A stretch of DNA of 64,000 nucleotides from Klebsiella pneumoniae. GTDB lineage: Bacteria; Pseudomonadota; Gammaproteobacteria; Eutrophobiales; Eutrophobiaceae. The stretch covers positions 22,535-86,534 of the forward strand of contig CAMBTO010000002.1 in the NCBI GenBank assembly GCA_945870865.1, written 5' to 3'. Position 1 is the stretch's first letter; every line of letters starts with the position of its first letter. The translations under genes were made by a program, and so were the position numbers. Shown piece after piece: positions 1-64,000 of the stretch. The notes under the pieces were generated by a model. That model made no database searches, was not told the origin of the DNA, and was given only the letters and a program-made list of their open reading frames with translations.

Positions 1-453
1 TTCCGTGCACTCGATGCAAACCCGCAGAAGATGGCGTTCAGCGAGGTCTACCAGGCCTTGCAGACCGGTGTGGTTGATGGCCAGGAAAACACCTGGTCAA
101 ACATCTTTACCCAGAAATTCCATGAAGTACAGGATTCGATTACCGAGACGAATCACGGTGTGATCCTGTATATGGTCATTGCCAATTCGGACTGGTGGGA
201 CAGTCTGCCGGCAGATATTCAGACCGGCCTGTCAGAGGCGATGAATGAAGCGACTGTCTATGCAAACCAGCTTGCCTTTGAAATCAATGAGAACGACCGC
301 AAGCAGATCAGTGATGCGGGCAAGGCGAAGATCCATACGTTGAGCGCAGACGATCTTACGGAGTGGCGTGAGAAGATGGAGCCGGTATGGAAGAAGTATG
401 AGACAGACATCGGCAAGGATTTGATAGACGCTGCATTGCAGTCAAATAACTGA
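1..453 (+). CDS. TRAP transporter solute-binding protein, DctP family (5'-partial; the ORF is open to the window start)
   Basis: The translation contains EVYQALQTGVVDGQENTWSNI, typical of the DctP family. The reading frame is open from base 1, and the gene is followed directly by DctQ and DctM genes. Confidence 0.75.
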   Translation, partial: FRALDANPQKMAFSEVYQALQTGVVDGQENTWSNIFTQKFHEVQDSITETNHGVILYMVIANSDWWDSLPADIQTGLSEAMNEATVYANQLAFEINENDRKQISDAGKAKIHTLSADDLTEWREKMEPVWKKYETDIGKDLIDAALQSNN

Positions 454-475
454 TCGCAGGTCAAGGATAAATCCT

Positions 476-1021
476 ATGAGAATGTGGCTTGAACAACTGG
501 AAGAAGGGCTGATTGCACTTCTACTGGCGATGATGACAATCATCACGTTTGCGCAGGTGATTGCCCGCTATGTCTTCAATTTCAGTTTTGTCTGGGCACT
601 TGAGCTGGTCACCTTCCTGTTTGCCTGGCTGATCTTTATCGGCATGGCCTACGGCGTGCGTGTCGGTTCGCATATCGGTATCGATGCTGCGGTAAAGCTA
701 CTTGGCCCACGGCTCGGCCGGGCGGTCACCCTTCTTGCGATTGTACTCTGTATCGTCTATTCCGTGCTGGTCCTGACCGGTTGCTGGACCTACATTACCA
801 AGATCTACCAGATTGGAAATGAGGCGAAAGATATCGCCATACCGATCTGGATCCCGCGGCTCGCGCTGCCAATTGGTTTTGCACTGCTGACCTACCGTTT
901 CTGCGAACTCTTGTACCTGACTGTCAGGGGGAGGTCCACACACCTGATCGGCGATGAGGCTGAGGAAGCACTGAAATTGCGCGTTATTGACGATAACGCC
1001 CCGGCGCAGGACCCGCGATGA
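476..1021 (+). CDS. TRAP transporter small permease (DctQ family)
   Basis: 181 aa with 4 predicted TM segments, and it lies between the DctP-like and DctM-like genes. The stop overlaps the DctM start (ATGA). Confidence 0.8.
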   Translation: MRMWLEQLEEGLIALLLAMMTIITFAQVIARYVFNFSFVWALELVTFLFAWLIFIGMAYGVRVGSHIGIDAAVKLLGPRLGRAVTLLAIVLCIVYSVLVLTGCWTYITKIYQIGNEAKDIAIPIWIPRLALPIGFALLTYRFCELLYLTVRGRSTHLIGDEAEEALKLRVIDDNAPAQDPR

Positions 1022-2295
1022 CTACGGCAGCACTCTTTATCATGTTGCTCGTGTTCATGCTGATTGGCATGCCAATCGCAGTGGCGCTTGGTCTGTCTTC
1101 GGTGCTGACCATCCTTTTTTTTAGTCAGGGATCACTCGCCGCTCTCGCGCTGAAGTTGCTGAATACGGCCGATCATTTTACCCTGCTGTCGATACCATTC
1201 TTTATCCTGTCAGGTACCTTCATGACGACCGGCGGTGTGGCCCGGCGCATGGTCCACTTTGCCAATGCCTGTATCGGCCATTTCCGTGGTGGCCTTGGCA
1301 TGGCCTCGGTGCTCGCCTGTATGCTGTTTGCTGCCGTATCAGGTTCATCTCCGGCGACCGTGGTGGCCGTCGGCTCTATTGTTATTGCTGGCATGGTCAA
1401 GTCCGGTTATTCACGTGATTTTGCTGCCGGTGTCATTTGCAATGCCGGTACGCTGGGGATCCTGATCCCGCCGTCAATTGTGATGGTAGTCTACGCCGCC
1501 TCAACCGAGACGTCGGTGGGGCAGTTGTTTCTGGCCGGTATCGTCCCTGGCATCGTGCTCGGTGTGATGATGATGTTCGCCATCTATGTGCGTGCGCGCA
1601 TGCTCAATTTGCCCTTGCAACCGCGTGCGTCCATGAAGGAGATACTGACTGCCGGACGCGAGTCCATGTGGGGCCTGATGTTACTCGTGATCATCCTTGG
1701 CGGTATCTATGGTGGTGTATTTACCCCGACCGAGGCCGCTGCTGTGGCCGCCGTCTATGCGTTTTTCGTGGCCATATTTGTTCATCGTGATATCACCATG
1801 AAGGATGTGCCGCGGGTGCTGGTTGATGCGGCAAAGATATCGGTCATGCTGATGTTCCTTATTGCGAATGCGATGTTGTTTGCCTATGTATTGACCACAG
1901 AACGGATACCGCAGGAGATAGCCGAACATATTATCGCGATGGGACTGTCACCCTGGCAGTTTTTGATCGTGGTCAACCTGTTGTTACTTGTCGCCGGTAA
2001 CTTTATGGAACCTACCGGCATTATCCTGATCTTGGCACCGATCCTGTTACCGATCGCTGTCCAGTTGGGTATCGATCCGGTACATTTCGGCATCATCATG
2101 GTGGTAAATATGGAAATCGGTATGGTGACACCGCCTGTTGGTCTGAACCTGTTTGTCACTTCCGGTATCACCGGCATGACGATCATGGAAGTGGTCCGTG
2201 CCGCAATGCCCTGGTTGTCGGTGTTGGTGGTGTTTCTGATCATGATTACCTATCTACCAACGATATCATTGTGGTTACCGGGACTGCTGTTCTAG
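1018..2295 (+). CDS. TRAP transporter large permease (DctM family)
   Basis: 425-aa polytopic membrane protein with the typical DctM length and hydrophobic pattern. It is translationally coupled to the preceding DctQ gene. Confidence 0.85.
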   Translation: MTTAALFIMLLVFMLIGMPIAVALGLSSVLTILFFSQGSLAALALKLLNTADHFTLLSIPFFILSGTFMTTGGVARRMVHFANACIGHFRGGLGMASVLACMLFAAVSGSSPATVVAVGSIVIAGMVKSGYSRDFAAGVICNAGTLGILIPPSIVMVVYAASTETSVGQLFLAGIVPGIVLGVMMMFAIYVRARMLNLPLQPRASMKEILTAGRESMWGLMLLVIILGGIYGGVFTPTEAAAVAAVYAFFVAIFVHRDITMKDVPRVLVDAAKISVMLMFLIANAMLFAYVLTTERIPQEIAEHIIAMGLSPWQFLIVVNLLLLVAGNFMEPTGIILILAPILLPIAVQLGIDPVHFGIIMVVNMEIGMVTPPVGLNLFVTSGITGMTIMEVVRAAMPWLSVLVVFLIMITYLPTISLWLPGLLF

Positions 2296-2396
2296 AACAG
2301 AGTAGTCGGGACTGACGGGTATTGAAGTCAGAAAAACGTTGTTACAGTTTTATGTATATCGGCAGTAGTACACGGGTTAATCCAGCGGGGGGGCGT

Positions 2397-3377
2397 ATGA
2401 AATACAGTTATCTCACAAGGCTGTACTGCTTATTAGCGGTCATTCTCTCGGTCGGTCAGGTACAGGGCCAGACTATCGAACGGCTGGATCCTGCGCTTGA
2501 CGAGCTGATCTCTGTAGACGCAAAACCGGAGCTGATCACCGATCTGGGTGAAGGCGCCTCGGTAGAGGGTGGCGTCTGGAAAGAGGATGCGTCATTACCT
2601 GATGGAGGTTACTTCCTGTTCAGCAACCGGGGCCCGCGACAGATTTCCAGGTGGTCACCCAATACGGAACTTACAATGGCCTATGACCTGCAGAAAATTT
2701 TGCCGGACATGGAGGCTGAGAGTTCTTCCTCCAGCGGGACCGCGCTGGATCCGGAAGGCCGGCTGGTGTTTTGTGCCGGTGCATCACACTCGGTCATACG
2801 CCTTGAAAAGGATGGGACACCAACCGTACTCGCCCACCTGACCAACGGCCTGCCGCTGCATCGACCCAACGATCTGGTCATAAAGAACAATGGTTCAATC
2901 TTCTTCACCGACAACTCGCGTGACGAGACCGGCAAGGTGCCAGCGGCCGTGTATCTGATCAAGGACGGCAAGATGACGCAGATTATCAAGGGCGGCGGTA
3001 TTACCGGACCGAACGGGATTACGCTGTCGCCGGATGGCAAGGTGCTGTACGTGAACAACTCTCCTACACGTACAGTGTATCGTTACGACGTACTGGCGGA
3101 TGATACCGTGGCTAATGAAAAACTGTTTATCGACATGAGCGGGCGCAAGGAAGAGGGCACGACCGACGGTATCAAGACAGACGCGCAGGGTAATATCTAC
3201 AACACCGGACCGGGCGGAGTATGGATCATCTCACCGGAAGGCAAACATCTAGGCACAATACGCACACCGGAACGGCTGACCAATCTTGCCTTCGGCGGCA
3301 AGGATGGCAAGACATTGTTTCTGGTAGGCCATCAGATGCTGTTTCATATGCAGGTGAAGGTCGGAGGAATAAATTAA
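2397..3377 (+). CDS. secreted SMP-30/gluconolactonase/LRE-family beta-propeller protein
   Basis: Start chosen at the internal ATG (MKYSYLTRLYCLLAVILSVGQVQGQ), which gives a signal peptide. The GPNGITLSPDGKVLYVNN motif is typical of SMP-30/gluconolactonase/LRE proteins. The longer ORF from 2322 has no signal peptide and a non-proteinlike N-terminus. Confidence 0.6.
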   Translation: MKYSYLTRLYCLLAVILSVGQVQGQTIERLDPALDELISVDAKPELITDLGEGASVEGGVWKEDASLPDGGYFLFSNRGPRQISRWSPNTELTMAYDLQKILPDMEAESSSSSGTALDPEGRLVFCAGASHSVIRLEKDGTPTVLAHLTNGLPLHRPNDLVIKNNGSIFFTDNSRDETGKVPAAVYLIKDGKMTQIIKGGGITGPNGITLSPDGKVLYVNNSPTRTVYRYDVLADDTVANEKLFIDMSGRKEEGTTDGIKTDAQGNIYNTGPGGVWIISPEGKHLGTIRTPERLTNLAFGGKDGKTLFLVGHQMLFHMQVKVGGIN

Positions 3378-3545
3378 CAGTTTCAGTTGACTCTCAAACT
3401 GAGGAGCAGCCGCCTGCATAGTATTGTGAAAGACCGTGTGCCGCAGGGATGCGGAACCCGAGCCTACATGGATGTATTTACGGCATGTCTGGAACGATAC
3501 TATGCAGGTGGCTGCTCGGCCACCAAAGCCAATGCCCTTATATAA

Positions 3546-5711
3546 CTAGAAACTCCCCGTCAGCACCAGATTGACCCGCCGCCCCACATCGCGTTCGCGT
3601 AACAGATACGAATTGATCGGCGTCAGCCCACGTTCACCTGTGTAGATAGTCCGTTCGCGGAACTCGTCATATTTGAACAGGTTATGTCCCTCTATTCGCG
3701 CCTTGATACCGAACCAGCGAGTGGTCTCAACAAAGACACTGGCGAGCACGCCTTCGTTTGAAAGCTCTTCTTCATTCACCTTGAACGCCGGTCGCACCGC
3801 CTGTTCTGCCATGCGCCAGCCCCAGGCAATTCGTTCGGCCTCCAAATCCTGGCGGTAGGAGACATCAATCACATACTCGTTGCCCTGTCTGAACTTGATG
3901 TCCGGCACACCGCGAAAACCGGTGACGGCTGTCAGTACCCGATCTTGGCCGGTAACCGGGTCGACGACGGTCGAGTCCTGCCAGCGAAACTTGCTGTCCA
4001 GTTTGGCGCCGACGAGACCGAGCAAGGACAGTGGCAGCGTGGTCTCCACCTCAACGCCCCAGCGTCTGCCATCACCGATATTACCCGGTACTTCAAAATC
4101 CGCTGTGAGCGGTAACAGATCCAGCACATCGGTGATCCAGTGGTGAAAAGCGGTGACCTTGAGTACACCGGAATCGCCAAAGCGATGTTCATGGCCAATC
4201 TCGCCTACCCATGTGCGATCCGGACGCAGGTTCGGGTTACCAAGTGCGAGATCATCGTCTTCGAACACGGTCGTGCTGATAAAATCAGCAAAGTCGAGTT
4301 GCGCCACCTCGCGGGCCAGACGTATGCGTGTCTGCTGTCCCTTGGCATGGGTATAGCTGAGTGACGATTGCGGGGAGACGAAGAAAAATTCGCGTTTTAA
4401 TTCGGCATCACCCGTTTGCGAAATCTGTGATACCTCGGCACCGAGTCCGTAATCAAGCTCGAACTTGCCCAGTGACCAGGTATCTTTCAACAGAAAATCG
4501 CCGCGTGACTCTTCCACCAGCGAATTGCCGCCGGGTACAACGACTTCAATTATGCCGGCCCCGGTGTTCTCCGCCTGAAACAGTGTGCCGTCGAGCCGGT
4601 TATAGGCCCCTTCGACATTCAGCTGGATGGCATGGTTCGGCAACGTAGTCCAGTCGAGCTCCAGCCGCGTAATGGCCTCCCGCGTTTTACTGATCGTATC
4701 GGCCTGCCTGAACAATAGCTGGATGCCTTGTGTGGTTGCGGATGTCTGGGTCGAGGTGACGTCGGACAGTTTGTCGGTAAACAGCGCGATGACCTTGCCT
4801 GACAGTGTGTCGGTCAGTTCATGTTCGGCATCAATACCCAGCTCGTAGGTTTCGCTGTGTTGTGAATATTTGACCAGATTCTCGCGTGGTTTGCCGCTGA
4901 CGGGGATACGATGTGAGGCATGGCGTTCCGGACTGTTGCCTAGCCCGAACTTGCCATTGATATGCATAAAGGTATCGCCAAGCCAGGATGTGGCATTCAT
5001 GAACAGCCCGGTACTGAATCCGGTTTCCTTCTGTGTCTCATCACGTGTTTCAGTCAGTGTGTGCGTCGCGTCATATACGTACTCATTGCCGAGCTCACCG
5101 TTGCCGTCACGTAACATGTCCGCACCAAAATTATATTCAATGTCCTTCCAGCGGTCCGCGATAGAGGCCTTGACACCGGCCCGCAGCGGACTGGCCGTGC
5201 TGTACAGCGCATAGGTCTCCCAGCTGATTGCGGCGGCGGCATCTTCGGCCAGCTGCACGTCCACCACGGTGGATTGCCCGCGCAGATCTATACCTTTCAC
5301 CTGTCCGCGTATCACCTTGATCCCGGTAACTTGACTGGCGGGGATACGGGACAACAGGGCGGAAGGCTGGTCCTGTTTGGCGCTGGGAAACTGACCGTTG
5401 ATCAGGATATTTCCCGCGGCACCGGCAAAGCCTCGCGAGTCATCACCGTCATCGACCAGAAATCCAGGCACCTGTTTGACCATATCAAGCGCGGTATTCG
5501 GCTTGTAACGTGCAAAAAATGACGCCGCATATTCAACCACGGGTGATGAATCATCCACAGTTGGTATGACGTCCTGGGCAAATGCCGTGATACCAACACC
5601 CGGCAGTATCAGCAGTGACAGTATATGCAGGCAGATTATCTGCCTCGGTAGACGGGTAATCCGGCACAGTTGTTTCAATAGTGATGTTTGTGAATGATTC
5701 TTGACTGACAC
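3546..5711 (-). CDS. TonB-dependent outer-membrane receptor (paralog A)
   Basis: 721 aa with an N-terminal plug-like region (ALDMVKQVPGF...GAAGNILINGQ) and a long beta-rich body ending in an aromatic residue (…LTGSF). It is ~65-70% identical over the C-terminal 300 aa to the ORF at 7580-9712. Confidence 0.7.
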   Translation of the reverse strand: MSVKNHSQTSLLKQLCRITRLPRQIICLHILSLLILPGVGITAFAQDVIPTVDDSSPVVEYAASFFARYKPNTALDMVKQVPGFLVDDGDDSRGFAGAAGNILINGQFPSAKQDQPSALLSRIPASQVTGIKVIRGQVKGIDLRGQSTVVDVQLAEDAAAAISWETYALYSTASPLRAGVKASIADRWKDIEYNFGADMLRDGNGELGNEYVYDATHTLTETRDETQKETGFSTGLFMNATSWLGDTFMHINGKFGLGNSPERHASHRIPVSGKPRENLVKYSQHSETYELGIDAEHELTDTLSGKVIALFTDKLSDVTSTQTSATTQGIQLLFRQADTISKTREAITRLELDWTTLPNHAIQLNVEGAYNRLDGTLFQAENTGAGIIEVVVPGGNSLVEESRGDFLLKDTWSLGKFELDYGLGAEVSQISQTGDAELKREFFFVSPQSSLSYTHAKGQQTRIRLAREVAQLDFADFISTTVFEDDDLALGNPNLRPDRTWVGEIGHEHRFGDSGVLKVTAFHHWITDVLDLLPLTADFEVPGNIGDGRRWGVEVETTLPLSLLGLVGAKLDSKFRWQDSTVVDPVTGQDRVLTAVTGFRGVPDIKFRQGNEYVIDVSYRQDLEAERIAWGWRMAEQAVRPAFKVNEEELSNEGVLASVFVETTRWFGIKARIEGHNLFKYDEFRERTIYTGERGLTPINSYLLRERDVGRRVNLVLTGSF

Positions 5712-6045
5712 GAACGAATACCTCGGCTATAAGACCGCGCGCAGATTACCATTTACTGTGGGTTTTTGATATTAGGGTGGTTTTTGGACGCACAAAGGTT
5801 GCATGTACTGTATTAATCAACAAATCCCGATATCGCCTTCCGCAAAGAGTGATTTACAGTTATCAACCTTTTTTATAACCGTCAGTGGAAACGGGTAGAA
5901 CCCATTTTTACGTATAGCCTGCCAGCAGTTTTGCATTGTTAAGTACGGAGTATCTTTGCGGGGTATACAGACATTTACACCATGTAATTATCAAAACATT
6001 TCAATTAGATAGGCTCTTAGTTCGGTCCCGTTCATTGCCGCACAG

Positions 6046-6318
6046 GTGTATCTGGGCGATACAGGACTTTACCTGGCTGCCGGTATTGCGGGACTGACTG
6101 ACGTTGACGCAATCACGCTGGCAATGGCAGACCTCACCCGGTCTGACGGGAGTAATCTCAATATCGCATCGCGTGCCATTGTCATTGCTGTCCTTGCCAA
6201 TACCTTCGTCAAGAGCAGTATGGCCGCCAGTCTGGGTTCGATTAAACTGCGCAGGATTACACTGCCACTATCAGGTGCGTTGTTTGCAGCAGGCATTGCG
6301 GCGATATTGCTAATCTGA
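6046..6318 (+). pseudogene. orphan C-terminal fragment of a DUF4010/MgtC-like membrane protein (GTG-initiated 90-aa ORF; likely gene remnant)
   Basis: The GLTDVDAITLAMADL...AIVIAVLANTFVKSSMA motif resembles the C-terminus of DUF4010 proteins. There is an in-frame stop 36 bp upstream, so the N-terminal ~300 aa expected for the family are absent. Confidence 0.35.
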
Positions 6319-6379
6319 TCCGAAAAGTCGTGATCAGGTAATTACACGACAAATATTGAATTCCCTCCATGTGTATCTG

Positions 6380-7372
6380 TTACTGGTCCAGCGTACTGTG
6401 GGCCATCACTTCATCCAGTTTCATCAGCCGTGGCGTGAGTCCCTGCTCGAAAGAATATTGCGCGGCGGTTTCCAGCACCTTCCGGTTTGCCTTAATACCG
6501 TGACGCACGACAGCTTCCTGCAAGGCCTTTGCCGCGTCCGTTGAAATCAGACCGGTGGTGACGTGGTAGTCCACATGTTCCATACGTTGCCTGTTGGTTA
6601 ACTCGTTGGCCTGTTCAAACGCCTTTAACAGGTTAAGCACGACCCAGGGGTGTTTTTCGACAATCTCACGACGCACAACCATGCCGTGATTGATTGGGTA
6701 AATGCCGGTCTTGCGGTAGTAACGTATGCCCTCGGCCTGAGGATCAGGAAACAGTGATCGAATGTCGGGGTGATTGTGCAGGTCGGCGGTACTGCGGTCG
6801 ACCAGGTTATTGTGACGCAGATAATGGATGACCGCATCCAGTTCGCCTGCAAGCATCATTGAGCCGATATTTTTCTCCGGCGGGATCGGGTTGATGGTCA
6901 CACCCGGTGGCGCCTTGAAGCCCACGCTGGCGGCATGGCTGTGTGTTGGTACGCGTTCCATCCAGTGCTGCATGTCCTGTTGGGGTACACCAAATTCATG
7001 CTGGAGTATGCCGCGCGTCCATAACGCAGCGGTTTGCTGGTATTCCGGCACACCCACACGACGACCCTTCAGATCGGCGGGTGTCTTTATCCCTGACTCC
7101 TTGCGCACCAGGATTTCGGTATGGAAGAATTTGCGGGTGGTAAAGATCGGCAGCCCGACCCAGCGGTCATCGCCTCCGGCCACAGCCATCATCAGTGACG
7201 AAAATGACATCTCGGACAAATCAAAATCGGCAAACTTCAGTTGCCGCCAGAACATCTCGGATGGATGTAATACGGTCGGTATCAGATCGATTCCGTCTGG
7301 CTGTACGCGTCCATCCAGAATGGGCCAGGTGCGCGGGTTAGAGGCAAGGGCAATACTGAGTTGCAGTTTCAT
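6380..7372 (-). CDS. 4,5-dihydroxyphthalate decarboxylase-family protein (NMT1/THI5-like periplasmic-binding fold)
   Basis: 330 aa. The N-terminus MKLQLSIAL...LDGRVQPDGIDL...FWRQL.FDLSEMS...LKGRRVGV...RGILQHEFGV matches the conserved signature of the Pht5-type decarboxylase family as I recall it. Confidence 0.55.
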   Translation of the reverse strand: MKLQLSIALASNPRTWPILDGRVQPDGIDLIPTVLHPSEMFWRQLKFADFDLSEMSFSSLMMAVAGGDDRWVGLPIFTTRKFFHTEILVRKESGIKTPADLKGRRVGVPEYQQTAALWTRGILQHEFGVPQQDMQHWMERVPTHSHAASVGFKAPPGVTINPIPPEKNIGSMMLAGELDAVIHYLRHNNLVDRSTADLHNHPDIRSLFPDPQAEGIRYYRKTGIYPINHGMVVRREIVEKHPWVVLNLLKAFEQANELTNRQRMEHVDYHVTTGLISTDAAKALQEAVVRHGIKANRKVLETAAQYSFEQGLTPRLMKLDEVMAHSTLDQ

Positions 7373-7579
7373 CGATTCCTTTGTCGGCCTGCGTACAGGC
7401 AGTAATTTTATGTGTTATCAGAGTCAGATTAACAAAACAGACCGCTGTTACACAAATGTTACACAAACAAATCAGTACAGATCTACGGAGATTGTATTGC
7501 TCTTACCTATAATTGCTGTAAAACCGGTCGTTCACAAGGTATCCTGTGGCTTCAAGAAAAATTCAATATCAGGTAAAAA

Positions 7580-9712
7580 ATGCGCTACAGTGAATTTATT
7601 GTTTGTCTGTTTACGGCCTCAATCGTTGCCGTCGGCCCCGCTTATGGACAGGGGAGTGACAGTAAGGCCACGTCTGACGTGGCCCTGTCCACTGCAGGTG
7701 CCGGTTCGGAACTGGTCAGTTATCCAGCTGATTTTTTTCATAAATTCAAGCCACTGACAGCACTTGATATGGTGCGACAGGTCCCCGGCTTTCAACTTGA
7801 AGAGAGTGTGGACGGTCCTCGCGGTTTTGCCGCCGGCGCGGGTAATCTTCTGATCAATGATCAACGTCCCAGCGCGAAGCAGGACCTGCCCTCGGCGATA
7901 CTGTCACGTATTCCCGCAGGCAATGTCGAGCGTATCGAGCTGATACTGGGTCAGGTGCGTGGTATCGATCTGCGTGGCCAGTCCTCGCTGATAAATATCA
8001 TCCTGCATGAAGACAGTCCGGGCGCGGTCAAGTGGGAGGGGGCGGTGCTGGTCCCGTTCAAACACGGTCCTTTGACACCGATAGTCAATGTTTCACTTTC
8101 AGATAAATGGAATGAAATAGAGTACAGCACGGGCCTGTCGATGACAGGCAACTCCTATGGTCGTCACGGGCTGGATCAGCTTTTTAATGGCAACGGTATC
8201 CTCACCGAAAACCGGTTTGATAACCGGGAAAACCGGATTAAAACCTGGAAAGGCAATTTCAATGCCGTCTCCCTGCTGACGGGAGGTACGCTGGTCAAGC
8301 TGAATACGGTTTTCACCCATGAGTCTCGTGACCAGTTTCTGGTTTCGGACCGAGTCCCTGAGGCGGCAGGCAGTCCTCCTCGGGTCGAGACATTCGATGA
8401 TAATCTGAAAGCACCGGGTCTTGAGATCGGACTCGACGCAGAACGTAATCTCTATAACGACCTGACCGGCAAGGCCATCCTGCTGTTCTACCGCAAGGAC
8501 GAGCAGACTTACCGTACCCAGCGTGTGCTGTATACCCTGGGGAACCAGACATCCTTCCGTGTGGCCGAAGGTGATGGTATCGCGACCGAACTTATCACCC
8601 GTGTTGAATTTGACTGGCGTGGTCTGCCCGAGCAGACGCTGCAGCTGAATCTGGAGCGGGCCTATAACAGTCTGGACCGCACACTGCAATCCACGCTCGA
8701 TAGCGGCAGTGGACCGGTTGCGTTTGACGTGCCGGGCGCTGATTCGCTGGTAAAGGAAGAGCGTTACGACCTGTTGTTACAGGACACCTGGTCACGCGGC
8801 AGGCTGCAGGTGGATCTGGGTCTGGGCGCCGAGGCCTCGACCATTACCCAGAGCGGCGACGCTGAGCAACAACGTGATTTCTTTTTTGTGAAACCCCAGG
8901 GTGTACTGACCTATACCCGGGAACAGGGCGGTCAGACCCGCCTGCGGATTGCGCGAGAGGTTGCACAACTTGATCTGACTGACTTTGTCAGTGCCACCCT
9001 GTTTGAAGATGATGACCTTGCGCTCGGCAATCCCGATATCCAGCCGGATACCACCTGGATCAGTGAGATCAGCCATGAACGCCGTTTTGGTGATGTAACC
9101 GTGGTCAAGCTGACCACCTATCATCACTGGATAGCGAATGTGCTCGACCTGCTGCCGTTGACGCCGACGTTTGAGGTGCCGGGAAATATCGGTGACGGTA
9201 GACGTTGGGGTGTCGAACTGGAGGCTACGCTGCCACTCGAATGGCTCGGCCTGACCGGGGCAAAGGTTGATGTGAAAACGCGCTGGCAGGATTCGACCGT
9301 GGTTGATCCGGTGACCGGTCAGGACCGCATACTGTCGAGTATCGAAGGCGATTTTCCGATTTTATACAATGTACCAAACCGCCACGGCTACAGCGTGGAC
9401 TATCGTCAGGACTTCGAGGCCTCACGTGTGGCCTGGGGCTGGACGTTGATATCACGCGGTGAACGCCCGTTGTTCAAGGTGAATGAACTGGAGGTTTACG
9501 ACGAGACGCCGGACCTTAACATGTTTATCGAAACGACGCGTTGGCTCGGTATCAAGGTGCGCCTGTCAACCCAGAACGTGCTGGATACACCGGGGTCACG
9601 AAATCGTACCGTGTTTACCGGTCAGCGCGACCTCAGTCCGATCAGGTTCCGTGAGGTACGTGAGCGGTATCGCGACAAGTCGGTCACTCTGACGTTCAGC
9701 GGGGTATACTGA
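7580..9712 (+). CDS. TonB-dependent outer-membrane receptor (paralog B)
   Basis: 710 aa with a signal peptide (…AVGPAYGQ) and a plug motif (ALDMVRQVPGF…GAGNLLINDQRP…NVERIELI), ending with an aromatic C-terminus (…FSGVY). It is a paralog of 3546-5711. Confidence 0.7.
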   Translation: MRYSEFIVCLFTASIVAVGPAYGQGSDSKATSDVALSTAGAGSELVSYPADFFHKFKPLTALDMVRQVPGFQLEESVDGPRGFAAGAGNLLINDQRPSAKQDLPSAILSRIPAGNVERIELILGQVRGIDLRGQSSLINIILHEDSPGAVKWEGAVLVPFKHGPLTPIVNVSLSDKWNEIEYSTGLSMTGNSYGRHGLDQLFNGNGILTENRFDNRENRIKTWKGNFNAVSLLTGGTLVKLNTVFTHESRDQFLVSDRVPEAAGSPPRVETFDDNLKAPGLEIGLDAERNLYNDLTGKAILLFYRKDEQTYRTQRVLYTLGNQTSFRVAEGDGIATELITRVEFDWRGLPEQTLQLNLERAYNSLDRTLQSTLDSGSGPVAFDVPGADSLVKEERYDLLLQDTWSRGRLQVDLGLGAEASTITQSGDAEQQRDFFFVKPQGVLTYTREQGGQTRLRIAREVAQLDLTDFVSATLFEDDDLALGNPDIQPDTTWISEISHERRFGDVTVVKLTTYHHWIANVLDLLPLTPTFEVPGNIGDGRRWGVELEATLPLEWLGLTGAKVDVKTRWQDSTVVDPVTGQDRILSSIEGDFPILYNVPNRHGYSVDYRQDFEASRVAWGWTLISRGERPLFKVNELEVYDETPDLNMFIETTRWLGIKVRLSTQNVLDTPGSRNRTVFTGQRDLSPIRFREVRERYRDKSVTLTFSGVY

Positions 9713-9743
9713 AAAAAAACCCCGTCACCAGGACGGGGTTTTA
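9713..9743. terminator. bidirectional rho-independent terminator between the TonB-dependent receptor B gene and the PEP-CTERM gene
   Basis: The sequence is an A-run, then CCCCGTC-accagg-GACGGGG, then TTTT. The GC-rich 7-bp stem is flanked by A and T tracts. Confidence 0.6.
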
Positions 9744-9769
9744 AAGACTACGGGGACTACGGTTGGTGA

Positions 9770-10363
9770 CTAGTTGTTCGAGCGGCGTTTGCGCATGCCG
9801 GCCAGACCCAGCAGGCTGAGTGACAACAGCGCAAGGCTACCCGGCTCAGGAACAGCCGTCGGATTATCATTGCTGAAGTTGGCGATAAATCTGTGATCTA
9901 GACCGATGAAGTCAGTCATATCATTTATCGAGCCAAAGACCGAGTTACCACCAGAGTAAACATCGTTAAAGATAAAGTGGGCAGTTGATCTAGTAAAACC
10001 GTTATAGTCGATTAAGGCCCAGACGGTGCTGCCACCAGTCAGTTCCATATCGATGTCAATCACGTTAATAGCAGCGACATTGACGACAACCGAAGTCGAG
10101 AACAAGGTGTTGCCGAAGTTCAACGCATCCGTCAGGATGAAGTTGAAAGTCAGACCGTTTGATTCTTCGTCAAAGTAAAAACCAATATCATCGAGCGTGG
10201 TATCCGTATTATCGACCGTTAATGACGGGCCACTGCCTGCCCATGCGCTACTAACGTTACCATCCCATAATGCGCTGGTATCAATAACAGCAGCCTGTGA
10301 GGCGACGGGCAACAACCCGATGAACGCTACACTCATCAACAATGATAATATTCTGGAACGCAT
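9770..10363 (-). CDS. PEP-CTERM sorting-domain secreted protein
   Basis: The C-terminus is VPEPGSLALLSLSLLGLAGMRKRRSNN, i.e. the PEP motif, a TM helix and an Arg-rich tail. The start was moved to the internal ATG (10363), which has an AGGAG RBS 11 nt upstream and a signal peptide (MRSRILSLLMSVAFIGLLPVASQA). Confidence 0.75.
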   Translation of the reverse strand: MRSRILSLLMSVAFIGLLPVASQAAVIDTSALWDGNVSSAWAGSGPSLTVDNTDTTLDDIGFYFDEESNGLTFNFILTDALNFGNTLFSTSVVVNVAAINVIDIDMELTGGSTVWALIDYNGFTRSTAHFIFNDVYSGGNSVFGSINDMTDFIGLDHRFIANFSNDNPTAVPEPGSLALLSLSLLGLAGMRKRRSNN

Positions 10364-10756
10364 TACGGCTGACTCCTCATGAATTTGACTAATCTTCAGA
10401 TTCGGTACTGGTTCACAGTTTAAGAGCAATTTTCGTACCACAAATATTAATAAATAAAATCAACAACTTCTGTTTAGGCGCGGGTGCGGAAGTGTAAAAA
10501 ACTTCGTCAGTTAGCGCCCGGTATATACATGTTTTGAGCTATCTTGTGTCGTTCATTGTTAGTCAAGCATATGAATTTATTATAAAAAATCTGGATAACA
10601 TGGCTTGTTTTACTTTGTAAACTATTCCGACATAACAAAATACCCGGACCAAGGCTGACTCCCGCTACACAGTCCTGGCAGTATCACTACGTTTTCGGGA
10701 GATCAGGCGACACAATCACGCCAGATTTACAGTAATGACTTTGAAGAGGCGCATCC

Positions 10757-11557
10757 ATGTTCAGATCAGAGAGAGGCAGATACCGGGGTCAGCAGGTTGT
10801 TTTGACCGGACTTATCCCGTGGCTGTTGTTCATCAGTATGTCCGCTCTGGCGGAGGGTACGTTGACGGATAATCTCCGAATCCGCAGCAAGGTGCTCGGT
10901 TACGACCTGCAATATCGTGTCTATCTACCACAAGCCGGTCAGGACGCCGGGCCCTATCCGGCATTGTTCATGACAGACGGTCAGAATTATCTCGGACGCG
11001 GTCATATGGATCAGGTTCTGGATCGCGAGACCGGCAAAGGTTCAATCCGCCCTGTCATAGCCGTGTTTGTGGATCCACGAGACCCGGACGACCCGGAGAC
11101 GAACCGGCGTCGACAACAGTTTCTGTGTAACTCTGAATATTTCCAGTTTTATGTTGAGGAACTGATCCCCGCGATCGAAGCCAGTTATCCGGTCATACGC
11201 GACCGTACAGGCAGGACGATCATGGGCGTGTCATTTGGGGGGACCAATGCGGCCTGTTTCGGCGCACTCGGTTCGGAGACCTTCTCCGGCCTGGTCATGC
11301 AGTCTCCCGCGAACCACCCGGTCCCGAACCTGTTACCGGTCTATGCGCAACTGCCCACACTGCCGCTGAAGATATTTCTGAGCACCGGCACGCCGGATGA
11401 TAATACGGAGGCGAACCGCGAGTTTCATGCGTTGTTACAGGATAAGGCTTACCCGATAAAATATGTTGAGGTGGACGAGGGGCACGACTGGAACAACTGG
11501 GGCCCGCTACTGGACGATGTGCTCGTTTATTTCTACGGGGTGGAAGCGGAACGTTGA
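10757..11557 (+). CDS. secreted esterase-family alpha/beta hydrolase (putative esterase, enterochelin-esterase-like fold)
   Basis: Signal peptide present. GVSFGG is a GxSxG nucleophile motif, and there is a conserved Asp/His-containing C-terminal part (EGHDWNNW). Confidence 0.6.
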   Translation: MFRSERGRYRGQQVVLTGLIPWLLFISMSALAEGTLTDNLRIRSKVLGYDLQYRVYLPQAGQDAGPYPALFMTDGQNYLGRGHMDQVLDRETGKGSIRPVIAVFVDPRDPDDPETNRRRQQFLCNSEYFQFYVEELIPAIEASYPVIRDRTGRTIMGVSFGGTNAACFGALGSETFSGLVMQSPANHPVPNLLPVYAQLPTLPLKIFLSTGTPDDNTEANREFHALLQDKAYPIKYVEVDEGHDWNNWGPLLDDVLVYFYGVEAER

Positions 11558-11564
11558 GTTATTG

Positions 11565-12440
11565 TCAGGCCAGCCGTTTTGCTAGATAGACCTGACCTGC
11601 GACCAGCGCGGCCACCAGCCAACTGTGCCATTCGACGACTTCGTCCAACAGCCAGGCCGCGGCAAACAAGGTGAGAAAGGTTTGCAGCAGTTGCACCTGT
11701 GAAACACGGGCCACACCGCCGAGGCTGAGACCGGCGTACCAGGGGAAAAAACCCAGTAACTGACTGACAAGGGCCAGATACAGGAACGCCGCGACAGCAG
11801 GAAGCGGAACGGTTGCGATGGTATCTAGCTGCATTACCATATATATCACGGTCGGGATACTGAACGGCAGCATCATTACCATCGCCCAGCAGATCGTGTT
11901 AATGCCGCCGAGTGTCCGGGTCACGCTGGCGCCAGCACTGTAGGCAATCGCGGCTGAAATTGCGGCCAGCAACAGCCAGAGATCCTCTGCTACCAGCCGG
12001 ATGCCGCTGTTCCATAAGATGTAGGCAAGCACACTCAGACAGCCGCTAACCGCGATCAGCCAAAATGATTTGCCATGTTTTTCCTGATGGCTGATCGCAC
12101 CGAGTATGGATGTCAACAGCGGCAGGATGGCGAGCACTATGCCGGCATGCGACGCATCGGTATGTGTCAGTGCGATACCGAGCGACAGCGGAAAACCGAC
12201 CGACACCCCGAGTGAGACCATGACCAGTCGCTTCCAGTACACACGCGCTGGCCAGTGCTCCCGGCGCAGATAGAGGATGAGGGCGGCCAGTACACCGGCG
12301 ATGGATACCCGTCCTGCTGTAATGAAGTAAGGGGAAAAGCCCTGTAAGGCGAGGCGGGTGAACGGGGCGGTCAGGCTGAAACAGGCCATACCGATGAACC
12401 CGTAGATCATGCCGCGCCAGATGTGTGTGTGAGTGTTCAT
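11565..12440 (-). CDS. DMT-superfamily (EamA-like) transporter
   Basis: 10-TM hydrophobic pattern with two EamA-like halves. The start is uncertain: MNTHTHIW at 12440 was chosen over the upstream ATG at 12497, and there is no clear RBS. Confidence 0.7.
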   Translation of the reverse strand: MNTHTHIWRGMIYGFIGMACFSLTAPFTRLALQGFSPYFITAGRVSIAGVLAALILYLRREHWPARVYWKRLVMVSLGVSVGFPLSLGIALTHTDASHAGIVLAILPLLTSILGAISHQEKHGKSFWLIAVSGCLSVLAYILWNSGIRLVAEDLWLLLAAISAAIAYSAGASVTRTLGGINTICWAMVMMLPFSIPTVIYMVMQLDTIATVPLPAVAAFLYLALVSQLLGFFPWYAGLSLGGVARVSQVQLLQTFLTLFAAAWLLDEVVEWHSWLVAALVAGQVYLAKRLA

Positions 12441-12592
12441 TATTTGGTCGTGCATAGTGAACCAAAACGCCCTGTAAATCATCTGATATCCGGGCACGTT
12501 GAAAATTGAAAGCGAATTATTCTCACCTGACTCTGTGCCGGGTTTGCGTTATTATCCAGACATTCCGGATTTACAAGATTGAGGACTTATAG

Positions 12593-13039
12593 ATGAAATT
12601 AATCGTCGTTATTACCTTAACACTGATGTTATCTCTCCCTGTTGCACAGGCCGAGATGAGTGATGTGGAATCGACCCGCCTGCTGGCAGAACAGGATGAT
12701 CCGTATTCGCAGTTATACCTCGCCTACATGTATGAACACGGCAAGGGTTTGCCGGTTGATATGGAGCAGGCCTACCACTGGTATCGTAAGGCTGCCGACC
12801 ATGGCATGCCTGCTGGACAGCACAGTCTCGGTCTGATGTATGCGGAGGGTGTAGTCGTACCACAGGATGATCTCGCAGCCTATATCTTCTTTTATATGGC
12901 TGCCGTGCAGAGTCATGATGGCGCCAGTAAAAAGCGGGATGAGATGGCGGCCAGACTGAATGCAGAGCAACTGGATCGGGGACAAAAGCTGGCCATTGCC
13001 TGTGTGGAGTCGCGTTATACAGAATGCCCGTTGCAATAA
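12593..13039 (+). CDS. Sel1-repeat (TPR-like) periplasmic protein
   Basis: Signal peptide, then repeated YxxAAxxGxxxAQxxLGxMYxxG motifs (LAYMYEHGKG, LGLMYAEG). There is a GAGGA RBS. Confidence 0.65.
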   Translation: MKLIVVITLTLMLSLPVAQAEMSDVESTRLLAEQDDPYSQLYLAYMYEHGKGLPVDMEQAYHWYRKAADHGMPAGQHSLGLMYAEGVVVPQDDLAAYIFFYMAAVQSHDGASKKRDEMAARLNAEQLDRGQKLAIACVESRYTECPLQ

Positions 13040-13061
13040 CCCGCCGGACGGTTGAGACAGC

Positions 13062-14096
13062 ATGAATAATTCGCCAATCGATTTGCGCAGTGATACCGTC
13101 ACCCGACCGACACCGGCGATGCGTCAGGCCATGGCTACGGCCGAGGTAGGTGATGATGTGCTCGGGGATGATCCTACCGTTATTGAACTGGAACGTGTTA
13201 CCGCCGCCCTGCTGGGAAAACAGGCGGCGCTGTTTGTTCCGTCAGGCACGATGGCAAACCAGCTGGCTATCCGTTGCCACACGCAGCCGGGCGACGAGGT
13301 CCTGCTCGAGGCGCAGTCACATATCTACTGGTACGAGGCCGGTGCCCCGGCGGCACTGTCCGGCGTGAACTGTCGCGTCGTACCAGGGACACGTGGTTTG
13401 TTTACCGCCGATCAACTACGATCTGTCCTGCGTCCGCTAAATATTCATTACGCCCCAACGCGCCTGCTCACACTGGAGAACACCCACAACCGGGGTGGCG
13501 GATCCGTCTGGCCACTGGTGCAGATGCAACAGGTCTGTGCCGTCGCACGGGAAGCGGGTATCGCCACTCATCTGGATGGGGCGCGATTGTGGAACGCCGC
13601 CATCGCGACCGGGATAGCCGAACGCGCGTACGCAGACAATTTTGATAGCGTCAGCGTGTGTTTCTCCAAGGGCCTTGGCGCCCCGATGGGATCGATACTC
13701 GCTGGCAGTGCAGAGTTCATCACCCGGGCGCGCCGGTTTCGCAAACAGTTTGGTGGCGGCATGCGCCAGGTCGGCATTATTGCGGCCGGTGCCCTGTACG
13801 CATTGAATCACCATCGCGCCCGACTGGCGGATGACCATGCGAATGCGGCACGACTGGCGCGGGGTCTGACAGATATACCAGGACTGCGGGTGAACAGTCA
13901 TGAGGTCGACACGAATATGGTTTATTTTGAAGTCGACAAACTGCCGTCTGCTGAAGTGGCCGCGCTGCTGGACACACAAGGCTTACGGGTACTGGCCACC
14001 GGACCACACACATTGCGGGCTGTGACCAGTCTGGAAGTGGATGCGGACGCAATTGATAGTGCAGCAAGGATCATCCGCGAGGTCGTGACGGGCTGA
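13062..14096 (+). CDS. ltaE: low-specificity L-threonine aldolase
   Basis: N-terminus [19 protein letters not shown]…[10 protein letters not shown] and the PLP-enzyme pattern are typical of LtaE. 344 aa. Confidence 0.85.
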
Positions 14097-14244
14097 TTTG
14101 GCTGAGGTGGCCAGACAAAGATGATCTGTATTTAAAGAACTTTCTGATTACGTGTCATTTCGACCGAAGTGGAGAAATCACGTTGGTTGGCATGACAAGA
14201 TGTACATAATGAAATAACAGTCCAATAGTAACCTAGGGGGATTC

Positions 14245-15669
14245 ATGCACAAACACCTGTTCCGTTATACCTGTCTCTGCTCACTCGTCAGCTTGCTGAT
14301 CATATTCCCCGCCCAGGCACAAACCGGTGCGAATGTGGAAAAGGTCGCCGGTGCAGACTGGATCCATCTGTCCAAACCTGACATCGTCAAGCTGTCAGAG
14401 GAAGTGCTGGCGATGCCGGACATCCCGGTACGTTCGACCGAAGTGGTTCATCGCATAGAGGCACTCGGCCTGCAATGGGATATTGCCGCGAGTGTGCACG
14501 AGCCTGAAGACCCGGCACGTATCCCGGTCGGCCCCGATGGAAAAAAAATCGGCCTGTTTATATTGCACGGTGGTGGAGGACATCATCCAGGCAAGAATGA
14601 ATTCGCCCGTTTTCTGGCGACCAAATTCGGTTACAAGGTCGTCAACATGTCCTATCCGGGTAACTACAATCTGCAGGATACGAGCGGTAACTGGTCAGGA
14701 GAGACCATGCACCCGGACGGCTCGGTCAGGACACCGGTTTATCTGAAAGATGAAATCATCACGAAAGACCAGTATGAGGTGGTGACCGATACCGAGGACT
14801 CACGCCGTCGGCGCTGGGGTACGTTGTATCTCGCTTGTGCGAAGGAAGGCTCGAATTTTTATGACCGCCTGGCAGGCTGGCCGCGGGCACATGAGGCAGG
14901 CGCGACCGAACTTGCCCGCCGTTATTTGCCCGAAGGTGAATTCTCGATTTATAGCCACGGTCATTCTACCGGCGGTCCGATGACGATGATGTTGACCCAG
15001 CGTATCCCGAACATTGTCGGTGTGCTCGGACTGGAGAGCTCACCGTTTGGAGCCTTGTACGGCAAGATGACGCGTGAACAGCAGGGCATAGACGTGCCGT
15101 GGGCGGCGGACTTTAATTGTCTGCGCATACGCAGTTGGCGCGACATCGCGCGTTATTACGGCTACGAGTTGATAGAAGAAGAAGGCGTGGATGCGTTGGC
15201 GCGTCTGGCCATGGTGATCGAGGAAGTAATGGAAAAAACCGAACGCGGCTTGTCTTCGGCCCTGTTCAAGGCCGAGAACATCCTGCATTTTGACAGCCCG
15301 GAACAGATGGAGGCCGCCGCAAGGGCGAGTGCAAAACGGCTGAATATGGGCAAGGAAGAAACCGAGGAACTGGTCGACAGGTATCTTGGATATCTGCGCG
15401 GTGTGTCTGGCCCCGGTGTCAAGCCGGTGCCGCCATTGTTACTGATCATTGCCAGCAACAGTCGCGACCATGATGCACGTGCCTACCGTGAGATCTATCT
15501 GCCCGGTTATGCCGCGATGAAACCGGCACCCCTGGTCAAGCTGTTCGAGTTTGCGACCGGTAAACATGGCTACAGTGCGCCGGAGGAAGATTTGCCGATG
15601 GGTATTGCCCCAGGTGCCATGAAGTTGTGGAATGAGACGATCATGAGCGGTTATTACCTGCAGAAATGA
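14245..15669 (+). CDS. secreted alpha/beta-fold hydrolase (lipase/esterase-like), function unknown
   Basis: Signal peptide, an HGGGGHH oxyanion-like motif and a GHSTGG nucleophile elbow. There is a GGGG RBS upstream. Confidence 0.5.
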   Translation: MHKHLFRYTCLCSLVSLLIIFPAQAQTGANVEKVAGADWIHLSKPDIVKLSEEVLAMPDIPVRSTEVVHRIEALGLQWDIAASVHEPEDPARIPVGPDGKKIGLFILHGGGGHHPGKNEFARFLATKFGYKVVNMSYPGNYNLQDTSGNWSGETMHPDGSVRTPVYLKDEIITKDQYEVVTDTEDSRRRRWGTLYLACAKEGSNFYDRLAGWPRAHEAGATELARRYLPEGEFSIYSHGHSTGGPMTMMLTQRIPNIVGVLGLESSPFGALYGKMTREQQGIDVPWAADFNCLRIRSWRDIARYYGYELIEEEGVDALARLAMVIEEVMEKTERGLSSALFKAENILHFDSPEQMEAAARASAKRLNMGKEETEELVDRYLGYLRGVSGPGVKPVPPLLLIIASNSRDHDARAYREIYLPGYAAMKPAPLVKLFEFATGKHGYSAPEEDLPMGIAPGAMKLWNETIMSGYYLQK

Positions 15670-15713
15670 CCCTTTATACTTACTGCCACTGAAAAAAAAC
15701 AGGACTGAAATTT

Positions 15714-16343
15714 GTGAAAAAGATAATCCTCTACACCGCAAAAAATGCTTGTTCACTCGCCTCGCATATCGCACTCGAACAGGTCGGTGCAGATTATGAA
15801 GTACGGGTGCTTGATTTTTCCACCAATCAGCAACGCTCACCGGACTATCTCTGGATCAATCCTAAAGGTCGGGTGCCAGCATTGATCACAGAGCAGGGTA
15901 TCATTACCGAAATCCCGGCCATACTCGCCTTTATCTGCCAGACCTGGCCTGCGGCCAATCTGGCACCGGTACAGGAACCGTTCGCCTTTGCCAAGGTGCA
16001 GGAGTTCATCAGTTACCTGTGTTCTACCGTGCATGTTGCCCATGCCCATTTGTATCGTGGGTCCCGCTGGGCCGATGATCCGGCGGCGATTGAGGCAATG
16101 AAAAAGAAGGTGCCCCAGACGGTGGGTGAATGTTTCGCACTGATAGAACAGGAGCTGCTAAAAGGTCCCTGGGTCTTCGGTGAATCCTACACCGTGTGTG
16201 ATATGTACCTGTATACGGTATGTCAGTGGCTGGAGGCAGACGGTGTTGATATCCAGAGCTTTCCCAAGGTCGCCGCGTTAAGGCAAAGGATGTCGGCGGA
16301 TCCGGTGGTGAGCAGGGTGCTCGCCAGGGTGGCGGCAGGATAA
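15714..16343 (+). CDS. glutathione S-transferase family protein (GTG start)
   Basis: The N-terminal thioredoxin-like GST-N domain (KIILYTAKNACSLASHIALE…GRVPAL) is followed by a GST-C helical domain. Confidence 0.8.
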   Translation: MKKIILYTAKNACSLASHIALEQVGADYEVRVLDFSTNQQRSPDYLWINPKGRVPALITEQGIITEIPAILAFICQTWPAANLAPVQEPFAFAKVQEFISYLCSTVHVAHAHLYRGSRWADDPAAIEAMKKKVPQTVGECFALIEQELLKGPWVFGESYTVCDMYLYTVCQWLEADGVDIQSFPKVAALRQRMSADPVVSRVLARVAAG

Positions 16344-16346
16344 ATG

Positions 16347-16374
16347 ATCAGGGGCGGCTTGCGCCGCCCCTGAT
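16347..16374. terminator. GC-rich 12-bp perfect hairpin between convergent GST and rhlE genes (terminator-like, no canonical U-tract)
   Basis: ATCAGGGGCGGC-ttgc-GCCGCCCCTGAT read directly from the sequence. Confidence 0.45.
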
Positions 16375-16404
16375 AAAAACTACAGACCCTTTCGAACTAC
16401 AGGT

Positions 16405-17706
16405 TTATCCAGCGTAGTTGTGCTGGCCCCGGGCGTCACGATTACCGTTATTCTCCTGCGATTTTGACGAGCGCTGCTGGGAGTTGTTTCTCTGGTTTGA
16501 GCGGTTGTTACCCGGGTTCGTCCGCGGCCGGCTGTTGTTCGGTCGGGCCGAGCTGCCGGATTCCGGTACCAGCTGGGTCGGCTTGAAGCCTTCAACTTCC
16601 TCTCGATCAATCTTTCGCTTAATCAGGCGCTCAATGTCCTGCAACTGTTTGAACTCGTCCGCACTGACCAGCGAAATGGCTGTACCACTGGCACCGGCAC
16701 GGCCGGTTCGGCCAATACGGTGCACATAATCTTCCGGTACGTTCGGCAGATCAAAGTTGATCACATGTGAGAGCTGGTCAATATCGATACCGCGCGAGGC
16801 GATGTCGGTAGCAACCAGAACCTGTATCCGGTCCTGCTTGAAATCAGCGAGTGCGCGGGTACGCTGAGGCTGGCTCTTGTTCCCGTGAATCGCCGCGGCA
16901 TCGATATTGTCGCGGGCCAGTTGCTTGACCAGTTTGTCAGCACCGTGTTTGGTACGGCTGAACACCAGCACCTGGTGCCAGTTTTCTGTGCGTATCATGT
17001 GGCTGAGCAGCTCGGCCTTGCGTGCCTTGTCTACCATATGTACTTTCTGGGCAATGATCTCAACCGTGGAATTACGCGGCGAGATGTCTATCTCCAGCGG
17101 GTTATTGATCACACCTTTGGCCAGCGTGCGTATCTCGCTGGAAAACGTCGCCGAGAACAACAGGTTCTGACGTTGTTTTGGCAGCAGTGCCATGATCTTT
17201 CTGATGTCATTGATGAATCCCATGTCGAGCATGCGGTCGGCTTCATCCAGCACCAGTATTTCGATATCGTTAAAACGGATGGCATTCTGTTGATACAGAT
17301 CCAGCAGACGGCCCGGTGTTGCCACTAGGATGTCCACACCACGGCGCAGCTTCATCATCTGCGGGTTGATGTTGACGCCACCGAATACGACAGTGGAACG
17401 CAGTGTCAGATGTTTACCGTAGGTAAGGATACTGTCCTGAATCTGTGCTGCCAGTTCACGGGTCGGCGTCAGTATCAGTGCGCGGGCACGGTTAGGCTTT
17501 ACCGGGGTTTTGGTGTCGAGTCTCTGCAACATCGGCAGGGTAAAGCCGGCAGTCTTGCCCGTGCCGGTCTGTGCAGCGGCCATCAGGTCGCGGCCTTCCA
17601 GTATTGCGGGGATAGCCTGCGCCTGGATCGGGGTCGGGGTGGTGTAGCCGGTCTCGCATACAGCACGCAGCAAAGGCTCGGAGAGTCCTAGTGTGTCAAA
17701 AGTCAT
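16405..17706 (-). CDS. rhlE: ATP-dependent DEAD-box RNA helicase (RhlE-like) with Arg/Asn-rich C-terminal tail
   Basis: Q-motif (TPTPIQ), Walker [13 protein letters not shown] box ([13 protein letters not shown]), SAT and HRIGRTGR motifs, and a low-complexity basic tail. Confidence 0.9.
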
Positions 17707-17961
17707 TTAATATTTCCTGATATATATTTTGCCCGTGCATAGCCCGCAGATAGTGCAGATAGCCAGTCAGGGCAGGGTGAAAAAAATCAAGGCGTGGCAG
17801 TAGCTACGCCAGTTTGTGCGGCAAACAATAATTGGCTCTCAACAGGGAGGGGCAGTTGGACTCGCAATATGAAATGAGACAAACTAACAACTAAAGAAGA
17901 CGCTCCGGCAATCGAAAGGATGTTCCGGATGCGTGCACCTTACCACAATATGGTAGAAATG

Positions 17962-17999
17962 TGAAAGTAAAGCGGCGCAGTTGTACCGGGTGCCGCTTT
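17962..17999 (-). terminator. rho-independent terminator of rdgC
   Basis: On the minus strand: AAAGCGGC-(15-nt loop)-GCCGCTTT followed by the U-rich ACUUUCACAUUUC. It overlaps the rdgC stop codon. Confidence 0.5.
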
Positions 18000-18903
18000 A
18001 TTTGTCCCGATTGATCCCGCCAAATGCCTCGAGCAACTCATCCAGCAGAAAGCCAAGTTGCAACGTCATGATGGCAAAGTCCTGGTCAAACTGAGAGGCA
18101 AAATCATCCGCCTCGGTATCGGCCTCTTTCTGTATCGAGTGCTCAAAACGAACCCGCTTCAGGCTGAAATCCTCATTCAGGACAAAACGTATCGCCTCTT
18201 TCCAGTTGATGGCCATGGAGATAACCCGCTTGCCCGCCTTCAGGTGTCCCATAATCTCTTCACTTTCCAGTTCCTGATTTTTGCAGCGGATGATGTTTTT
18301 GCTCTCCAGCGGATTGCGCAGGTCGCATTCGTTATCAAGATCAAACCCCTTCGCGGTCGAATTTTTTAACCAGCGCGTCATCACCTCGGCCGGGTCGCCG
18401 TGACAGGTCAGCGGCACCACCGGTAACTCACCGAGCGCAATGCGCAGGTGTTCCAGAAACTCCTCTGCCTTTGTTGCGCTGGCCGCGTCGATGATCAACA
18501 GGTTCTTCACTGTCGAGAAACAGGCATAGGTCTGGACGGAACGTGTCAACGCGCGTGGCAGTAGCGTGTGGATCACAGTTTCCTTGATGTCGCGTTTTTC
18601 CTTGCGATATACACTGCGGTCCTGACGTGCCTCCAGTTCCAGGATTTTGTCCTCGACCATTTCGTTGATCGCCGCCGGCGGCAGGATCTTTTCCTGTTTG
18701 CGTGCGCAGATTATCGTGTGACCATTGCCAGCATGGGTAAACAGCGTCCCGTGTTTGCCGAGCGGTGGCACCCATCCATAGCGCGAGAATTCAAGATTGG
18801 TACATGGCCGGTAACTGTGTTCAGCCAGTTTTTCTTCCAGCGTTTCCGGGGTAATGTCTATCGGTCTGGTCAGGCGATAAATACGAAGATTTCTAAACCA
18901 CAT
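17998..18903 (-). CDS. rdgC: recombination-associated protein RdgC
   Basis: N-terminus MWFRNLRIYRL… is the RdgC hallmark, so the start was moved to that Met. ~301 aa. Confidence 0.85.
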   Translation of the reverse strand: MWFRNLRIYRLTRPIDITPETLEEKLAEHSYRPCTNLEFSRYGWVPPLGKHGTLFTHAGNGHTIICARKQEKILPPAAINEMVEDKILELEARQDRSVYRKEKRDIKETVIHTLLPRALTRSVQTYACFSTVKNLLIIDAASATKAEEFLEHLRIALGELPVVPLTCHGDPAEVMTRWLKNSTAKGFDLDNECDLRNPLESKNIIRCKNQELESEEIMGHLKAGKRVISMAINWKEAIRFVLNEDFSLKRVRFEHSIQKEADTEADDFASQFDQDFAIMTLQLGFLLDELLEAFGGINRDK

Positions 18904-19103
18904 ATGATTCCTTGAAAGGGGGAACAAGATTTCGTGCGTGTCACGGTATTACGGGTGATGTCCCGAATTCCGCTAATGTCTGGGATCAGCCGTCTGGCTA
19001 TAATCGTTCAAGACACGTTATGAATACATCCATGTACGCTCGAGCGCCGCATCCCTGCGGCTAACGGTCTTTCACAATCATAGCCAGACGGCTGATGTAT
19101 AAT

Positions 19104-19385
19104 TTAGTCCTTGCGGCTGGTCACTTCGAGCAGGTGATAACCGAACTGGGTCTTTACCGGCCCGTGTACTACATTTACGGCACCGTTAAACACAACTTCA
19201 TCAAACTCCTTGACCATCTGGCCACGGCCGAATTCACCCAGATCGCCGCCGGACTTGCCGGACGGACAGCTGGAATGTTTCCGCGCGATCTCGGCGAAAT
19301 CTGCGCCGTCGGCGATTTGTTGTTTCAGGTCCTCGCATTTTGCTGCGCTGTCCACGAGGATATGTCTTGCTTTTGCCTTGGCCAT
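19104..19385 (-). CDS. ppiC: peptidyl-prolyl cis-trans isomerase C (parvulin)
   Basis: MAKAKARHILV…CPSGKSGGDLGEF…GYHLLEV is the parvulin signature. The start was moved to MAKAK, which has an AGGAG RBS 8 nt upstream. Confidence 0.85.
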   Translation of the reverse strand: MAKAKARHILVDSAAKCEDLKQQIADGADFAEIARKHSSCPSGKSGGDLGEFGRGQMVKEFDEVVFNGAVNVVHGPVKTQFGYHLLEVTSRKD

Positions 19386-19524
19386 GATGTGCTCCTGAAG
19401 ATAAAACATCATTATACCTGCAATCGAAACAAATGGATCAGGGGCAGTTGCCGGATTATTTGATCATTCACTCATCCTGTCGTACTGTTTGTCTCTGAAA
19501 CAGTGTACACATTAATATTTATCA

Positions 19525-21570
19525 GTGGATCAAGGGGGAAAGGGTATGCGCCATAGCCAAACTAATGTCAGGTATCTGTTGTTAATGTCATTGCTGTTTA
19601 CCTTGCCGGGGGTTGTTACCGCCGCCCCCGTGACCACAGTCACCCCGGGCCGTATCCATTTTGACAAAGGCGAGGTACGCAGTGTCGCGATCAGTGAGGG
19701 CGAACAATCCTATATCGTCGCCGCGCTGTCGTTTGCAGGCGTGGTCTCGTTGTCAGGCGACGGTCAGGTGCTGGACAGCATCGATTCCGCAGACCCGTTG
19801 TCACAAGTGGTCGGTGTGGCCATCTCGTCAGAGTATAGACACGACTCCCGCAAGCTGATGCTGGTGGCGATGGTTGACCTGTCGAAATTTCGCATCATCT
19901 TGCGCGGTCTCGACCCGGAGACCGGCCGTTTTGTCGACCCGGGCCTGATCGCAGAACAGGGCAATATCACCGTGATGCCGCGCACGACCCATGTCTGCTT
20001 TGCCCGTGACACCCATGATAATAGTCTGTATTTATTTGCCGGCGGTGACCACGGTCGCCTGTTTCAGTACCGGATTTATAACAGCGAAAGCGGGCCAATA
20101 ACCGTTCGTGAAATGCAGCAGGTGGTCATTGGTGGACCCACCACCTCATGCAGCAGTGACGATGATAGCGGCATTGTTTATCTGACTGAACCGGCGATGG
20201 GACTGTGGCAGGTCATCGCCGACCCGGAGGAGGTCCCCGTGCGTAAGCCGGTTGAGCTGAACAAACCGTACGGACAATTTGCCGAGCCGATTGCCGTCAC
20301 CGGGATCTATCAGGGACAGCAACGCTTGTCCTTGCTGGCTGACAAGGACAGCGGGATGTATGTGCAGGTCACCGCCAGGGGTGAGATCACCGAACACTAT
20401 CCGATAGACGACGAGGTAATGGTGGGATCACTGGCGGCGATCGCCAGCGGTACGTTGACCCAGGCTGGCCGTAAGCAGGATATGATCGCTCTCGCCGTTA
20501 CTGGTGATGCCGGTGACGGGGACATCTATTTGCGTCCTCTACCGGATTCCGCTACGGCCAAAGGCGCGGGAAACAGCCAGCCCAACGATGCGGTTGTGCA
20601 TACCCAGGTGATCAGCGCACCGGTCACCGGCGGCATGGACGCCGCCGATGATCCGGCCATCTGGATCAATCCGCGCAACCCCGCCGACAGTCTGGTGCTC
20701 GGGGCAGACAAGGGTGCCGGTCTCGGGGTCTATGATCTGGACGGCCGCTTGTTGCAGTTTTTGGCGGACGGTCGCATCAACAATATCGATTTGCGTGCCG
20801 GATTTTCGGACATCGGTGCGCTGGCGCACATCGCCGTCGGGTCGGACCGTACCAAAATGGCGCTGGCGATCTATGCAATCGACGAGGCCACGCGCAAGGT
20901 CAGCCGTATTGATGCGCGGACCATCCCGGCCGAATTTCATGATTTGTATGGCTTGTGTATGTATCACAGTCAACGCACCGGTGACCTGTACGCCTTTGCG
21001 ACCAGTGCAGACGGGCGTATGCACCAGTGGCGCCTGTTTCCAGTCGCCGGTAACAAGGTTGATGCCGAGCTGGTCCGCCGCATCAATATAGGATCGGTAG
21101 CAGAAGGCTGTGTCGTCGACGATGAGACCGGCCATCTGTACGTATCAGAGGAAACCGTCGCGGTCTGGCGTTATGGCGCCGAGCCCGGCGATGGAGAGAC
21201 GCGCACCGCGGTCGCACGGATAGAGCCCGGTGGCGTGCTGGCAGAGGATCTGGAAGGTCTGGCGATCTACAAGACGGCCAACGGCGGTGGTTACCTGATA
21301 GTGACCTCGGAAGGATCCGATAACTATGCTGTATATGATCGCAAACCGCCGCATGCCTACCGGGGATCGTTCTGGATACGGGCAAACGCGGAGGCGGGTC
21401 TGGATGGCACCTCGCAGACTGATGGAATAGAGGTGACACCGATGGCCTTGCCCGGCTTTCCCCTGGGCTTGATGGTCGCGCAGGATGGCCGTTATGACGA
21501 GAGCCAGAATTTCAAATTTGTATCCTGGGCGGATATCGCCGCACAACTGCAACTGGATGATCTGCCGTGA
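19525..21570 (+). CDS. secreted dual-domain beta-propeller phytase (3-phytase, BPP family)
   Basis: Signal peptide and a DDPAIWINP motif. Two internally homologous halves (…FAGGDHGRLFQYRI… vs …FATSADGRMHQWRL…; …IGGPTTSCSSDDDSGIVYLTEP… vs …IGSVAEGCVVDDETGHLYVSEE…) match tandem BPP domains. Confidence 0.7.
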   Translation: MDQGGKGMRHSQTNVRYLLLMSLLFTLPGVVTAAPVTTVTPGRIHFDKGEVRSVAISEGEQSYIVAALSFAGVVSLSGDGQVLDSIDSADPLSQVVGVAISSEYRHDSRKLMLVAMVDLSKFRIILRGLDPETGRFVDPGLIAEQGNITVMPRTTHVCFARDTHDNSLYLFAGGDHGRLFQYRIYNSESGPITVREMQQVVIGGPTTSCSSDDDSGIVYLTEPAMGLWQVIADPEEVPVRKPVELNKPYGQFAEPIAVTGIYQGQQRLSLLADKDSGMYVQVTARGEITEHYPIDDEVMVGSLAAIASGTLTQAGRKQDMIALAVTGDAGDGDIYLRPLPDSATAKGAGNSQPNDAVVHTQVISAPVTGGMDAADDPAIWINPRNPADSLVLGADKGAGLGVYDLDGRLLQFLADGRINNIDLRAGFSDIGALAHIAVGSDRTKMALAIYAIDEATRKVSRIDARTIPAEFHDLYGLCMYHSQRTGDLYAFATSADGRMHQWRLFPVAGNKVDAELVRRINIGSVAEGCVVDDETGHLYVSEETVAVWRYGAEPGDGETRTAVARIEPGGVLAEDLEGLAIYKTANGGGYLIVTSEGSDNYAVYDRKPPHAYRGSFWIRANAEAGLDGTSQTDGIEVTPMALPGFPLGLMVAQDGRYDESQNFKFVSWADIAAQLQLDDLP

Positions 21571-21576
21571 TGATGA

Positions 21577-21999
21577 ACGCAAGTTACCGACGCCGAATCC
21601 AGCACAGTCTCGAATGGCTGTATTATTTTGCGCGGGCAGCCCGTCTTTGAGAGCATGGGTGCGACCCTGCAGACCTATATCTTCAATAATTTTTTCCCCG
21701 CGTTCGGGCAAAATATCCTTGAATACATCAACACCTTTACCCAGAAGGCCTCGGAGTTGACAGTCACGGGACTGTTGATGTTGTTCGTAGTCGCGCTGAT
21801 GATGATAGCGACGATAGACGATGCGCTGAATTCCATCTGGCATGTACGTAATCGCCGTACCTTCATTGCCCGGTTTCTGGTGTATTGGGCGATACTGACG
21901 ATGGGACCGTTACTGGTCGGGGTGAGCCTGATTTCCACGTGCCGCAGGCAGCGTTGTATGGCCTCGGCAGCGAACTGTCTCGTTATCAGCAGCCGCTAA
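21577..21999 (+). pseudogene. remnant of yihY/BrkB-family membrane protein gene, truncated at both ends
   Basis: …FNNFFPAFGQNILEYINTF…LMMIATIDDALNSIWHVRNRRTFIARFLVYWAILTMGPLLVGVSL matches the central conserved region of YihY. There is no start codon in frame after the stop at 21574. Similarity ends at ~21935 and no continuation is found in other frames. Confidence 0.55.
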
Positions 22000-22102
22000 C
22001 AGACAATCTGACCGTGTCGGTTAGTACCATATTGAAACAGAAGCAGGACAATCCGGTATTATAGTGATACGTATCATTTGACCGGACGCCAGGAAACACA
22101 GA

Positions 22103-22624
22103 ATGACAAACAACGATATCATCCGCCGCATACGCTACATCTTCGATTTTAACGACTACAGAATGATCGCCATCTTTGCACTGGCCGAGGTCGAGGTCTC
22201 CCGCGAACAGATCAGTAACTGGTTGAAAAAAGATGAGGATTCGGCGTACCAGGCCTGCAACGATATAATGATGGCCACCTTCCTGAACGGCCTGATCCTC
22301 GAAACCCGCGGGAAAAAGGAAGGTCCACAACCTGAACCTGAAAAGCGCCTGACCAACAATATCGTCTTTATGAAACTGAAGATAGCGCTGAACATGCAGG
22401 CCGATGCGGTGCTGGAGATACTGGAGTCGGTTGGCCTGAAGATCAGCAAACATGAATTAAGTGCGTTATTCCGCAAGCCCGGGCATAAACATTATCGTGA
22501 CTGCAAGGACCAGATATTACGCAACTTTCTCAAAGGACTACAGCTGAAATATCGCGGCAATCGCAGTGCCTATGAGGAAATCGGGACAGACGAGGATGTA
22601 ATAACGGGTGATAACATTACATAA
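22103..22624 (+). CDS. DUF1456 (YehS-like) family protein
   Basis: 173 aa with two internal repeats (NNDIIRRIRYIFDFNDYRMIAIFALA… / …KLKIALNMQADAVLEILESVGLKISKHELSALF) characteristic of DUF1456. Confidence 0.55.
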   Translation: MTNNDIIRRIRYIFDFNDYRMIAIFALAEVEVSREQISNWLKKDEDSAYQACNDIMMATFLNGLILETRGKKEGPQPEPEKRLTNNIVFMKLKIALNMQADAVLEILESVGLKISKHELSALFRKPGHKHYRDCKDQILRNFLKGLQLKYRGNRSAYEEIGTDEDVITGDNIT

Positions 22625-23248
22625 CACGGTCCCATTTATTAGTTCTGACAGAGTGCTCGAAAATCGCATCCCGAAGAAAGTTCCGTCCTCATCCCGGATT
22701 ATTTGATACTGGACAGTAAAAACTGTTTCAATATCTTCGATATAGGTATAACGAATTATTGATGGTATTATCTCTCTGTTGAAGGGCTCTTGAGCCCATC
22801 TACAGGGCCCCTAGTAGCACCCCCCCGCTGCCGGGGCCCTTCTATTGATACCTCTCATGATCCAGCTGTCTCCATCGAGTCCGCAATTACATATCGTCTA
22901 TCTAAAGCTTTTAAAGTCAATTATTTAATAGAAGTTACAGGGGCAAGTTACTGAACCGCCCGAATACGTTATCAGAATCAAGTTAACTGTGACTGAAACT
23001 CTCAAGGGCCTTTTGCAGGGTTAAAAGCTCGTCAGTCATATCCTTGCTGAAATAAAACGACGGTTAAGTTGATACGCACGTTGTTTGCATGCATCGAACG
23101 CCGTGTTATACCGCATTTCAATTTCCCTTTGTGTAATTGATCTTTTAGTGAAATCACTGCTAGCGCTTGGTATTTCTCGTAAGGACTTAGCTAAAGCTAT
23201 ATCGACAATCTCTCAAGCGGCATAACGATTAAGACGAGCAGGGATCGC

Positions 23249-23320
23249 GGGGACAGTTTACTTATCTGCCTGTTGTAATCTCAATTAAGTAAACTGTCCC
23301 GAAAACTCAGTTTTTTCGCG
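23249..23320 (+). terminator. 15-bp perfect inverted repeat followed by T6 (terminator-like; possible 3' end of an unannotated sRNA)
   Basis: GGGACAGTTTACTTA-(21 nt)-TAAGTAAACTGTCCC then gaaaactcagTTTTTTcg. It lies in an 800-bp ORF-free AT-rich region. Confidence 0.4.
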
Positions 23321-23442
23321 GTTAGTTTCGACATTACGCCAGAGAATATATCAAAAATATACAACTGGCCTATATCGCAGTAAAAGGACTTTCGGTAATT
23401 TCGGGTGTACTATTTGCAAACCTGACTGATAGGGAATGCTTT

Positions 23443-23895
23443 ATGATACTGGACGTACTGGAAAACGCTGATCGCTATCTCACCCTGAACAAGGGTTTCA
23501 AAACCGCGTTTTCCTTTCTGATGCGATCGGATCTGCAAAAACTTGCGCCGGGCCGGCATGAAGTCGCCAATGATCGTGTATTCGCGCTGGTCGAGGATGC
23601 ACCGGGTCGCCAACCGGAGCAGGCCGAGCTGGAGTCGCATGAAAAATATATCGATATCCAGCTGGTGGTGACCGGTATGGATACGATGGGCTGGAAACGC
23701 ACGGCGACCTGTACGCAGGTCTCGAAGGCATATCATCCTGGCAAGGACATCGGCTTTTTCAAGAACAAGCCCGATGTGTGGTTACCGGTCAGTGCTGGTA
23801 TGTATGCGATCTTTTTTCCGGAAGATGCCCACATGCCGATGATCTCCACGGAGCGTATACGCAAGGTTGTGATGAAGATAGCACTCGATCAATAA
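23443..23895 (+). CDS. YhcH/YjgK/YiaL-family (DUF386) protein
   Basis: 150 aa. MILDVL…YIDIQLVVTGMDTMGW…GMYAIFFPEDAHMP…RKVVMKIA matches the DUF386 beta-sandwich family as I recall it. Confidence 0.7.
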   Translation: MILDVLENADRYLTLNKGFKTAFSFLMRSDLQKLAPGRHEVANDRVFALVEDAPGRQPEQAELESHEKYIDIQLVVTGMDTMGWKRTATCTQVSKAYHPGKDIGFFKNKPDVWLPVSAGMYAIFFPEDAHMPMISTERIRKVVMKIALDQ

Positions 23896-23936
23896 ACCCG
23901 GGCAAAATCGGCACGCAGATTAAGGGGAGAGAACAG

Positions 23937-24100
23937 ATGAGTGAACTGGTCAACATCTTGCTGGCGATATTTTGCCGCCAGTGGGTGTGTTTCTGCAGGT
24001 CGGTATCGGCAAGCATTTCTGGATCAATATCATCCTGACACTGTGCTGTTATATCCCGGGAATCGTGCACGCGGTCTGGGTCATTTCGAAGAAAAAATAG
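23937..24100 (+). pseudogene. pmp3/yqaE-family proteolipid gene disrupted by a -1 frameshift in a T-run (or homopolymer sequencing error)
   Basis: A strong RBS (AAGGGGAG) precedes ATG 23937. MSELVNILLAIF is in frame 0. The rest of the family-conserved sequence PPVGVFLQVGIGKHFWINIILTLCCYIPGIVHAVWVISKKK* is in the -1 frame, and the shift is at TTTT (~23970). Confidence 0.6.
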
Positions 24101-24113
24101 GGGAGGGCAGCAC

Positions 24114-25754
24114 ATGCAGCTGAAGCAAAGATGGTTCCGGTTTCTGGTATTACCACTCCTGATTTTCAATGCCTCGACCAGTGCACAGGATGGTGCAAAG
24201 TCCTCATTTGATATCATGGAGGCAAGCATTGCGGATATCCATGCTGGATATAAGGATGGCAGCCTGACGGCAGTGCAGTTGGTGCAACTGTATCTTGATC
24301 GTATCAATGCCTATGATCAGACCGGCCCGAAGATTAATTCGATTATCATGGTCAACAAAAATGCGCTGGCCGAAGCGGCTGCGCTTGATCGTGCGCGTGA
24401 ACAATCCGGACTGCGTGGCCCCTTGCATGGCATTCCTGTTGTGCTGAAAGACAATATCAATACGCTGGATATGCCCACCACGAACGGCTCGGCGATCTTG
24501 AGCGGTGTGATCCCGCCGACCGATGCAATGTTAACGCGTGAGTTGCGGAAGGCCGGTGCGATAATTCTCGGCAAGGCGGCAATGGGCGAGTTTGCCTCGG
24601 GCAGTTATAACTCGGTCAGTGGCCAGACCATCAACCCCTACAATTTCAAGCGTGACACCGGTGGATCCAGCAGTGGTTCAGCAGCAGCGATAGCCTCGAA
24701 TTTTGCAGTGCTGGCTGTGGGTACCGATACGAGCACATCCGTGCGTGGGCCCTCGGCGTTTAACGGCATCGTTGGCCTGCGCCCGACCACCGGCCTTGTC
24801 AGCCGTGCCGGTATCGCACCGAAAGATCTCGAGTTTGATACGGCCGGTCCGATGGCGCGGACGGTGACCGATGTGGCGCGTATGCTTGATGTGCTCGCCG
24901 TGCAGGATCCGGAAGACCCTTTGAGCCGCATAGTCTGGGACGAGTTTGCGCGTCATTATGCGGTAAAGGACGGGCGGATTCAGTTCAGTCAGTATCTGGA
25001 TGCAGATGCATTGCGTGGCAAGCGGGTCGGTGTGTTGCGGGACTTCTTCGGTGGTGACCCTGAAATCGTGGCGATGGCCGAGGCGGCGTTAAAACAGCTG
25101 GAGGCGCTCGGTGCAACGCTGGTTGACATCCGGCTCGATGCGGATTTTATGGCGCGGTATACCGGTGAGGGCGAGACCCGGATCCGTCGTACGGCCGATT
25201 CCCGTTTCCAGCGTGACTGGGAGCAGTATGCCACAACGCTGAAGGGCACGCCGGCTACTGTGGCTGAATATATTGATCTGTACGAGAACAAGGTCAATAA
25301 GTCGGCACTGCCGACGACCGAGGGCACGCTGCGTTTACTGAAGGCCTCATTGAAGACTTCCACTGAAGATGCCGCCTACAAGCAGCTGGTTAGCGAGACG
25401 CTGCCGAAGGCGACCGCAGACAAACTCGCGGTGTTTGAAAAACACGGGGTTGATGTGCTGGTGTTTCCCTATGAGACCAGTTTTGCCAGGGTGATCAGTA
25501 ATCCAGTGTATAAACTCGAAGACCCGAGCTATGTCGATTCCGATGTGGAATCACCGGCAACACTGGCCGGGTATAACTCGACCGGGTTCCCCGGCGTGGT
25601 TGTGCCGATGGGGTACGGGACACAAGGTCTGCCGATGGCGCTGGGTTTTATGGGCAAACCGTATGATGACGGCCCACTGCTTGGTTATGCCTACGCCTAT
25701 GAACAGGCCAGTCGCAAACGCAAACCCTCACCGCTGTTGCCACCGCTGCAGTAA
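24114..25754 (+). CDS. secreted amidase (amidase-signature family)
   Basis: Signal peptide, then the GGSSSGSAAAIA amidase signature with the Ser-cisSer-Lys context. 546 aa. Confidence 0.8.
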   Translation: MQLKQRWFRFLVLPLLIFNASTSAQDGAKSSFDIMEASIADIHAGYKDGSLTAVQLVQLYLDRINAYDQTGPKINSIIMVNKNALAEAAALDRAREQSGLRGPLHGIPVVLKDNINTLDMPTTNGSAILSGVIPPTDAMLTRELRKAGAIILGKAAMGEFASGSYNSVSGQTINPYNFKRDTGGSSSGSAAAIASNFAVLAVGTDTSTSVRGPSAFNGIVGLRPTTGLVSRAGIAPKDLEFDTAGPMARTVTDVARMLDVLAVQDPEDPLSRIVWDEFARHYAVKDGRIQFSQYLDADALRGKRVGVLRDFFGGDPEIVAMAEAALKQLEALGATLVDIRLDADFMARYTGEGETRIRRTADSRFQRDWEQYATTLKGTPATVAEYIDLYENKVNKSALPTTEGTLRLLKASLKTSTEDAAYKQLVSETLPKATADKLAVFEKHGVDVLVFPYETSFARVISNPVYKLEDPSYVDSDVESPATLAGYNSTGFPGVVVPMGYGTQGLPMALGFMGKPYDDGPLLGYAYAYEQASRKRKPSPLLPPLQ

Positions 25755-25756
25755 AC

Positions 25757-26092
25757 ATGTACGTCGTATTCAATATTATCCGCGTTAAGCAGGAACATCT
25801 GGAACAGTTTCTGGCCGGGGTGTATCAGCATGCGCACAACTCCAGTGCTGAACCGGGATGTATGCGATATGAAGTGATGCAGGATGTGTCGGACCCGCAG
25901 ATAGTCTGTTTGCATGAGGTGTTTGCGGATGAAGCGGCTTTTCGCCAGCATCTCACCTACGCCTTTTACAAGGCGTGGATGGCAAGGTCGAAAGACTGGC
26001 GGCACAGTGAAAACCGGATACGACATGTGCTCGACTTTGTCTATGGCCCGGACCAGGCAGATAGTGACATGCGACAAAACACGGGTGTCTGA
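25757..26092 (+). CDS. antibiotic-biosynthesis-monooxygenase (ABM) domain protein
   Basis: ~110-aa ferredoxin-like ABM pattern (YVVFNIIRVK…RYEVMQD…LHEVFADEAAFRQHLTYAFY). Confidence 0.65.
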   Translation: MYVVFNIIRVKQEHLEQFLAGVYQHAHNSSAEPGCMRYEVMQDVSDPQIVCLHEVFADEAAFRQHLTYAFYKAWMARSKDWRHSENRIRHVLDFVYGPDQADSDMRQNTGV

Positions 26093-26570
26093 GACGGTTT
26101 TACCGCGTCCTGCGGAGTCCAACGATTACCTCGCCGGACATGTACAGTTATTGCGGGACAGCCTGCGTGCTTTGACCGGTCGTGATCTGGTGGGCGATGA
26201 CCTGTCAGCGCTGGAAGCGGCCAGACAGGTCTTTCATGCCCCGTTTGTCGTGCTGTCCCACAATACCAATACCGACCCCATCCTGACCTATGCGAACCTT
26301 GTAGCTTTACAGCTGTTTGAGATGCCGTGGGAAGATCTGATCCTGACTCCGTCACGTTTGACCGCTGAGGCAACGGTACGTGCCGAACGGGAACGCCTGC
26401 TGACCCGCGTTGCTGCACAGGGTTTTATAGACGATTACTCCGGCGTGCGCGTTTCCTGCAGTGGCCGCCGGTTTTCTATCAATAAAGCGACAGTCTGGAA
26501 CCTGACCGACCCTGCTGGGCAGTACCGAGGGCAGGCGGCAATGTTCGCCAACTGGACTTTCCTGATATGA
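26085..26570 (+). CDS. MEKHLA-domain protein (start uncertain: GTG 26085 or ATG 26043)
   Basis: …HAPFVVLSHNTNTDPILTYANLVALQLFEMPWEDLILTPSRL…ERERLL…GFIDDYSGVRVSCSGRRFSINKATVWNL…G.YRGQAAMFANW matches the MEKHLA domain consensus. The 5' part of the long ORF from 25914 overlaps the ABM gene and is probably not translated. Confidence 0.55.
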   Translation: MSETVLPRPAESNDYLAGHVQLLRDSLRALTGRDLVGDDLSALEAARQVFHAPFVVLSHNTNTDPILTYANLVALQLFEMPWEDLILTPSRLTAEATVRAERERLLTRVAAQGFIDDYSGVRVSCSGRRFSINKATVWNLTDPAGQYRGQAAMFANWTFLI

Positions 26571-26622
26571 TGGTGTCTTCGTGGATACAGCTTGAACTTA
26601 TATATATGCCCCGATAACGTGG

Positions 26623-26856
26623 ATGAGTATGTCAACCAGCACACCGGAATTTCACAGATTAATCGCCAGTCTTGATGGTGATGAGGAATTACTCGCGACT
26701 ATCGCCGCGCCAGTCGCCGGTTTCTACAGCGCGTTTGCCGAACAGATGCGGCTATTGCTGGATGACACGAATTACGCGGGGCTGAAGAATGTCGCACATA
26801 AACTGGAGGCCACCTGGAGTATGTACGCAGAAAATTATCATGACGCGCCTGAATAG
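26623..26856 (+). CDS. small hypothetical protein, possibly Hpt-like
   Basis: 77-aa helical-looking protein. NVAHKLEATWSMYAE faintly resembles an HxxKG Hpt motif. The call is weak. Confidence 0.25.
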   Translation: MSMSTSTPEFHRLIASLDGDEELLATIAAPVAGFYSAFAEQMRLLLDDTNYAGLKNVAHKLEATWSMYAENYHDAPE

Positions 26857-27171
26857 CTTGAGGCCGTGACCCGCAGTGTGGTCAATTCCCCGGCACTGAC
26901 TGGCATACCATACAGCGGTAATGCCATGATCAGCACCAGCAGGATCTGCCGCAGTTTCAGTTTATCACTCTGACCTGTTTTCATGGTTGCGATGATCAAC
27001 GATACGAGTCGACGACACAGTCCGTGTTTGGTATCAAACTGTCACCGCGCGTAACCCGATAAAGTCTCATGGCAGTATCGTGATGCGCAGACTTTCTGAA
27101 TAAGGATGCAAGGTGAGTATGTAGCGGGAGTGTATGGCAACAGTAACAGTCTGTAACCGGTGTATCGAAGA

Positions 27172-27215
27172 TCACTGCTGTAATAGCAGATCACTGCTGT
27201 AATAGCAGATCAGTC
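27172..27215. repeat. tandem direct repeat of the 19-bp unit GATCACTGCTGTAATAGCA (2.3 copies), each unit containing a CTGCT-gtaat-AGCAG mini-hairpin
   Basis: Read directly from the sequence. It abuts the stop codon of the response-regulator gene. Confidence 0.8.
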
Positions 27216-27914
27216 CCAGCCGGTTGTGTTGAACAGATAACCCTTGCTACGGACCGTCTTGATTCGGTGCGGATTATCTGTGTCATCACCGAGACGTTTG
27301 CGCAGTCTTGAGATTTTCATATCAATGGAACGATCCAGACTATCATGTTCAATGCCGCGCAGTTTTTTCTGGATGTCATCACGTGAGACTATCACGCCCG
27401 CACTGCTGGCAAGCAACCACAATAAATCAAAATCAGCCGTGGTGAGTGAAACTTCCTCACCACCCAGCTTCACACTGCGAGTCAACTTGTTGATAAAAAA
27501 ATAGCTGTAGCTGTCCTGTTTGCCGATATGATTGGTGACGGTATCACCTCGGCGCAGAATGGCCTTCAACCGGGCATGTATCAAACGGGGTTCGGCAGGT
27601 TTGGTAATGTAATCATCCGCGCCAAGTTCAAGACCTATGATCTGATCGATATCATCATCACGGGCCGTCAGCATGATAATCGGATCATCAAAACTGGCCC
27701 GGACTTCCCTGCACACTTCATACCCGTCCTTGCCCGGCAGGTTCAGATCCAGAATCAATGCATTCGGTTCATATTTTTCAATGGCGGCGAGTACATTGTC
27801 ACCATCTGATTCAGTGATCACCCTGAAGTTCTGCTTTTCCAGATAACGCGAAAGTGTCAGTGCCATGACCTCGTCGTCTTCCACCAGCAGGATAGTCTTG
27901 TTAGGGATTGTCAT
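27210..27914 (-). CDS. OmpR/PhoB-family two-component response regulator (orphan: no kinase in window)
   Basis: The receiver domain (LLVEDDEVMAL…ILDLNLPGKDGYEV…IMLTARDDDID…GADDYITKP) is followed by a winged-helix domain (…RLRKRLG…IKTVRSKGY). Confidence 0.85.
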   Translation of the reverse strand: MTIPNKTILLVEDDEVMALTLSRYLEKQNFRVITESDGDNVLAAIEKYEPNALILDLNLPGKDGYEVCREVRASFDDPIIMLTARDDDIDQIIGLELGADDYITKPAEPRLIHARLKAILRRGDTVTNHIGKQDSYSYFFINKLTRSVKLGGEEVSLTTADFDLLWLLASSAGVIVSRDDIQKKLRGIEHDSLDRSIDMKISRLRKRLGDDTDNPHRIKTVRSKGYLFNTTGWD

Positions 27915-27923
27915 TTCTTCAGG

Positions 27924-28412
27924 GTGTTATTTTTTGTGTGTAATTCAAGCCAGCTGTTCAGACCAGTGGCTACCAGATGTAACTCGTTAATCAGTAACTC
28001 CGTCAGTCTGCTGATTTGTTCGGCGTCATTCTCACGGATGGCGGCCAGTGTGATTGCCAATTGCAAGATACTGCAAATACAGGACATCAATTTCGGTGCG
28101 CTGGATCCCGGTCAGGCCAGCAACGCCAGCGAGGAAGGACACATCAGCTTTGCCTGTACCCGCGGTGTCGATTATCGGATGACGATTGATCAGGGCGAGA
28201 ACTTTGATTCAGAACGCAGCAGCTGCAGGATGAAGGCCAATGCTGCGGACTACCTGCCCTATCCCATTGATAATGAAGTGGTATCAGGCTCCGGTACCGG
28301 TTTCAGTTCACCGCTCAACTTCAGCATACAGGCCAGTGTCAGCGGTGCAGATTATCGTGATCTGCCAGTTGCGGCTTATCAGGACACCCTGAGTATCACG
28401 CTGGAACCCTGA
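27924..28412 (+). CDS. spore-coat-protein-U (SCPU / Csu-pilin-like) domain ORF lacking a signal peptide (probable N-terminally degraded or orphan)
   Basis: …ANCKILQIQDINFGALDP…ISFACTRG…YRDLPVAAYQDTLSITLEP matches SCPU-domain consensus (C…FG…C…YxDT…). No leader peptide is encoded in any frame upstream, and similarity starts ~28050. Confidence 0.4.
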   Translation: MLFFVCNSSQLFRPVATRCNSLISNSVSLLICSASFSRMAASVIANCKILQIQDINFGALDPGQASNASEEGHISFACTRGVDYRMTIDQGENFDSERSSCRMKANAADYLPYPIDNEVVSGSGTGFSSPLNFSIQASVSGADYRDLPVAAYQDTLSITLEP

Positions 28413-28561
28413 TTTTTCGGGTTTCGGCACCTGTTACACACGGTTACACAAGCCGTCCTCGCCGTGACAAACACTATACCCGCCACTGACAGATCTTCCG
28501 GTCGACCTGCCTTATCATACCCCCAACAGTTTGAAATCAATCACGGGCAAAGGAGCAGGAA

Positions 28562-28900
28562 ATGAATACCAATATTACCGATCGTACTTTCTGGTCAAAT
28601 GAGGGCTGGTTTCTCAATTTGCGCAAGGGTGATGAAAACGTGATGTCATTTGTGGGTAACCGACGCCTGAATATCCGCAGCGGTGATTTTGGTGTCATCG
28701 CCGGCCCATTCAATTCGCTGATACAGATGGAAAACTGGTTTACGACCTTTCAGGGCCGTCATGGCAAACCACGGGATCTGCAGATGTATCAGGGACAGGT
28801 CGGGTCCTCAATCGACATGGATAACACAGGACTTGAGCTGATGGCGGTCGAGGAGATCAGGAATCTGGCCAAGAATGTGGCAGGATTTCATTTCGGTTAA
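28562..28900 (+). CDS. hypothetical protein (112 aa)
   Basis: Good AAGGAG RBS 7 nt upstream. No recognisable family. Confidence 0.4.
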   Translation: MNTNITDRTFWSNEGWFLNLRKGDENVMSFVGNRRLNIRSGDFGVIAGPFNSLIQMENWFTTFQGRHGKPRDLQMYQGQVGSSIDMDNTGLELMAVEEIRNLAKNVAGFHFG

Positions 28901-28924
28901 GACGACCTCAAACGCCAGGCCTGA

Positions 28925-29641
28925 TCAGGGCAAGTCCCGGTAGCGCAGCGATATCTCTCCGCCGCTGGTTGCCATGCTGGCGAAATAACCGGGTGCGGAG
29001 TCGATATTCATTAGCGTCCAGTCTGCCATGAGTTCGTCTTCCCAGCGCGTCACCAGCAAGCGCGGCGGCTGATACGGATCGACTGACACATCAAACTGTT
29101 TTAATCCCAGGGCGATGCCTTTGCCATGCGCCTTGACGATGGCCTCCTTGCGTGTCCACGTCGCAAAAAATGCCTGCAACCGGATCTGTTCACTACAGTC
29201 CTGAAGTGCCTCGTATTCTGCCGTCGAAAAAAAACGGCGAGCCAGCGTCTGGTAGTCGATATCTGTGCGGACCTTCTCTACGTCAATACCTATATCGTGA
29301 TCCAGCGTCAAGGCTATCATCGCGAGATCCTGCGAATGCGATACGCTGAAACGGACGCGGGTAGGGCCAGGTTGAAATTGCAGGTACGGTTTACCGTCGG
29401 GATGATTGGCAATGGTGATATGTGACAAGTCACAATCCAGCGTTTGTGCCAGTATCTGCCGGAGAGTGCTGCGTGTAATTGTAAACTCCCGCACCTTGCT
29501 GGCGGAGAGGAACTTTGCCGCGCGCTGTCTCTCCTCGTCTGACAGGTACTGTTGGCAGTCCTGTATCTCAGCCTCGGTACGCCCAAGAGGTATCCGGTAG
29601 ATATCCACACTCTCCGGTTTATACCCGGGCATGTTTATCAT
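28925..29641 (-). CDS. pfaE: Sfp-type 4'-phosphopantetheinyl transferase (PfaE-like)
   Basis: GIDVE and WTRKEAIVKAHGKG motifs. It is the last gene of the pfa/ole operon, with a 4-nt overlap with oleD. Confidence 0.8.
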   Translation of the reverse strand: MINMPGYKPESVDIYRIPLGRTEAEIQDCQQYLSDEERQRAAKFLSASKVREFTITRSTLRQILAQTLDCDLSHITIANHPDGKPYLQFQPGPTRVRFSVSHSQDLAMIALTLDHDIGIDVEKVRTDIDYQTLARRFFSTAEYEALQDCSEQIRLQAFFATWTRKEAIVKAHGKGIALGLKQFDVSVDPYQPPRLLVTRWEDELMADWTLMNIDSAPGYFASMATSGGEISLRYRDLP

Positions 29642-30633
29642 TTTGCTGCCCCGGAAAAATATTGTTCCAGTCTGTGCATGCCCTGTTCGGTACTGACATG
29701 TGGCTGATAGCCGAGGTCGCGGTGGGCGGCACTGATATTGTACCAGTGGGCACAGCTCAGTTGGCGGGCGATAAAACGCGTCATCAGTGGCTCCTGTCGG
29801 ATCTTCAGCAGACTGTATACGACCTCGGAGATCTGTCCGATTTTATAGAGTAGTCCGTCCGGCACAGTCCGGTTGATCGCAGGCATACCCGCTGCGTTCA
29901 GAATACGGTTTATGATCGCGGACATCGGCAAGGGCTCGCCGTTACTGATGAAATAGGCCTTGCCGGCACAGCTTGCGCCGACGTTCAGTTTATCCAGTGC
30001 GGCCAGATGTGCGTCCACGGCATTGTCGATATAGGTGGTATCAACAAGGCGGCGACTGCCGCGTGTCAGTCGTAGTCTGCCGGTACGGGCACGGCTGAGG
30101 ATCCTGCCGATCAGGTGCGGGTCACCCGGCCCCCAGATCAGGTGCGGTCTTAATGCCACGGTAGATAACCAGTCATTGTTTGCGGCCAGTACGCGTTGCT
30201 CGGCCATCGCCTTGGTACGCTGGTAATGATTGAGCCAGGTGGAAGGATAGGGCGCAGACTCATCGAGGTTCTCCTCATCCGAGCCGTCAAAAACGACACT
30301 GGGCGAACTGGTGTATATGAGCCGGCGGATACCGTTGGTGATACAGGCATTGATGATATTTTCCGTGCCGATGACGTTGGTCCGGTAATAGTCATCATAC
30401 TTGCCCCACACACCGGTCAGCCCGGCGATATGCATGATCACATCACAATCGCGACTGGCGTCTAACACCGTCTGGCGAACAGCCAGGTCGCCCTTGTACA
30501 AAACTACACCAGCGCGTTGCAGTTCAGGATATTCACCGCGTTGCAGGCAGCTGACTTGTAACCCGCGTTGCAGTAGTGCACGCACCACCGCACCGCCGAG
30601 GTAACCTCCACCGCCCGTGACCAACACATTCAT
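29638..30633 (-). CDS. oleD: OleD, NAD(P)H-dependent 2-alkyl-3-ketoalkanoate reductase (3beta-HSD/NAD-epimerase family)
   Basis: VLVTGGGGYLG Rossmann motif, the YxxxK region and ~330 aa. It is positioned as oleD after oleC. Confidence 0.75.
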   Translation of the reverse strand: MNVLVTGGGGYLGGAVVRALLQRGLQVSCLQRGEYPELQRAGVVLYKGDLAVRQTVLDASRDCDVIMHIAGLTGVWGKYDDYYRTNVIGTENIINACITNGIRRLIYTSSPSVVFDGSDEENLDESAPYPSTWLNHYQRTKAMAEQRVLAANNDWLSTVALRPHLIWGPGDPHLIGRILSRARTGRLRLTRGSRRLVDTTYIDNAVDAHLAALDKLNVGASCAGKAYFISNGEPLPMSAIINRILNAAGMPAINRTVPDGLLYKIGQISEVVYSLLKIRQEPLMTRFIARQLSCAHWYNISAAHRDLGYQPHVSTEQGMHRLEQYFSGAAK

Positions 30634-32276
30634 TTCTGTTTGCGGGCCCAGCGGGTCAGTTCAGCCCGGTTAATCTTTGTGTTATGACGGATGTCTACCG
30701 GAAACCCTGGATGGAAATAGATGTCACGGATTGCACGGGTATGTTCATGTTCCTTGCCGAGTTCAAGCAGTTCACGTTTGATCGCCGTGGTATTGGCCTT
30801 GCGGTGCGCCGGATCAAGCTCGACGCAAAGTGCCGGTATCACCTCAATCTTGTGTCGCCGACTGACCAACGCGGTCCGGTATACCTGAGGATGGGCATTA
30901 AACACACCTTCACAACAGGCGCTAAACCAGGTCTTGTCATACTCGACCACCCGTTCGGACTTGCGACCGCAAAACCACAAGCGGCCCAACTCATCCAGAT
31001 AACCGGTATCGCCCATGCGGTGATAAACCTTGCCGTCACCGGCAAAGATCTTCGCCTGCAGTGTGGCATCGGGTCGGTTGTAATATTTCGTGGTGACCTG
31101 CGGACCACTGACCACAATCTCGCCAATCTGCGGCGCCGCTAGCAGAGTCACCTCGTCCCAGCGTCCAATCGGTTTGTCAGTGATCGCAATGATATGGACA
31201 TCCATACCTGCAACCGGTTTGCCTACACAGATCCCCTTCCCGGCATCGGTGGCCAGCCGGGTCTGTTGCAGGAGCTCGTGGCTGCCGATCGAACTGACCG
31301 GCAGTGATTCGGTGGCACCATAGGGTGTATAAATTTGTACTGAAGGATTCAACAGCTGGCTAAAGCTCTCCAGGATCGCGGGAGCAACCGGTGCGCCGGC
31401 ACTGAGCACACGTTTTAACGAGGGCAGGCGGATATTCTTTTTGACGCCATAACGTCCGCAACGGTCCAGCAGCGCAGGAGACCCAAACATCGTCGTCGCC
31501 TGATAGCGATCGATTGCCGCAAAGATTTTTACCGGGTCCACACTGCCCGGACGGGTAAAGTCCATGTCCGGGATGATAGATGTCATACCCATCGCCGGGG
31601 CATACAACCCAAACAGCGGAAACGTCGCGAGGTCTACCTCACCCGGGCGTATGTCATACAGCTGCTGCAATGCCTGGACCTGGGCAAGAAAGTTACCGTG
31701 CGTATAGACCGCACCTTTCGGTGTGCCGGTGCTGCCGCTGGTAAACAGGATGGCCGCCATCTGGCCGGGGTCGGTCTCCACCTTGTCATTAGCCAGTTTG
31801 CGCCAGCGGTCGCGCATTAAGGAACGTAGTCGAATCAAACCTGGCAGTGGCAGAGGATCATTGCCGCTGAGTATACGGGTTTCGATACTGCCACCCGCCC
31901 AGCCGAAGATAATCCGTGCCAGATGGGCCTTGCGATTGCCGATGAATGCCTGCGGTCGAGCCTCGCCCAGACATTTTTTCAGGTGTCTCAGGCCGATACC
32001 GGGGTCCACCGCGACCAGCACCGCACCGATCCGGAACAGCGCAAACACGGTGGCAAAAAATTCAAACCCGGGGCGTTCCATCAATACGGTACGGGTCCCT
32101 GCGCGGATACCGTGCCAGGACAGGCCACTGGCAATGCGTGCGCTCGCGTCGTCCAGCTCGCGATACGAAAACTCCTGAAACCGTCCGTCCGCCTGTTGTA
32201 CTGCCAGCGCGAGGTTGTCCGGCTGTTGCTGCGCCATCTGTGCAAGATAGTCTGCAATATTGGTCGCCTGCATCAT
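30630..32276 (-). CDS. oleC: OleC, AMP-dependent synthetase/ligase (olefin beta-lactone synthetase)
   Basis: AMP-binding motifs (FTSGSTGTPKG; YGATE-like; …GDTGY…), 548 aa and position within oleABCD. Confidence 0.8.
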   Translation of the reverse strand: MMQATNIADYLAQMAQQQPDNLALAVQQADGRFQEFSYRELDDASARIASGLSWHGIRAGTRTVLMERPGFEFFATVFALFRIGAVLVAVDPGIGLRHLKKCLGEARPQAFIGNRKAHLARIIFGWAGGSIETRILSGNDPLPLPGLIRLRSLMRDRWRKLANDKVETDPGQMAAILFTSGSTGTPKGAVYTHGNFLAQVQALQQLYDIRPGEVDLATFPLFGLYAPAMGMTSIIPDMDFTRPGSVDPVKIFAAIDRYQATTMFGSPALLDRCGRYGVKKNIRLPSLKRVLSAGAPVAPAILESFSQLLNPSVQIYTPYGATESLPVSSIGSHELLQQTRLATDAGKGICVGKPVAGMDVHIIAITDKPIGRWDEVTLLAAPQIGEIVVSGPQVTTKYYNRPDATLQAKIFAGDGKVYHRMGDTGYLDELGRLWFCGRKSERVVEYDKTWFSACCEGVFNAHPQVYRTALVSRRHKIEVIPALCVELDPAHRKANTTAIKRELLELGKEHEHTRAIRDIYFHPGFPVDIRHNTKINRAELTRWARKQK

Positions 32277-33187
32277 GATTGAGCTGATTTTGATGGTGTC
32301 CCGATCCGGTGGCGTGCCAGGAAGTCTTGCACCAGTGGGACTATCTGTTCGTGCGCGTCTTCCAGCACATAATGACCGGCATCGGCAAATCGGTGTAACT
32401 CGGCAGCGGGAAAGCGTTCGGTCCAGCCATCCAGGAAATGTTCATCAAATACAAAATCACGCATGCCCCAGCAGATCAACATCGGCAGCTGGCGGAAGCG
32501 GGCGAGGCCCTCGGCGACGGCTGATACAATGTCATACCCGAGGTCGCCAGGTTGCAGCGGGATGTCCTCGACGAACCGACGCACGGCCACACGGTTGGCC
32601 CAGTTGTCATACGGGGCCAGATAGGCCGCAGCGACGTCAGCGTCCATCGGCCTGCGGGTAACGCCGTACCTGACAGCACCACGACAAAACGCATTGAAGC
32701 CTTGATTCAGCAGGGCATTCAGCAGCGGGATGCGACTCAGTTTAAGCGACAACGGTAGATGTTTGCCCGCTGGCAGATGGAATGCGGCTGTATTGAGGAT
32801 GACCAGTCGTTTGATGCGTTCCGGGTGCAGGCTGGCCCAGGCCATGCCGATCATGCCGCCCCAGTCATGCACCACCAGGGTGATATTGCCGGTGATGTCG
32901 AGCTGGTCCAGCAATGCCCCGAGGTCTTCCACCCGCCGTGCCAGCATAAACGGATATTGTGCTGCCAGTGGTTTTTCCGACAGGCCCATGCCGATATGAT
33001 CCGGGACGATGCAGCGATAGTTTCCCTTCAGCGCCAGTACCAGCCTGCGATAATAAAATGACCAGCTCGGATTGCCATGCACCATGACGATGACATCTGC
33101 ATCACGCGGGCCTTCATCCAGATAATGCAGCTTGTAGCCGCGAATATCGACGAAGTGTGAGTTGAATGGATAATCCGGATAGTGCAT
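32273..33187 (-). CDS. oleB: OleB, alpha/beta hydrolase (haloalkane-dehalogenase-like; beta-lactone decarboxylase)
   Basis: MVHGNPSWSFYYR, VVHDWGG nucleophile motif and 304 aa. It lies between oleA and oleC. Confidence 0.8.
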   Translation of the reverse strand: MHYPDYPFNSHFVDIRGYKLHYLDEGPRDADVIVMVHGNPSWSFYYRRLVLALKGNYRCIVPDHIGMGLSEKPLAAQYPFMLARRVEDLGALLDQLDITGNITLVVHDWGGMIGMAWASLHPERIKRLVILNTAAFHLPAGKHLPLSLKLSRIPLLNALLNQGFNAFCRGAVRYGVTRRPMDADVAAAYLAPYDNWANRVAVRRFVEDIPLQPGDLGYDIVSAVAEGLARFRQLPMLICWGMRDFVFDEHFLDGWTERFPAAELHRFADAGHYVLEDAHEQIVPLVQDFLARHRIGTPSKSAQS

Positions 33188-33253
33188 GGCAGACAGTGTC
33201 GATTTATGTGGAAAACAGATTTGTTCGAATCTCGGGATTCGGGACCGGCTAAC

Positions 33254-34453
33254 TTACCACTCCCAGCCGAGCATCATGCAGTTAAGGCCGCTGCCGATAC
33301 CGAGGAACCCGACCCGGTCGCCACGTTTTAGGAATTTGCGCTGATCGGCGATGGCAGCGGTCATCGGTACCGAGACGGTGCCGATATTGCCGAGGTATTT
33401 ATAGGTACTGAAATCCTTGTCTTTGGAAATCCCGAGCTCGCGTAGAATGGTTTCCTGATGTCCCGAACCGACCTGGTGACAGATGACCTTGTCGATCTCC
33501 TCGCGCGCCCAGCCCATCCGCGTCAGGAACGTGCCCCAGGTCTTTACCCCGAGCTTTACGCCGTGTTTCAGTACCGACACCGAGTCGGTCGACATGAACT
33601 GGGACAAAACCTGTGGCAGCATCTTTGAGGGTAACAGGTTGGCGACGGCGGTTGGCAGTTTCTCGCTGGTCATCAGCTCGCGCATGAACGTAGGCAGGGT
33701 CTCCGGGTTCATCACATCGTCTACCGCGTGCATCAGTTTGTCCGGTGTCAGCATCATCTTGCCGAGCTCGACCGGTGTCATCGTCACGCCCCAGCGGCAC
33801 AGCCGGTGATGTTCGGGGGCGGCCTGAGTGGCGGCACCGATTAATCTGTGAGTATTGCTGTTGCTGAATGAACCGTCGGTCAACAACACAGCGGCCGCAC
33901 CGGAACCGCCGGTCAGCGTCGCCAGTGAGGAGGAGAAGATATCCATCGTCTTTTCGCGCAGCATGCGGTTGATCATGATCTCGACGATCTCGCGTGAGGA
34001 TTCGCAGGACACAACCATACCGGCGCGGATCTGTTTCAATTCGATCCGGTTGGCGATATCAATGATCCCGTTTAATACACCAAGACAGGCATTCGAGATA
34101 TCGTAGACATAGGCATCCGGGCTGATGCCCAGTTTGGCGGCGACCGCGCAGGCGGTGGCCGGTTCGTAGTTCTCGCGGCAGACACCTGCGTAGATCAGTG
34201 TCTGGATATCGCTGGCGCGTACATTCGACTGGTTCAGCGCCTTTAAAGCGGCGGCTGTGGCACCATCCGACAGTGAGTAGCCCTGATCCCACCAGCGGCG
34301 TTCACTGATACCTGTTAATGCTTCCAGCTGACCGGGTGAGATATGCAGCGAGTCGTACATCGGTAACAGCCTGCCTTCCAGTTCTTCCGAGGTGACCACC
34401 ATCGATGGCAACTCGTAACCGATAGACTCCATATGTACGCGGCGAAATATCAT
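33254..34453 (-). CDS. oleA: OleA, FabH-like thiolase (acyl-CoA:acyl-CoA head-to-head Claisen condensing enzyme)
   Basis: FabH/OleA fold (…DISNACLGVLNGI… with catalytic Cys). ~400 aa, longer than FabH. The start overlaps the pfaC stop by 4 nt. Confidence 0.8.
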   Translation of the reverse strand: MIFRRVHMESIGYELPSMVVTSEELEGRLLPMYDSLHISPGQLEALTGISERRWWDQGYSLSDGATAAALKALNQSNVRASDIQTLIYAGVCRENYEPATACAVAAKLGISPDAYVYDISNACLGVLNGIIDIANRIELKQIRAGMVVSCESSREIVEIMINRMLREKTMDIFSSSLATLTGGSGAAAVLLTDGSFSNSNTHRLIGAATQAAPEHHRLCRWGVTMTPVELGKMMLTPDKLMHAVDDVMNPETLPTFMRELMTSEKLPTAVANLLPSKMLPQVLSQFMSTDSVSVLKHGVKLGVKTWGTFLTRMGWAREEIDKVICHQVGSGHQETILRELGISKDKDFSTYKYLGNIGTVSVPMTAAIADQRKFLKRGDRVGFLGIGSGLNCMMLGWEW

Positions 34454-37400
34454 ATGTCTGACATTCTAAGGGTAAAATCGGTCATCTGATAGATGATTCT
34501 GCCATCGACGATCAAAAACCCGTCTGCAGTCAGCAATTTGCGCGTGTCATCTACCTGTTTGACCACAGCAGATACCGTGACCTCATGGTCTTTCGGGATG
34601 ATCTGGCCGCGGTACAACCAGTGGTGTGGCTGATGCAAGGCCATCGATTCGAGGCGGGCCGTCTCGCCGCCCTGCCAGCGCTCGCACGCCACTACTTTCA
34701 GTAACTGGATAAATGATTCCAGTCCGAGAGAGCCGGGCCAGACCGGATCCTGGTAAAAATGGGCCTTGAAGAACCAGGCCTCGGGATTCACGCGGGCAGT
34801 GCCACGGATATAACCGAGTCCGTGTGGTCCACCTTCTGCATCAAAATGTTCAATCCGATCGATCATGCGCATTTGATCAGCCGGGTAGGGCGCCTGTTGT
34901 GGGTAAGCGAACTGCCGCGCACGAGAGACCTCTGTAGCGGTCGGCTGATAGGGCATGACATCGCGGATACCGACCTGATTGGTGAGCGCCTGTCTGGAGA
35001 AGAATCCAAAGTAGGTATCACCCTTATAGACTGTCCCGGCATTGCAGAGGACTTCATAATCATAATTCTGGATGATCATGCCGCCAGACAAGGCCACGTT
35101 GGTCATCTTCACCCGGATCGTCAGCATGCCGGTGTCGGCAGTGACCGGCAGTGTCTGTACCGCCTTGCCACCGAGGTTGCGGAATGACAGATCGGTCTCG
35201 CTGGTCAGGGCCGAGCCGAGATAAGCGGCCATCCAGCCGCAGGGCTGCAAGGCGATCTCAAGTAACACGGAGAAGGGCATGCCTTGTTGCCGGTTCGCAC
35301 CAAAGTACCAGGCGTCTACAGGCACATCGTATTCACCTTCAATGACAGCACCCGCCTTTAATTGCCAGGGTTCGCAGTGATTGATGGAGACGATACGATC
35401 CAGAAACTGGAACGGCGGGCCGGGCAGGCGGGCGATAATCCGATCGTGATCAAACGGCAGGTAACGATCACCAAACGCCTCGGATGGCTTGCCGGTCGCA
35501 AAGGCGAGTATGGAGTTGTAATCATACAGTACGGTCTTGACAGGTGAAGGCGCGGTATTACCGCGTTGTTGCCAGAGTGTCTGCAACTGGTCGCGATGCA
35601 GACCGGTCAGCTGCACCGACATATTGCTCATCTGCACGATCGCGCGACCATCGGCGTACATCAGTGCATCGGCGATCACATACGGTGTGCCGTTAGCCTG
35701 ATAGCCGATTTCCTTCAGTGTAATCTCGTACTGTACCTTGCTGGTCGAGGCGATCACCTGACCACGGCATTTTAATTTGCTGTTGATGCCCGCTACCGGT
35801 TCATAAACAACGGCGGATGCCTCACCAACCCAACCCATGCGCAACAGATAGATGCGCAGTGTGTGCAGGCAACATTCGTACATCAGGGTACCGGGCATCA
35901 CCTGATCATCTATAAAGTGGCAGGTGAGGAACCAGTCGTCCGGATGGATATCCGCCTCACCGGTGATGCGACCGATCCCGTAGCGGCCGGCGCCCGGATC
36001 CAGTTCGAGCACGCGGTGCACCAGTGTCATCCGACCGCCGGGCAGACCGACCGCGTGTTGCAGGGCCAGTCCGGTAAACTGTGGACCAAACGCGGTGACC
36101 AGGTCGCCGCTGCGCAGTGCCTCAATCTGTGTATCGGTGTATGACTCGGTTTGCATGCCTACCAGTGGCTGCCAGTCCGGTGTACGCACGCCATCGGCAG
36201 GACGGCGTTCAAATTCGGTCAGCACGATACCCTTGCCCGCATCGAGTTCAGCCTGGCTGAAAAAACCGGCACAACCGTTCCGCATCGACAGCAGCGGTTT
36301 GCCATTGACCGTACCTTCAAAGCTGAAGCGGAACAGATGGGTGTCACCCTGCCGGAAGAAGCGCTCGATACGAATGTCATAATGGATCGTCTGTCCGGGA
36401 CCCGGCAATGCATCGTGGAAGCTGATCTCGGCGTCAAGCAGGCGGTAGACCGCGAGGCCTTTGGTAATCTGATCGATACCGAGATAACCGGACAGGAACA
36501 GATCGGCCTGGCCTGACTCGACCGCAATACAGGTCGGGATACGCCCGCCATCCAGATACCAGGCACCCGGATGGATATCATGTTCGGTGGTGACGCGGCC
36601 ACTGCCCATCGAGCATGGCTCACCTTCTATCATCAGAATACGATCAACCAGCATCAACGGTTCGTCCGGCAGACGGACCCGTGTGGGGTAACTGTCGATT
36701 GGTGCAAACTGCGGCCCCAGTAGCTTGCCTATTGCTCCGCGCGCGAACTCCAGACACTGCATACGATCCAGCGCAGGCCGTGTCGGCACAACGCTGGCGG
36801 GTTTGGTCGGGTGCAACGTTGTCACAGTCAGTTCAGTTACCTGTGTCGGCATATTCTGTAGCAGCGCCATTTGTAGCGACAAGGCATTGCTGAGTGTATG
36901 GGTGATACCGTTGGCGACCCGCAGATACGTCTCGTGTGCCTGTGCCATCGCCGATTCGGAGCAGGCAATCTGCTCTATTAATGTCTGTGCCGGTGTATAC
37001 GTTGTCAGCCGGGTCGGGTGTGTCAGTACCCGCGCCGTCACGGTTTCTGTCTGCGGTTTTTGTGCAGGTACTCGCGGCAGGCGAATGTCGATGGGGGCAT
37101 GGCCAACCTTGACGCTGATCTGAGGCACCTTCGCCTCGGCCTGTCGGAGACTCGCGGTGTACAGGCTGTCGAGTTGCAGCGGTACCCGGTGTGTGTTCAG
37201 CAGTGCGAGTGTACGCAACACCGAGGCGACACCGTTTTTACCGTTGACGCACACTGCCTGTGCCAGATGCGGCCTGTCCTGCAGGATGCGATCAATCATA
37301 CGGGTACACGAGCCACCGGGCCCCATCTCGATAAACAGGCGTACACCGTCATCAAAGGCCGAGTTGATCACCCGTGTGTAATCAAACGGTTGTAGCGCCT

Positions 37401-40400
37401 GGCCAACGATCGAGTCGGCCGCACTGTCCATAGTGACCGGATAGGCACGCCCGAGGATGCCGCTGTAGAAACGCACGTTCTCCGGCGGGTTGGTCGGGAA
37501 CAGGTGTAACTCACGGTAGGCCTGCTCGACCGGTTTTGCTACATCACAATGTACCGTCGTGATCGTGTCCAGCGGATGAAAACTGCAAGCGAGGTCTTTT
37601 ACCAGCGCCTCAACCGCAATACGGTTGCCACCGATTACACATTCATCCGGTGTATTGATAATCAGCAGATAGACCCAGGGCAATTTCTGTATACGGGCGT
37701 TCAGTATGTCAGCCGGGCATTGAATGACGCCGACCTGCCAGTCCACATCGACATAACTGGATAGTCCCCAGCACTGACGCGCGGCCGTGCATGGACCAGC
37801 GAGTTCGGTGGTGAACAGCGTCGACTGTTGTATACGTTGTAGCATCAGGTCGCGGTCGCGCCAGGTGCGGGTCGCAAACAGACCGGCTGTTTCGCCGAGG
37901 CTGTAGCCGATAATCGCGTCTGGACGCACACCAAAACGGGAAATCACATCACTGACAAATGTACCCAGCCAGACCTGACCAAAAATGACGTCCTGATGAC
38001 CCAGCGGCCCGTTGTCCGTGTCTGCCCAGAATCGAGAGCGTGCAAATTGCGCGGCGAGTGCACCGTTCTCACGGTCGAGGTTTTCCAGCACCTCGGGCCA
38101 GCGACAGGCAATGTCGCGACCCATACCCCGAAAATGGTTGCCGGAGCCCGGGAACACAAAGGCGATTTTGCCCGTATCCGCGAGTGGCTGATCGGTAAAA
38201 TATATACGGTCGCCGATGGGCACCCTGCCACCCTCTACGATCTGGCGGGCTTGCGTTATCAATTCGAGCAGTTGGGTCTGGTTCGCAGCAAGCAGGCTGA
38301 TTGCGCGTTTACGCCTGCCATGTTCGCGGTTCGATTCAAACCAGCGTCGGGCGATAGCGCCGATGTCCTCGTTACTGCGCGTGCGTACCAGTTCGGCAAG
38401 ATGATCCAGTCCGGCGTGCAATTGCGTGCGTTCATCCGCCTCAATGGAAAACAATTTATCATGACAGCCGCCGGACAATACCGACGATGTGTCTATGGCA
38501 TTCGTAATGCTGTGTTCTGCCTGCTCCAGTACCACATGGCAGCAGGAACCGCCGGTGCCAATCGAGGTCGCGAGCGCACGCCGAGGACCGGCGAGTCGAT
38601 CACGCAACCAGTGTTGAGGCGTCTGGTGGACACTGAACCGGCTGTATTCACGAAAACGGGTCTGATCCGATAACACATTACGTAACGGTGGCAACACACG
38701 GTGATAGAGGGCCAGGCTTGCCTTTGCAACCGAGGCGAGTCCCGAGGCGGCACCGGTGTGACCGATGTCTGCCTTGACGCTGGTGATCACCGTGGACTGA
38801 TCCTCGCTGTTGGTGCTGAACACGGAGCACAGCGCTCCGGTCTCCAGTCTGTCCTCGTCTGCGTGACCACTGCCATAGGTCTCGATACAGGAAATGCTGT
38901 CCGGCGCGATATGCGCATCGGCACAGGCCTGCTGTAACGAGCGGGTATAGGTGTTGACCGAGGGTAACAGCGTACCGATGTCACCACCGCTCGCACTGCC
39001 GATACCGGTGAGCAACGAATAGATCCGGTCGCCGTCACGCACGGCATCTTCATGGCGTTTCAGCACGAAGGCAACGGCGCCTTCACCGATCACTGTTCCC
39101 GTGCTGTCCTCAGCAAACGGTCGGCAGATACCGTCGGTGGCATAGGGGCGGGCGGCATCCTGTCCGGCCACGGCACGTACATCACCGGCCAGATCAACCG
39201 CGCCGACAATGGCTATGTTCAGCTCATTTCTCTGCAAGGCGCGTATCGCGGTCTGCAACGCGTGCATGCCGGAACTTTCCTCGCTGGAGACGGTAAAGCC
39301 GGCCCCGCCAAAATTGAATGCGCGGGCAATCCGGCTCGCCACAATCCCGCCGAGTGCACCCATCGTCCGGTTCGCTGTCAGCGGCGGGCCGACCTGATCT
39401 TTCAGGTTTTCAGTCCACTGTTGCAGGCTGTCCGCGTTCAGCTGTATTCCGGACTTTTTGATCCACGCCTGGGCCATATCGGTCATCGCCCAGCGCAGAT
39501 GGAAGTTCGTGGTGTTCAGGTCGAGGCCAATCCCGATAAACACACCGGCATCGGTGCGTTCCTGTCCAACCGGGCCGGACTGCTGTGCATCGTCGAGCGC
39601 GTTCGCGGCCACTTGTAACATCAACAACTGTTGCGGCAGCATGTCCTGCAATTCCTTCGGCGGGATACGGAAACGACCGACCGGTACGTCTACCTGATCT
39701 ATCGTATAACCACGCAGACCGGACAGGCGCGGCAGACCCCAGCGGTTATTGGCCGGCGTTGTGCTGATGTCCTGTAACTCGCCGAGTACTCGCGCGGTGA
39801 AGTCAGGCAGTGAGCGCCACGGTCCGAAACAGGTGTCCATACCGACGATCGCAATCGCCGGAGTGGGAATCGCATCGGGTGCGGTTTTGTTTTTTACCTT
39901 GCCGAAAATGGTAGCTGTTCCGGTTTCAGGCCATTGCTCCAGCAACACATGCGCATTAATACCCCCGAAGCCGAAAGCACTGACTGCAGCACGACGAGGT
40001 TGGTCTGCCTCGCGTGGTTGCCAGTCGCGGGCGTGGTCAAGTACCGTAAACGGACCGTTGTCCAGATCGATGCCACTGGCGGCGTGCTCGAAGTTCGCCA
40101 TCGGTGGTAACAGATTATGTTTGAATGCCAGCAATACCTTAATCAGTCCGGCGGATCCTGCGGCGGTCAGCAGATGGCCAATATTGCTCTTCACCGATCC
40201 AATCACACAGCGCTGCCCGTCACGGTAATGCTGGCCCCACAGTGTGCGCATGCTCTGGTATTCGGTACTGTCACCGGCCGGCGTGCCGGTGCCGTGACAT
40301 TCAATCAGGTCGATCGTATCGGCCTGCCAGCCTGCCTCGGCATAGGCGGCACGCATCGCACGCAGTTGGCCTTCCGAGTCTGGCAACATCAGGTTACCGC

Positions 40401-41262
40401 GTATGTCATTCGAGATGCCGGTACCGGCTATCGTGGCGTAGATGTGGTCCTGATCTCGCAACGCATCTTCCAGTCGTTTGAGCACAAGGATACCCGCGCC
40501 TTCACCAACGACCAGACCATCGGCCTTGCTATCAAACGGGGAACAGCGACCGGAAGGAGACAGCGCACCGAGTGTCGAGAAACCCATCTGCGTATACAGG
40601 CTGTCGGGTCGCGATAGTCCACCACATAACATCGCATCAGCGCGATGGGCCTGTAATTCGGCAACCGCATATTTAAGTGAATACAGTGAAGAGGCACAGG
40701 CCGCATCGAGCGTATAACAGGTCCCGCCGAGTCCCAGTGCGTGTGCAAGCACGGAGGCAGGCAGACCGGCGACATAACGATTAAGTAGGCTGGTCTGTCC
40801 AGGCGGCGTTGCTTTGCCGTTCAGGTGGCTGGCAAAGGCCTGCCCGAGTAATTCATCCGCAATGCTCGCCGAGGTCTGGGTCGGCAACGCAATATTGCCA
40901 ATGATGACCCCGGTGCGGTGTTTGTCCAGCTTCGCGGTAACTGTATCGAGCCAGGCCTGGCGACCGGCGTGTAATAACAGACCAAACATCGGATCCAGAG
41001 ACTGTGCCAGCGCTGCATCAATATTGAGTCCGTCGAGATCGGGGCTAATATCATCAACAAAACAGGCGCGACGTGAATAAACATGATCAGGGCCAGGTGC
41101 TTGCGCGTAGACCTGTTGCAGATCCGGCAACCAGCGTCCCGGTGGCGGCTCGCGTGAAAGGTCGCGCCGTGCCACGATATTGTCCCAGAGTTGTTCAACC
41201 CCGCGGGCACCCGGAAAGATGCCGCCGATGCCAACGATGGCGACGGTCTGTCCCGGTTTCAT
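34450..41262 (-). CDS. pfaC: PUFA-synthase subunit, PfaC-like with embedded acyltransferase: KS - CLF - AT - DH/DH' - DH/DH' (2270 aa)
   Basis: KS active site DAACASSLYSL (~40700). A second KS-like domain lacks Cys (FTVSSEESSGMH), i.e. a chain-length factor. The AT has FVFPGSGNHF and GYSLGE (Ser codon ~37900). There are four hotdog modules with FabA-like motifs (HDIHPGAWY, DIHPDDWFLTCHF, PVDAWYFG, AHFYQDPVWPG). Confidence 0.85.
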   Translation of the reverse strand: MKPGQTVAIVGIGGIFPGARGVEQLWDNIVARRDLSREPPPGRWLPDLQQVYAQAPGPDHVYSRRACFVDDISPDLDGLNIDAALAQSLDPMFGLLLHAGRQAWLDTVTAKLDKHRTGVIIGNIALPTQTSASIADELLGQAFASHLNGKATPPGQTSLLNRYVAGLPASVLAHALGLGGTCYTLDAACASSLYSLKYAVAELQAHRADAMLCGGLSRPDSLYTQMGFSTLGALSPSGRCSPFDSKADGLVVGEGAGILVLKRLEDALRDQDHIYATIAGTGISNDIRGNLMLPDSEGQLRAMRAAYAEAGWQADTIDLIECHGTGTPAGDSTEYQSMRTLWGQHYRDGQRCVIGSVKSNIGHLLTAAGSAGLIKVLLAFKHNLLPPMANFEHAASGIDLDNGPFTVLDHARDWQPREADQPRRAAVSAFGFGGINAHVLLEQWPETGTATIFGKVKNKTAPDAIPTPAIAIVGMDTCFGPWRSLPDFTARVLGELQDISTTPANNRWGLPRLSGLRGYTIDQVDVPVGRFRIPPKELQDMLPQQLLMLQVAANALDDAQQSGPVGQERTDAGVFIGIGLDLNTTNFHLRWAMTDMAQAWIKKSGIQLNADSLQQWTENLKDQVGPPLTANRTMGALGGIVASRIARAFNFGGAGFTVSSEESSGMHALQTAIRALQRNELNIAIVGAVDLAGDVRAVAGQDAARPYATDGICRPFAEDSTGTVIGEGAVAFVLKRHEDAVRDGDRIYSLLTGIGSASGGDIGTLLPSVNTYTRSLQQACADAHIAPDSISCIETYGSGHADEDRLETGALCSVFSTNSEDQSTVITSVKADIGHTGAASGLASVAKASLALYHRVLPPLRNVLSDQTRFREYSRFSVHQTPQHWLRDRLAGPRRALATSIGTGGSCCHVVLEQAEHSITNAIDTSSVLSGGCHDKLFSIEADERTQLHAGLDHLAELVRTRSNEDIGAIARRWFESNREHGRRKRAISLLAANQTQLLELITQARQIVEGGRVPIGDRIYFTDQPLADTGKIAFVFPGSGNHFRGMGRDIACRWPEVLENLDRENGALAAQFARSRFWADTDNGPLGHQDVIFGQVWLGTFVSDVISRFGVRPDAIIGYSLGETAGLFATRTWRDRDLMLQRIQQSTLFTTELAGPCTAARQCWGLSSYVDVDWQVGVIQCPADILNARIQKLPWVYLLIINTPDECVIGGNRIAVEALVKDLACSFHPLDTITTVHCDVAKPVEQAYRELHLFPTNPPENVRFYSGILGRAYPVTMDSAADSIVGQALQPFDYTRVINSAFDDGVRLFIEMGPGGSCTRMIDRILQDRPHLAQAVCVNGKNGVASVLRTLALLNTHRVPLQLDSLYTASLRQAEAKVPQISVKVGHAPIDIRLPRVPAQKPQTETVTARVLTHPTRLTTYTPAQTLIEQIACSESAMAQAHETYLRVANGITHTLSNALSLQMALLQNMPTQVTELTVTTLHPTKPASVVPTRPALDRMQCLEFARGAIGKLLGPQFAPIDSYPTRVRLPDEPLMLVDRILMIEGEPCSMGSGRVTTEHDIHPGAWYLDGGRIPTCIAVESGQADLFLSGYLGIDQITKGLAVYRLLDAEISFHDALPGPGQTIHYDIRIERFFRQGDTHLFRFSFEGTVNGKPLLSMRNGCAGFFSQAELDAGKGIVLTEFERRPADGVRTPDWQPLVGMQTESYTDTQIEALRSGDLVTAFGPQFTGLALQHAVGLPGGRMTLVHRVLELDPGAGRYGIGRITGEADIHPDDWFLTCHFIDDQVMPGTLMYECCLHTLRIYLLRMGWVGEASAVVYEPVAGINSKLKCRGQVIASTSKVQYEITLKEIGYQANGTPYVIADALMYADGRAIVQMSNMSVQLTGLHRDQLQTLWQQRGNTAPSPVKTVLYDYNSILAFATGKPSEAFGDRYLPFDHDRIIARLPGPPFQFLDRIVSINHCEPWQLKAGAVIEGEYDVPVDAWYFGANRQQGMPFSVLLEIALQPCGWMAAYLGSALTSETDLSFRNLGGKAVQTLPVTADTGMLTIRVKMTNVALSGGMIIQNYDYEVLCNAGTVYKGDTYFGFFSRQALTNQVGIRDVMPYQPTATEVSRARQFAYPQQAPYPADQMRMIDRIEHFDAEGGPHGLGYIRGTARVNPEAWFFKAHFYQDPVWPGSLGLESFIQLLKVVACERWQGGETARLESMALHQPHHWLYRGQIIPKDHEVTVSAVVKQVDDTRKLLTADGFLIVDGRIIYQMTDFTLRMSDI

Positions 41263-41303
41263 GCAAATACCTGTAATGACATGATGAGGTTGTATCTTTC
41301 CAC

Positions 41304-44300
41304 TCAGGCCTGAGATTCGGTTTCCAGCTGGTTACGTCTGAATGCCTCATTCAGCGATGCATCAATCACACACTCGTAACCTTCAATTCGTGCGACCAGC
41401 TTGCCCTTCATGTCGACAAATTCAATCGAGGCCTTCGCCTCATGTTTACCCATCGACTCGACCAGCAGATTGATCAACGTGCCGTCTTTCGGAAACTGTC
41501 TCCGGTACTGGCGATATTTGCCGAGGCGGGTTGGCAACGAGCCGTACCCGGTCCGTTCAAAACACCAGAGGATCATTAACTGGAATGCCGAATCCAGCGC
41601 CAGCGGGTCGGCCAGCCAACCGGTGCGTATCGCTTGTTTCATCCACGCCGACGGGTTTGGTGCAGGACGGACACGCGCCGAGATTCCGCGATCACTGTAA
41701 CCGGTGATCGCCTCAATGCCGTGCAGATCCTTGCCGTGGAACAGACGTCCGGATGAATACAGTTCCGCATCGTTTATCGAATAGGTGCCGATGATGACCG
41801 GATTGCCCGCGGCAGGGACAGGGACAGCATCCGTGCCAAGCACGATGTTCGCGCCCGCATGCAGCAGCTTGCCCTGGCGCAGTTCGACCGGGATACGGTG
41901 GATGCCGGCAGACTCGACCGCATTACCGGCGAGGATCTGCAACTCGGCTCGCGCACCCGACTCCAGGATCACACCCTTGTAGATGGCCAGATTATCGATA
42001 CCGTTGAAGTTCAGCCCCGGTTGATCATGCATGGCGCCGTGGGCCAGCCATTCGGCGATTAATGCGGTGGGCAGTACCGCCTTGTCATTCATCACATGCG
42101 ATTTAAGTACCGGCAGATCATTCAGACTGACGGTCCGTTCAAACGTGACGATCATATTATTTGTAACAGACGATTTCGCTACCTTGCCGGAATAATCCGG
42201 CGTGTCTGTCTGCACCGGCGCACTGCCGAGTACGACCAGTTCAACCGGACCCGGTGTGGCGATTTCCTGCAGCAGGTATTCAGCCCCGGCACGTAGCGGG
42301 ATCACACCGACGCCTTCGCCTTCAAAGACCTTCTTCAATCCGGCGGTGACCATGCCACCGTCCCACGGGCCCCAGTTCAAACTGAGCACACGACACGACG
42401 GCCGCAGGTGCTGTTGTTGCTGTGCGGACTTGTTCAGTACTTCATTGGCGGCGGCATAATCGATCTGGCCCTTGCGTCCAAACCTGGCGGTCGAGGACGA
42501 AAACAGTACCAGCAGTTTCAGATCGTCCTGTTGGGTTGCCTCCAGCAGCGACTGCAAGCCGTCCACCTTGGTCGAACAGACCTCGGCAAACTGTGCACGG
42601 GTCTTGTCTTCGATGCGCCGATCCGCGAGTACGCCTGCACCGTGGATAATCCCGCGTATCGGGCCGAGCTCTTCACGGGCCTGTGCCAGCGCCTTGTTTA
42701 CCTCAGCCGGATGACGTATGTCGACGGACTGGTATGTTGCCCGCACGCCACTGGCGCGGACGCGTTCGAGGGTCTGGGCTATCTCACGCGCGGCCATCAG
42801 TTCACGATAACGTGACTCGACCTGTTTTGGATTCGGTCGGTCGGTGCTCTGGGTAACGATGGCACGTTTTATAGTGGCCTCATCAGTCAGGCCTGACAAC
42901 CAGTCGGGCTGTGGTGCAGGTTGCGGACTGCGACCGAGTAATAACAGGTTCGTCTGCATGCGGGTTGCGAGTTCAACCGCGATCGCGGCGGTGATCCCAC
43001 GTGCGCCGCCGCTGATGACGACCACATCACCGCGACCGACCGTGGCCGTTACTGGTGTGTGGGTGTCGAGTGCCACGGGTGTCAGTGTCAGCGTGCTGCA
43101 CTGTCCATCCCGTAGTCCGGTTTCCAGTGGTCCCTCGTGTAACAACTCGTCTACCAGACTGTCGGCCAGTGCTGTTGCCCTGTAGTCTGTGTCGATAACC
43201 CGGCAGCGGACCTGCGACCATTCCTTGTCGGCGGTCTTGATCAGGCCGGCCAGTCCGCCCGCCAGCGGCGAGGCATCGGTGTGGTGTGTCAGCGCAAAAC
43301 GGCCACCGAGGCCGGTGACACCGGCCAGCAGCACAACTTGCGCGGCGGCGGTCTGTTTTAACGCGGGGCCGTAGTGGCGGATTAATTCAAATACCTCTGC
43401 CAGAAAATCCGGGTGCGGCTGTGCCGGTGTAACGATGACCAGACCGGCCACTGCGTCCGTTCGTCGTTCGTGTATACCGATCACGCTGGCGTTATACCCA
43501 CGTGCCTGAAATGCATTACATATTGCGGTGGACAACCCGTCACCGGAATCGGTCACATGGAGGATAGCTTGCGCAGGCAGATCCAGTGGATTGCGATTGC
43601 TGGCAGGCTCCAGCGGTGTGACTGACAAGACACCGCGCCACAGTGTATTCGGCTGTACCGTGCGCAGCCTGGTCTCTACCGGTTGCACCGCAGTAGCCGG
43701 TGCGACAGTATTGCCCTGATGCATGTAGTCCACTATCTGTTGCAGTGTCTGCAAGGTGGCCATGTGTTCCGGATTGACCGTGGGTGCGTCCGGCATGCGT
43801 TCCTGGAATGCAGAGAGGATCTCGACGCGCTTGATCGAATCTATACCAAGGTCAGTATCGAGATTCATATCAAGCCGCAGCATATCGACCGGGTAACCGG
43901 TCTTGTCGGCGACCACGTCCAGCAATGCCTGATCAAATACCGGTGTTGCAGTGCCTGGTTTAGTTGTCACTGCTAATGCGACGCTTGCGTCTCCAGCACC
44001 ACCCCGGGTCTGCATATAATCCACGATCTGTTGCAGTGTCTGTAATGCGGCCATGTCTTCCGGATTCACCGTCGGTGCTTCAGGCATACGCTCCTGGAAC
44101 GCAGACAGGATCTCGACGCGTTTGATCGAATCAATACCAAGGTCGGTATCCAGATTCATATCGAGTCGCAGCATATCAACCGTGTAACCGGTCTTCTCCG
44201 CAACTACCTCAAGCAAGGCCTGGTTCAGGCTGGCGTCTGCGATGACAGTGACGACGGGTGTCATCATGCTGGCCGGGGTACTGTGAGTTTCGGCATCGTC

Positions 44301-47300
44301 GGCCAGATATTCAATAATATTTTTCAGCAACCTGAACGTGCCAAGGTCCTCTGGCTGGATCTTGCGAATGCCGGGCAGCCGCTCCTGCAGGCCGGAGAGG
44401 ATCTCGACGCGTTTGATCGAATCGATTCCGAGGTCGGTATCCAGACTCATCTCTATGCTGAGCATCTCGACCGGATAACCGGTCTTCTCGGCGATGACCT
44501 GCAATAAAATCGTTTCCAGTTTTCCGGTGCTTGCTGCCGGGGCAGAGACGACCGGCGCTGTGACAACCGGGGCAGGTGTGGTGATGACCGGCGTTGTTGC
44601 TGTTCTGACAGTGGGTGCCGCGGGTAGTGTCGTTTGCACTGGCGCAATAAGCAGCGGGCTGATCGGTATGCCGGTCAATAATAGTTGCTGCTGTTCCAGT
44701 AGACGCTGGATTGAAAGCTGTGCCGCCTGCTGGCCTTCCAGATAACGGCGATGTAACTCGGCGGTCTGCTCCTGCATCTGTTGCAATGCGAGTATGCTTT
44801 GTTGTGTGGTAGCCAGTAGTTGCTGTGCCTGCGGAGCATCAGTGCCGGTGGGCAGTGTGATCGCGACGGTTTGCGCAGCGGGTGTTGTGGCTACGCCGGG
44901 TCGCGCTGGTGTTGCGGTAGTGCTGGCCGGTGTGGTCGGTGTGATCTGCATACGGGCAGGTTCCTGTCTGGTTTTTTGCGGTTGCGGGCGCGGCTTCACA
45001 TAGTTGGCGCCCGTCAGAGTGATTGTCATCGCCGGTTTTTTGGTGGAGGCCGCAGGCAGCTGTGTCAGCCACTGGGCGTCCCACAGACTGATACGGCAGC
45101 CGTGTCCGAGTGCGGCAAGCCGCGCGAGTGTGCAGGCGAGATCATATTGCCCGCCCTGTTTGCCCTTTGATGCATCCAGCGTGATGCTCGTGTGATCACG
45201 ATCACCCAGGATGGATCGGACCAGCCCGGTCAGTGTGTTGCCAGGGCCGGTCTCTACGAAGGTGCGGATACCCTTCGCATACATGTTTTCTATCTGGGTG
45301 ACAAACTCGACCGGTTGCGCGAGCTGGCGCGCCAGCAACTGCCGTACCGCCGCCTCGGCCTGCGGGTAACACTCGGCTGTCGTGTTTGCATAGACCGGGA
45401 GCTTGCCCTTGTGGAAGCGGACCGATTGCATAAACTGTGCGAACGGTTTTTCCGCTGCGCTGACAAAGCTGCTGTGGAACGCAGCGGAGACGGTCAAAAC
45501 CTTTGCGCTCAGCCCGCGTTTCTTCAGCACCTCGGCGGCACGTCGGATCTGATCGGTGGCACCGGACAGGACCACCTGTCGTGGCGCATTGTTGTTCGCA
45601 ATGATCAGATCCAGCTGCTCTGCCTCCAGAATTTCGTGGATGACCGCCGCAGAGGCAGACGCAGCCAGCATGGAGCCATGATCACCCTCACTCATATTCA
45701 TCAGTTCACCACGCTTGATCGCAAGCCGGTGCAGACTGTCACTATCGATACGACCGGCGGCGCACAGCGCGGTCAATTCACCAAAACTGTGACCGGCAGT
45801 CGCCTCGGCCTCAACACCAAAATAGTCGAGCAGGCGCAGCGCACCCAGACTGACGGCACCGATCGCCGGTTGGGCATACTGGGTTGCACGCAAGGCCTCG
45901 GCCTGTGCCGTCCGCGCCTCGTCGTTAAACACCGGTATTGGATAGATGCGTTTGCCCAGTGATTCGCCGCCATTCATCTCGCTGAATATCTGATCGGCCT
46001 CGGCCAGCGCTGACTGTATCAGCGGAAACTGGCAGGCCAGATCGAGCAGCATGTCCGGGTACTGTGAACCCTGACCGGGGAACAGCATCGCCAGTTTGCC
46101 TGTCGGTTTGCCTGTACCAAACCAGGCACCTTCTGGCAGGCTCCACTGGTTCAGATCCTGGTTCTGTAACATCTGGCGCGTGTCATTGAACAGTTTGTCC
46201 AGGCCACTCTTCGGTGTGATCACGAATAACAGGCGGCAGGGGTCGGCGCTGTTAAATTGTTGCAGACTGCGTGCCGCCTGCGTGCGCAGTAAGTCCCAGT
46301 CCTGTTTCAGATCGATTGCATTTAATTTACCGAGCAGCGACTGACGGTTATCCGCAGACAGTCCGAGTACTAGCACCTTGCCGTCCCAGTCGATCTCCGT
46401 GGTGGCCGTCGGTGCTTCCTCCAGCACACAATGGAAATTGCTGCCACCGAAGCCAAACGCACTGATCGCGCCACGGCGCGGGTGGGCGGGTGAGCCGATC
46501 CACGGACGTTTCAGCGTATTTACATAGACCGGTGCGGTGCCGGGGTTCAGGATCTCAAGTGGCTGGGCGACCTTGATTGTGGGGGGCAAGACCTTGTGTT
46601 TCAACGCCATCGCCACCTTGATCAGTCCGGCCACACCGGCCGCGGCCTTGGTATGGCCGATCATCGATTTGACCGAACCGATGGCACACCAGCTGCCTTC
46701 CGCTTGCGCCTCACGATAAACCGAAGACAGTGCCTCGGCCTCGACCGCATCGCCGACGCGTGTACCGGTGCCGTGTGCCTCGACCAGTTCGATAGTGGCA
46801 GGCGAGACGCCAGCCTCACGGTAGGCATTTTTCAGCGCGCGGGTCTGACCATTCGCACTGGGTGCGTAGATCGCATTGCCACGGCCGTCGCTCGATGAGC
46901 CTATGCCACGCAGTACGGCATAAATATTGTCGCCATCGCGCTCGGCATCGGCGAGCCGCTTCAGGACAATCGCGCCGAGGCCCTCACCGAGGATGGTGCC
47001 GTCACCGTTGCTGTCGAACGGTTTGCTGTTACCGGTCGGTGACAGTGCCGGTGTCTTGCTGAAACACATGTACATGAAGATATCGTTAAACGTATCAAAG
47101 CCACCGGTGATCGCCATGTCAGAGCGGCCCGAATACAATTCAAGCGCGGCCAGGTGGATCGCACTGAGCGAACTGGCACAGGCGGCGTCAACGACGCAGT
47201 TGGTGCCACCGAGGTCAAAGCGGTTGGCGATCCGGCCAGCGGCCACATTGCCGAGCAGACCGGGGAACGAGTTTTCCTGCCAGGGCACATAACCGGCGGA

Positions 47301-47852
47301 GATACGTTCGACCACCTCTTCTGCAACAGTCTGATCGACCCCGGCATCGGCCAGCGCCTTGCGCCAGATCGGGTGACCGAGTCTGGCACCGAGCGGGATG
47401 ACCAGCTCCAGCGTACCGGTCACGCCGAGGATGACGCTGGTGCGGTTGCGATCAAACGGTTTACCATCATTGCTGTCACGGCCGGTTGCATAACCAGCAT
47501 CAAGCAGGGCCTGACGGGCGACGACCATGCCGAGCAACTGGGTCGTGTCGGTCGCTTCAATATTTTTCGGACTAAGGCCATACAACAGCGGGTCAAAATC
47601 GACCGGGTTGATAAAGCCGCCGCGCCGCGCATAGGTCATATCGGGCGCGTGTTTGTCTGCATTGAAATAATCGTCCGGGTTCCAGTGGGTCGGTGGCACC
47701 TCGGTGATCGCATCCACACCATCGCGGATATTGGTCCAGTACGTCTGCGGGTCGCTCGCGCCGGGGAACAGGCAGCCGATGCCGACAATCGCCAGTGGTA
47801 CGGCAGTGGCGGTGGTATGGTCTTCCGGTAAGGCGTCAGGCTTCTTGGTCAC
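41304..47852 (-). CDS. pfaA: PUFA-synthase subunit PfaA-like: KS - AT - [Pro/Thr/Ala/Gln-rich linker] - 3x ACP - KR - DH (2182 aa)
   Basis: KS motif VDAACASSLSAIH (Cys codon ~47183). AT motifs FPGQGSQ and GHSFGE (Ser ~45788). Three tandem ACPs each carry DTDLGIDSIKRVEIL. The KR has VVISGGARGITAAIA and the PKS DH has HVMNDKAVLP. Confidence 0.85.
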   Translation of the reverse strand: MTKKPDALPEDHTTATAVPLAIVGIGCLFPGASDPQTYWTNIRDGVDAITEVPPTHWNPDDYFNADKHAPDMTYARRGGFINPVDFDPLLYGLSPKNIEATDTTQLLGMVVARQALLDAGYATGRDSNDGKPFDRNRTSVILGVTGTLELVIPLGARLGHPIWRKALADAGVDQTVAEEVVERISAGYVPWQENSFPGLLGNVAAGRIANRFDLGGTNCVVDAACASSLSAIHLAALELYSGRSDMAITGGFDTFNDIFMYMCFSKTPALSPTGNSKPFDSNGDGTILGEGLGAIVLKRLADAERDGDNIYAVLRGIGSSSDGRGNAIYAPSANGQTRALKNAYREAGVSPATIELVEAHGTGTRVGDAVEAEALSSVYREAQAEGSWCAIGSVKSMIGHTKAAAGVAGLIKVAMALKHKVLPPTIKVAQPLEILNPGTAPVYVNTLKRPWIGSPAHPRRGAISAFGFGGSNFHCVLEEAPTATTEIDWDGKVLVLGLSADNRQSLLGKLNAIDLKQDWDLLRTQAARSLQQFNSADPCRLLFVITPKSGLDKLFNDTRQMLQNQDLNQWSLPEGAWFGTGKPTGKLAMLFPGQGSQYPDMLLDLACQFPLIQSALAEADQIFSEMNGGESLGKRIYPIPVFNDEARTAQAEALRATQYAQPAIGAVSLGALRLLDYFGVEAEATAGHSFGELTALCAAGRIDSDSLHRLAIKRGELMNMSEGDHGSMLAASASAAVIHEILEAEQLDLIIANNNAPRQVVLSGATDQIRRAAEVLKKRGLSAKVLTVSAAFHSSFVSAAEKPFAQFMQSVRFHKGKLPVYANTTAECYPQAEAAVRQLLARQLAQPVEFVTQIENMYAKGIRTFVETGPGNTLTGLVRSILGDRDHTSITLDASKGKQGGQYDLACTLARLAALGHGCRISLWDAQWLTQLPAASTKKPAMTITLTGANYVKPRPQPQKTRQEPARMQITPTTPASTTATPARPGVATTPAAQTVAITLPTGTDAPQAQQLLATTQQSILALQQMQEQTAELHRRYLEGQQAAQLSIQRLLEQQQLLLTGIPISPLLIAPVQTTLPAAPTVRTATTPVITTPAPVVTAPVVSAPAASTGKLETILLQVIAEKTGYPVEMLSIEMSLDTDLGIDSIKRVEILSGLQERLPGIRKIQPEDLGTFRLLKNIIEYLADDAETHSTPASMMTPVVTVIADASLNQALLEVVAEKTGYTVDMLRLDMNLDTDLGIDSIKRVEILSAFQERMPEAPTVNPEDMAALQTLQQIVDYMQTRGGAGDASVALAVTTKPGTATPVFDQALLDVVADKTGYPVDMLRLDMNLDTDLGIDSIKRVEILSAFQERMPDAPTVNPEHMATLQTLQQIVDYMHQGNTVAPATAVQPVETRLRTVQPNTLWRGVLSVTPLEPASNRNPLDLPAQAILHVTDSGDGLSTAICNAFQARGYNASVIGIHERRTDAVAGLVIVTPAQPHPDFLAEVFELIRHYGPALKQTAAAQVVLLAGVTGLGGRFALTHHTDASPLAGGLAGLIKTADKEWSQVRCRVIDTDYRATALADSLVDELLHEGPLETGLRDGQCSTLTLTPVALDTHTPVTATVGRGDVVVISGGARGITAAIAVELATRMQTNLLLLGRSPQPAPQPDWLSGLTDEATIKRAIVTQSTDRPNPKQVESRYRELMAAREIAQTLERVRASGVRATYQSVDIRHPAEVNKALAQAREELGPIRGIIHGAGVLADRRIEDKTRAQFAEVCSTKVDGLQSLLEATQQDDLKLLVLFSSSTARFGRKGQIDYAAANEVLNKSAQQQQHLRPSCRVLSLNWGPWDGGMVTAGLKKVFEGEGVGVIPLRAGAEYLLQEIATPGPVELVVLGSAPVQTDTPDYSGKVAKSSVTNNMIVTFERTVSLNDLPVLKSHVMNDKAVLPTALIAEWLAHGAMHDQPGLNFNGIDNLAIYKGVILESGARAELQILAGNAVESAGIHRIPVELRQGKLLHAGANIVLGTDAVPVPAAGNPVIIGTYSINDAELYSSGRLFHGKDLHGIEAITGYSDRGISARVRPAPNPSAWMKQAIRTGWLADPLALDSAFQLMILWCFERTGYGSLPTRLGKYRQYRRQFPKDGTLINLLVESMGKHEAKASIEFVDMKGKLVARIEGYECVIDASLNEAFRRNQLETESQA
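43700..44519. repeat. three tandem ~290-bp near-identical DNA repeats encoding the ACP domains of pfaA
   Basis: Repeated blocks GATCTCGACGCG(C/T)TTGATCGAATC…CAAGGTC(A/G)GTATC…CATATC(A/G)A…CAGCATATC(G/A)ACCG(G/T)GTAACCGGTCTT have their Ser codons at ~43838, ~44129 and ~44423. Confidence 0.8.
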
Positions 47853-49522
47853 GATAGATATCTCATGATGGCGGAGGATTCGAGCGGTTTTACAGCAACG
47901 GATGCCGTGGCGCGTACGCCTTGCATCCGCAGTTGATTAATACGGGTGAAGAGTGCAGCGCCGTACATCAGGTTCAGTGCGACATTGGCCACGTTACGGT
48001 TGGCCGGTTGTTCGAGCGCGGTGCCACGGGTCCATTCATTGAATGCACCCATCGCCGGCCCGCACCAGATTTGATAGTCGATCTGGCGTTCAGTAACACC
48101 GGCATTGGCCCAGCGCGATGACAGCCCCAGGTACCAGCGGAACAGCAGCGCCATTTTATGTTTCGGCTCCTTGTCGGCGCGTGCAATCTCGGCTGGATTA
48201 CGTTCATTGAAAAATTCACGGGTCTGTTGCCAGATGGTCTCGATCGACGCCTTGAAGATCGTCTTTTCCAGCGACTCACGTTCTGCCTGCGGGATCTGTT
48301 CGATGGAGCCATAGGCGCGATACAGCTCGTACAACTTGTTGCTGCGCATCGGAAACATGGTGCCGCGTTTCAGCACCTGCAATTTTACGCCCATCTCGAA
48401 CATATCAACCGCTGGCGCCATCGCCACGTCGGCCTGATCGGCGGTGGCGAGCATTTGCCTGACCAGATCGCTGCTGCCCGATTCGATGCAGGCCTGGTTA
48501 ACGCTGCCGGTGACGATATACGCCGCGCCGATTGCAAACGCGGCGGCGGCCGTAGCCGGGGTCGCAATGCCACCGGCCGCACCAACACGCAGTGGCTGGG
48601 CATAGTTATATTGTGCCTGCAATTTATCGCGTAGTTCGAGCATCGTCGGTAACAACGTCAGCGCGGGGCGATTGTCGGTATGACCACCGGAGTCGGCCTC
48701 GACGGTCAGGTCTTGTGCCATCGGGATCTGTGTGGCGAGTTCGGCCTGTTCAGTAGTGATGATGCCCTGTGCCAGCAGTTCGTTGACAAACTTTGCCGGT
48801 GGCGGACTGAACCAGCGTGTTGCGACCTCCTGGCGTGAGGCCTTCGCGATGATCCGGTTTGGTATAACGATCGTGCCCTGTGCATCGCGGTGAATGCCAT
48901 GCAGGCGGTAGCGCACTACCTGCAATGTCAGCGCCATATAGGCGGAGGCCTCGACCAGGCGGATGCCGTGGCGCAGGTACACATCAACGACGGCCTTTTC
49001 CTGGCCCTTCTCATTCGGACTATGGATCAGGTTCGCGCAAAACGGTGTATCACCGAGTGCGGCTTTTAATTCGAGTATGGCCGCCTCGATCTGATTAACC
49101 ATCAAACCGGCCGCACCAAACGAGCCGAGCATACCCGCTTGCGCTATTGCCCTGACCAACCGTGTTGAGGCGATACCGTTCGCCATCGCACCGGTCATAT
49201 AAGGCAGGCGGATGCCGTGATCACGGCAGAAGCTCACATCACCCAGATCAGTGATGCGTAGCGGCGGTATCCAGGCGTTTAAGGGGTAATCGCCGGTCTG
49301 TGAAGTTCCGAGCGTGGCGTGGCCGCTGTTGCTGTAAATCTCAATGCCATTCTGATCGATGACATAGAGCGATTTATCGATCGCCGCAATTGCCCCGGCC
49401 AGTGTGGTTTGACCAGCAGATTTGTCTGACGCGTCAGCCGTCCACCCGCCGAGCCGAGTCGACCGGAAAGCGTGAGTGGGGATCTGATCAAACGCAGCGG
49501 GGGCGTTTGTTTGCATGTTCAC
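47849..49522 (-). CDS. pfaD: PfaD-like trans-enoyl reductase (2-nitropropane-dioxygenase-like FMN enzyme)
   Basis: …YMTGAMANGIAS…GAAGL… is typical of the PfaD ER. It is the first gene of the operon, with a GTG or ATG start at 49522/49516 preceded by AAGGA, and a 4-nt overlap with pfaA. Confidence 0.8.
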   Translation of the reverse strand: MNMQTNAPAAFDQIPTHAFRSTRLGGWTADASDKSAGQTTLAGAIAAIDKSLYVIDQNGIEIYSNSGHATLGTSQTGDYPLNAWIPPLRITDLGDVSFCRDHGIRLPYMTGAMANGIASTRLVRAIAQAGMLGSFGAAGLMVNQIEAAILELKAALGDTPFCANLIHSPNEKGQEKAVVDVYLRHGIRLVEASAYMALTLQVVRYRLHGIHRDAQGTIVIPNRIIAKASRQEVATRWFSPPPAKFVNELLAQGIITTEQAELATQIPMAQDLTVEADSGGHTDNRPALTLLPTMLELRDKLQAQYNYAQPLRVGAAGGIATPATAAAAFAIGAAYIVTGSVNQACIESGSSDLVRQMLATADQADVAMAPAVDMFEMGVKLQVLKRGTMFPMRSNKLYELYRAYGSIEQIPQAERESLEKTIFKASIETIWQQTREFFNERNPAEIARADKEPKHKMALLFRWYLGLSSRWANAGVTERQIDYQIWCGPAMGAFNEWTRGTALEQPANRNVANVALNLMYGAALFTRINQLRMQGVRATASVAVKPLESSAIMRYLS

Positions 49523-49605
49523 AATGGGTTGTCCTTGAGAAACTTGTTAACCGTATGTGCGTTGCGATGCAGCATGCCATACGTGGACAGGCAAGTATAA
49601 GCTGA

Positions 49606-49625
49606 AAAGCGCCTGTTTTACAGGC
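49606..49625 (-). terminator. candidate weak terminator downstream of ptsP / upstream of pfa operon
   Basis: On the minus strand: GCCTGT-aaa-ACAGGC followed by GCUUUUC. Confidence 0.35.
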
Positions 49626-49694
49626 TCCACGGGTGGATAAATCCGTGTTTTTTGTGGATTTTTTGGGTGGTCGGTGCGGGAGGGAGTAAAGGCC

Positions 49695-51983
49695 TCAGAC
49701 CGACTTTTTTTCGGCCCGAATAAGGCCGCCGAGGCCTTGTTTGTCCAGTGCAGCTGTCATCATCGCGCGGATAGGCGCGGTTTCCTCGAACTGCATTGCC
49801 TGCTCCCATAACTGATCGGCATAGGTATGGCTGAACGAACGGATGACCCATTTGATGCGCGGCAGGTCACCGGCACTCAGGCTGAGGCTGTCGACACCAA
49901 GTGCAATCAGCAGGATGGCAAACAAGGGGTCGCCCGCGGCCTCTCCGCAGATAGATACATGTTTTTTATGCCTTTTTCCGGCGGCAGCGATGTCGGCCAG
50001 CGCCCGCAGCACGGCCGGATGCAGCGGGTCAAACATCTTTGCGACCAGCTCATTATTGCGGTCGATGGCCAACAGATACTGGATCAGATCGTTGGTCCCG
50101 ACCGAGACAAAATCGACCCGTTTGAGTATGGAGTCTATCTGGTAGACCGCCGAGGGCACCTCTATCATGGCCCCCAGTTGCGGGATCCGAACCTTGATCC
50201 CCTCGCTGGTGACCTGTTCATGGGCGCGGTGGACCAGACGGATAGCGTGATCGAGCTCGCCGGTATTGCTGATCATCGGGAACAACACCTTCAGGTTTTC
50301 AATCCCGTTACTTGCCCGTAACATTGAGCGCAGCTGGGTCAACAGGATGTCCGGGTGGTCCAGCGTCAGCCGTATGCCGCGCCACCCGAGGAATGGATTC
50401 GGCTCTTTCACGGTAAAGTAGGGCAGCATCTTGTCCCCACCTGCATCGAGAGTGCGTAAGGTGACCGGCCGCGGCGCATAGGCCTCCAGCACCTGCCGAT
50501 ACAGAGCGGTCTGCTCTTCCTCGCTGGGGAAATTCTCCTTGCTCATGAACGGCAACTCGGTGCGGTACAGGCCAATACCCTCGGTGCCGACATCGATCGC
50601 ATGGGTAAACCCGGTCAGCAGACCGGTATTCGTATACAGATGGATCCGCAGCCCGTCGGGTGTCGTCGCTGGCAGGCTCGTCAGCGTGGCCAGTTCACGA
50701 CCCAGTTGATCCTGACCCTCGACCAGTTCCTGATAGGCCGTTAATTCGGATTCAATCGGGGCGACCACGATCTGGCCCTGATAACCATCAATAATCAGTT
50801 TATTGCCATCCAGTTTAGCCATCGGTAACTGCCGCGAGAAACCAAGCACAGCTGGTATGCCCAGCGCGTGGGCGAGGATGGCCAGATGTGAATAACCCGA
50901 ACCGTGACCGGAGACGATACCGGCAAGCCGGGCTGGCGGCACCTTGGCCAGATCCAGCGGACTCAGGTTTTCACCGACGAGGATGGTCTTTTCCGGGTAT
51001 TCGCGGTCGTGTTGTTCCTCGGCCTGCAGGTAGCCGAGGATACGGTTGCCGATGTCGCGCATATCGTTCGCCCGCTCACGCATATAATCATTTTCCATCG
51101 CCTCAAACTGCGCGGCATACCCGTCGATGGTCTCGCGCAAGGCACCCGGTGCCCAGTTACCGCTGTGGATCTTTTCTATCGTGGAATTGATCAGGTCTTC
51201 ATCGCTGGCAATCAATGCATAGGCGTCAAACAAAAGCCGGTCGGCCTCGGGCAAGGTGTCGTTGTAGATCTGACTGATCTCCTTTAATTCAGCCACGGCC
51301 TTGTTGATCGCGGTGCGGAACCGTTCCTCTTCAATTTCGGGGTCACCCGAGACGCGGTTTGGCACGGAGGATAGGTCTATCGGGTTGTAAGTGACGACTC
51401 CGGTACCGATGGCGATACCGGGCGCACCGGCGATACCGTTAAACAAACCACCGGCTTTACGGGTGCCGGACAGCAGGCCTTCGATCAACCCGCGGGCCTT
51501 GGCAAACGCGATATTGCCGGCGATCAACGCGGCCAGCGTGGTCAGGAAGGCAATGTCCTGGTCACTGAAGCGGCGGGCCGATTTTTGCTGGATGACCAGC
51601 ACAGCCAAGTGCTCGCCGTGGTGCGAGATAGGCACGCCCAGAAACGACAGGAACGGGTCTTCACCGATCTCGGGGATATATTTAAAACGCGGGTGCGCCG
51701 GCGCGTTCTCCGCATTGACCGGCTCCATCGTCTGTGTCACCAGACCGACCAGCCCCTCATTGAACGGGATCTGGATCGTACCGACCACATCCTGATTCAG
51801 GCCGAAGGTCGCCATCAGGATATTGACGCCGGTTGTGTTATCACTGAGGTAGAGCGAGCACACGTCCACATCCAGCGCATCATGGATCCCCTGCACGAGA
51901 CTGTTCAAGGCCTGCGACAGGTCGACAGAGCGATCTATCGACTTGGCGATCTTGTGTATCGTGCTGAGTGTGTAGGAGGTCAT
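49695..51983 (-). CDS. ptsP: phosphoenolpyruvate-protein phosphotransferase PtsP (EI-Ntr, GAF-domain-containing)
   Basis: The N-terminal GAF domain is followed by PEP-utilising enzyme domains (…GGRTSHAAILAR-like HGSGYSHLAILAHALGIPAV; catalytic His region). 762 aa. Confidence 0.85.
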   Translation of the reverse strand: MTSYTLSTIHKIAKSIDRSVDLSQALNSLVQGIHDALDVDVCSLYLSDNTTGVNILMATFGLNQDVVGTIQIPFNEGLVGLVTQTMEPVNAENAPAHPRFKYIPEIGEDPFLSFLGVPISHHGEHLAVLVIQQKSARRFSDQDIAFLTTLAALIAGNIAFAKARGLIEGLLSGTRKAGGLFNGIAGAPGIAIGTGVVTYNPIDLSSVPNRVSGDPEIEEERFRTAINKAVAELKEISQIYNDTLPEADRLLFDAYALIASDEDLINSTIEKIHSGNWAPGALRETIDGYAAQFEAMENDYMRERANDMRDIGNRILGYLQAEEQHDREYPEKTILVGENLSPLDLAKVPPARLAGIVSGHGSGYSHLAILAHALGIPAVLGFSRQLPMAKLDGNKLIIDGYQGQIVVAPIESELTAYQELVEGQDQLGRELATLTSLPATTPDGLRIHLYTNTGLLTGFTHAIDVGTEGIGLYRTELPFMSKENFPSEEEQTALYRQVLEAYAPRPVTLRTLDAGGDKMLPYFTVKEPNPFLGWRGIRLTLDHPDILLTQLRSMLRASNGIENLKVLFPMISNTGELDHAIRLVHRAHEQVTSEGIKVRIPQLGAMIEVPSAVYQIDSILKRVDFVSVGTNDLIQYLLAIDRNNELVAKMFDPLHPAVLRALADIAAAGKRHKKHVSICGEAAGDPLFAILLIALGVDSLSLSAGDLPRIKWVIRSFSHTYADQLWEQAMQFEETAPIRAMMTAALDKQGLGGLIRAEKKSV

Positions 51984-52049
51984 CTTTGTATTTATAGTTA
52001 TCCGGAAACTGTTCCCAAATTATATTGTTATTTGCCGGTCGGCAACCAG

Positions 52050-52086
52050 ATAATCAATAGCAATAAATTGCACGGGATCCGTGCAA
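52050..52086 (-). terminator. rho-independent terminator of cysE
   Basis: On the minus strand: TTGCACGG-atc-CCGTGCAA followed by UUUAUUGCUAUUG. Confidence 0.45.
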
Positions 52087-52127
52087 CAAGTGGTGCATTT
52101 GCATCATTAGAGGTCAGGAATGACTGG

Positions 52128-52829
52128 TTACTGCTGGTCGATCTTTTTCTTCAGTGCCTCAAGTTCCTGATCAACCTTGTGCATGTGGTCCAGCATCGTG
52201 TCGAGCGCGTTCTGGATCGGGTCGGGCATGTCACTGGCGGTGCCATAGGCGTCAAAGCCTATCTTCTTCGCCATCGCCTGGCGTTGTGCATCCTTGTTCA
52301 GTGTCTCGTCTGGCTTGTCGCGCGAGACGATATGGCCGGGCACGCCGACGACAGTAGCGCCAGCCGGGACATCCTTGACCACGACCGCATTCGAGCCTAT
52401 CCGTGAACCGGCGCCGATGATGATTGGTCCGAGTATCTTCGCCCCGGCACCGATAATCACCCCATTGCCCAGTGTCGGATGACGCTTGCCCTTCTGCCAG
52501 GTCGTCCCACCGAGCGTGACGCCGTGGTAGATCGAGCAGTCATCACCAATCTCCGAGGTCTCGCCGATGACGACACCCATGCCGTGGTCGATAAAGAAGC
52601 GCTTGCCTATCCGGGCACCGGGATGGATCTCGATCCCGGTCAAAAACCGTGACAGGTGTGAGCCGATACGGCCGAGCAGATAGAAACCACGCTGCCATAA
52701 CCAGTGGTTCATCCGGTGGAACAACATCGCATGCAGACCGGGGCTCGCGATCAGGGTCTCCAGCGCCGAACGCGCGGCCGGGTCCCGATCAAATATGGTC
52801 TGGATGTCTTCTTTGATATTGTCGAACAT
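52128..52829 (-). CDS. cysE: serine O-acetyltransferase
   Basis: The N-terminal SATase helical domain is followed by left-handed beta-helix hexapeptide repeats ([41 protein letters not shown]). Confidence 0.85.
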
Positions 52830-53493
52830 ACTGTTGCCCGTGTCTTACTCGCTAGTCCCGGATGGCCGGATTCAGCGGCCATTATAACGACTACAGTGAT
52901 ACTTTACCCAATTAACCGAATCCGCTATCTGAATCAGGAAATCAAACAATACATAACGATTTAGCCGGTCCGCACACGTGAACGCCAATAGCCTGGTTCC
53001 TTGTGTCAATGCATGACTGCCACAATAAGAATATTCTCAGGCTCAAATGTTACAGCACGCGGGATAGGCCGCCAGATCGGGCGCAGATATCTACAAAATA
53101 TTTGGACAACCACGCAGAAATATTACAAATCACATGGAGGTATTTATGAAGGATTTCGTGCCCAAATCGTGCGGGCTGATGGATCAGGTCCGTGAGGTTC
53201 TGCGTTATTATCATTACGCCTACTCCACTGAAAAATCGTATGTTTCTGGATATCCGTAACTGGCTTTTAACGCCATCTTATTCCTGTGGCGGGATGTTTT
53301 AAAGTGCTATCAGGTCATGTTTTGATGGTTTTAAAAACGCTTGTTTGAACTGGATTCCGGGCTCGGCTAGCGCCGACCCGGAATGACGGGATACTGAGCG
53401 AGGTAGGGCTTGTACGATTCTTTGGCCTGGTCAGTACCTTCGGGTTTTGTGCTGGCACAAGCTGACAAAGTAAATCAAGACATTAGTAATGCT

Positions 53494-56328
53494 TTAGCCT
53501 GTCAGTTTCAGTATCCGCTGATATTGCTCTTCCAGTTTGCCCAGTCCATCGACAACCTCGGCGAGGCGGTCGCGTTCTTTCTGGACGACCGGGGCGGGGG
53601 CGCGGTCGGTGAAGTCGTTGTTCGCCAGTTTGGCGGCGAGGCGGTCGCGTTCGTTGCGCAAGCGGGTCAGTTCCTTCTCCAGTCGGGCAGCTTCGGCCTT
53701 TGGATCAATCAAATCTGCCAGCGGGACGAGCAGAGTCATTTCTCCTGCGAGTGCGATCACGGCGTCGTCGTCGGCCTCGGTGACCTCGGTGATGCTGGCG
53801 GTCTTCGCCAGCGCGGTGATGTAGTGGCGGTTTGCGGCGAGCCAGTTGCCTTCGTTGGTGTTGCCGCCTTTTACCAGCACGGCCAATGCCTTGCCCGGGG
53901 CGATGTCGCGTTCGGAGCGGATGCGGCGCACGCCGAGGATGAATGACTTGACCCATTCCATCTCGGTCATTGCCGCGTTGTCGGCGGCGATATCCGCGGT
54001 CTGCGGGTACGCTTGCAACATGATCGTCGGTGCGGTCTTGTTTAGCAGCGGGGCGACGCGTTGCCAGATCTCTTCGGTGATGAACGGGGTGAACGGGTGC
54101 ATCAGGCGCAGCAGCATCTCCAGTACGTTCAGCAAGGTGTACAGTGTGCCGCGTTTGGCCGCGTCGGTCGCATCGGTGCCGGTCAGCGTGACCTTCGACA
54201 GTTCGAGATACCAGTCGCAATATTCGTCCCAGGTGAATTCGTAGATGGCCTGCGCGGACAAATCAAAGCGGTAGTTATTGATGCCCTGGTTGATGTCAGT
54301 GACGGCGCGGGCGAGGCGGGCGTTGATCCAGCGCTCGGCCAGATTGTATTCGCGATCACCCTGATGGATGTCCAGCGTGTTCGCCTCCATACACATCATC
54401 ACGTAACGGCTGGCGTTCCATAACTTGTTGCAGAAATTGCGATAACCCTGGATGCGGGCAACATCAAAGTTGATACCGCGGCCCTGCGTGGCGAGGATCG
54501 CGAAGGTGAAGCGCAGGGCGTCAGTGCCGTATGATTCGATGCCGTCCGGGAATTGTTTGCGCGTGGACTTCTCGATCTTCGGGGCGTCTTTCGGGCGCAT
54601 CAGTCCGACTGTGCGTTTTTTCACCAGTGATTCCAGATCGATACCGTCGATCAGATCAAGCGGGTCGAGGATATTGCCCTTCGACTTCGACATCTTCTGG
54701 CCTTCCGAGTCGCGGACCAGTCCGTGGATATAGACCTCGCGGAACGGCACGTTACCCATGAATTTCAGGCCCATCATGATCATGCGGGCGACCCAGAAGA
54801 AGATGATGTCATAGCCGGTGACCAGCACGCTGGTCGGGTAAAACTGTTTCAGTTCTTTCGTGTTGTCCGGCCAGCCCAGCGTAGTGAACGGCCACAAGGC
54901 AGAGGAGAACCAGGTGTCGAGTACGTCCTCATCCTGTTTTAGCGCGAGCGATTTATCGAGTTTGTACTTGCTGCGGACCTCGTCTTCGGTGCGACCAACG
55001 TAAATGCCGCCCTGTTCGTCGTACCAGGCCGGGATCTGGTGGCCCCACCACAACTGGCGGCTGATGCACCAGTCTTCAATATTGCGCATCCACTCAAAAT
55101 ACGTCTTCGTCCAGTTTTCTGGCACGAATTTGATGTCGCCATTTTCGACTGCCTTGATCGCCGGATCGGCGAGAGGCTGGATCTTCACGTACCACTGGTC
55201 GGTCAGATACGGTTCGATGACTGCGTTCGAGCGGTCACCGCGCGGTACCATCAGCTTGTGGGGTGCGGTTTTATCCAGAAGGTCGGCGGCCTCGAGATCA
55301 GCGATTAGCTGTTTGCGGGCGGCAAAGCGATCGAGTCCACGATAGGCAGACGGGATCAGATCCGATGCCGGATTGCTGATCGTCTTGTCAGCGGATTCGG
55401 TGACCAGACTGGCGTCTTTGGTAAAGATATTTATCAGACCATTAAACGGCATTGCTTTCAGTTCTGCCGTGTCCTTGTGCCGCGTCCACACCGCATAGTC
55501 ATTAAAATCATGCGCCGGTGTAATCTTCACACAGCCGGTACCGAACAGCGGATCGACATACTCGTCCGCAATGACCGGGATCTGGCGGCCGGTCAGTGGC
55601 AGTTCGAGATATTTACCGACGAGGTCGCGATAACGTTCATCGTCCGGATGCACAGCAACGGCCGCATCGCCGAGCATCGTCTCCGGGCGTGTCGTGGCGA
55701 CCACGACGTAACCCTTGCCATCGACACGCGGGTAACGGATATGCCACATCGAGCCGTCTTCTTCGGTGGCGATGACCTCGAGGTCGGAGATCGCCGTGTG
55801 TAATACCGGGTCCCAGTTGACCAGCCGTTTGCCACGGTAGATAAGGCCCTCGTCATGCAGGCGGACGAACACCTCCTTGACCGCCTCGGACAGACCGGCG
55901 TCCATCGTAAACCGTTCGCGTGACCAGTCCATCGACGCACCGAGCCGACGCGACTGGTTCGTGATCGTACTGCCGGATTCCTCTTTCCACTTCCACACCG
56001 CCTCGACAAATTTTTCGCGACCGAGGTCGTGGCGGGATTTCCCTTGCAGGCCGAGCTGACGTTCAACCACCATCTGCGTCGCAATGCCAGCGTGATCGGT
56101 GCCACCCTGCCACAGCGTCGCGTCACCGCGCATGCGGTGGTAACGGATCATCACGTCCATCAGCGTCTGCTGGAACGCGTGGCCCATGTGCAGATTGCCG
56201 GTCACGTTCGGTGGCGGCAGCATGATGCAATAGGGCGACTGCTCACCGTGGGCGGCAAAATGGCCGGCCTGTTCCCAGCTCTGGCACCACTCGGCTTCAA
56301 TCTGTTTCGGGTTGTAGGTCTTTTCCAT
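53494..56328 (-). CDS. valS: valine--tRNA ligase
   Basis: [11 protein letters not shown]…[13 protein letters not shown] (HIGH motif) and the KMSKS motif (QKMSKSKGN). ~944 aa. Confidence 0.95.
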
Positions 56329-56704
56329 CGTCATCGGTATTTTTCAGTGTATCGCTCTTTAATAAAATCTGTAGCTCGTTCAGTATGCTTTCACGCATAT
56401 TGACCTTCAGCAGGTTGACGATCTCGTCCAGTTCATGGGTCAGCTTTTGTTCCAGGTCGCCCGCGATCTGTTCGAGTCGTTCATGTGTGGGTTCATCATC
56501 ATCTTCATCGTCGTCGAACGGCAGTTCCGGATAATCGTCCGATTCATCATGTTCGAACAGGTCTTCCAGTATCGGTATGCCCGAGGCGGTATGGACGACA
56601 CGTGACGGGCCGGGGTCAGCGGGCTCGCGGTGTTCGATCAGCAGCGCCTCGAGTTCGTCGATTTTTTCGGTCAACTCCGATTGTTTGCCGGTTTCCTCAG
56701 CCAT
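56297..56704 (-). CDS. small acidic hypothetical protein between holC and valS (135 aa)
   Basis: Start taken at [14 protein letters not shown]. The composition is highly acidic (DDDEDDDE). A small hypothetical gene sits in the same position between holC and valS in Pseudomonas, from memory. The 3' end overlaps the valS start by ~30 nt. Confidence 0.45.
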
Positions 56705-57137
56705 GGGCCTGTTCCGCGGTGATATTGTGGTTGAACATCTCATAGCCACGTTCGCGGTAAACCTTGTACCGTTCACGCCCGCGCTCACGCCGCGAGGTCT
56801 CATCGGCAATGATCTCGACGATGCGATTGTAATCATTGCTATTGTCGGCCACGGATTCGGTCAGGTTGATCATCACATCGGTCTGCGGTGCCTCGGCGCC
56901 CGGCCAACCGATGAGGATCGGGGTGTCGGATGGTGCATCATCGACACAGGCATGTGGCAGAAAGCTGATGTCCTGAAACGTCCACAACAGGTCGTCCAGT
57001 CGGGCCGCCTCCTCGCGATCAGTTGCCATGATGTAAACGGAGTTGCCCTGACTGTAGGCCTTGCCCGCCACCGTACAGGAAAACCGGGACGGCGCTGTAT
57101 TGCCGTTCAGGATGTAAAAGTCAGCGCGGGCCATCAA
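56697..57137 (-). CDS. holC: DNA polymerase III subunit chi
   Basis: 146 aa. MMARADFYILNGN… is typical of HolC, and it is positioned between pepA and valS as in E. coli. Confidence 0.85.
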   Translation of the reverse strand: MMARADFYILNGNTAPSRFSCTVAGKAYSQGNSVYIMATDREEAARLDDLLWTFQDISFLPHACVDDAPSDTPILIGWPGAEAPQTDVMINLTESVADNSNDYNRIVEIIADETSRRERGRERYKVYRERGYEMFNHNITAEQAHG

Positions 57138-57160
57138 TCTGAAGAGTTCAAGTGCAAGGC

Positions 57161-58657
57161 TTATTTGTGCGAGCAGCGTTCAAGTATGTATTGCATCAAC
57201 AGCTTGACCGGTCTGCCGGTGGCACCCTTGTCTGCGCCGCTCGTCCAGGCGGTGCCGGCAATATCGAGATGGGCCCAACGAAACTTTTTGGTAAACCGTG
57301 ACAGGAAACAGGCCGCCGTAATCGTACCGCCGTCGCGACCGCCGATATTGGCCATGTCGGCAAACGGGCTGTCCAGTAGCGATTGGTATTCGTCCCACAA
57401 CGGCATCTGCCAGGCGCGGTCGCCGGTGTATTCCCCGGCCGCGAGTAGGTCATTCGCCAGCGGGCTGTGGTTGCCCAGCAGGCCGGTAGCGACCTTGCCC
57501 AGTGCGACGACGCAGGCGCCGGTCAGGGTGGCAATATCGATGACCACATCCGGGTTGTAGCGCTCGCTGTAGGTTAGCGCGTCGCACAGGATCAGGCGGC
57601 CTTCCGCGTCGGTATTCAGTACTTCGACCGTCTGGCCGGACATCGTGGTAAAGATATCGCCCGGTTTGGTCGCGGTGCCGCTCGGCATGTTTTCGACCGT
57701 GGGGACGACGCCGATCAGATTGACCTGGAGCCCGAGTTCCGCGACGGCACAGATGACGCCGAGTACCGAGGCGGCACCACACATATCAAATTTCATCTCA
57801 TCCATCGCTGCTGCCGGCTTGATAGAGATACCGCCGGTATCAAAGGTCACGCCTTTGCCGACCATCACGATCGGCTTGTCATCCTTGCGCCCATTGTAAT
57901 ATTCCATCGTGATCAACTTCGGTGGCTCGGCCGAACCGGCTGAGACGGACAGTAGAGAGTTCATGCCCAGCTTGCGCATATCATCGCGTTCTAGCACGCT
58001 GACCTTTACGCTCTTGTAGGTCTTGCCGAGTTGTTGCGCCTGCGCGGCCAGATGGGTTGGTGTGCACACATTCGAGGGCCGGTTGGCGAGGTCGCGGGTC
58101 AGGCGGATACCTTTGGAGATTCCCTGTCCCTCGCGGATGGCGGCATCACCGGCGGGCAAGTCACGGCGTGACGTTACCGTCAGCACCAGCCTGCGCAGTG
58201 ATTTTTTCTCGCGTTTTTTCTTGCTCTTGAATTCGTTGAACTGGTAGAGGCAATGGTTAATGATCTCGACGGTATGCCGGACCTTCCAGTGAACATCACG
58301 ACTCTTCAGATTCAGTTCGGGCAGATAACTGACCGCCTCGGTCGCGCCTGTCTGGGTCAGTTGTTTGATGCTGTGTTCGGTTATCTTGCGGAATTTCGCG
58401 TCATCGAGATCACGCTCACGACCGCAACCTATCAGCAGGACGCGGTCGGCCAGCAGTCCGGGTACGTTGTGCAACACCAGCGATTGGCCGATCTTGCCGT
58501 CCATGTCGCCACGGCGCAGCAGGTTCGACAGGTGGCGATTGCTGGCCTCATCTATGGCCTTGGCCGCACTGCCGAGGCGTCGGGGCTCGGATATACCCAC
58601 GATCAGGCAGGCTGTCCGTTGTTTTTCAGGGCTTCCGCTTTTAATGATGAATTCCAT
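57161..58657 (-). CDS. pepA: leucyl aminopeptidase (cytosol aminopeptidase, M17)
   Basis: NTDAEGRL signature plus the Zn-binding residues of the M17 family. 498 aa. Confidence 0.95.
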   Translation of the reverse strand: MEFIIKSGSPEKQRTACLIVGISEPRRLGSAAKAIDEASNRHLSNLLRRGDMDGKIGQSLVLHNVPGLLADRVLLIGCGRERDLDDAKFRKITEHSIKQLTQTGATEAVSYLPELNLKSRDVHWKVRHTVEIINHCLYQFNEFKSKKKREKKSLRRLVLTVTSRRDLPAGDAAIREGQGISKGIRLTRDLANRPSNVCTPTHLAAQAQQLGKTYKSVKVSVLERDDMRKLGMNSLLSVSAGSAEPPKLITMEYYNGRKDDKPIVMVGKGVTFDTGGISIKPAAAMDEMKFDMCGAASVLGVICAVAELGLQVNLIGVVPTVENMPSGTATKPGDIFTTMSGQTVEVLNTDAEGRLILCDALTYSERYNPDVVIDIATLTGACVVALGKVATGLLGNHSPLANDLLAAGEYTGDRAWQMPLWDEYQSLLDSPFADMANIGGRDGGTITAACFLSRFTKKFRWAHLDIAGTAWTSGADKGATGRPVKLLMQYILERCSHK

Positions 58658-58817
58658 GATCTTCTGTACTATCCCCGGATTGGTTTAATGTGTTTGTACC
58701 GTTATGCTTATATGCTTATGCAGTCCATATTGGGCAGGATCCTGCATATTTTCCCGAGTTTATCACGTGTATAGTCCTGGACGCATTAATGTAAATGAGT
58801 GGTCGCCAAATTAAAAG

Positions 58818-59912
58818 ATGATACTTGAGCGTTACATCCAGAGGGAAATCCTGGCCAAACTCGGCTGGATCATGACCTTTTTGCTGGCAATCCTCGCCAG
58901 CAACCGCTTTGTCGATTATCTGGCTGATGCGGCCGCCGGTGATCTGCCTGCGAATCTGATCCTGCAAATGTTGTTGATGAAGCTGCTGTCGATGTTGCCC
59001 CGACTATTACCGGTGGCGCTGTTGCTCGGTGTCGTGCTGGCTCTGGCGCGGATGACGCAGGACCGTGAGCTGACCGTGGTCGCAAGCTCGGGCATACCCG
59101 AGACTTCAACGATCAAGACGATACTGAAACTTTCGATGCTGTATGCCGTGTTCGTATTTCTGATCACCTTTTTCCTGGCACCGTGGGCGGAGGCCGAGGT
59201 GCGTGCGCTGACGCGGCGTGCCGAGGTGGAGTCCGATATCAGCGGTATTTCCGCCGGGCAGTTTCGCGAGTTCAGCAAGGGCGATATGGTCGTCTATGTG
59301 GAACAGTTGAACAGGCTGACCGAGACGATGTCAGACGTGTTCCTGCAAATCCGTCAGGGTGAACAGCTGGCCTTGATCCGAGCGGCCCATGCGAAACTGC
59401 ATATGCAACCTGAGTCCGGCAGTCGTTATGTCATTTTTGAAAACGGCAACCGTTATATCGGTGAACCGGGTCAGGTCAATTACCAGATCACCCACTACCG
59501 CAATTATGCGGTGTTGCTGGAGCAGGGCCAGCATGAGACGGACCTGACCTGGATGGAGGTGATACCCAGTTTGCGTTTGTTTCAGTCTGACCAGACGCAG
59601 TATCATGCCGAGTTGCAATGGCGGATCTCGTTTGTGATAGCCGCGATACTGCTGCCGTTACTGGCATTTGCGGTAAACCGTTATGCCTCACGTGACAGTC
59701 GATATGTCTCTGTGTTTGTCTGCATCCTGATCTATCTGATTTACAGCAATCTTCTGGGTGTTTCGCGGACACTGCTGAAGCGGGGTGACGTATCAGCCTA
59801 TGTTGGTCTGTGGTGGGTGCATTTACTGTTGCTGGCGACGATAGTGGTGCTGGTCAAACTGCCTGCGTTGCGCGCCTGGTTTCGGCGCAAGACCGCAGCG
59901 GATGTGGTGTAA
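58818..59912 (+). CDS. lptF: LPS export ABC permease LptF
   Basis: N-terminus MILERYIQREIL…, 6-TM permease (YjgP/YjgQ family) topology, and it is divergent from pepA as in E. coli. Confidence 0.9.
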   Translation: MILERYIQREILAKLGWIMTFLLAILASNRFVDYLADAAAGDLPANLILQMLLMKLLSMLPRLLPVALLLGVVLALARMTQDRELTVVASSGIPETSTIKTILKLSMLYAVFVFLITFFLAPWAEAEVRALTRRAEVESDISGISAGQFREFSKGDMVVYVEQLNRLTETMSDVFLQIRQGEQLALIRAAHAKLHMQPESGSRYVIFENGNRYIGEPGQVNYQITHYRNYAVLLEQGQHETDLTWMEVIPSLRLFQSDQTQYHAELQWRISFVIAAILLPLLAFAVNRYASRDSRYVSVFVCILIYLIYSNLLGVSRTLLKRGDVSAYVGLWWVHLLLLATIVVLVKLPALRAWFRRKTAADVV

Positions 59913-59918
59913 TCGACA

Positions 59919-60980
59919 ATGAGAATACTGCGACGTTATATTAGCCGTGACCTGTTATGGACCACCATGCTGGCCTTGTTTGTCATGGTAGCGTTGTTTT
60001 CCTTTTTTACGCTGGTCGATCAGCTGGATGATACCGGCCAGGGCCGATACGGTGTGTTGCAGGCGATCATGTATGTTGTGCTGACCGTACCCCGTCTGGC
60101 CTATGATCTGTTCCCGATTGCGGCGGTGATTGGCAGCATGACCGTGCTCGGGATCTTGGCACGCAATAGTGAGCTTGATGTGATCTATACGTCCGGTGTG
60201 TCGCGGTTCCGGCTTGCCGCCTTGCTGGCAAGGTCGTCCCTGCTGATGCTGGTTATGGTCATCCTGCTCGGTGAACTGATCGCACCTTATAGTGAAGATA
60301 AGGCGCAAAACCTGCGTTCGCTGTCGCTGTCCGAGCAGATCACGATGAAGACCCGATACGGGTTCTGGATCCGCGATGGCAACAGTTATGTGAATATCCG
60401 CAAGGTGCTGTCCGGCAACCGTATCGAACAGATTTATCTGTACGAATTTGCCACCGACGGCAGCCTGCGCCGCAGCCTGTATGCCGGCAGTGCTGATTAT
60501 GTTAATGGCAAATGGAACATGCGGGACATTGTTGAATCGGTTATCAGCACCGAAAAAATCGAAAATACTTCTCGCCAGTCGACGACGTGGGAGTCGTTGC
60601 TGAACCCGGAAATCATCAACGTCGTCATCGTCCAGCCGCAGTATCTGACCTTGCCGGGTCTGATCAACTATATCGAATATCTGCACCATAACCTGCAGGA
60701 TACGCGCCTGTATGAACAGGCCCTGTGGGCAAAACTGGTCAAACCGTTTTCAATCCTTGGCATGATCATGCTGGCAGTGCCGCTGGTGCGCGGTCTGGCA
60801 CGCTCGCCCGTAGTGGGGCAGCGTGTATTCACCGGGACGCTGGCCGGGATAATTTTTCACCTGGCCAATGAGGTCAGTGTAAATCTGGGGGTGGTTTACC
60901 AGATCCATCCGGCGATCAGCGTCATCGTGCCGACGCTATTACTCTACCTGCTGATATTGGCGCTGTTGCGTACCGAATAG
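59919..60980 (+). CDS. lptG: LPS export ABC permease LptG
   Basis: MRILRRYISRDLL…, YjgP/YjgQ family, immediately downstream of lptF. Confidence 0.9.
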   Translation: MRILRRYISRDLLWTTMLALFVMVALFSFFTLVDQLDDTGQGRYGVLQAIMYVVLTVPRLAYDLFPIAAVIGSMTVLGILARNSELDVIYTSGVSRFRLAALLARSSLLMLVMVILLGELIAPYSEDKAQNLRSLSLSEQITMKTRYGFWIRDGNSYVNIRKVLSGNRIEQIYLYEFATDGSLRRSLYAGSADYVNGKWNMRDIVESVISTEKIENTSRQSTTWESLLNPEIINVVIVQPQYLTLPGLINYIEYLHHNLQDTRLYEQALWAKLVKPFSILGMIMLAVPLVRGLARSPVVGQRVFTGTLAGIIFHLANEVSVNLGVVYQIHPAISVIVPTLLLYLLILALLRTE

Positions 60981-60984
60981 GGTG

Positions 60985-61039
60985 CTAAATAACGGTTCCG
61001 AAATCCTCGACGGTTCTGGATTTCGGAACCGTTATTTAG
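60985..61039. terminator. 22-bp perfect inverted repeat (11-nt loop) between convergent lptG and RDD-protein genes; hairpin terminator-like, no U-tract
   Basis: CTAAATAACGGTTCCGAAATCC-tcgacggttct-GGATTTCGGAACCGTTATTTAG. The right arm overlaps the RDD gene stop codon. Confidence 0.5.
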
Positions 61040-61455
61040 ACTCTGTACAGTCCGGTCCCGGAATAGCGATCGTGCATGGTCCTGCCTTGTGCATCAACCA
61101 GCGCCCAGAGAAACCCGCCGCCTAGCAATATCCAGGATAGCATGGCGAGAGAGAAATGCAGGCTGGCCAGACGCCAGCTGATCGTGCCGCCCGCAGGTGT
61201 TATCATCCGGACCTTCCATGCGCGCATACCCAGCGTCTGTCCGCCGTGTGTCCATTGCCAGCAAAAATACAGGTGACAGCATGAAATCAGGTAGAGCAGG
61301 TACAGATAGTTACCGCTGTGGATGGCGTTGCCTCCGGTAAACAGGAGCAGTGCAGCGGTGGCCATGAACAGCACTCCTGCCAGTAACAGGCAGTCGTAGG
61401 CGATGGCGAGCAAGCGCCGGAACAGGCCGCAGCGTATAGGTAGAATTTCAGTCAT
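61036..61455 (-). CDS. RDD-family membrane protein
   Basis: 139 aa with 3 TM helices and the RDD-family pattern (R…D…D spacing with AYDCLL…WQWTHGGQTLGMRAWKVRM). Confidence 0.65.
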   Translation of the reverse strand: MTEILPIRCGLFRRLLAIAYDCLLLAGVLFMATAALLLFTGGNAIHSGNYLYLLYLISCCHLYFCWQWTHGGQTLGMRAWKVRMITPAGGTISWRLASLHFSLAMLSWILLGGGFLWALVDAQGRTMHDRYSGTGLYRV

Positions 61456-61466
61456 GATTATTATAA

Positions 61467-61542
61467 TGGCGCTCCCTAGGGGATTCGAACCCCTGTTACC
61501 GGCGTGAGAGGCCAGCGTCCTAGGCCTCTAGACGAAGGGAGC
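61467..61542 (-). tRNA. tRNA-Glu (anticodon CUC), CCA encoded
   Basis: The minus-strand sequence GCTCCCTTCGTCTAGAGGCCTAGGACGCTGGCCTCTCACGCCGGTAACAGGGGTTCGAATCCCCTAGGGAGCGCCA is near-identical in D-arm, T-arm and acceptor stem to E. coli tRNA-Glu. The anticodon loop is CUCUCAC. Confidence 0.85.
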
Positions 61543-61717
61543 GGAACACAGAAGGGCGCTATAATACTTGTGAATTCAATCAGATCATAGTGTGAATCGA
61601 TCCTGATTCTGCTGTATCGTATCGGCCACGATGTTATTTTCTGGAAAACCGTACTTGCCGGTGTCGTCAGCTGCACTGGCATTAGCGCTCTGAAACGGCC
61701 CGATATACAGATAAAAT

Positions 61718-63049
61718 ATGATGAAAACAGGAAATGAAACCAGCAACGTCAGCCAGTTGCGGCCACGGCCGCAGGTGATACCGCGCGCGGACCACAATAT
61801 CTCCCGCAACCAGATCAGTGAAAATGCGCTAAAGGTGTTGTACCGGCTTAAGAACGGCGGTTATGGTGCCTATCTGGTCGGTGGCAGTGTGCGTGACCTG
61901 TTACTCGGTCGCGAACCGAAGGATTTTGATGTGGCGACCGATGCCCGTCCTGATCAAATTCGTGAACTGTTCCGTAACAGTCGCCTGATAGGTCGACGCT
62001 TCCGCCTTGCCCATGTCAGATACGGCGATGAAATAATCGAGGTATCGACCTTCCGCGCCCACCATACCCCCGACGATGGGGATAGGCAGATGACGGAGGG
62101 CAGGATCCTTGAAGACAATGTCTACGGCACAATTGATGATGATGCCTGGCGACGCGATTTCACCGTCAATTCGCTTTATTACAATATTGAAGATTTTTCG
62201 GTCATAGATTATGTCGGCGGGATGAATGATATCCGCGCCGGGCGTATCCGCCTGATTGGAAACCCGGATCAGCGTTATATCGAAGACCCGGTCAGGATGT
62301 TGCGTGCAGTCAGGTTTGCGGTGAAGCTCGGTTTCCGTATAGATCCTGAGTCCGAAAAGCCGATATTCAGGCTGAATGAATTATTGAAAGACATCCCGGC
62401 AGCACGCCTGTTTGAGGAATGTATCAAGCTGTTTACCGGAGGGCAGGCGCTGGAGACGTTTGAGCAGCTGCGCCATTTCGATCTGTTCCGCATCCTGTTT
62501 CCGCAGACCGACGAGGTGTTACAGCAGCAGGAAGGTGGCTTTCCGCATACGCTGCTGATACATGCCTTGCGTAATACGGACAGCCGGATCGCGGAAGGAA
62601 AACCGGTCTCACCAGGCTTTTTGATTGCGGCATTGTTATGGATGCCGATGATAGAGCTGTCCCGTACATATATGGAAAGCGGCTTGTCGGAGCTTGATTC
62701 GATTACGCTCGCCAGCGATGTAGTCATCTCCAAGCAAGTACACAGCACAGCGATGCCACGCCGGCATACGCAGATGGCAAGGGATGTCTGGCAGATGCAG
62801 TCCAGGTTGCAACGGATCAAGGGCAGTCGTCCGCAGCGCTTGTTGCAACATCCGAAGTTCCGTGCCGCGTATGACTTCCTGTTGTTGCGCACTGAGGCCG
62901 GTGAAAATGAGAAGGAACTGGCGGACTGGTGGACGGCGTTTCTTGAAAACCCGGAACAGGTACTCGCGCAGACGCAGGACAAACCGGCCGGTCCGCGCCG
63001 GAAAAGGCGCCGTGGTGGCAGGAACCGGTCACGTAAGCCACAGGTTTGA
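61718..63049 (+). CDS. pcnB: poly(A) polymerase I
   Basis: GGSVRDLLLGREPKDFDVAT nucleotidyltransferase motif, a head domain and the basic C-terminal tail. folK follows as in E. coli. Confidence 0.9.
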   Translation: MMKTGNETSNVSQLRPRPQVIPRADHNISRNQISENALKVLYRLKNGGYGAYLVGGSVRDLLLGREPKDFDVATDARPDQIRELFRNSRLIGRRFRLAHVRYGDEIIEVSTFRAHHTPDDGDRQMTEGRILEDNVYGTIDDDAWRRDFTVNSLYYNIEDFSVIDYVGGMNDIRAGRIRLIGNPDQRYIEDPVRMLRAVRFAVKLGFRIDPESEKPIFRLNELLKDIPAARLFEECIKLFTGGQALETFEQLRHFDLFRILFPQTDEVLQQQEGGFPHTLLIHALRNTDSRIAEGKPVSPGFLIAALLWMPMIELSRTYMESGLSELDSITLASDVVISKQVHSTAMPRRHTQMARDVWQMQSRLQRIKGSRPQRLLQHPKFRAAYDFLLLRTEAGENEKELADWWTAFLENPEQVLAQTQDKPAGPRRKRRRGGRNRSRKPQV

Positions 63050-63534
63050 TGATGGTCGTATATATTGGTCTGGGCAGTAATATGGACCATCCGCAGCAAC
63101 AGGTCACAGCAGCGTTGTCAGAACTTGCGTGTTTGCCTGATACCGCGTTGCTGCAGGCCTCCTCACTCTACCAGAGTGCACCGCTGGGGCCGCAGGAACA
63201 GCCAGACTTTATTAATGCCGTCGTCAGTCTGGAGACGGCATTGACGGCAGAGGCACTGCTGGATGCGCTCCAGCAAATTGAACAAAACCACGCACGAGTC
63301 CGCACGATGCATTGGGGACCCCGCACACTGGATCTGGATATACTTTTATACGGGGATATGAGTATCAAGACGCAAAGATTGACGGTGCCGCATCCGGAAA
63401 TGATCAGACGCAGTTTTGTGCTTGAGCCATTGCTGGAGTTAGCCCCGCTTATTGACATACCCGGCGTTGGACTTGCCATTGATTTATATCGGGGCTTGCA
63501 GGCCGAACCTTTGCAAAGGATAGGCGCGTTGTGA
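63046..63534 (+). CDS. folK: 2-amino-4-hydroxy-6-hydroxymethyldihydropteridine pyrophosphokinase
   Basis: VYIGLGSN…P…DLDIL motif. ~160 aa. Overlaps the pcnB stop. Confidence 0.9.
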   Translation: MMMVVYIGLGSNMDHPQQQVTAALSELACLPDTALLQASSLYQSAPLGPQEQPDFINAVVSLETALTAEALLDALQQIEQNHARVRTMHWGPRTLDLDILLYGDMSIKTQRLTVPHPEMIRRSFVLEPLLELAPLIDIPGVGLAIDLYRGLQAEPLQRIGAL

Positions 63535-64000
63535 GCAAGGTCAGCCCGGAGTATATCGTGATAGAAGGCCCTATCGGTGTGGGCAAAACCACGCTCGCCA
63601 TCCGTCTCGCAGATGCCCTCGGCACCGATCTGATGCTTGAGTCCGCCTCCGAGAATCCGTTTCTGCCAAAGTTTTACCAGGATCCGAAGTCCGCCGCGTT
63701 ACCAACGCAGTTACACTTTCTGTTTCAGCGCCTCCGCCAGATGGAAGCCCTCCGGCAAACTGATCTGTTTAAACCCTCGCTGGTCTCTGATTTTCTGGTC
63801 CAGAAAGACAAGCTGTTTGCCGGCATCACGTTGAGTGACCAGGAACTTGACCTGTATAACCAGATCTACAGTCGACTCGCGCTGGATGAGGCCCCGGCGC
63901 CTGATCTGGTGATCTATCTGCAGGCCAATGTTGACGATCTGCAACGTCGGGTCTATGAGCGCGGGAACAACTATGAAAGAAACATCAATGAGCAGTACCT
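63531..64000 (+). CDS. deoxynucleoside kinase (dGK/dCK family), 3'-partial at window end; GTG start overlapping folK stop (GTGA)
   Basis: P-loop IVIEGPIGVGKTT and dNK-family motifs (…ERSL/ DRxxxE-like). The ORF is open to position 64000. It was not in the supplied ORF track because it has no stop in the window. Confidence 0.7.
   Translation, partial: MSKVSPEYIVIEGPIGVGKTTLAIRLADALGTDLMLESASENPFLPKFYQDPKSAALPTQLHFLFQRLRQMEALRQTDLFKPSLVSDFLVQKDKLFAGITLSDQELDLYNQIYSRLALDEAPAPDLVIYLQANVDDLQRRVYERGNNYERNINEQY

Follow-up and report, generated by a model that had tools for sequence, protein, structure and literature searches.

Loci of the CUT type in Xanthomonas and Caulobacter (SuxA, SucA) serve the TonB-dependent utilization of carbohydrates or other nutrients. 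SucA is named in PMC11909599. In Sphingobium sp. SYK-6, the TonB-dependent transporter DdvT takes up an aromatic dicarboxylate derived from lignin (PMC6874591, PMC8599685). The PfeA/PfeE system of Pseudomonas aeruginosa combines a receptor with a periplasmic enterobactin esterase (PMC8001512). 4,5-Dihydroxyphthalate decarboxylase (EC 4.1.1.55; Pht5/PhtD/OphC type) is reviewed in PMC13040137, as are the phthalate 4,5-dioxygenase and cis-dihydrodiol dehydrogenase of the phthalate pathway (PMC13040137).

Here we describe a locus within a stretch of 64,000 nucleotides (the window) from an uncultured gammaproteobacterium related to the GTDB order UBA4486 (Candidatus Eutrophobiales). Its center consists of receptor gene A (minus strand), the relic of an mgtC/DUF4010 gene (plus), a decarboxylase-family gene (DC; minus), and receptor gene B (plus), with A and B transcribed divergently, each from its own upstream region. 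All of the features named in a first-pass annotation of this DNA were found where it had placed them, and its gene identities (a TonB receptor pair, a decarboxylase-family gene, a DUF4010 fragment, and an exported esterase) were borne out. We put at about even the chance that the A-B locus is a vertically inherited, conserved, and rather ordinary TonB-dependent nutrient-uptake neighborhood.

The locus resembles that of DdvT in that an outer-membrane TonB-dependent transporter is encoded beside catabolic genes and, if the function proposed below is correct, in that its cargo is a carboxylated organic nutrient, not iron. It differs in having two receptors and a dispensable catabolic partner, and no specific sequence relationship to DdvT is detectable: against solved chains, the A/B family profile (A1) finds only the plug region of Cir (E 0.0017). 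With the CUT-type loci it shares the grouping of receptor, inner-membrane transporter, and exported hydrolases, as well as the many receptor paralogs in the genome. Unlike them, it has neither a glycoside hydrolase nor a linked regulator in the window, its inner-membrane component is a TRAP transporter, and its receptors form a separate, divergent clade.

The receptor pair

Receptor A (3546-5711, minus strand) has 721 residues from a GTG start, and receptor B (7580-9712, plus strand) has 710. Both match the TonB barrel domain PF00593 above the gathering score (E 3.7e-18 and 4.8e-11, respectively), while their matches to the plug domain PF07715 (E 0.02-0.03) fall below it; several other family members carry a precomputed PF07715 match. 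An AlphaFold2 model of receptor B (pLDDT 83.8) contains long antiparallel strands from residue ~149 to 709 and, at residues 45-142, an N-terminal domain that is folded. Both receptors probably have a plug, in divergent form. In a Foldseek search with this model, the 50 best PDB matches are TonB-dependent transporters (E 6e-21 to 1e-16, TM ~0.5), among them PhuR, BtuB, FoxA, and OprC, and no transporter subclass is singled out. Read by eye, both N-termini are hydrophobic and of the signal-peptide type, and both proteins end in an aromatic residue (...LTGSF in A, ...FSGVY in B). The stretch of 15-25 residues that links the signal peptide to the first conserved strand varies across the family such that no TonB-box consensus is definable; B has the TonB-box-like SDVALSTA, and one relative has ETIVSTT. 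The dN/dS values relative to a sister genome (L013) are 0.087 for A and 0.092 for B. A and B are demonstrably intact proteins under purifying selection, with the fold of TonB-dependent transporters. Orthologs of A are 94% identical in L013, 73-76% in L010, 73% in L170, and 70% in L171; for B, the values are 87% in L013, 78% in L170, 69% in L171, and 63% in L010.

The two receptors are identical at 342 of 708 positions (48%; BLASTP, E = 0). Counted along B, identity is 48% at residues 1-150, 30% at 151-300, 47% at 301-420, 67% at 421-600, and 43% at 601-710. The C-terminal halves had been described as 65-70% identical; the motifs quoted in evidence are essentially correct, but the figure is too high, because identity over the C-terminal half is 57% and reaches 70% only at residues 420-575. 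At the DNA level, three stretches of the genes align (66-71%), all internal to the coding sequences, and nothing aligns outside of them. The pair had also been read as a large, diverged inverted duplication. A local inverted duplication is rejected: the core of 67-70% identity is conserved family-wide, and each of the two receptors has closer relatives than the other one. In a neighbor-joining tree of 116 distinct full-length family members from the fetched loci, A and B fall into different clades, each with its own orthologs in related genomes. On these comparisons, they are best described as anciently diverged paralogs from two old clades of a lineage-expanded receptor family. The antisense open reading frames at 4140-4364 and 8792-9127 are indeed similar (34% identical, E 7e-15), a trivial by-product of the receptor paralogy.

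The family itself is sharply bounded. When 1.84 billion representative proteins were searched exhaustively with a profile, just 3,541 relatives were found at E <= 0.001, and in the genome collection the clade occurs only in uncultured Gammaproteobacteria, including UBA4486 and the Woeseiaceae. UBA4486-type MAGs, with genomes of ~2.7 Mb or less, carry at least 11-17 copies each, and members of the family form conserved, operon-like arrays of 5-7 paralogs.

The gene neighborhoods of other family members raise the question of a metal substrate. Conserved arrays of 5-7 receptors are flanked on one side by CopD-cytochrome c and cupredoxin-like genes and on the other by a Fur-family regulator with ZnuA, so the substrate of the family may be non-organic. 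On this alternative, the receptors would take up metal, free or as a chelate, the gene of mgtC type would be a sign of cation homeostasis, and DC and the esterase would be incidental. A Cu/Zn superoxide dismutase gene adjoining a family receptor (L060), the copper transporter OprC among the best structural matches of B, and the MgtC-family gene in the A-B gap of two sister genomes all point the same way. Against it, the genes that lie most often beside family members encode amidohydrolases, PQQ dehydrogenases, cupins, and esterases, the structural search favors no transporter subclass, and no Fur- or Zur-like palindrome was found upstream of A, B, or the receptor arrays. We consider metal uptake improbable.

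Gene content and history of the A-B gap

The DUF4010 fragment between A and DC is a datable pseudogene, and the intact ancestral arrangement survives in a sister genome. A 5' relic of the gene, covering codons ~2-9, lies at 5822-5843 (plus strand; local alignment of 5768-5843 to positions 8560-8661 of L013), its start codon having been removed by a 26-bp deletion. AT-rich filler at 5844-6012 replaces ~0.9 kb of the interior (the stretch 5844-6033 has 38% GC) and has no similarity to the deleted sequence (score 18, versus a shuffle mean of 18.7). The 3' relic, or pseudogene tail, extends over 6013-6318 (plus strand), with firm homology from ~6034; its nucleotide sequence is 82.7% identical to the same end of the intact L013 gene, which encodes 415 aa with PF02308 plus PF13194. 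Within this tail, the listed 90-aa open reading frame (6046-6318) is an artefact of the ORF finder and matches only positions 148-210 of the 210 in PF13194. The source is thus a protein of the MgtC/SapB family with DUF4010, intact in L013 and, as a 417-aa gene, on a second sister contig (P0123), from which the window copy differs in being a pseudogene that has lost its start codon and ~0.9 kb of interior.

Four related genomes (L013, L010, L170, and L171) share the order DctQM-(lactonase)-A-[variable]-B-...-esterase-EamA-threonine aldolase, which the P0123 contig also follows as far as its gene table extends. On that contig, the receptor region consists of A, the intact MgtC/DUF4010 gene, a 330-aa PF12974 protein, and B, whereas L013 retains mgtC between the receptors and has lost DC. 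This comparison allows the history to be reconstructed: the order A, mgtC, DC, B is intact in one sister, the window has lost the mgtC interior, and another sister has lost DC. In a more distant relative (L171), A (70%), DC (91%), and B (69%) follow one another without intervening genes; DC shares its strand with A and lies 42 bp upstream of it. Elsewhere, DC (89%) is divergent by 130 bp from a receptor assigned to the B clade by the tree (L089), an 88% ortholog is divergent from a different, 893-aa receptor (L081), and DC-family paralogs lie 17-62 bp downstream of other family receptors (L018 and L060). Of the six relatives with complete A-B loci, three have no DC in the gap (L013, L170, and L010); in L170 it holds genes for a methyltransferase, DoxX, a flavodoxin-like protein, and LysR, and in L010 an ornithine-cyclodeaminase-family gene and TspO.

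From the arrangements in P0123, L171, L089, L081, L018, and L060, and from the host-like composition of DC, it follows that the link between receptor and DC is old and recurrent, and from the loci that lack DC at the same receptor pair (L013, L170, and L010) that the receptors do not need it and that the gap is a variable spot. The link is old and recurrent, but dispensable. The first-pass view of linked uptake and processing genes therefore holds in part: the A-DC-B trio (L171 and P0123), the DC-B pair (L089), and the DC paralogs beside other receptors (L018/L060) bear it out, but receptor paralogs are very common in these genomes and half of the six complete A-B loci are without DC.

A reading without any coupling takes the gap as a permissive spot for gene gain and loss, with DC belonging to an unrelated cytoplasmic pathway and the receptors importing something else. 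It accounts well for the four different gene contents of the same gap in six related genomes, the three losses of DC with A and B intact, and the reciprocal decay of mgtC in the window and DC in L013; the pairing of DC orthologs elsewhere with TPP enzymes instead of receptors, and an upstream element specific to B that is conserved with or without DC (see below), also fit. It does not readily explain why the position and orientation of DC beside B are constant down to 62-69% receptor identity, why DC lies so close to A on the same strand in L171, or why adjacencies of DC-family and receptor genes arose independently in L018, L060, and L081. We regard this reading as somewhat unlikely, though it is the most serious of the alternatives.

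The decarboxylase-family protein

DC (6380-7372, minus strand) is predicted to be a cytoplasmic protein of 330 residues with a periplasmic-binding-protein fold, belonging to the 4,5-dihydroxyphthalate decarboxylase family. Residues 2-328 match a solved 4,5-dihydroxyphthalate decarboxylase (PDB 9jp7; E 6.6e-59), matches to PF12974 and PF09084 are weak, and 21 invariant columns are shared with distant paralogs. Its composition is host-like (GC 0.551, GC3 0.639). We rejected a periplasmic ABC substrate-binding protein of the PhnD/SsuA type: the N-terminus, MKLQLSIALASNPRTW, has no signal peptide, no ABC permease or ATPase genes adjoin DC, and the scores against the SsuA and PhnD models are far under the respective cut-offs. 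The central gene is accordingly not the ordinary ABC binding protein that had been considered as an alternative for it.

DC is homologous over its full length to the EC 4.1.1.55 enzyme and similar to it in length, cytoplasmic location, and periplasmic-binding-protein-like fold. It differs in belonging to another, very conserved ortholog group, only distantly related to 9jp7, and in lying outside a phthalate operon. Members of the group are 74-78% identical in proteins that some sources assign to Alphaproteobacteria or Xanthobacteraceae MAGs. In ~80 loci with orthologs of 68-78% identity, mostly from soil metagenomes, there is no adjoining receptor, and the commonest immediate neighbor (33 of 99) is a sulfopyruvate/phosphonopyruvate-decarboxylase-like TPP enzyme; orthologs outside the window usually adjoin such a two-subunit enzyme, which is missing at the window locus.

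These contexts bear on the suggestion that the locus handles phthalate or another aromatic compound. That it is a genuine 4,5-dihydroxyphthalate catabolic locus, and/or the product of a recent local inverted duplication of the receptor, we consider extremely improbable. The family-level homology to the solved enzyme and the automatic JGI annotation of DC orthologs under its name favor the first part, and the 48% identity and mutual inversion of A and B the second. However, no phthalate dioxygenase, Rieske dioxygenase, or dihydrodiol dehydrogenase occurs among the annotated neighbors at 1-16343, and the phthalate dioxygenase-dehydrogenase pair is found in none of the six ortholog contexts inspected singly (L081, L083, L084, L087, L088, and L089), of which L083 alone has a Rieske and an extradiol-dioxygenase (LigB) gene. 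The position of DC in a separate ortholog group and its partnership with TPP enzymes elsewhere tell against the phthalate label, just as the placement of A and B in different clades and the restriction of their DNA similarity to conserved coding cores tell against the duplication.

Transport, hydrolase, and other flanking genes

Upstream of receptor A, TRAP transporter genes occupy 1-2295 (plus strand), comprising the 3' part of dctP (1-453; the dctP gene call lies upstream in L001), dctQ (476-1021), and dctM (1018-2295), with Pfam matches to PF04290 (E 1e-30) and PF06808 (E 4e-127). In L013, L010, and L171 they keep their synteny with A and B. DctPQM is a candidate for the inner-membrane importer of the locus. 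An exported lactonase of the SMP-30/gluconolactonase type follows (2322-3377, plus strand; PF08450, E 1.3e-41; PDB gluconolactonases, E 3e-20). Its true start is probably the ATG at 2397, which opens the signal-peptide-like MKYSYLTRLYCLLAVILSVGQVQG. The lactonase occurs in L013 and on the P0123 contig but not in L010 or L171.

Between the convergently oriented genes for the lactonase and receptor A lies a palindromic repeat element of 114 nt with a 24-bp terminal stem (3404-3517); the surrounding interval, 3378-3545, folds at -75.7 kcal/mol (z -7.0). A second copy lies at 18984-19094, five matches occur in L013, and the element is outside the mechanism proposed below. A GC-rich hairpin with T-tracts on both sides (9716-9742; an 11-pair stem and a T run) separates the convergent B and PEP-CTERM genes and is likely a bidirectional terminator. 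The PEP-CTERM sorting-signal protein (9770-10441, minus strand; PF07589 and TIGR02595 matches, gene call in L001) starts at 10363 in the gene caller's 197-aa version and is found, among the relatives, only in L013 and on the P0123 contig.

Beyond it lies an exported PF00756 esterase, CE1/feruloyl-esterase-like (10757-11557, plus strand; E 2.4e-23), with a signal-peptide-like N-terminus. An esterase gene follows B-clade receptors in five loci, including those of the B orthologs in L013, L010, L171, and L175, and is the most constant neighbor of this clade. The closest PDB matches are 5vol (E 5e-15) and the ferulic acid esterase 7xrt (E 1e-12), followed by an enterochelin esterase (E 2e-7). Next is an EamA-family (DMT) membrane transporter (11565-12497, minus strand; PF00892, E 6e-27) that is syntenic with the locus, being retained in L013, L010, L170, and L171; in L018, an EamA gene also follows a receptor/DC-like pair.

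The conserved pairing of a TonB-dependent receptor with an exported PF00756 esterase in the B clade is reminiscent of PfeA/PfeE, an established precedent (PMC8001512), and would suit the piracy of catecholate or ester siderophores on the PfeA/PfeE or IroN/IroE pattern, in which a ferric trilactone is imported and the esterase frees the iron. The enterochelin esterase model does match this protein weakly (E 5.7e-18), although its 65 bits are far below the cut-off of 222 bits, and the nearest solved relatives are feruloyl/CE1 esterases. No siderophore-type ABC, periplasmic binding protein, FecIR, PepSY, or reductase genes are found among the genes at 1-16343, and the locus differs from PfeA/PfeE in lacking a Fur box (see below) and in having no regulator of the two-component or sigma/anti-sigma kind nearby. 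Instead of an NRPS, the window's large synthase cluster encodes a fatty-acid or polyketide synthase of the pfa type, and piracy fits poorly with a family of 11-17 paralogs, some in tandem arrays. Siderophore piracy is very unlikely, and the earlier "siderophore-like" label is not supported by the esterase, the neighboring genes, or the upstream regions.

Upstream elements

A promoter- or operator-like element of 32 nt, CTGTAAA-N-GTATYCTGT, lies at 7516-7547 (plus strand), 33-64 nt upstream of the start codon of B. It is retained upstream of the B orthologs in L013, L170, L171, and L089, in a spacer that has otherwise diverged. The window has a single occurrence (0 expected), and every occurrence in the 175 loci lies upstream of a B ortholog; the pattern was itself derived from these B-upstream sequences. 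Upstream of DC, there is a perfect tandem repeat of two copies of TGTTACACAAA (7446-7467). No Fur box was found: in 5712-6045 and 7373-7579, the latter proposed earlier as a place to look for one, GATAATGATAATCATTATC is matched at no more than 10-11 of 19 positions, and shuffled sequences do equally well or better in 400-500 of 500 trials.

Proposed function and implications

We propose that an organic compound would cross the outer membrane through A and/or B and be cleaved in the periplasm by two exported enzymes, the CE1-like esterase and the lactonase. The adjacent TRAP DctPQM, possibly with EamA, could then carry the resulting acid across the inner membrane, and DC would strip a carboxyl group in the cytoplasm, as an accessory step and not as an obligatory partner of the receptors. 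From the weak family resemblances of the esterase and of DC, the compound is probably esterified or lactonized and carboxylated, and perhaps phenolic; the caution in the first-pass annotation that specificity cannot be assigned from sequence was well placed. This reading as a whole, a TonB-dependent neighborhood for organic-nutrient uptake and processing with DC as an accessory, stands in our judgment at even odds. A bolder version, in which A and B represent a sharply separated, previously uncharacterized clade of TonB-dependent transporters that has cytoplasmic decarboxylases of the periplasmic-binding-protein fold as recurrent and genuine functional partners, and thereby a new route for scavenging carboxylated (phenolic or humic-type) matter, is possible but unlikely.

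At present, the main value of these results is corrective: the apparent inverted duplication is a pair of old paralogs, and the siderophore and phthalate labels are unsupported. If the coupling between receptors and DC is real, it would offer a testable handle on the role of a large, unannotated receptor family in a gammaproteobacterial order known only from MAGs, and on the true substrate of a widespread protein group now automatically annotated as 4,5-dihydroxyphthalate decarboxylase.

Receptors A and B belong to a divergent family

ORF listing and domain searches confirmed that every gene named by the first-pass annotation is present. Receptor A (3546-5711, minus strand, 721 aa) and receptor B (7580-9712, plus strand, 710 aa) both clear the Pfam model for the TonB barrel (E 3.7e-18 and 4.8e-11, respectively), while the Plug model reaches only E 0.02-0.03 on their N-terminal 200 residues. 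In Foldseek, the structure predicted for B by AlphaFold2 (pLDDT 83.8) resembles TonB-dependent transporters across all specificities (E 6e-21 to 1e-16, TM ~0.5, 9-14% identity); the prediction confirms the transporter fold of B but not a specificity. No receptor subclass was singled out for A or B by PDB sequence search, NCBIfam or Foldseek, and no conserved TonB box could be defined across the family.

The two proteins are 48% identical across 708 residues (BLASTP), with identities along B of 48% (residues 1-150), 30% (151-300), 47% (301-420), 67% (421-600) and 43% (601-710). The 65-70% first proposed for their C-terminal halves was too generous: the half as a whole is 57% identical, and 70% is attained only at B residues 420-575. 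Their DNA aligns in only three stretches, all internal to the coding sequences (66-71%), and the antisense ORFs of the two genes are 34% identical to each other, a trivial consequence of the paralogy of A and B. An inverted duplication, as had been suggested, finds no support; a neighbor-joining tree of 116 members places A and B in separate clades, each beside its own orthologs from other genomes, and the core motifs they share (DDDLALGNP, PGNIGDGRRWGVE and RWQDSTVVDPVTG) are invariant or nearly so family-wide in a 24-sequence alignment.

Homologs of A and B are nearly all unnamed proteins from uncultured Gammaproteobacteria, often several per contig. When one genome per species was scanned with a pattern, 132 matches were confirmed; the 74 loci retained belong to UBA4486-type MAGs (lake and estuary MAGs and Candidatus Eutrophobius brisbanensis), with a small number from Woeseiaceae. 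PMC11758582 is the source for the order to which Eutrophobius is assigned and for its genome size of 2.7 Mbp. Each UBA4486-type MAG encodes at least 11-17 distinct full-length members; contigs of the L_MB228 MAG amount to ~2.8 Mb. Searched exhaustively with a family profile, 1.84 billion representative proteins yielded only 3,541 relatives at E <= 0.001, of which 999 reach E <= 1e-30. Since by our own rough estimate such a library should contain far more TonB-dependent receptors than 3,541, the clade appears sharply set apart from mainstream receptors. Among solved chains, the family profile recovered the Cir plug alone (E 0.0017). Receptors A and B are members of a large, divergent, lineage-specific family.

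One MAG, CAMDWI01 (isolate MH-09jul19-253), supplied L013, the sister locus of the window, as well as L020, L021, L027, L034, L040, L054, L063, L064, L071 and L079. Over long syntenic blocks its sequence runs collinear with that of the window (85-91% nucleotide identity), and it carries 13 or more members of the receptor family that is expanded in UBA4486-type MAGs; the "Klebsiella pneumoniae" title of its records is evidently a taxonomy error. A repeated intergenic palindrome of 114 nt (terminal stem 24 bp), resembling a MITE or REP element, lies at 3404-3517 and 18984-19094 of the window and has five matches in L013, with others in L040 and L054. The 168-nt intergenic region holding the first copy (3378-3545) folds at -75.7 kcal/mol (z -7), and the repeat at the lactonase/receptor-A junction is inverted in orientation between the window and L013.

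The decarboxylase-family gene between the receptors

The gene between A and B (DC; 6380-7372, minus strand, 330 aa) lacks a signal peptide and matches the solved 4,5-dihydroxyphthalate decarboxylase 9jp7 along its entire length (E 6.6e-59), and ABC-binding-protein models score far under their cut-offs. On these grounds we read its product as a cytoplasmic enzyme with a binding-protein fold, upholding the decarboxylase-like assignment over an ordinary ABC substrate-binding protein. A literature search for catalytic residues of the decarboxylase turned up no structure paper in the library covered. Residues R43, D51, E54, S56 and H229 of DC are invariant in its family.

The ortholog group is very conserved (best 120 matches 73-99% identical). 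Matches with a named source are few, from Alphaproteobacteria or Xanthobacteraceae MAGs, and many bear the same name by automatic annotation. Orthologs 68-78% identical occur in 80 loci, mostly from soil metagenomes (L090-L169), where TPP-binding proteins are the most frequent immediate neighbors (33 of 99); these resemble the two subunits of sulfopyruvate/phosphonopyruvate decarboxylase, with scores under the cut-offs of those models. TctC binding proteins are often found near DC orthologs (L090-L169, L083-L087). Contexts in other bacteria that we viewed individually are mixed catabolic islands with TctC-type binding proteins, one of which (L083) has Rieske and LigB dioxygenase genes, and a phthalate dioxygenase-dehydrogenase pair is absent from every one of them. 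Because this pair is missing and TPP-binding neighbors are the most frequent, we take "phthalate" as a family label rather than a function, and the phthalate reading of the locus is unsupported.

History of the gap between A and B

Several relatives have a common block consisting of dctPQM, in some cases a lactonase, A (minus), the gap, B (plus), an esterase, EamA (minus) and a threonine aldolase, with further genes interspersed; its PEP-CTERM and Sel1 genes are confined to the closest relatives. In L171 a ccdA/ccdB toxin-antitoxin pair (13759-14321) is inserted between EamA and the threonine aldolase gene. The gap itself varies. The window has DC and a decayed MgtC/DUF4010 gene; L013 (A 94%, B 87% identical to those of the window) has only an intact 415-aa MgtC+DUF4010 gene; L171 (A 70%, B 69%) has only DC (91%), 42 bp upstream of A on the same strand and 286 bp from the divergent B; L170 (A 73%, B 78%) has five unrelated genes, including a LysR regulator; and L010 (A 73-76%, B 63%) has an ornithine-cyclodeaminase-family gene and TspO. 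According to its gene table, the P0123 contig (B 87%) encodes an intact 417-aa MgtC/DUF4010 protein (plus) followed by a 330-aa PF12974 protein (minus). On the short contig L089, DC (89%) lies 130 bp from a divergent receptor whose sister in the tree is the pair of B proteins from the window and L013.

Relative to L013, the window has a 26-bp deletion that takes out the mgtC start codon, retains about codons 2-9 (5822-5843), has ~170 bp of unrelated AT-rich sequence in place of ~0.9 kb of the interior, and keeps the last ~95 codons (about 6034-6318). The adjoining 1,186-bp DC segment (6320-7505) corresponds to 43 bp in L013. All intact genes compared between the two have dN/dS of 0.03-0.09, indicating strong purifying selection; the relic gives 0.17 over 90 codons, a value unable to date the decay, given how short the relic is and that selection still acts on one branch.

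The L013 comparison first suggested that DC was a recent horizontal insertion (1.19 kb, with concurrent mgtC decay). We reject this, since A, DC and B are adjacent in L171, since the P0123 contig has A, intact mgtC, the 330-aa PF12974 protein at the position and strand of DC, and B, and since the GC (0.551) and GC3 (0.639) of DC equal those of its neighbors. A search around DC for terminal inverted repeats and target duplications gave none that were convincing, and comparison of its flanks with the DC loci L081, L088 and L089 found DNA matches only within the coding sequence. The simplest history would be an old A-DC-B trio that received an mgtC insertion in the ancestor of the genus to which the window belongs, followed by reciprocal loss, of DC from L013 and of mgtC from the window; L170 and L010 would each have lost or replaced DC on their own.

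Regulatory elements

A 32-nt element (CTGTAAA-N-GTATYCTGT; 7516-7547) upstream of B is conserved ahead of B orthologs with or without DC, is retained even where B proteins share only 62-87% identity between genomes, and is absent from the rest of the window and of the 175 fetched loci; it is probably a B promoter or operator. No cognate regulator is linked in the window, and a LysR gene lies directly upstream of B in L170. Scans for sigma-70 promoters and terminators gave counts at or below shuffle expectation, the only convincing feature being a strong hairpin at the end of B (9716-9742). The spacer upstream of DC contains a perfect tandem repeat, two copies of TGTTACACAAA (7446-7467), not seen in the matching spacers of L171 or L089. 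The sole Rfam match in the window is a tRNA (61470-61542).

Is the locus an uptake and processing system?

The lactonase and the esterase have signal-peptide-like N-termini. The closest solved relatives of the esterase are the putative esterase 5vol (E 5e-15), ferulic acid esterases (E 1e-12) and the XynZ feruloyl esterase domain; against enterochelin esterase it reaches only E 2e-7 (NCBIfam 65 bits versus a 222-bit cut-off). A PF00756 esterase lies behind B-clade receptors in the window, L013, L010, L171 and L175, and L170 and L171 have additional alpha/beta hydrolases. Scans for Fur and Zur boxes, including upstream of receptor arrays beside a Fur-family regulator and znuA, found none above shuffles. 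With no Fur-like site and an esterase nearer to ferulic acid esterases, the siderophore reading is unsupported.

Other scavenging-type domains in the window are a phytase (PF02333) at the C-terminus of a 681-aa protein (19525-21570) and a 546-aa amidase (24114-25754). The minus-strand cluster at 34450-49522 is a pfa-type polyunsaturated fatty-acid or polyketide synthase (2,270 aa, KS-KS-AT-FabA; 2,182 aa, KS-AT-ACPx3-KR-DH; 557 aa, enoyl-reductase-like) and not an NRPS or siderophore cluster.

That receptor and decarboxylase are functionally linked, in uptake plus processing, is partly supported, as assessed from receptor-flanking DNA. The linkage is conserved and recurrent: it is kept across receptor divergence to ~62-70% identity, a DC ortholog (88%) lies divergent beside a different, canonical 893-aa receptor in L081/L082, and in L018 and L060 DC-family paralogs (35% and 46% identical) begin 17-62 bp behind a family receptor gene of like orientation. 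However, DC is dispensable, being absent from three of the six complete related A-B loci, its orthologs occur elsewhere without receptor neighbors, and the gap is evidently a variable spot. Our best model, which we hold with about even confidence, is that an esterified or carboxylated organic compound would be imported by the TonB-dependent receptors, hydrolyzed in the periplasm, taken up by the TRAP system and decarboxylated in the cytoplasm.

Receptor arrays and implications

Genes adjoining family receptors are of many kinds (Amidohydro_3, other receptors, PQQ dehydrogenases, cupins, DUF4159, methyltransferases), consistent with a family diversified for nutrient scavenging. Operon-like head-to-tail arrays of 5-7 paralogous receptors, with spacers of 3-30 bp, occur in at least seven MAGs of the UBA4486 type (L056, 5722-20729; L017, 5599-18453; L023, 7124-20552; L053, 9914-20614; also L075, L047 and L019). 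Array members are orthologous between genomes, and the array is therefore old. On the upstream side are genes for two VWA proteins, a cupredoxin-like protein and a CopD-cytochrome c fusion, and on the downstream side those for a Fur-family regulator and ZnuA. With such neighbors, part of the receptor family may have a metal-related role.

Because the DC ortholog group is most often beside a two-subunit TPP enzyme, the substrate given in the automatic annotation of thousands of its members is probably wrong. The locus itself belongs to a known kind; the divergent receptor family and its tandem arrays are the more intriguing by-product.

Follow-up and report, generated by a model that had tools for sequence, protein, structure and literature searches.

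A conserved noncoding block, lineage-specific filler and a REPIN-type hairpin in the gap between a DUF1456 gene and a YhcH/DUF386 gene

Does a gap without genes, in which three perfect hairpins can be read, encode a small RNA? The gap considered here (positions 22625–23442) separates the stop of a DUF1456 gene (22624) from the start of a YhcH/DUF386 gene (23443) within the 64 kb stretch of DNA that was analysed as a whole (the window). The first-pass annotation had pointed to its lack of ORFs of more than 60 codons, its markedly lower GC content and its three hairpins, and had proposed either an independently transcribed small RNA ending at about 23320 or a decayed element. The description was borne out: the longest ORF lying entirely within the gap is of 54 amino acids (22790–22954, TTG start), the GC content is 0.42 compared with 0.55 for the window and the three hairpins are present, with coordinates that needed slight correction. 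Hairpin i (GGGCTC-TT-GAGCCC, + strand) is located at 22784–22797, the arms of hairpin ii are separated by 21 nt and not by 20 nt, and the 15 bp perfect arms of hairpin iii, which do exist together with the TTTTTT run that follows them, lie at 23250–23264 and 23286–23300.

The gap is spanned whole by five contigs from separate samples or assemblies with 99.9–100% identity, which rules out an assembly artefact, and parts of it are covered by five further contigs. Self-comparison of the 64 kb window revealed no second copy of the gap or of any of its hairpins, and blastn against plasmids and phages gave no match to the gap except for one 29 nt chance match. As for the inverted repeats themselves, a 15 bp perfect repeat was absent from all shuffled sequences, whereas the window contains 49 inverted repeats of 8 bp with short spacers (about 24 in shuffles) and 158 of 6 bp (119 in shuffles). 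Hairpins i and ii are thus unremarkable as hairpins, hairpin i being no more than is expected by chance, and they matter only through their conservation. The gap is mostly ordinary and a small-RNA gene as first proposed is not supported; it is probably a mosaic of three unrelated things, namely a conserved block behind DUF1456 (block A), a lineage-specific filler and a REPIN-type repeat.

Hairpin iii and its palindrome family

Hairpin iii occupies positions 23249–23301 and reads GGGGACAGTTTACTTA-(21 nt)-TAAGTAAACTGTCCCg, a doublet of the REPIN type with a degenerate outer stem, a 21 nt loop and a stem of 40% GC. It had been taken, together with the T-run (23311–23316, + strand), to have the geometry of an intrinsic terminator. 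We rejected this reading on account of the 21 nt loop, the composition of the stem and the T-run, which starts 10 nt after the stem, is itself one arm of a small palindrome (GAAAACT-C-AGTTTTT) and is broken in L091, a relative with about 97% identity, where it reads TTTTCT; nor was hairpin iii called as a terminator in the consensus scan. Two other identities were also discarded. An integron attC site, with its R″/R′ core sites RYYYAAC ... GTTRRRY, does not fit the outer ends (GGGGACAG ... CTGTCCCC), which have no GTTRRRY, and the neighbours are housekeeping genes and not cassettes; a Tn3-end reading was dismissed on inspection. Viral contigs gave no match to the hairpin.

A metagenome scan with a pattern of 12 + 12 nt arms returned at least 120 contigs, in which we count 125 copies of the same palindrome family with spacers of 6–35 nt. 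The arms of the copies co-vary in pairs (GGGG/GGGG in 67 copies, GGTG/GGTG in 21, AGGG/AGGG in 15 and about 15 mixed) and their outer 10 nt are mostly complementary; at the locus L215 an ACAC/GTGT variant is present in both arms. Both arms of hairpin iii match the HMM of the family half-site (E = 5e-6 and 1e-5), the consensus of which, AATTaCGGGGACAGTTTACTTAATT, is by inspection self-complementary only in its outer AATTA/TAATT. Copies of the family are intergenic in 118 of 125 cases, mostly 5–40 nt after a stop codon, and the 150 neighbouring proteins correspond to 165 different Pfam families without enrichment. The core is found in contigs with GC contents ranging from 42 to 68%. The window contains a single copy; other hosts contain two to four within 2.6–7 kb.

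The family also comes with a gene. In L112, two copies enclose a Y1_Tnp gene, and four further homologues picked from a protein search are each bracketed by inverted copies in L214, L215, L216/L217 (the same place) and L218, so that the arms bracket RAYT-type Y1 transposase genes in six of six loci examined. The transposase matches PF01797 with 31 bits (cut-off 23) and, over the full length of the model, the NCBIfam entry NF047646 ‘REP-associated tyrosine transposase’ with 71–76 bits, compared with a curated cut-off of 80. Its best match in the PDB is E. coli TnpA-REP (PDB entry 4ER8; E = 0.0013), in an alignment that includes HVHLI and YVSLNPV; it scores higher on RAYT models than on ISDra2 TnpA, and one member of its cluster is called RayT by its source. 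More than 7,900 homologues were found, the best of those listed sharing at least 70% identity, and some hosts (L218) hold several copies of the gene in a more insertion-sequence-like manner. On plasmids, RAYT protein matches are found only at 31–35% identity. By tblastn, no Y1/RAYT homologue is present in the window or in L001, L091, L081 or L086.

From these comparisons we classify hairpin iii as a REPIN-type repeat, because the palindrome family is widespread and intergenic and its arms bracket RAYT-type Y1 genes. This is the very case that the first-pass annotation had named as a refutation, a hairpin that turns out to be a copy of a REP-type repeat. REPINs and RAYTs have been defined previously (Bertels & Rainey, 2011, PMC3116915; Bertels et al., 2017, PMC5581495), with the GI–GIII elements of Pseudomonas fluorescens SBW25 and the REP/BIME sequences of E. 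coli with TnpA-REP (PDB entry 4ER8) as examples (PMC3116915; PMC5581495). The family shares with them two inverted conserved ends of about 16–26 nt around a variable spacer forming a long hairpin, compensatory changes between the arms, extragenic copies with unrelated neighbours, often just after stop codons and some of them nested or in tandem, and a cognate Y1/HUH transposase gene flanked by the family ends. It differs in that its core extends across contigs of very different GC content, whereas described REPIN populations are lineage-specific, in that the half-site is not clearly palindromic itself, unlike classical REPs, and in that the window has a lone copy with the transposase absent from the 64 kb. 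The IS200/IS605 elements, with their PATEs and MITE-like derivatives, have in common with the family the Y1 (PF01797) transposase fold, a transposase that probably acts via a single-stranded hairpin substrate, and short nonautonomous copies that far outnumber the gene; however, their ends are two different subterminal hairpins, compared with one pair of inverted ends here. A literature search for the REP core sequence (GGGGACAGTTTACTTA) returned only unrelated primer matches. Given the conservation of its core over 42–68% GC and the number of transposase homologues, the GGGGACAGTTTACTTA REPIN/RAYT system could represent a REPIN lineage that is unusually widespread and has not been described.

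Hairpin iii would accordingly consist of two inverted REP-like ends around a short spacer. As a REPIN it would be a nonautonomous miniature mobile element, copied via a single-stranded hairpin by a Y1/HUH REP-associated tyrosine transposase, and in its present position it would act at most as a passive hairpin, for instance one that partly blocks transcription upstream of yhcH.

We may wonder at this stage whether a + strand small RNA could nevertheless run through the filler and end at hairpin iii and the T-run near 23320, as was first proposed. The region 23200–23330 does fold better than its shuffles (+ strand, z = −3.4), and L091 has no substitution within 23216–23314. This reading is nonetheless very improbable: its would-be terminator is a dispersed repeat with the loop, the displaced T-run (interrupted in the 97% relative) and the failed terminator call described above; the region 22737–23442, which includes the sequence upstream of 23249 where a promoter was to be looked for, has no + strand promoter-like site; the sequence is missing from the relatives L001 and L092; the left arm of the hairpin has been deleted in the variant L089; and no Rfam family is found there. 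More improbable still is that hairpin iii terminates the gene of a hydrophobic peptide, such as a small membrane protein or a toxin of type I, encoded by the 40-codon ORF at 23103–23225 (+ strand). The start of this ORF is kept (GTG here, ATG in L091), two synonymous changes stand against one nonsynonymous change, its N-terminal two thirds are hydrophobic and it ends 25 nt upstream of hairpin iii. Yet four substitutions carry no statistical weight, and copies of the REPIN family usually lie just after stop codons anyway. Moreover, phmmer found no match among 1.84 billion representative proteins, Pfam gave none, no Shine–Dalgarno sequence is visible upstream by eye and most of the ORF is removed by the deletion in L089. 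We therefore rejected it as a toxin or membrane-protein gene, and the ORF is not supported as a gene.

Lineage-specific filler and probable gene loss

Between block A and the YhcH/DUF386 leader lies the filler (22873–23397), AT-rich DNA of 40% GC that is common only to the window species and L091 (about 97% identity) and is absent from L001 and L092; other relatives have 3.6 kb or more of genes at this site. The L001 counterpart measures 3.6 kb (6775–10378 by blastn) and carries genes for ParE, an RHH protein, a 252-amino-acid ORF, a MoaD-like protein and a BNR-repeat protein. A third relative has different cargo followed by the same pair of 98 and 395 amino acids, so that the cargo of the relatives includes a toxin–antitoxin pair as well as the MoaD-like and BNR-repeat pair. 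Similarity to L001 resumes by blastn at 23387–23397; the YhcH/DUF386 gene has its 5′ leader, with the ribosome-binding region, at 23398–23442 (+ strand), and the leader is 64% identical.

No coding relic of the L001 island was detected in the filler, either by tblastn with the five island proteins or by sensitive blastn with the island DNA. A six-frame search of 22840–23445 against Pfam came back empty, with E values of up to 10 allowed, phmmer of a 50-amino-acid + frame segment gave no match among the 1.84 billion representative proteins, and a word search with a 58-amino-acid − frame segment produced no candidate. A stretch at 22968–23001 (+ strand) matches 23275–23308 without gaps at 25 of 34 positions, for an estimated chance expectation of about 0.02, but is missed by the half-site HMM; it could be a decayed copy of a single REP right arm with its flank, an assignment that we make with low confidence.

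The locus is also losing DNA. The variant L089 matches the window by blastn over 22547–23118 and then over 23282–23946, and thus lacks about 165 bp (23119–23283), with 2–4 nt of microhomology at the junction; only the right REP arm is left. The flanking genes YihY and Pmp3 are both damaged; YihY, which relatives have intact, carries an internal deletion in the window and has lost still more in L091. The filler is probably the remains of a spot of accessory-gene turnover, at which relatives hold differing cargo followed by the MoaD-like and BNR-repeat pair; the lineage of the window and its 97% relative would have lost all of the cargo, and the leftover AT-rich DNA would still be eroded by small deletions, like the YihY pseudogene next door. 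Loss here rather than gain in the relatives is suggested by parsimony over few lineages and no outgroup. Conserved flanks, cargo that changes from one relative to the next and includes a toxin–antitoxin pair, an AT-rich residue, neighbouring pseudogenes and a polymorphic deletion are all shared with accessory-gene hotspots and deletion scars, whereas no integrase, tRNA or direct-repeat boundary of the kind that marks site-specific islands was found at the filler. An 11 nt direct repeat, TGATACTGGAC (22704 and 23444), was considered as a target-site duplication and rejected: about 0.1 such repeats would arise by chance, and this one overlaps the start codon of yhcH.

A conserved noncoding block behind DUF1456

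Block A (22675–22872, + strand) comprises an AT-rich left half and a right half with two GC-rich hairpins. Across the window, L091, L092 and L001, 172 of its 201 alignment columns are invariant (86%), compared with 36 of 53 fourfold sites in DUF1456 (68%; binomial p = 8e-9). The spacer directly after the DUF1456 stop (22625–22674) evolves fast, with indels, only 40% invariant columns in the same four taxa and a pairwise divergence of 30–40%, compared with 13–24% at third codon positions. The alignment of block A contains three indels of 1 nt, which marks it as noncoding. These comparisons indicate that block A is kept by purifying selection. Its conservation is what we observe; that it is transcribed, on which strand and with what function, we infer.

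The block is confined to a few uncultured relatives. Among 80 distant DUF1456 loci, only L001 matches the gap (nhmmer and blastn); in the 1.48 Mb of loci scanned, the motifs of block A were found nowhere but at the orthologous site, and viral contigs gave no match to one of its motifs. In L001 and the third relative foreign genes start about 270–280 nt after the DUF1456 stop, just beyond block A, and the insertions or divergence points of three relatives are all located past its 3′ edge. The check on conservation in relatives thus separated the gap, since block A is kept in four lineages and the filler is not. Constraint on block A may have been relaxed in the lineage of the window and L091, because these two differ in block A as much as at silent sites (11/201 and 8/174, respectively); the contrast of this pair with the L092–L001 pair is not significant.

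The left half, with 88% invariant columns, contains two small palindromes read from the sequence (22713–22755), ACAGTAAAAACTGT (22713–22726) and TTCGATATAGGTATAACGAA (22736–22755, 16 of 20 positions symmetric), which are near-invariant in the four taxa and are possibly protein-binding or promoter-region sites. Weak promoter-like matches are seen on the + strand (22710–22737) and on the − strand (22782–22755); LexA-box and sigma-54 readings of this half were dismissed on inspection.

In the right half, 83% of the columns of the hairpins are invariant. Hairpin i is a GC stem of 5 bp with a tetraloop that reads CUUG in the window, CUCG in L092 and UUCG in L001; the stem is invariant and variation is found in the loop alone. 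An imperfect 14 nt extension spans 22776–22805. Hairpin ii and its tail follow (22804–22852, + strand). Its arms, AGGGCCCC (22804–22811) and GGGGCCCT (22833–22840), belong to a GC stem of 8 + 5 bp with a C7 loop, followed by TCTATTGATACC in a terminator-like arrangement; the relatives have a stem of 9 + 5 bp, a C8 loop and the tail TCTATTTATA(T)CC, and all four taxa have retained the C-run loop. In the terminator scan, hairpin ii was flagged for its inner stem (22823–22836) with the tail CCCTTCTATT. The full 8 + 5 bp stem is followed by TCTATTGATA in the window and by TCTATTTATA in the relatives; the U-tail is weak in the window, where three specific changes (22812 G>T, a C-run shorter by one and 22847 T>G) weaken the hairpin. 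Folding relative to shuffles gives z = −3.8 for the + strand of block A and z = −1.8 for the − strand. Among the pairs of hairpin ii, a G-U in L092 fits the + strand, whereas at a C-A mismatch in L091 the − strand would have G-U.

On the + strand, the right half of block A can be read as a small hairpin with a tetraloop and, behind it, a long GC stem that has the C-run in its loop and a tail rich in U; this would form the intrinsic terminator and the 3′ end of DUF1456 transcripts. The AT-rich left half would probably hold protein-binding or promoter signals, and a short RNA (about 90 nt) ending at the same terminator could be expressed from it. A structured-RNA or terminator reading thus survives about 450 nt upstream of the place first proposed, because hairpins i and ii sit in the part of the gap that appears to be under purifying selection. 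The Gammaproteobacteria have small RNAs derived from 3′-UTRs, such as CpxQ, SroC and DapZ. Like these RNAs and intrinsic terminators, block A follows a coding gene, has a GC-rich stem and a U-rich tail at its end and is conserved above the level of the sequence right after the stop; it differs from them in that it has no Hfq-type U-tail in the window and is limited to a few uncultured relatives.

Block A could also be an independent small-RNA gene, with a promoter in its left half, an RNA of about 90 nt and a C-run loop that pairs with G-rich (Shine–Dalgarno-like) mRNA sites. We regard this as less likely than not. A bare terminator does not explain why the left half is conserved as strongly as the hairpins, and the very fast-evolving spacer that sets the block apart from the DUF1456 stop, the C-run loop in four of four taxa and the presence of promoter-like matches all fit an independent gene. 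However, shuffled sequence gives equally good matches (four found, 3.4 expected), either strand could carry the RNA and covariation is absent: RNAalifold found no compensatory change on either strand, in an alignment of only four close sequences. Likewise, 79 distant DUF1456 loci searched with a covariance model built on the two hairpins, i and ii, yielded nothing below E = 6. The weak resemblance to 6C RNA (RF01066) can be weighed on both sides. Block A has in common with it two adjacent stem-loops, one of them with a loop of 7–8 C; yet the score of 24.7 bits (E = 1.6 in a 2 kb search) is far below the gathering score of 47, the first loop has no C-run and 6C RNA is an actinobacterial family. 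This was the best of the matches to Rfam over 22000–24000 at E ≤ 10, all of them below threshold; over the whole window only a tRNA passes the gathering thresholds, and ARAGORN detects neither a tRNA nor a tmRNA within the gap, in keeping with the first-pass annotation, which had not recognized tmRNA, RNase P or 6S there.

It is improbable, and already disfavoured, that all of the gap, with block A, is decaying neutrally and has no functional part. There is indeed decay around it (YihY, Pmp3 and the deletion in L089), block A changes at the pace of silent sites between the window and L091, and the changes specific to the window weaken hairpin ii. But conservation over four lineages far exceeds that of the fourfold sites and of the adjacent spacer, and all of the insertions and divergence points lie beyond the 3′ edge of the block. 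‘Decayed element’, as first suggested, is thus a fair description of about two thirds of the gap (the filler), and not of block A. A bolder suggestion, which we hold to be rather unlikely, is that block A represents a new small RNA specific to the clade, with a gene of its own or derived from a 3′-UTR, that the 7–8 C loop of its terminator hairpin pairs with G-rich mRNA, and that accessory genes enter preferentially at its 3′ edge, as they do at tRNA and tmRNA genes.

Meaning of the locus

A conspicuous gap without ORFs does not have to be an RNA gene, even when it contains ‘perfect hairpins’. Here, a few relatives and one pattern scan were enough to split such a gap into one part that appears to be selected and two that do not, and block A is now delimited, to about 200 nt, as a candidate structured RNA or terminator. 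The locus is also a small case of ongoing gene loss, with YihY, Pmp3, the MoaD-like and BNR-repeat pair and a deletion segregating in an environmental population. Finally, hairpin iii leads to a newly delimited REPIN/RAYT family, the half-site consensus of which, (g)AATTaC-GGGG-ACAGTTTACTTA-ATT, could be used to mask such hairpins in small-RNA and terminator screens of uncultured Gammaproteobacteria. The family would be well suited to the study of how REP sequences stay constant in hosts that differ widely in base composition.

Extent and composition of the gap

The gap (22625–23442) lies between two + strand genes: the stop codon of the DUF1456 gene (22103–22624) forms its left border and the start of the YhcH/DUF386 gene (yhcH; 23443–23895) its right border. 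The first-pass annotation described it as ORF-free and low in GC, which is borne out by a longest internal ORF of 54 aa and a GC content of 0.42, compared with 0.55 for the window. Two more stretches of 560–640 bp in the window, 26571–27209 and 52845–53406, also have no ORF of at least 100 aa. An assembly artefact can be ruled out as the origin of the gap, since five full-length spanning contigs from separate samples or assemblies (one of them an NCBI MAG) match it at 99.9–100% identity; five further contigs cover parts of it.

The three hairpins originally reported are all present, at slightly different positions: hairpin i at 22784–22797, hairpin ii with arms at 22804–22811 and 22833–22840 around a 21 nt spacer, and hairpin iii with 15 bp perfect arms at 23250–23264 and 23286–23300 around a 21 nt loop, followed by a T-run at 23311–23316. 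A 15 bp perfect inverted repeat never occurred in shuffled sequences. Shorter inverted repeats are frequent (49 of 8 bp versus about 24 in shuffles, and 158 of 6 bp versus about 119), so that hairpins i and ii are unremarkable as hairpins. Self-comparison of the 64 kb revealed no second copy of any hairpin or of any part of the gap.

A conserved non-coding block after DUF1456

A scan anchored on the protein, supplemented by look-ups, found these relatives of the locus: L091 (about 97% identical to the window in nucleotide sequence), L092 (about 89%; its contig stops shortly past the block described here), L001 (about 88%; CAMDWI010000001.1), L093, which ends at 22708, and one further contig known by gene order only. 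At more than 74% identity, the DUF1456 protein is found in only one species of the genome collection. Conservation was counted over the window, L091, L092 and L001. Invariant columns amount to 21/53 (40%) in the first 50 nt after the stop codon and to 172/201 (86%) in the next 198 nt (22675–22872; block A), compared with 36/53 (68%) at four-fold degenerate sites and 72% at all third codon positions of DUF1456. Block A differs from the four-fold rate with p = 8e-9 (binomial test), and the pairwise distances agree: the window and L001 are 9% apart in block A, as against 24% at third positions and 40% in the spacer. A coding function is ruled out by three 1 nt indels. At the level of sequence comparison, block A is demonstrably a non-coding element under selection.

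The left half of block A is AT-rich and nearly invariant, and contains the palindromes ACAGTAAAAACTGT (22713–22726) and TTCGATATAGGTATAACGAA (22736–22755). An 11 nt perfect direct repeat, TGATACTGGAC, is shared between 22704–22714 in this block and 23444–23454, where it overlaps the yhcH start codon; we take it as a coincidence because about 0.1 are expected by chance in 1 kb by our estimate. Hairpins i and ii both lie in the right half. Hairpin i has a 5 bp stem capped by a tetraloop that reads CUUG in the window, CUCG in L092 and UUCG in L001. The relatives' hairpin ii consists of a 9+5 bp GC stem closed by a C8 loop and followed by the tail UCUAUUUAUA. The changes specific to the window (22812 G>T, a shorter C-run and 22847 T>G) all weaken hairpin ii, and between the window and L091 block A differs at the same rate as silent sites (11/201 versus 8/174). 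There are hints here that constraint on block A may be relaxed in the window lineage, in numbers too small to show it.

Block A is a candidate structured RNA. Its fold is better than that of shuffles on the + strand (z = −3.8, compared with −1.8 on the − strand), and RNAalifold found zero compensatory pairs on either strand. A G–U pair of hairpin ii in L092 suits the + strand; a C–A mismatch in L091 would be a G–U pair on the − strand. A covariance model of hairpins i and ii retrieved nothing comparable 3′ of DUF1456 in 79 distant loci, and across the 1.48 Mb of loci compared the block A motifs turn up at the orthologous site alone. Searching 2 kb against Rfam gave no family at threshold in the gap region; the top match, 6C RNA over hairpins i and ii, reaches 24.7 bits where the gathering score is 47 (E = 1.6), and over the entire window tRNA is the only hit that passes. 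ARAGORN places neither tRNA nor tmRNA in the gap.

On the simplest reading, DUF1456 transcripts would have their terminator and 3′ module in block A, the left half of which would carry additional signals: + strand transcripts would end at hairpin ii, the inner stem of which is flagged as terminator-like by a consensus scan, and the left half may bind a regulator. That block A instead specifies a small RNA, independent or derived from the 3′ UTR, is possible but doubtful. Promoter-like matches in the same scan do not exceed their frequency in shuffles. The small RNA first proposed, which would end at about 23320 with hairpin iii and its T-run as an intrinsic terminator, is very improbable, the consensus scan reporting no terminator at hairpin iii.

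Hairpin iii and its palindrome family

A metagenome collection was scanned with the pattern ACAGTTTACTTA-N5-35-TAAGTAAACTGT, the 24 specified bases of which should by estimate yield well under one match by chance. The scan returned at least 125 copies in at least 120 contigs of 42–68% GC. The extended half-site consensus is (g)AATTaC-GGGG-ACAGTTTACTTA-ATT, and among the 125 copies listed the arm variants are matched left and right (67 GGGG/GGGG, 21 GGTG/GGTG and 15 AGGG/AGGG). The outer 10 nt are mostly complementary, and many of the spacers (6–35 nt) form palindromes of their own. Copies lying within one another or in tandem are seen in contigs L105, L109, L127, L184 and L189, for example a full doublet within the spacer of another, which points to insertion into copies already present or to the formation of clusters. 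Among the listed copies 118/125 are intergenic, typically 5–40 nt past a stop codon, with 35 between convergent, 44 between tandem and eight between divergent genes; their neighbours (150 proteins in 165 Pfam families) show no enrichment. Hairpin iii belongs to this REPIN-type family: the window copy, the only one in the 64 kb, retains the inner 15 bp intact with a degenerate outer stem, and a possible decayed single arm lies at 22968–23001. The hairpins being REP-type repeats had been named as the case against a small RNA; this applies to hairpin iii, the family of which is dispersed.

A second long perfect palindrome in the window (60985–61039; 22 nt arms CTAAATAACGGTTCCGAAATCC and GGATTTCGGAACCGTTATTTAG, 11 nt spacer) begins 5 nt past the stop of a + strand gene and extends to the 3′ end of a gene on the − strand, whose stop overlaps the final 4 nt of the palindrome; tRNA-Glu(CTC) lies about 430 nt away. 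Possible identities are a bidirectional terminator and a further element of REP type.

The metagenome contig L112 carries four family copies in 5 kb, two of which bracket a gene for a 222 aa Y1_Tnp protein (PF01797). This protein, very widespread and well conserved, has more than 7900 homologues at E ≤ 1e-20; the best listed (P0121–P0240) are 69–99% identical. Most of them lie on contigs of very small size, which would follow if assemblies break at the flanking repeats. Four homologues on long contigs were picked, giving five loci (L214–L218), two of which are the same place. There, inverted motif copies flank every transposase gene, with the left copy some 43 nt ahead of the start and the right copy 6–10 nt past the stop; in L215 the motif is divergent and has changed on both sides together. 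L218 holds two full transposase copies and a fragment in 12 kb, plus tandem right-end repeats, an arrangement that resembles an insertion sequence more closely than it does a single-copy RAYT. The NCBIfam model NF047646 ('REP-associated tyrosine transposase') is covered end to end at 71–76 bits, compared with a cut-off of 80, the best relative of solved structure is E. coli TnpA-REP (4ER8), and one member of the cluster bears the name RayT of Candidatus Kentron in its source.

REPINs are described as inverted conserved ends around a spacer, forming a hairpin with compensatory changes and dispersed extragenically, and RAYT genes as flanked by the same sequence as the REPIN ends (PMC3116915, PMC5581495); the palindrome family and its transposase match these properties. 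Neither the window nor the related loci compared encode a RAYT. The REPIN would have arrived as a copy made by a Y1 transposase that works on single-stranded DNA, a mechanism established for related systems, and would now be at most a passive hairpin upstream of yhcH. The family seems undescribed, since its core sequence appears in no paper searched, yet it is a known kind of element.

Accessory genes, filler and decay beyond block A

L001 resembles the window from the DUF1456 gene through 22873 and again from about 23390, some 50 nt before the yhcH start. Between these flanks lie 524 bp in the window and 3.6 kb in L001 (6775–10378), encoding a ParE toxin (PF05016), an RHH-type antitoxin, a 252 aa ORF, a 98 aa MoaD-like ORF and a 395 aa BNR/Sortilin-type repeat protein; the ParE/RHH pair and the 252 aa ORF have 47% GC, compared with 54% for the locus. 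In the gene-order contig DUF1456 is followed by NMT1_3, a 225 aa protein, an HTH_3 protein and then the same 98 aa and 395 aa pair. L091 shares the entire 818 bp gap with the window, and L092 tracks the window to about 22908 and diverges beyond. From these comparisons, the cargo differs between lineages just past 22873–22908, and the site directly after block A is an accessory-gene hotspot. No integrase is in view in the L001 insert or the gene-order contig. Both the cargo and the MoaD-like/BNR pair are missing from the window/L091 lineage, an absence that by parsimony would be a loss.

The filler that occupies the site (22873–23397) is 40% GC. Every search with it came back empty: Pfam at E ≤ 10 in all frames, comparisons with plasmids and phages, tblastn and sensitive blastn for remnants of the genes present in L001, and homologue searches with the two longest frames free of stops. 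A 40-codon hydrophobic ORF (23103–23225) without relatives starts with GTG in the window and ATG in L091; its two synonymous and one non-synonymous changes are suggestive but carry no statistical weight. In L089, a contig of the same population, about 165 bp (around 23119–23283) are missing with short microhomology at the junction, which removes the left arm of hairpin iii. Gene-bearing DNA has been replaced by filler, and the filler carries a deletion polymorphism; it would itself be without function.

The neighbourhood of the gap is also decaying. The YihY/BrkB gene (PF03631) is intact (422 aa) in L001 and the gene-order contig and a pseudogene here (21628–21999), with 682 nt missing internally between 21916 and 21941 relative to L001; L091 has lost a further 221 nt (window 21577–21797), and gene callers give a 114 aa fragment in all contigs of this population. 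The gene for a Pmp3/YqaE-type small membrane protein (23938–24100), intact (54 aa) in L091 and L001, has a 1 nt T-run deletion (TTTT versus TTTTT in L091) that shifts the frame after codon 12 and leaves a 42-codon TTG-start ORF. The finding is for the most part ordinary: a gene-loss scar and a mobile palindrome.

Follow-up and report, generated by a model that had tools for sequence, protein, structure and literature searches.

The closest described counterpart of the locus analysed here is that of Geobacter bemidjiensis, the maker of the C31:9 hydrocarbon hentriacontanonaene, in which pfaD-A-B-C-oleA-B-C-D-pfaE lie in tandem (Yoshida et al. 2016, PMC4882568). In the available part of that paper, C31:9 is cited as having been shown by Sukovich et al. 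2010 and is the only product cited for this species. Pfa synthase clusters of Type I were defined by Shulse & Allen 2011 (PMC3098273); in the available portion of their text, the criterion is that the cluster 'contains a pfaBC fusion', the ole genes are often linked, Geobacter is included, and the Type I clade of the KS phylogeny holds Geobacter and Gemmata. The same portion describes Type I synthase products as uncharacterized, the supply of olefin precursors being the only role proposed there. Loss of the hydrocarbon is seen in pfa mutants of Shewanella, whose OleA is limited to Pfa-derived chains (PMC6463001). OleA draws 16:4 directly from the Pfa ACP domains, and PfaT is dispensable, acting only as an accessory editing thioesterase (Allemann et al. 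2019, PMC6463001). Here, we analysed a window of 64,000 nucleotides (the whole stretch of DNA under study), and we estimate at roughly three in four the probability that it carries the G. bemidjiensis cassette, i.e., a Type I Pfa synthase, oleABCD, and a phosphopantetheinyl transferase (PPTase), making a C31:9-type polyunsaturated hydrocarbon.

Layout of the pfa-ole cluster

According to the ORF list, the eight minus-strand ORFs at 28925-49522 are pfaD, pfaA, a pfaBC fusion, oleA, oleB, oleC, oleD, and pfaE, forming a collinear cluster that spans 20.6 kb. This agrees, in ORF list and domain content alike, with the order from the enoyl reductase (ER, pfaD) to pfaE given in an earlier note on this DNA. 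A 20.6-kb run of eight related collinear genes, repeated in 48 other genomes, lies far beyond chance. From pfaA to the PPTase, the seven protein lengths are identical in other, independently produced public assemblies of this organism (the flank fetched ended before pfaD). Five of the seven junctions are 4-nt stop/start overlaps on the minus strand, reading GTGA at pfaD/pfaA and ATGA at pfaC/oleA, oleB/oleC, oleC/oleD, and oleD/pfaE, and the other two are gaps of 41 nt (pfaA/pfaC) and 66 nt (oleA/oleB). Both gap lengths match the earlier note, but its count of six junctions that overlap or nearly do so has to be lowered to five. The presumed promoter region is the 172-nt ptsP-pfaD intergenic segment (49523..49694, minus strand); because these 172 nt hold no match to the sigma-70 consensus, a promoter role is only presumed.

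Neither the cluster nor the window ORFs scanned, which comprise the main ones from 120 aa upwards plus a single ORF of 112 aa, include a thioesterase or acyl-CoA ligase gene, in keeping with the earlier statement that no thioesterase or acyl-CoA handling gene is evident in the operon. Specifically, no hot-dog thioesterase was found in the window ORFs scanned, and the same scan found neither pfaT nor an AGPAT/PlsC-type domain nor any gene for lipid incorporation in the cluster or its vicinity.

The Pfa synthase genes and pfaE

The first gene of the run, pfaD (47849..49522, minus strand, 557 aa), encodes the predicted trans-acting enoyl reductase of the synthase, with 652.9 bits against TIGR02814 (pfaD_fam; cut-off 449) and the Pfam domains NMO and FabD_helical_ins. 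Its true start may lie downstream, since the family match begins only at residue 89. The product of pfaA (41304..47852, minus strand, 2182 aa) has the Pfam-based domain order KS-MAT-3xACP-KR-PS-DH and reaches 1627 bits against TIGR02813 (omega_3_PfaA; cut-off 1010). It carries KS Cys226, the MAT motif GHSFGE, and three tandem ACPs (LGIDSI) whose DSI serines are at about 1144, 1241, and 1338. The pfaBC fusion (34450..41262, minus strand, 2270 aa) encodes KS-CLF-AT-DH-DH, seen in Pfam as two ketoacyl-synt domains (KS, CLF), Acyl_transf_1 (AT), FabA, and FabA, with KS Cys190 as the sole KS Cys motif and FabA-like DH residues His1782 and His2168. At the end of the cluster, pfaE (28925..29641, minus strand, 238 aa) encodes a putative Sfp/HetI-type 4'-phosphopantetheinyl transferase for the PfaA ACPs; Pfam ACPS and AASDHPPT_N are over their cut-offs, a WTRKEAIVK motif is present, and the score against the HetI equivalog NF042922 (161 bits) does not reach the cut-off of 370.

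By its pfaBC fusion, ACP-tandem PfaA, and 5' pfaD, the cluster can be classed as a Type I 'secondary lipid' Pfa synthase. The canonical Type A/B pfaABCDE organization of Shewanella, Photobacterium, and Moritella was considered and rejected, as the AT is fused, the ER comes first, the ACPs number three, and the window ORFs scanned hold no hot-dog thioesterase.

Residues 1029-1367 of PfaBC score 121.7 bits against TIGR02816 (pfaB_fam), under the cut-off of 144. The signature of PfaB is a Tyr beside the catalytic Ser (PMC12895367), and the fused AT retains both in its GYSLGE motif (aa 1119-1124); judged by these residues, it is of PfaB type and apparently active. Such an AT could release free or lipid-bound PUFA instead, as would be expected if the cluster had a dual output as in Shewanella, mainly membrane PUFA (EPA/DHA-like) released by the fused PfaB-type AT, with OleA drawing off an intermediate and the olefin as a side product. 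The final PUFA is reported to be fixed by PfaB, the terminal long-chain acyltransferase (PMC12895367), and one Shewanella synthase gives both products (PMC6463001). We nevertheless consider a mainly PUFA-producing cluster unlikely, given the lack of an AGPAT/PlsC-type domain, pfaT, or lipid-incorporation gene in or near it among the window ORFs scanned, and the position of oleA directly behind pfaC in 40/47 genomes. The available text of PMC3098273, in which the Type I product is uncharacterized and proposed only as an olefin precursor, and that of PMC4882568, in which C31:9 is the sole product cited for G. bemidjiensis, point the same way.

OleA and its insertion

The oleA gene (33254..34453, minus strand, 399 aa) encodes a predicted thiolase-fold, head-to-head Claisen condensing enzyme that passes NF006720/PRK09258 (477 bits, cut-off 285). 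It is matched best in the PDB by X. campestris OleA 3ROW/3S21 (E 3e-54), and Cys123, Glu97, His326, and Asn356 align to Xc Cys143, Glu117, His285, and Asn315 (3ROW). Several close homologues are annotated by JGI as 'acyl-CoA:acyl-CoA alkyltransferase'.

Within OleA, residues 224-286 (33596..33784, minus strand) form an insertion rich in Met, Leu, Pro, and Thr. An insertion of 53-63 aa, constant in length, is present in 44/44 gammaproteobacterial relatives; it is missing from X. campestris OleA and from the OleAs of 3/3 PVC (Planctomycetota/Verrucomicrobiota) relatives, and most 50%-identity representatives are without it. On this comparison, the insertion appears lineage-specific; it is so far unstudied, and its presence sets the OleA encoded here apart from the OleAs that have been studied.

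The closest solved structure, X. campestris OleA, works on FAS-derived acyl-CoA, and Type I synthase products are listed as uncharacterized in the available part of PMC3098273. Both would suit a merely coincidental adjacency, in which OleABCD use FAS II chains as in Xanthomonas/Micrococcus and an unrelated secondary lipid comes from the Pfa-like synthase. This is very improbable in our view: the adjacency is kept in 47 genomes from three phyla, pfaC and oleA overlap by 4 nt, and oleD is followed by the PPTase, which only PfaA requires. Moreover, Shewanella pfa mutants are without hydrocarbon, and OleA there works only on Pfa-derived chains (PMC6463001).

OleB, OleC, and OleD

The ole genes are contiguous in the order oleA-B-C-D, which is kept in relatives. 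The identity of OleB (32273..33187, minus strand, 304 aa), a haloalkane-dehalogenase-like alpha/beta hydrolase and predicted beta-lactone decarboxylase, was judged from its gene context, its HLD-like fold, and the annotations of its homologues. The protein matches Pfam Abhydrolase_1 and has an HDWGG motif with the predicted nucleophile Asp108; HLD-family models give 144-164 bits, all under their cut-offs, and the best PDB matches are HLD-like hydrolases. Among the 120 close homologues listed, 11 are named 'cis-3-alkyl-4-acyloxetan-2-one decarboxylase' by JGI.

For OleC (30630..32276, minus strand, 548 aa), a predicted AMP-dependent olefin beta-lactone synthetase with the P-loop motif TSGSTGTPK at aa 179, the olefin beta-lactone synthetase equivalogs are by far the best specific models (E 1e-190), with scores that do not reach their cut-offs (NF045785, 632 bits versus 850; NF045786, 612 versus 900); the broader PRK09274 is passed (707 bits, cut-off 478). 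Given the sub-cut-off equivalog scores, we read OleC as a probable divergent orthologue. Similarly, OleD (29638..30633, minus strand, 331 aa), a predicted NAD(P)H-dependent 2-alkyl-3-oxoalkanoate reductase, scores 439 bits (NF042423) and 426 bits (NF042422) against the corresponding equivalogs, under the cut-off of 580, with E 1e-132 and only 138 bits for the next family, HpnA. Pfam 3Beta_HSD, an N-terminal GGGGYLG (GxxGxxG), and YQRTK at aa 137 (YxxxK) are present. The family assignment of the ole ORFs, which the earlier note had made a point to be checked, is supported by an OleA above its cut-off and by olefin-pathway equivalogs as the best specific matches of OleC and OleD.

The OleB call, based on a generic HLD-like fold together with gene context and source annotations, and the sub-cut-off scores of OleC and OleD would also accommodate a beta-lactone or ketone as the end product, the OleB-like protein having another role. 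This is the least probable of the alternatives considered: the ole genes form a complete set of four in canonical order, the predicted nucleophile Asp of OleB is in place, many close OleB homologues bear the JGI oxetanone decarboxylase annotation, and the olefin is made by Geobacter, which has the same cassette (PMC4882568).

Conservation and junctions in relatives

Of 48 species-level genomes, nearly all have the order pfaA-pfaC-oleA-B-C-D-pfaE; most come from uncultured planktonic Gammaproteobacteria, which probably belong to the GTDB order UBA4486, and three from Planctomycetota or Verrucomicrobiota. Ole proteins there share about 50-60% identity with those here, and the planctomycete and verrucomicrobial clusters have 44-61% identity and synteny with the present cluster. 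A Limisphaerales MAG and a Tepidisphaerales MAG carry it, the Tepidisphaerales contig being short and ending at oleB; Paludisphaera soli, of which strain JC670 is in culture, has oleA-D, and the flank retrieved shows no match to pfaE. The gammaproteobacterial carriers of the cassette are uncultured, small-genome, planktonic organisms from lakes, estuaries, and oceans.

The pfaC-oleA spacing in relatives has a median of 9 nt and is at most 30 nt in 40/47, with overlapping or abutting genes in 18, and oleC and oleD overlap in 33/36. The loosest junction is oleA-oleB (median 91 nt; more than 300 nt in 10/43). Where examined, its long gaps contain dinB, either by itself or accompanied by an uncharacterized ORF or by small ORFs resembling addiction modules. 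In two relatives (L016 and L035), oleB and oleC are split by restriction-modification genes and a putative transposase.

A single operon, as first proposed, is plausible here; the wide oleA-oleB gaps of relatives, with foreign genes where examined, qualify the proposal. The same loose junction, the unrelated genes in the long gaps examined, and the oleB/oleC interruptions of L016 and L035 would be consistent with two expression modules, a translationally coupled pfaD-pfaA-pfaBC-oleA and an oleB-oleC-oleD-pfaE with its own promoter, leaving the biochemistry unchanged. OleBCD reportedly act as a complex apart from OleA (Christenson et al. 2017). We hold this division to be possible, though doubtful, and equally tentative is a second promoter in the 66-nt oleA/oleB gap or within oleA: the gap has no terminator-like or minus-strand promoter-like match, such matches along the cluster are no commoner than in shuffled sequence, and read-through is possible in relatives because dinB lies on the same strand.

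Proposed pathway and hand-off to OleA

Gene content, domain order, catalytic residues, and conserved synteny are seen directly; from them we infer the product, the ACP-to-OleA hand-off, and co-transcription. By homology, PfaE would phosphopantetheinylate the three ACPs of PfaA, and PfaA, PfaBC, and PfaD would iteratively build a methylene-interrupted cis-polyenoyl-ACP, which is 16:4n-3 in studied systems. OleA would then dock on the PfaA ACPs and join two chains head-to-head into a 2-alkyl-3-keto acid, to be reduced by OleD, closed to a beta-lactone by OleC using ATP, and decarboxylated by OleB to a cis-olefin. The predicted end product is a C31:9-type polyunsaturated hydrocarbon, its chain length and double-bond number lying beyond what sequence specifies. 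A release thioesterase or CoA ligase would not be required.

The earlier proposal that a Pfa-type synthase feeds OleABCD for a polyunsaturated long-chain olefin is consistent with family models, catalytic residues, and homologue annotations, and further with the synteny of 48 genomes and the C31:9 precedent of G. bemidjiensis (PMC4882568). Of the two hand-off routes it had left open, direct transfer from ACP to OleA is what Allemann et al. 2019 (PMC6463001) concluded from experiments, and double duty of OleC is unlikely because its best family matches are olefin beta-lactone synthetases. Since the pfaC/oleA junction is nearly always tight and oleA/oleB often split, the genomes also lend support to a direct hand-off.

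Discussion

The pfa-ole arrangement is neither rare nor new, the gene order having already been described in G. bemidjiensis (PMC4882568). The earlier view that linked pfa and ole genes are uncommon does not hold, as Type I clusters with ole genes had been described (PMC3098273, PMC4882568) and are widespread in the 48 genomes. What is new here is the tight pfaC-oleA junction in relatives, the loose and often interrupted oleA-oleB junction, and the conserved OleA insertion. With these data, the known range of the Pfa-Ole cassette, so far anaerobic Geobacter relatives and planctomycetes, grows to include a broad set of uncultured planktonic Gammaproteobacteria; the understanding of how the pathway works is unchanged. 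They bear on which organisms make polyunsaturated long-chain hydrocarbons in lakes and oceans, relevant to biomarker work and to cold and oxidative-stress biology.

More speculatively, the carriers might be a widespread, unrecognised C31:9-type source in oxic waters, with an OleA module adapted to Pfa ACP docking or chain shielding. In this joint reading, itself tentative, the conserved, Met/Leu/Pro-rich module of 53-63 aa might have been acquired. If true, the reported tie of Type I clusters to obligate anaerobes would be overturned.

Comparison with known systems

Xanthomonas campestris shares the OleA fold, all four catalytic residues, and the oleABCD order; in contrast to the cluster here, it is without a Pfa synthase and uses FAS II-derived acyl-CoA, and its OleA (338 aa) has no insertion. 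In Photobacterium profundum SS9, the pfa and ole operons are likewise physical neighbours. However, they form two operons in Type A order with the hot-dog thioesterase gene pfaT(orf6) between them, whereas in the present cluster the stop of pfaBC and the start of oleA overlap, and no thioesterase was found in the window ORFs scanned. Shewanella oneidensis and S. pealeana share the predicted route from a Pfa polyunsaturated chain through OleA condensation and OleBCD to a 31:9 hydrocarbon, with OleA taking the chain from ACP and the catalytic Cys at position 123 in both OleAs. Their pfaEABCD (Type A) differs in its unlinked oleABCD, separate pfaB, pfaA-B-C-D order, 4-6 ACPs, EPA production, and pfaT; the present cluster has linked genes, a fused AT, and three ACPs, and pfaT was not found in the window ORFs scanned. 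Geobacter bemidjiensis Bem, compared by published description, agrees in the eight functions, their order, the ER first, the PPTase last, and the pfaBC fusion. The OleA here carries, in addition, the 53-63-aa insertion, and the host is an uncultured, probably aerobic planktonic gammaproteobacterium, whereas Type I is known from the obligately anaerobic deltaproteobacterium Geobacter and a planctomycete. G. bemidjiensis is the only compared case with a measured product, C31:9, and the same product is predicted for the window.

Domain content of the cluster

Eight consecutive ORFs on the minus strand of the window, from 49522 to 28925, follow one another as pfaD-pfaA-pfaC-oleA-oleB-oleC-oleD-pfaE, with coordinates matching those of the earlier note. 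ORF1 encodes a PfaD-family enoyl reductase (TIGR02814, 653 bits against a cut-off of 449). This ORF begins at GTG and has an ATG two codons downstream, so its true start codon is uncertain; an 88-aa N-terminal extension (aa 1-88, window 49259-49522) lies ahead of the TIGR02814 match. ORF2 is pfaA (TIGR02813, 1627 bits, cut-off 1010), and its product carries, in order, a KS (Cys226), a malonyl-type AT (GHSFGE), three tandem ACPs, a KR and a PS-DH. The MAT is separated from the first ACP by a Pro/Ala/Thr-rich linker of ~190 aa (aa ~960-1150, window 44400-44980) with a Gln/Leu-rich, coiled-coil-like stretch (…QQSILALQQMQEQTAELHRRYLEGQQAAQLSIQRLLEQQQLLL…). In the ORF3 product, the active KS (Cys190) is followed by a KS-like domain that lacks the Cys motif, the CLF; an AT and a pair of FabA-like dehydratases (His1782 and His2168) complete the protein. 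The fused AT has the motif GYSLGE; a Tyr beside the catalytic Ser is the signature of PfaB long-chain acyltransferases, where malonyl transferases have His (Lofeudo et al. 2026, PMC12895367), and ORF3 is therefore a pfaBC fusion. By its Pfam and NCBIfam matches, PfaE is an Sfp/HetI-type PPTase.

OleA is recognized by the OleA-type model PRK09258 (477 bits, cut-off 285) and aligns (E 3e-54) to OleA structures from Xanthomonas campestris such as 3ROW, with all four catalytic residues kept, Cys123, Glu97, His326 and Asn356 corresponding to Cys143, Glu117, His285 and Asn315 of the X. campestris enzyme. OleB is a haloalkane-dehalogenase-like alpha/beta hydrolase, a family for which no OleB-specific model exists, and has the nucleophile Asp108 in HDWGG. 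Among specific models, OleC is matched best by two 'olefin beta-lactone synthetase' equivalogs; at 632 bits (cut-off 850) and 612 bits (cut-off 900) it reaches neither threshold, and it clears that of the more general model PRK09274. For OleD, a pair of '2-alkyl-3-oxoalkanoate reductase' equivalogs leads with 439 and 426 bits, both short of the cut-off of 580, and the next-best family reaches 138 bits. PDB sequence searches with OleC and OleD returned generic acyl-CoA ligases and SDRs only, and no olefin-pathway structure. In JGI source annotation, close homologues of OleA and OleB are named 'acyl-CoA:acyl-CoA alkyltransferase' and 'cis-3-alkyl-4-acyloxetan-2-one decarboxylase', respectively, names that come from annotation and not from tests. 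The four ORFs do not come out as a set of generic enzymes (a FabH, a dehalogenase, a ligase and an epimerase), the case that the earlier note gave as a refutation, and domains, residues and synteny together bear out the earlier reading of the cluster, a Pfa synthase joined to an olefin pathway, as real, correct and biologically coherent.

Proposed pathway and hand-off to OleA

In the pathway we propose, the PPTase would activate the three PfaA ACPs, on which PfaA, PfaBC and PfaD would assemble a cis-polyenoyl-ACP. OleA would then join two such chains by condensation, after which OleD would reduce the product, OleC would form the beta-lactone and OleB would decarboxylate it, giving a C31:9-like polyene. 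We put the probability of this pathway as a whole at roughly 0.75; domain content, catalytic residues and synteny are observed directly, and we infer the product, the ACP-OleA hand-off and co-transcription. The main alternative is a dual output, in which the PfaB-type AT would release PUFA alongside the olefin. The intact AT of ORF3 speaks for such a route, which we nevertheless regard as improbable.

No pfaT-like or hot-dog thioesterase and no CoA ligase or acyl-CoA synthetase was found among the 37 flanking ORFs scanned, nor in the gaps of related loci, which held only unrelated extra genes. The earlier note treated this absence as a puzzle and offered direct ACP-to-OleA transfer as one solution. 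Published work on other Pfa systems favors that option: pfaA-E with oleA suffice for a 31:8 ketone in E. coli, and an active-site-dead OleA still cuts EPA ~10-fold, from which it was concluded that OleA draws 16:4n-3 directly from the PfaA ACPs; PfaT is a non-essential editing thioesterase (Allemann et al. 2019, PMC6463001). With direct transfer and a dispensable PfaT, the missing thioesterase is expected here, and the puzzle falls away.

Gene junctions in the window and in relatives

Five of the seven junctions (pfaD/pfaA, pfaC/oleA, oleB/oleC, oleC/oleD and oleD/pfaE) are 4-nt stop/start overlaps (ATGA or GTGA), one fewer than the six previously counted, while the gaps of 41 nt at pfaA/pfaC and 66 nt at oleA/oleB are as described. 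Public assemblies for this organism, two in ENA (ERZ27280192 and ERZ27280257) and two in Logan (ERR3719152 and ERR3719150), contain an identical OleA, and the gene calls made independently in them give the same lengths for the proteins from PfaA to PfaE: 2182, 2270, 399, 304, 548, 331 and 238 aa. When the flanks and the entire cluster were scanned for promoter and terminator consensus matches, counts equalled those in shuffled sequence, and no match fell in the 41- and 66-nt gaps; the single-operon reading therefore derives from spacing and strand only. A two-promoter organization, compatible with olefin-only as well as dual-output chemistry, is a tentative alternative that we consider somewhat unlikely. 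A terminator-like hairpin with a T-run lies on the plus strand within the ptsP-pfaD intergenic region (window 49628-49647); no plus-strand gene leads into it, and a single match of this kind is to be expected by chance (0.6 in shuffles).

Relatives were collected by one OleA scan of species-representative genomes, which yielded 48 loci, followed by tblastn with all eight proteins. The order pfaA-pfaC-oleA-oleB-oleC-oleD-pfaE is kept wherever the contig is long enough. The pfaC/oleA junction is tight, with a median gap of 9 nt (<=30 nt in 40/47, overlapping or abutting in 18), as are oleC/oleD (median -4 nt, overlap in 33/36) and oleD/pfaE (median -1 nt, <=30 nt in 27/33). At oleA/oleB the median gap is 91 nt, and in 10 of 43 loci it exceeds 300 nt (L004, L007, L009, L010, L012, L013, L015, L017, L019 and L041). 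Translation of this gap in six of the ten, including L004, L007, L009, L012 and L017, revealed a dinB (DNA polymerase IV, 368 aa) on the same strand each time. It stands alone or is accompanied by an uncharacterized ORF or by small ORFs of addiction-module-like type, the latter in L012 and L017; gap lengths are near-identical in L010, L013, L015, L019 and L041. The oleA/oleB junction is thus an insertion hot spot in the relatives. Elsewhere, long oleB/oleC gaps hold a restriction-modification system in L016 and a putative transposase in L035, and a HicAB-like pair separates pfaC from oleA in L044. Across relatives, the junction pattern fits two putative modules, [pfaD-A-BC-oleA] and [oleBCD-pfaE], an arrangement that agrees with OleA acting on the synthase and OleBCD acting downstream.

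A lineage-specific insertion in OleA

OleA residues 224-286 (window 33596-33784), ~63 aa in excess of the X. campestris enzyme, have no counterpart in that protein and are also missing from the PRK09258 profile, the 399 aa fitting onto 338 positions. The insertion is present at constant length in 44/44 gammaproteobacterial relatives, while three OleAs from Planctomycetota/Verrucomicrobiota lack ~53 of its residues. Its conservation is 0.73, compared with 0.88 in the OleA core, and its 63 residues include 10 Leu, 8 Met, 7 Pro and 7 Thr, with short amphipathic stretches. In a set of 50%-identity representatives drawn from 1.84 billion proteins, full-length OleA-like sequences are nearly all 335-370 aa long and align as two pieces split at the insertion site; a distant representative of 403 aa (P0242) carries a different, unrelated insertion at the same site. 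Lineage-specific additions are thus tolerated at this site. An AlphaFold2 model of OleA (30-sequence alignment) had a mean pLDDT of 56.8, with the insertion below 50, too poor to place it; a role in ACP docking, or as a lid covering the acyl channels, is a guess.

Host lineage and genomic surroundings

Forty-five of the 48 loci come from MAGs with the 399-aa OleA form, mostly labelled Gammaproteobacteria, and many sit on sequences of 1.7-2.8 Mb, either chromosomes or large contigs. They include Candidatus Eutrophobius brisbanensis, of GTDB order UBA4486 (PMC11758582), reported to be a planktonic group associated with methylotrophy in North Sea blooms (PMC8371827). The closest locus, L001 (CAMDWI010000001.1), has an OleA 97% identical to that of the window. 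Because of these neighboring loci, the window probably belongs to UBA4486. Seven loci with the gammaproteobacterial OleA form (L001, L008, L011, L018, L022, L034 and L047; 74-97% identity) are titled 'Klebsiella pneumoniae', 'uncultured Enterobacteriaceae', 'Gemmatimonadota' or 'Planctomycetota', which suggests that these records are mislabelled or mis-binned. The remaining three loci, from the cultured planctomycete Paludisphaera soli JC670, a Tepidisphaerales MAG and a Limisphaerales MAG, keep the order unchanged, with Ole proteins 50-59% identical to those of the window.

The genes upstream of the cluster, on its strand, are ptsP (GAF and PEP-utilising enzyme), one for a hexapeptide transferase, and valS. 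Downstream, a plus-strand 112-aa ORF (window 28562-28900), without Pfam or family match, is convergent with pfaE, 24 nt separating it from the pfaE stop; gene calls in the public assemblies include it too (loci L049 and L050, 15554-15892). Beyond it are an SCPU (spore-coat-protein-U-like) gene (27924-28412, plus strand), an OmpR-type response regulator (27210-27914, minus strand) and a MEKHLA-domain protein (25914-26570, plus strand). In L001 and L046 the regulator again occurs close to the cluster, at differing distances, so its linkage to the cluster is doubtful. The other genes are ordinary chromosomal ones (TRAP transporter, TonB-dependent receptors, pepA, lptF/G, pcnB, folK). ARAGORN and Rfam found one RNA gene in the window, a tRNA-Glu (anticodon CTC; 61467-61542, minus strand), and none within the cluster. 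GC content is ~58% in the cluster and ~53-56% in the flanks, a difference too small for any conclusion about horizontal transfer.

Comparison with known systems

Clusters of this kind have already been described; what is new here is the lineage of the host, how widely the cluster is distributed, the pattern of its junctions and the insertion in OleA. Shulse & Allen (2011, PMC3098273) defined the Type I cluster, which has a pfaBC fusion, from Geobacter, Desulfuromonas, Pelobacter and Gemmata. In Geobacter bemidjiensis, the tandem order pfaD-A-B-C-oleA-B-C-D-pfaE (Yoshida et al. 2016, PMC4882568) is exactly that of the window.
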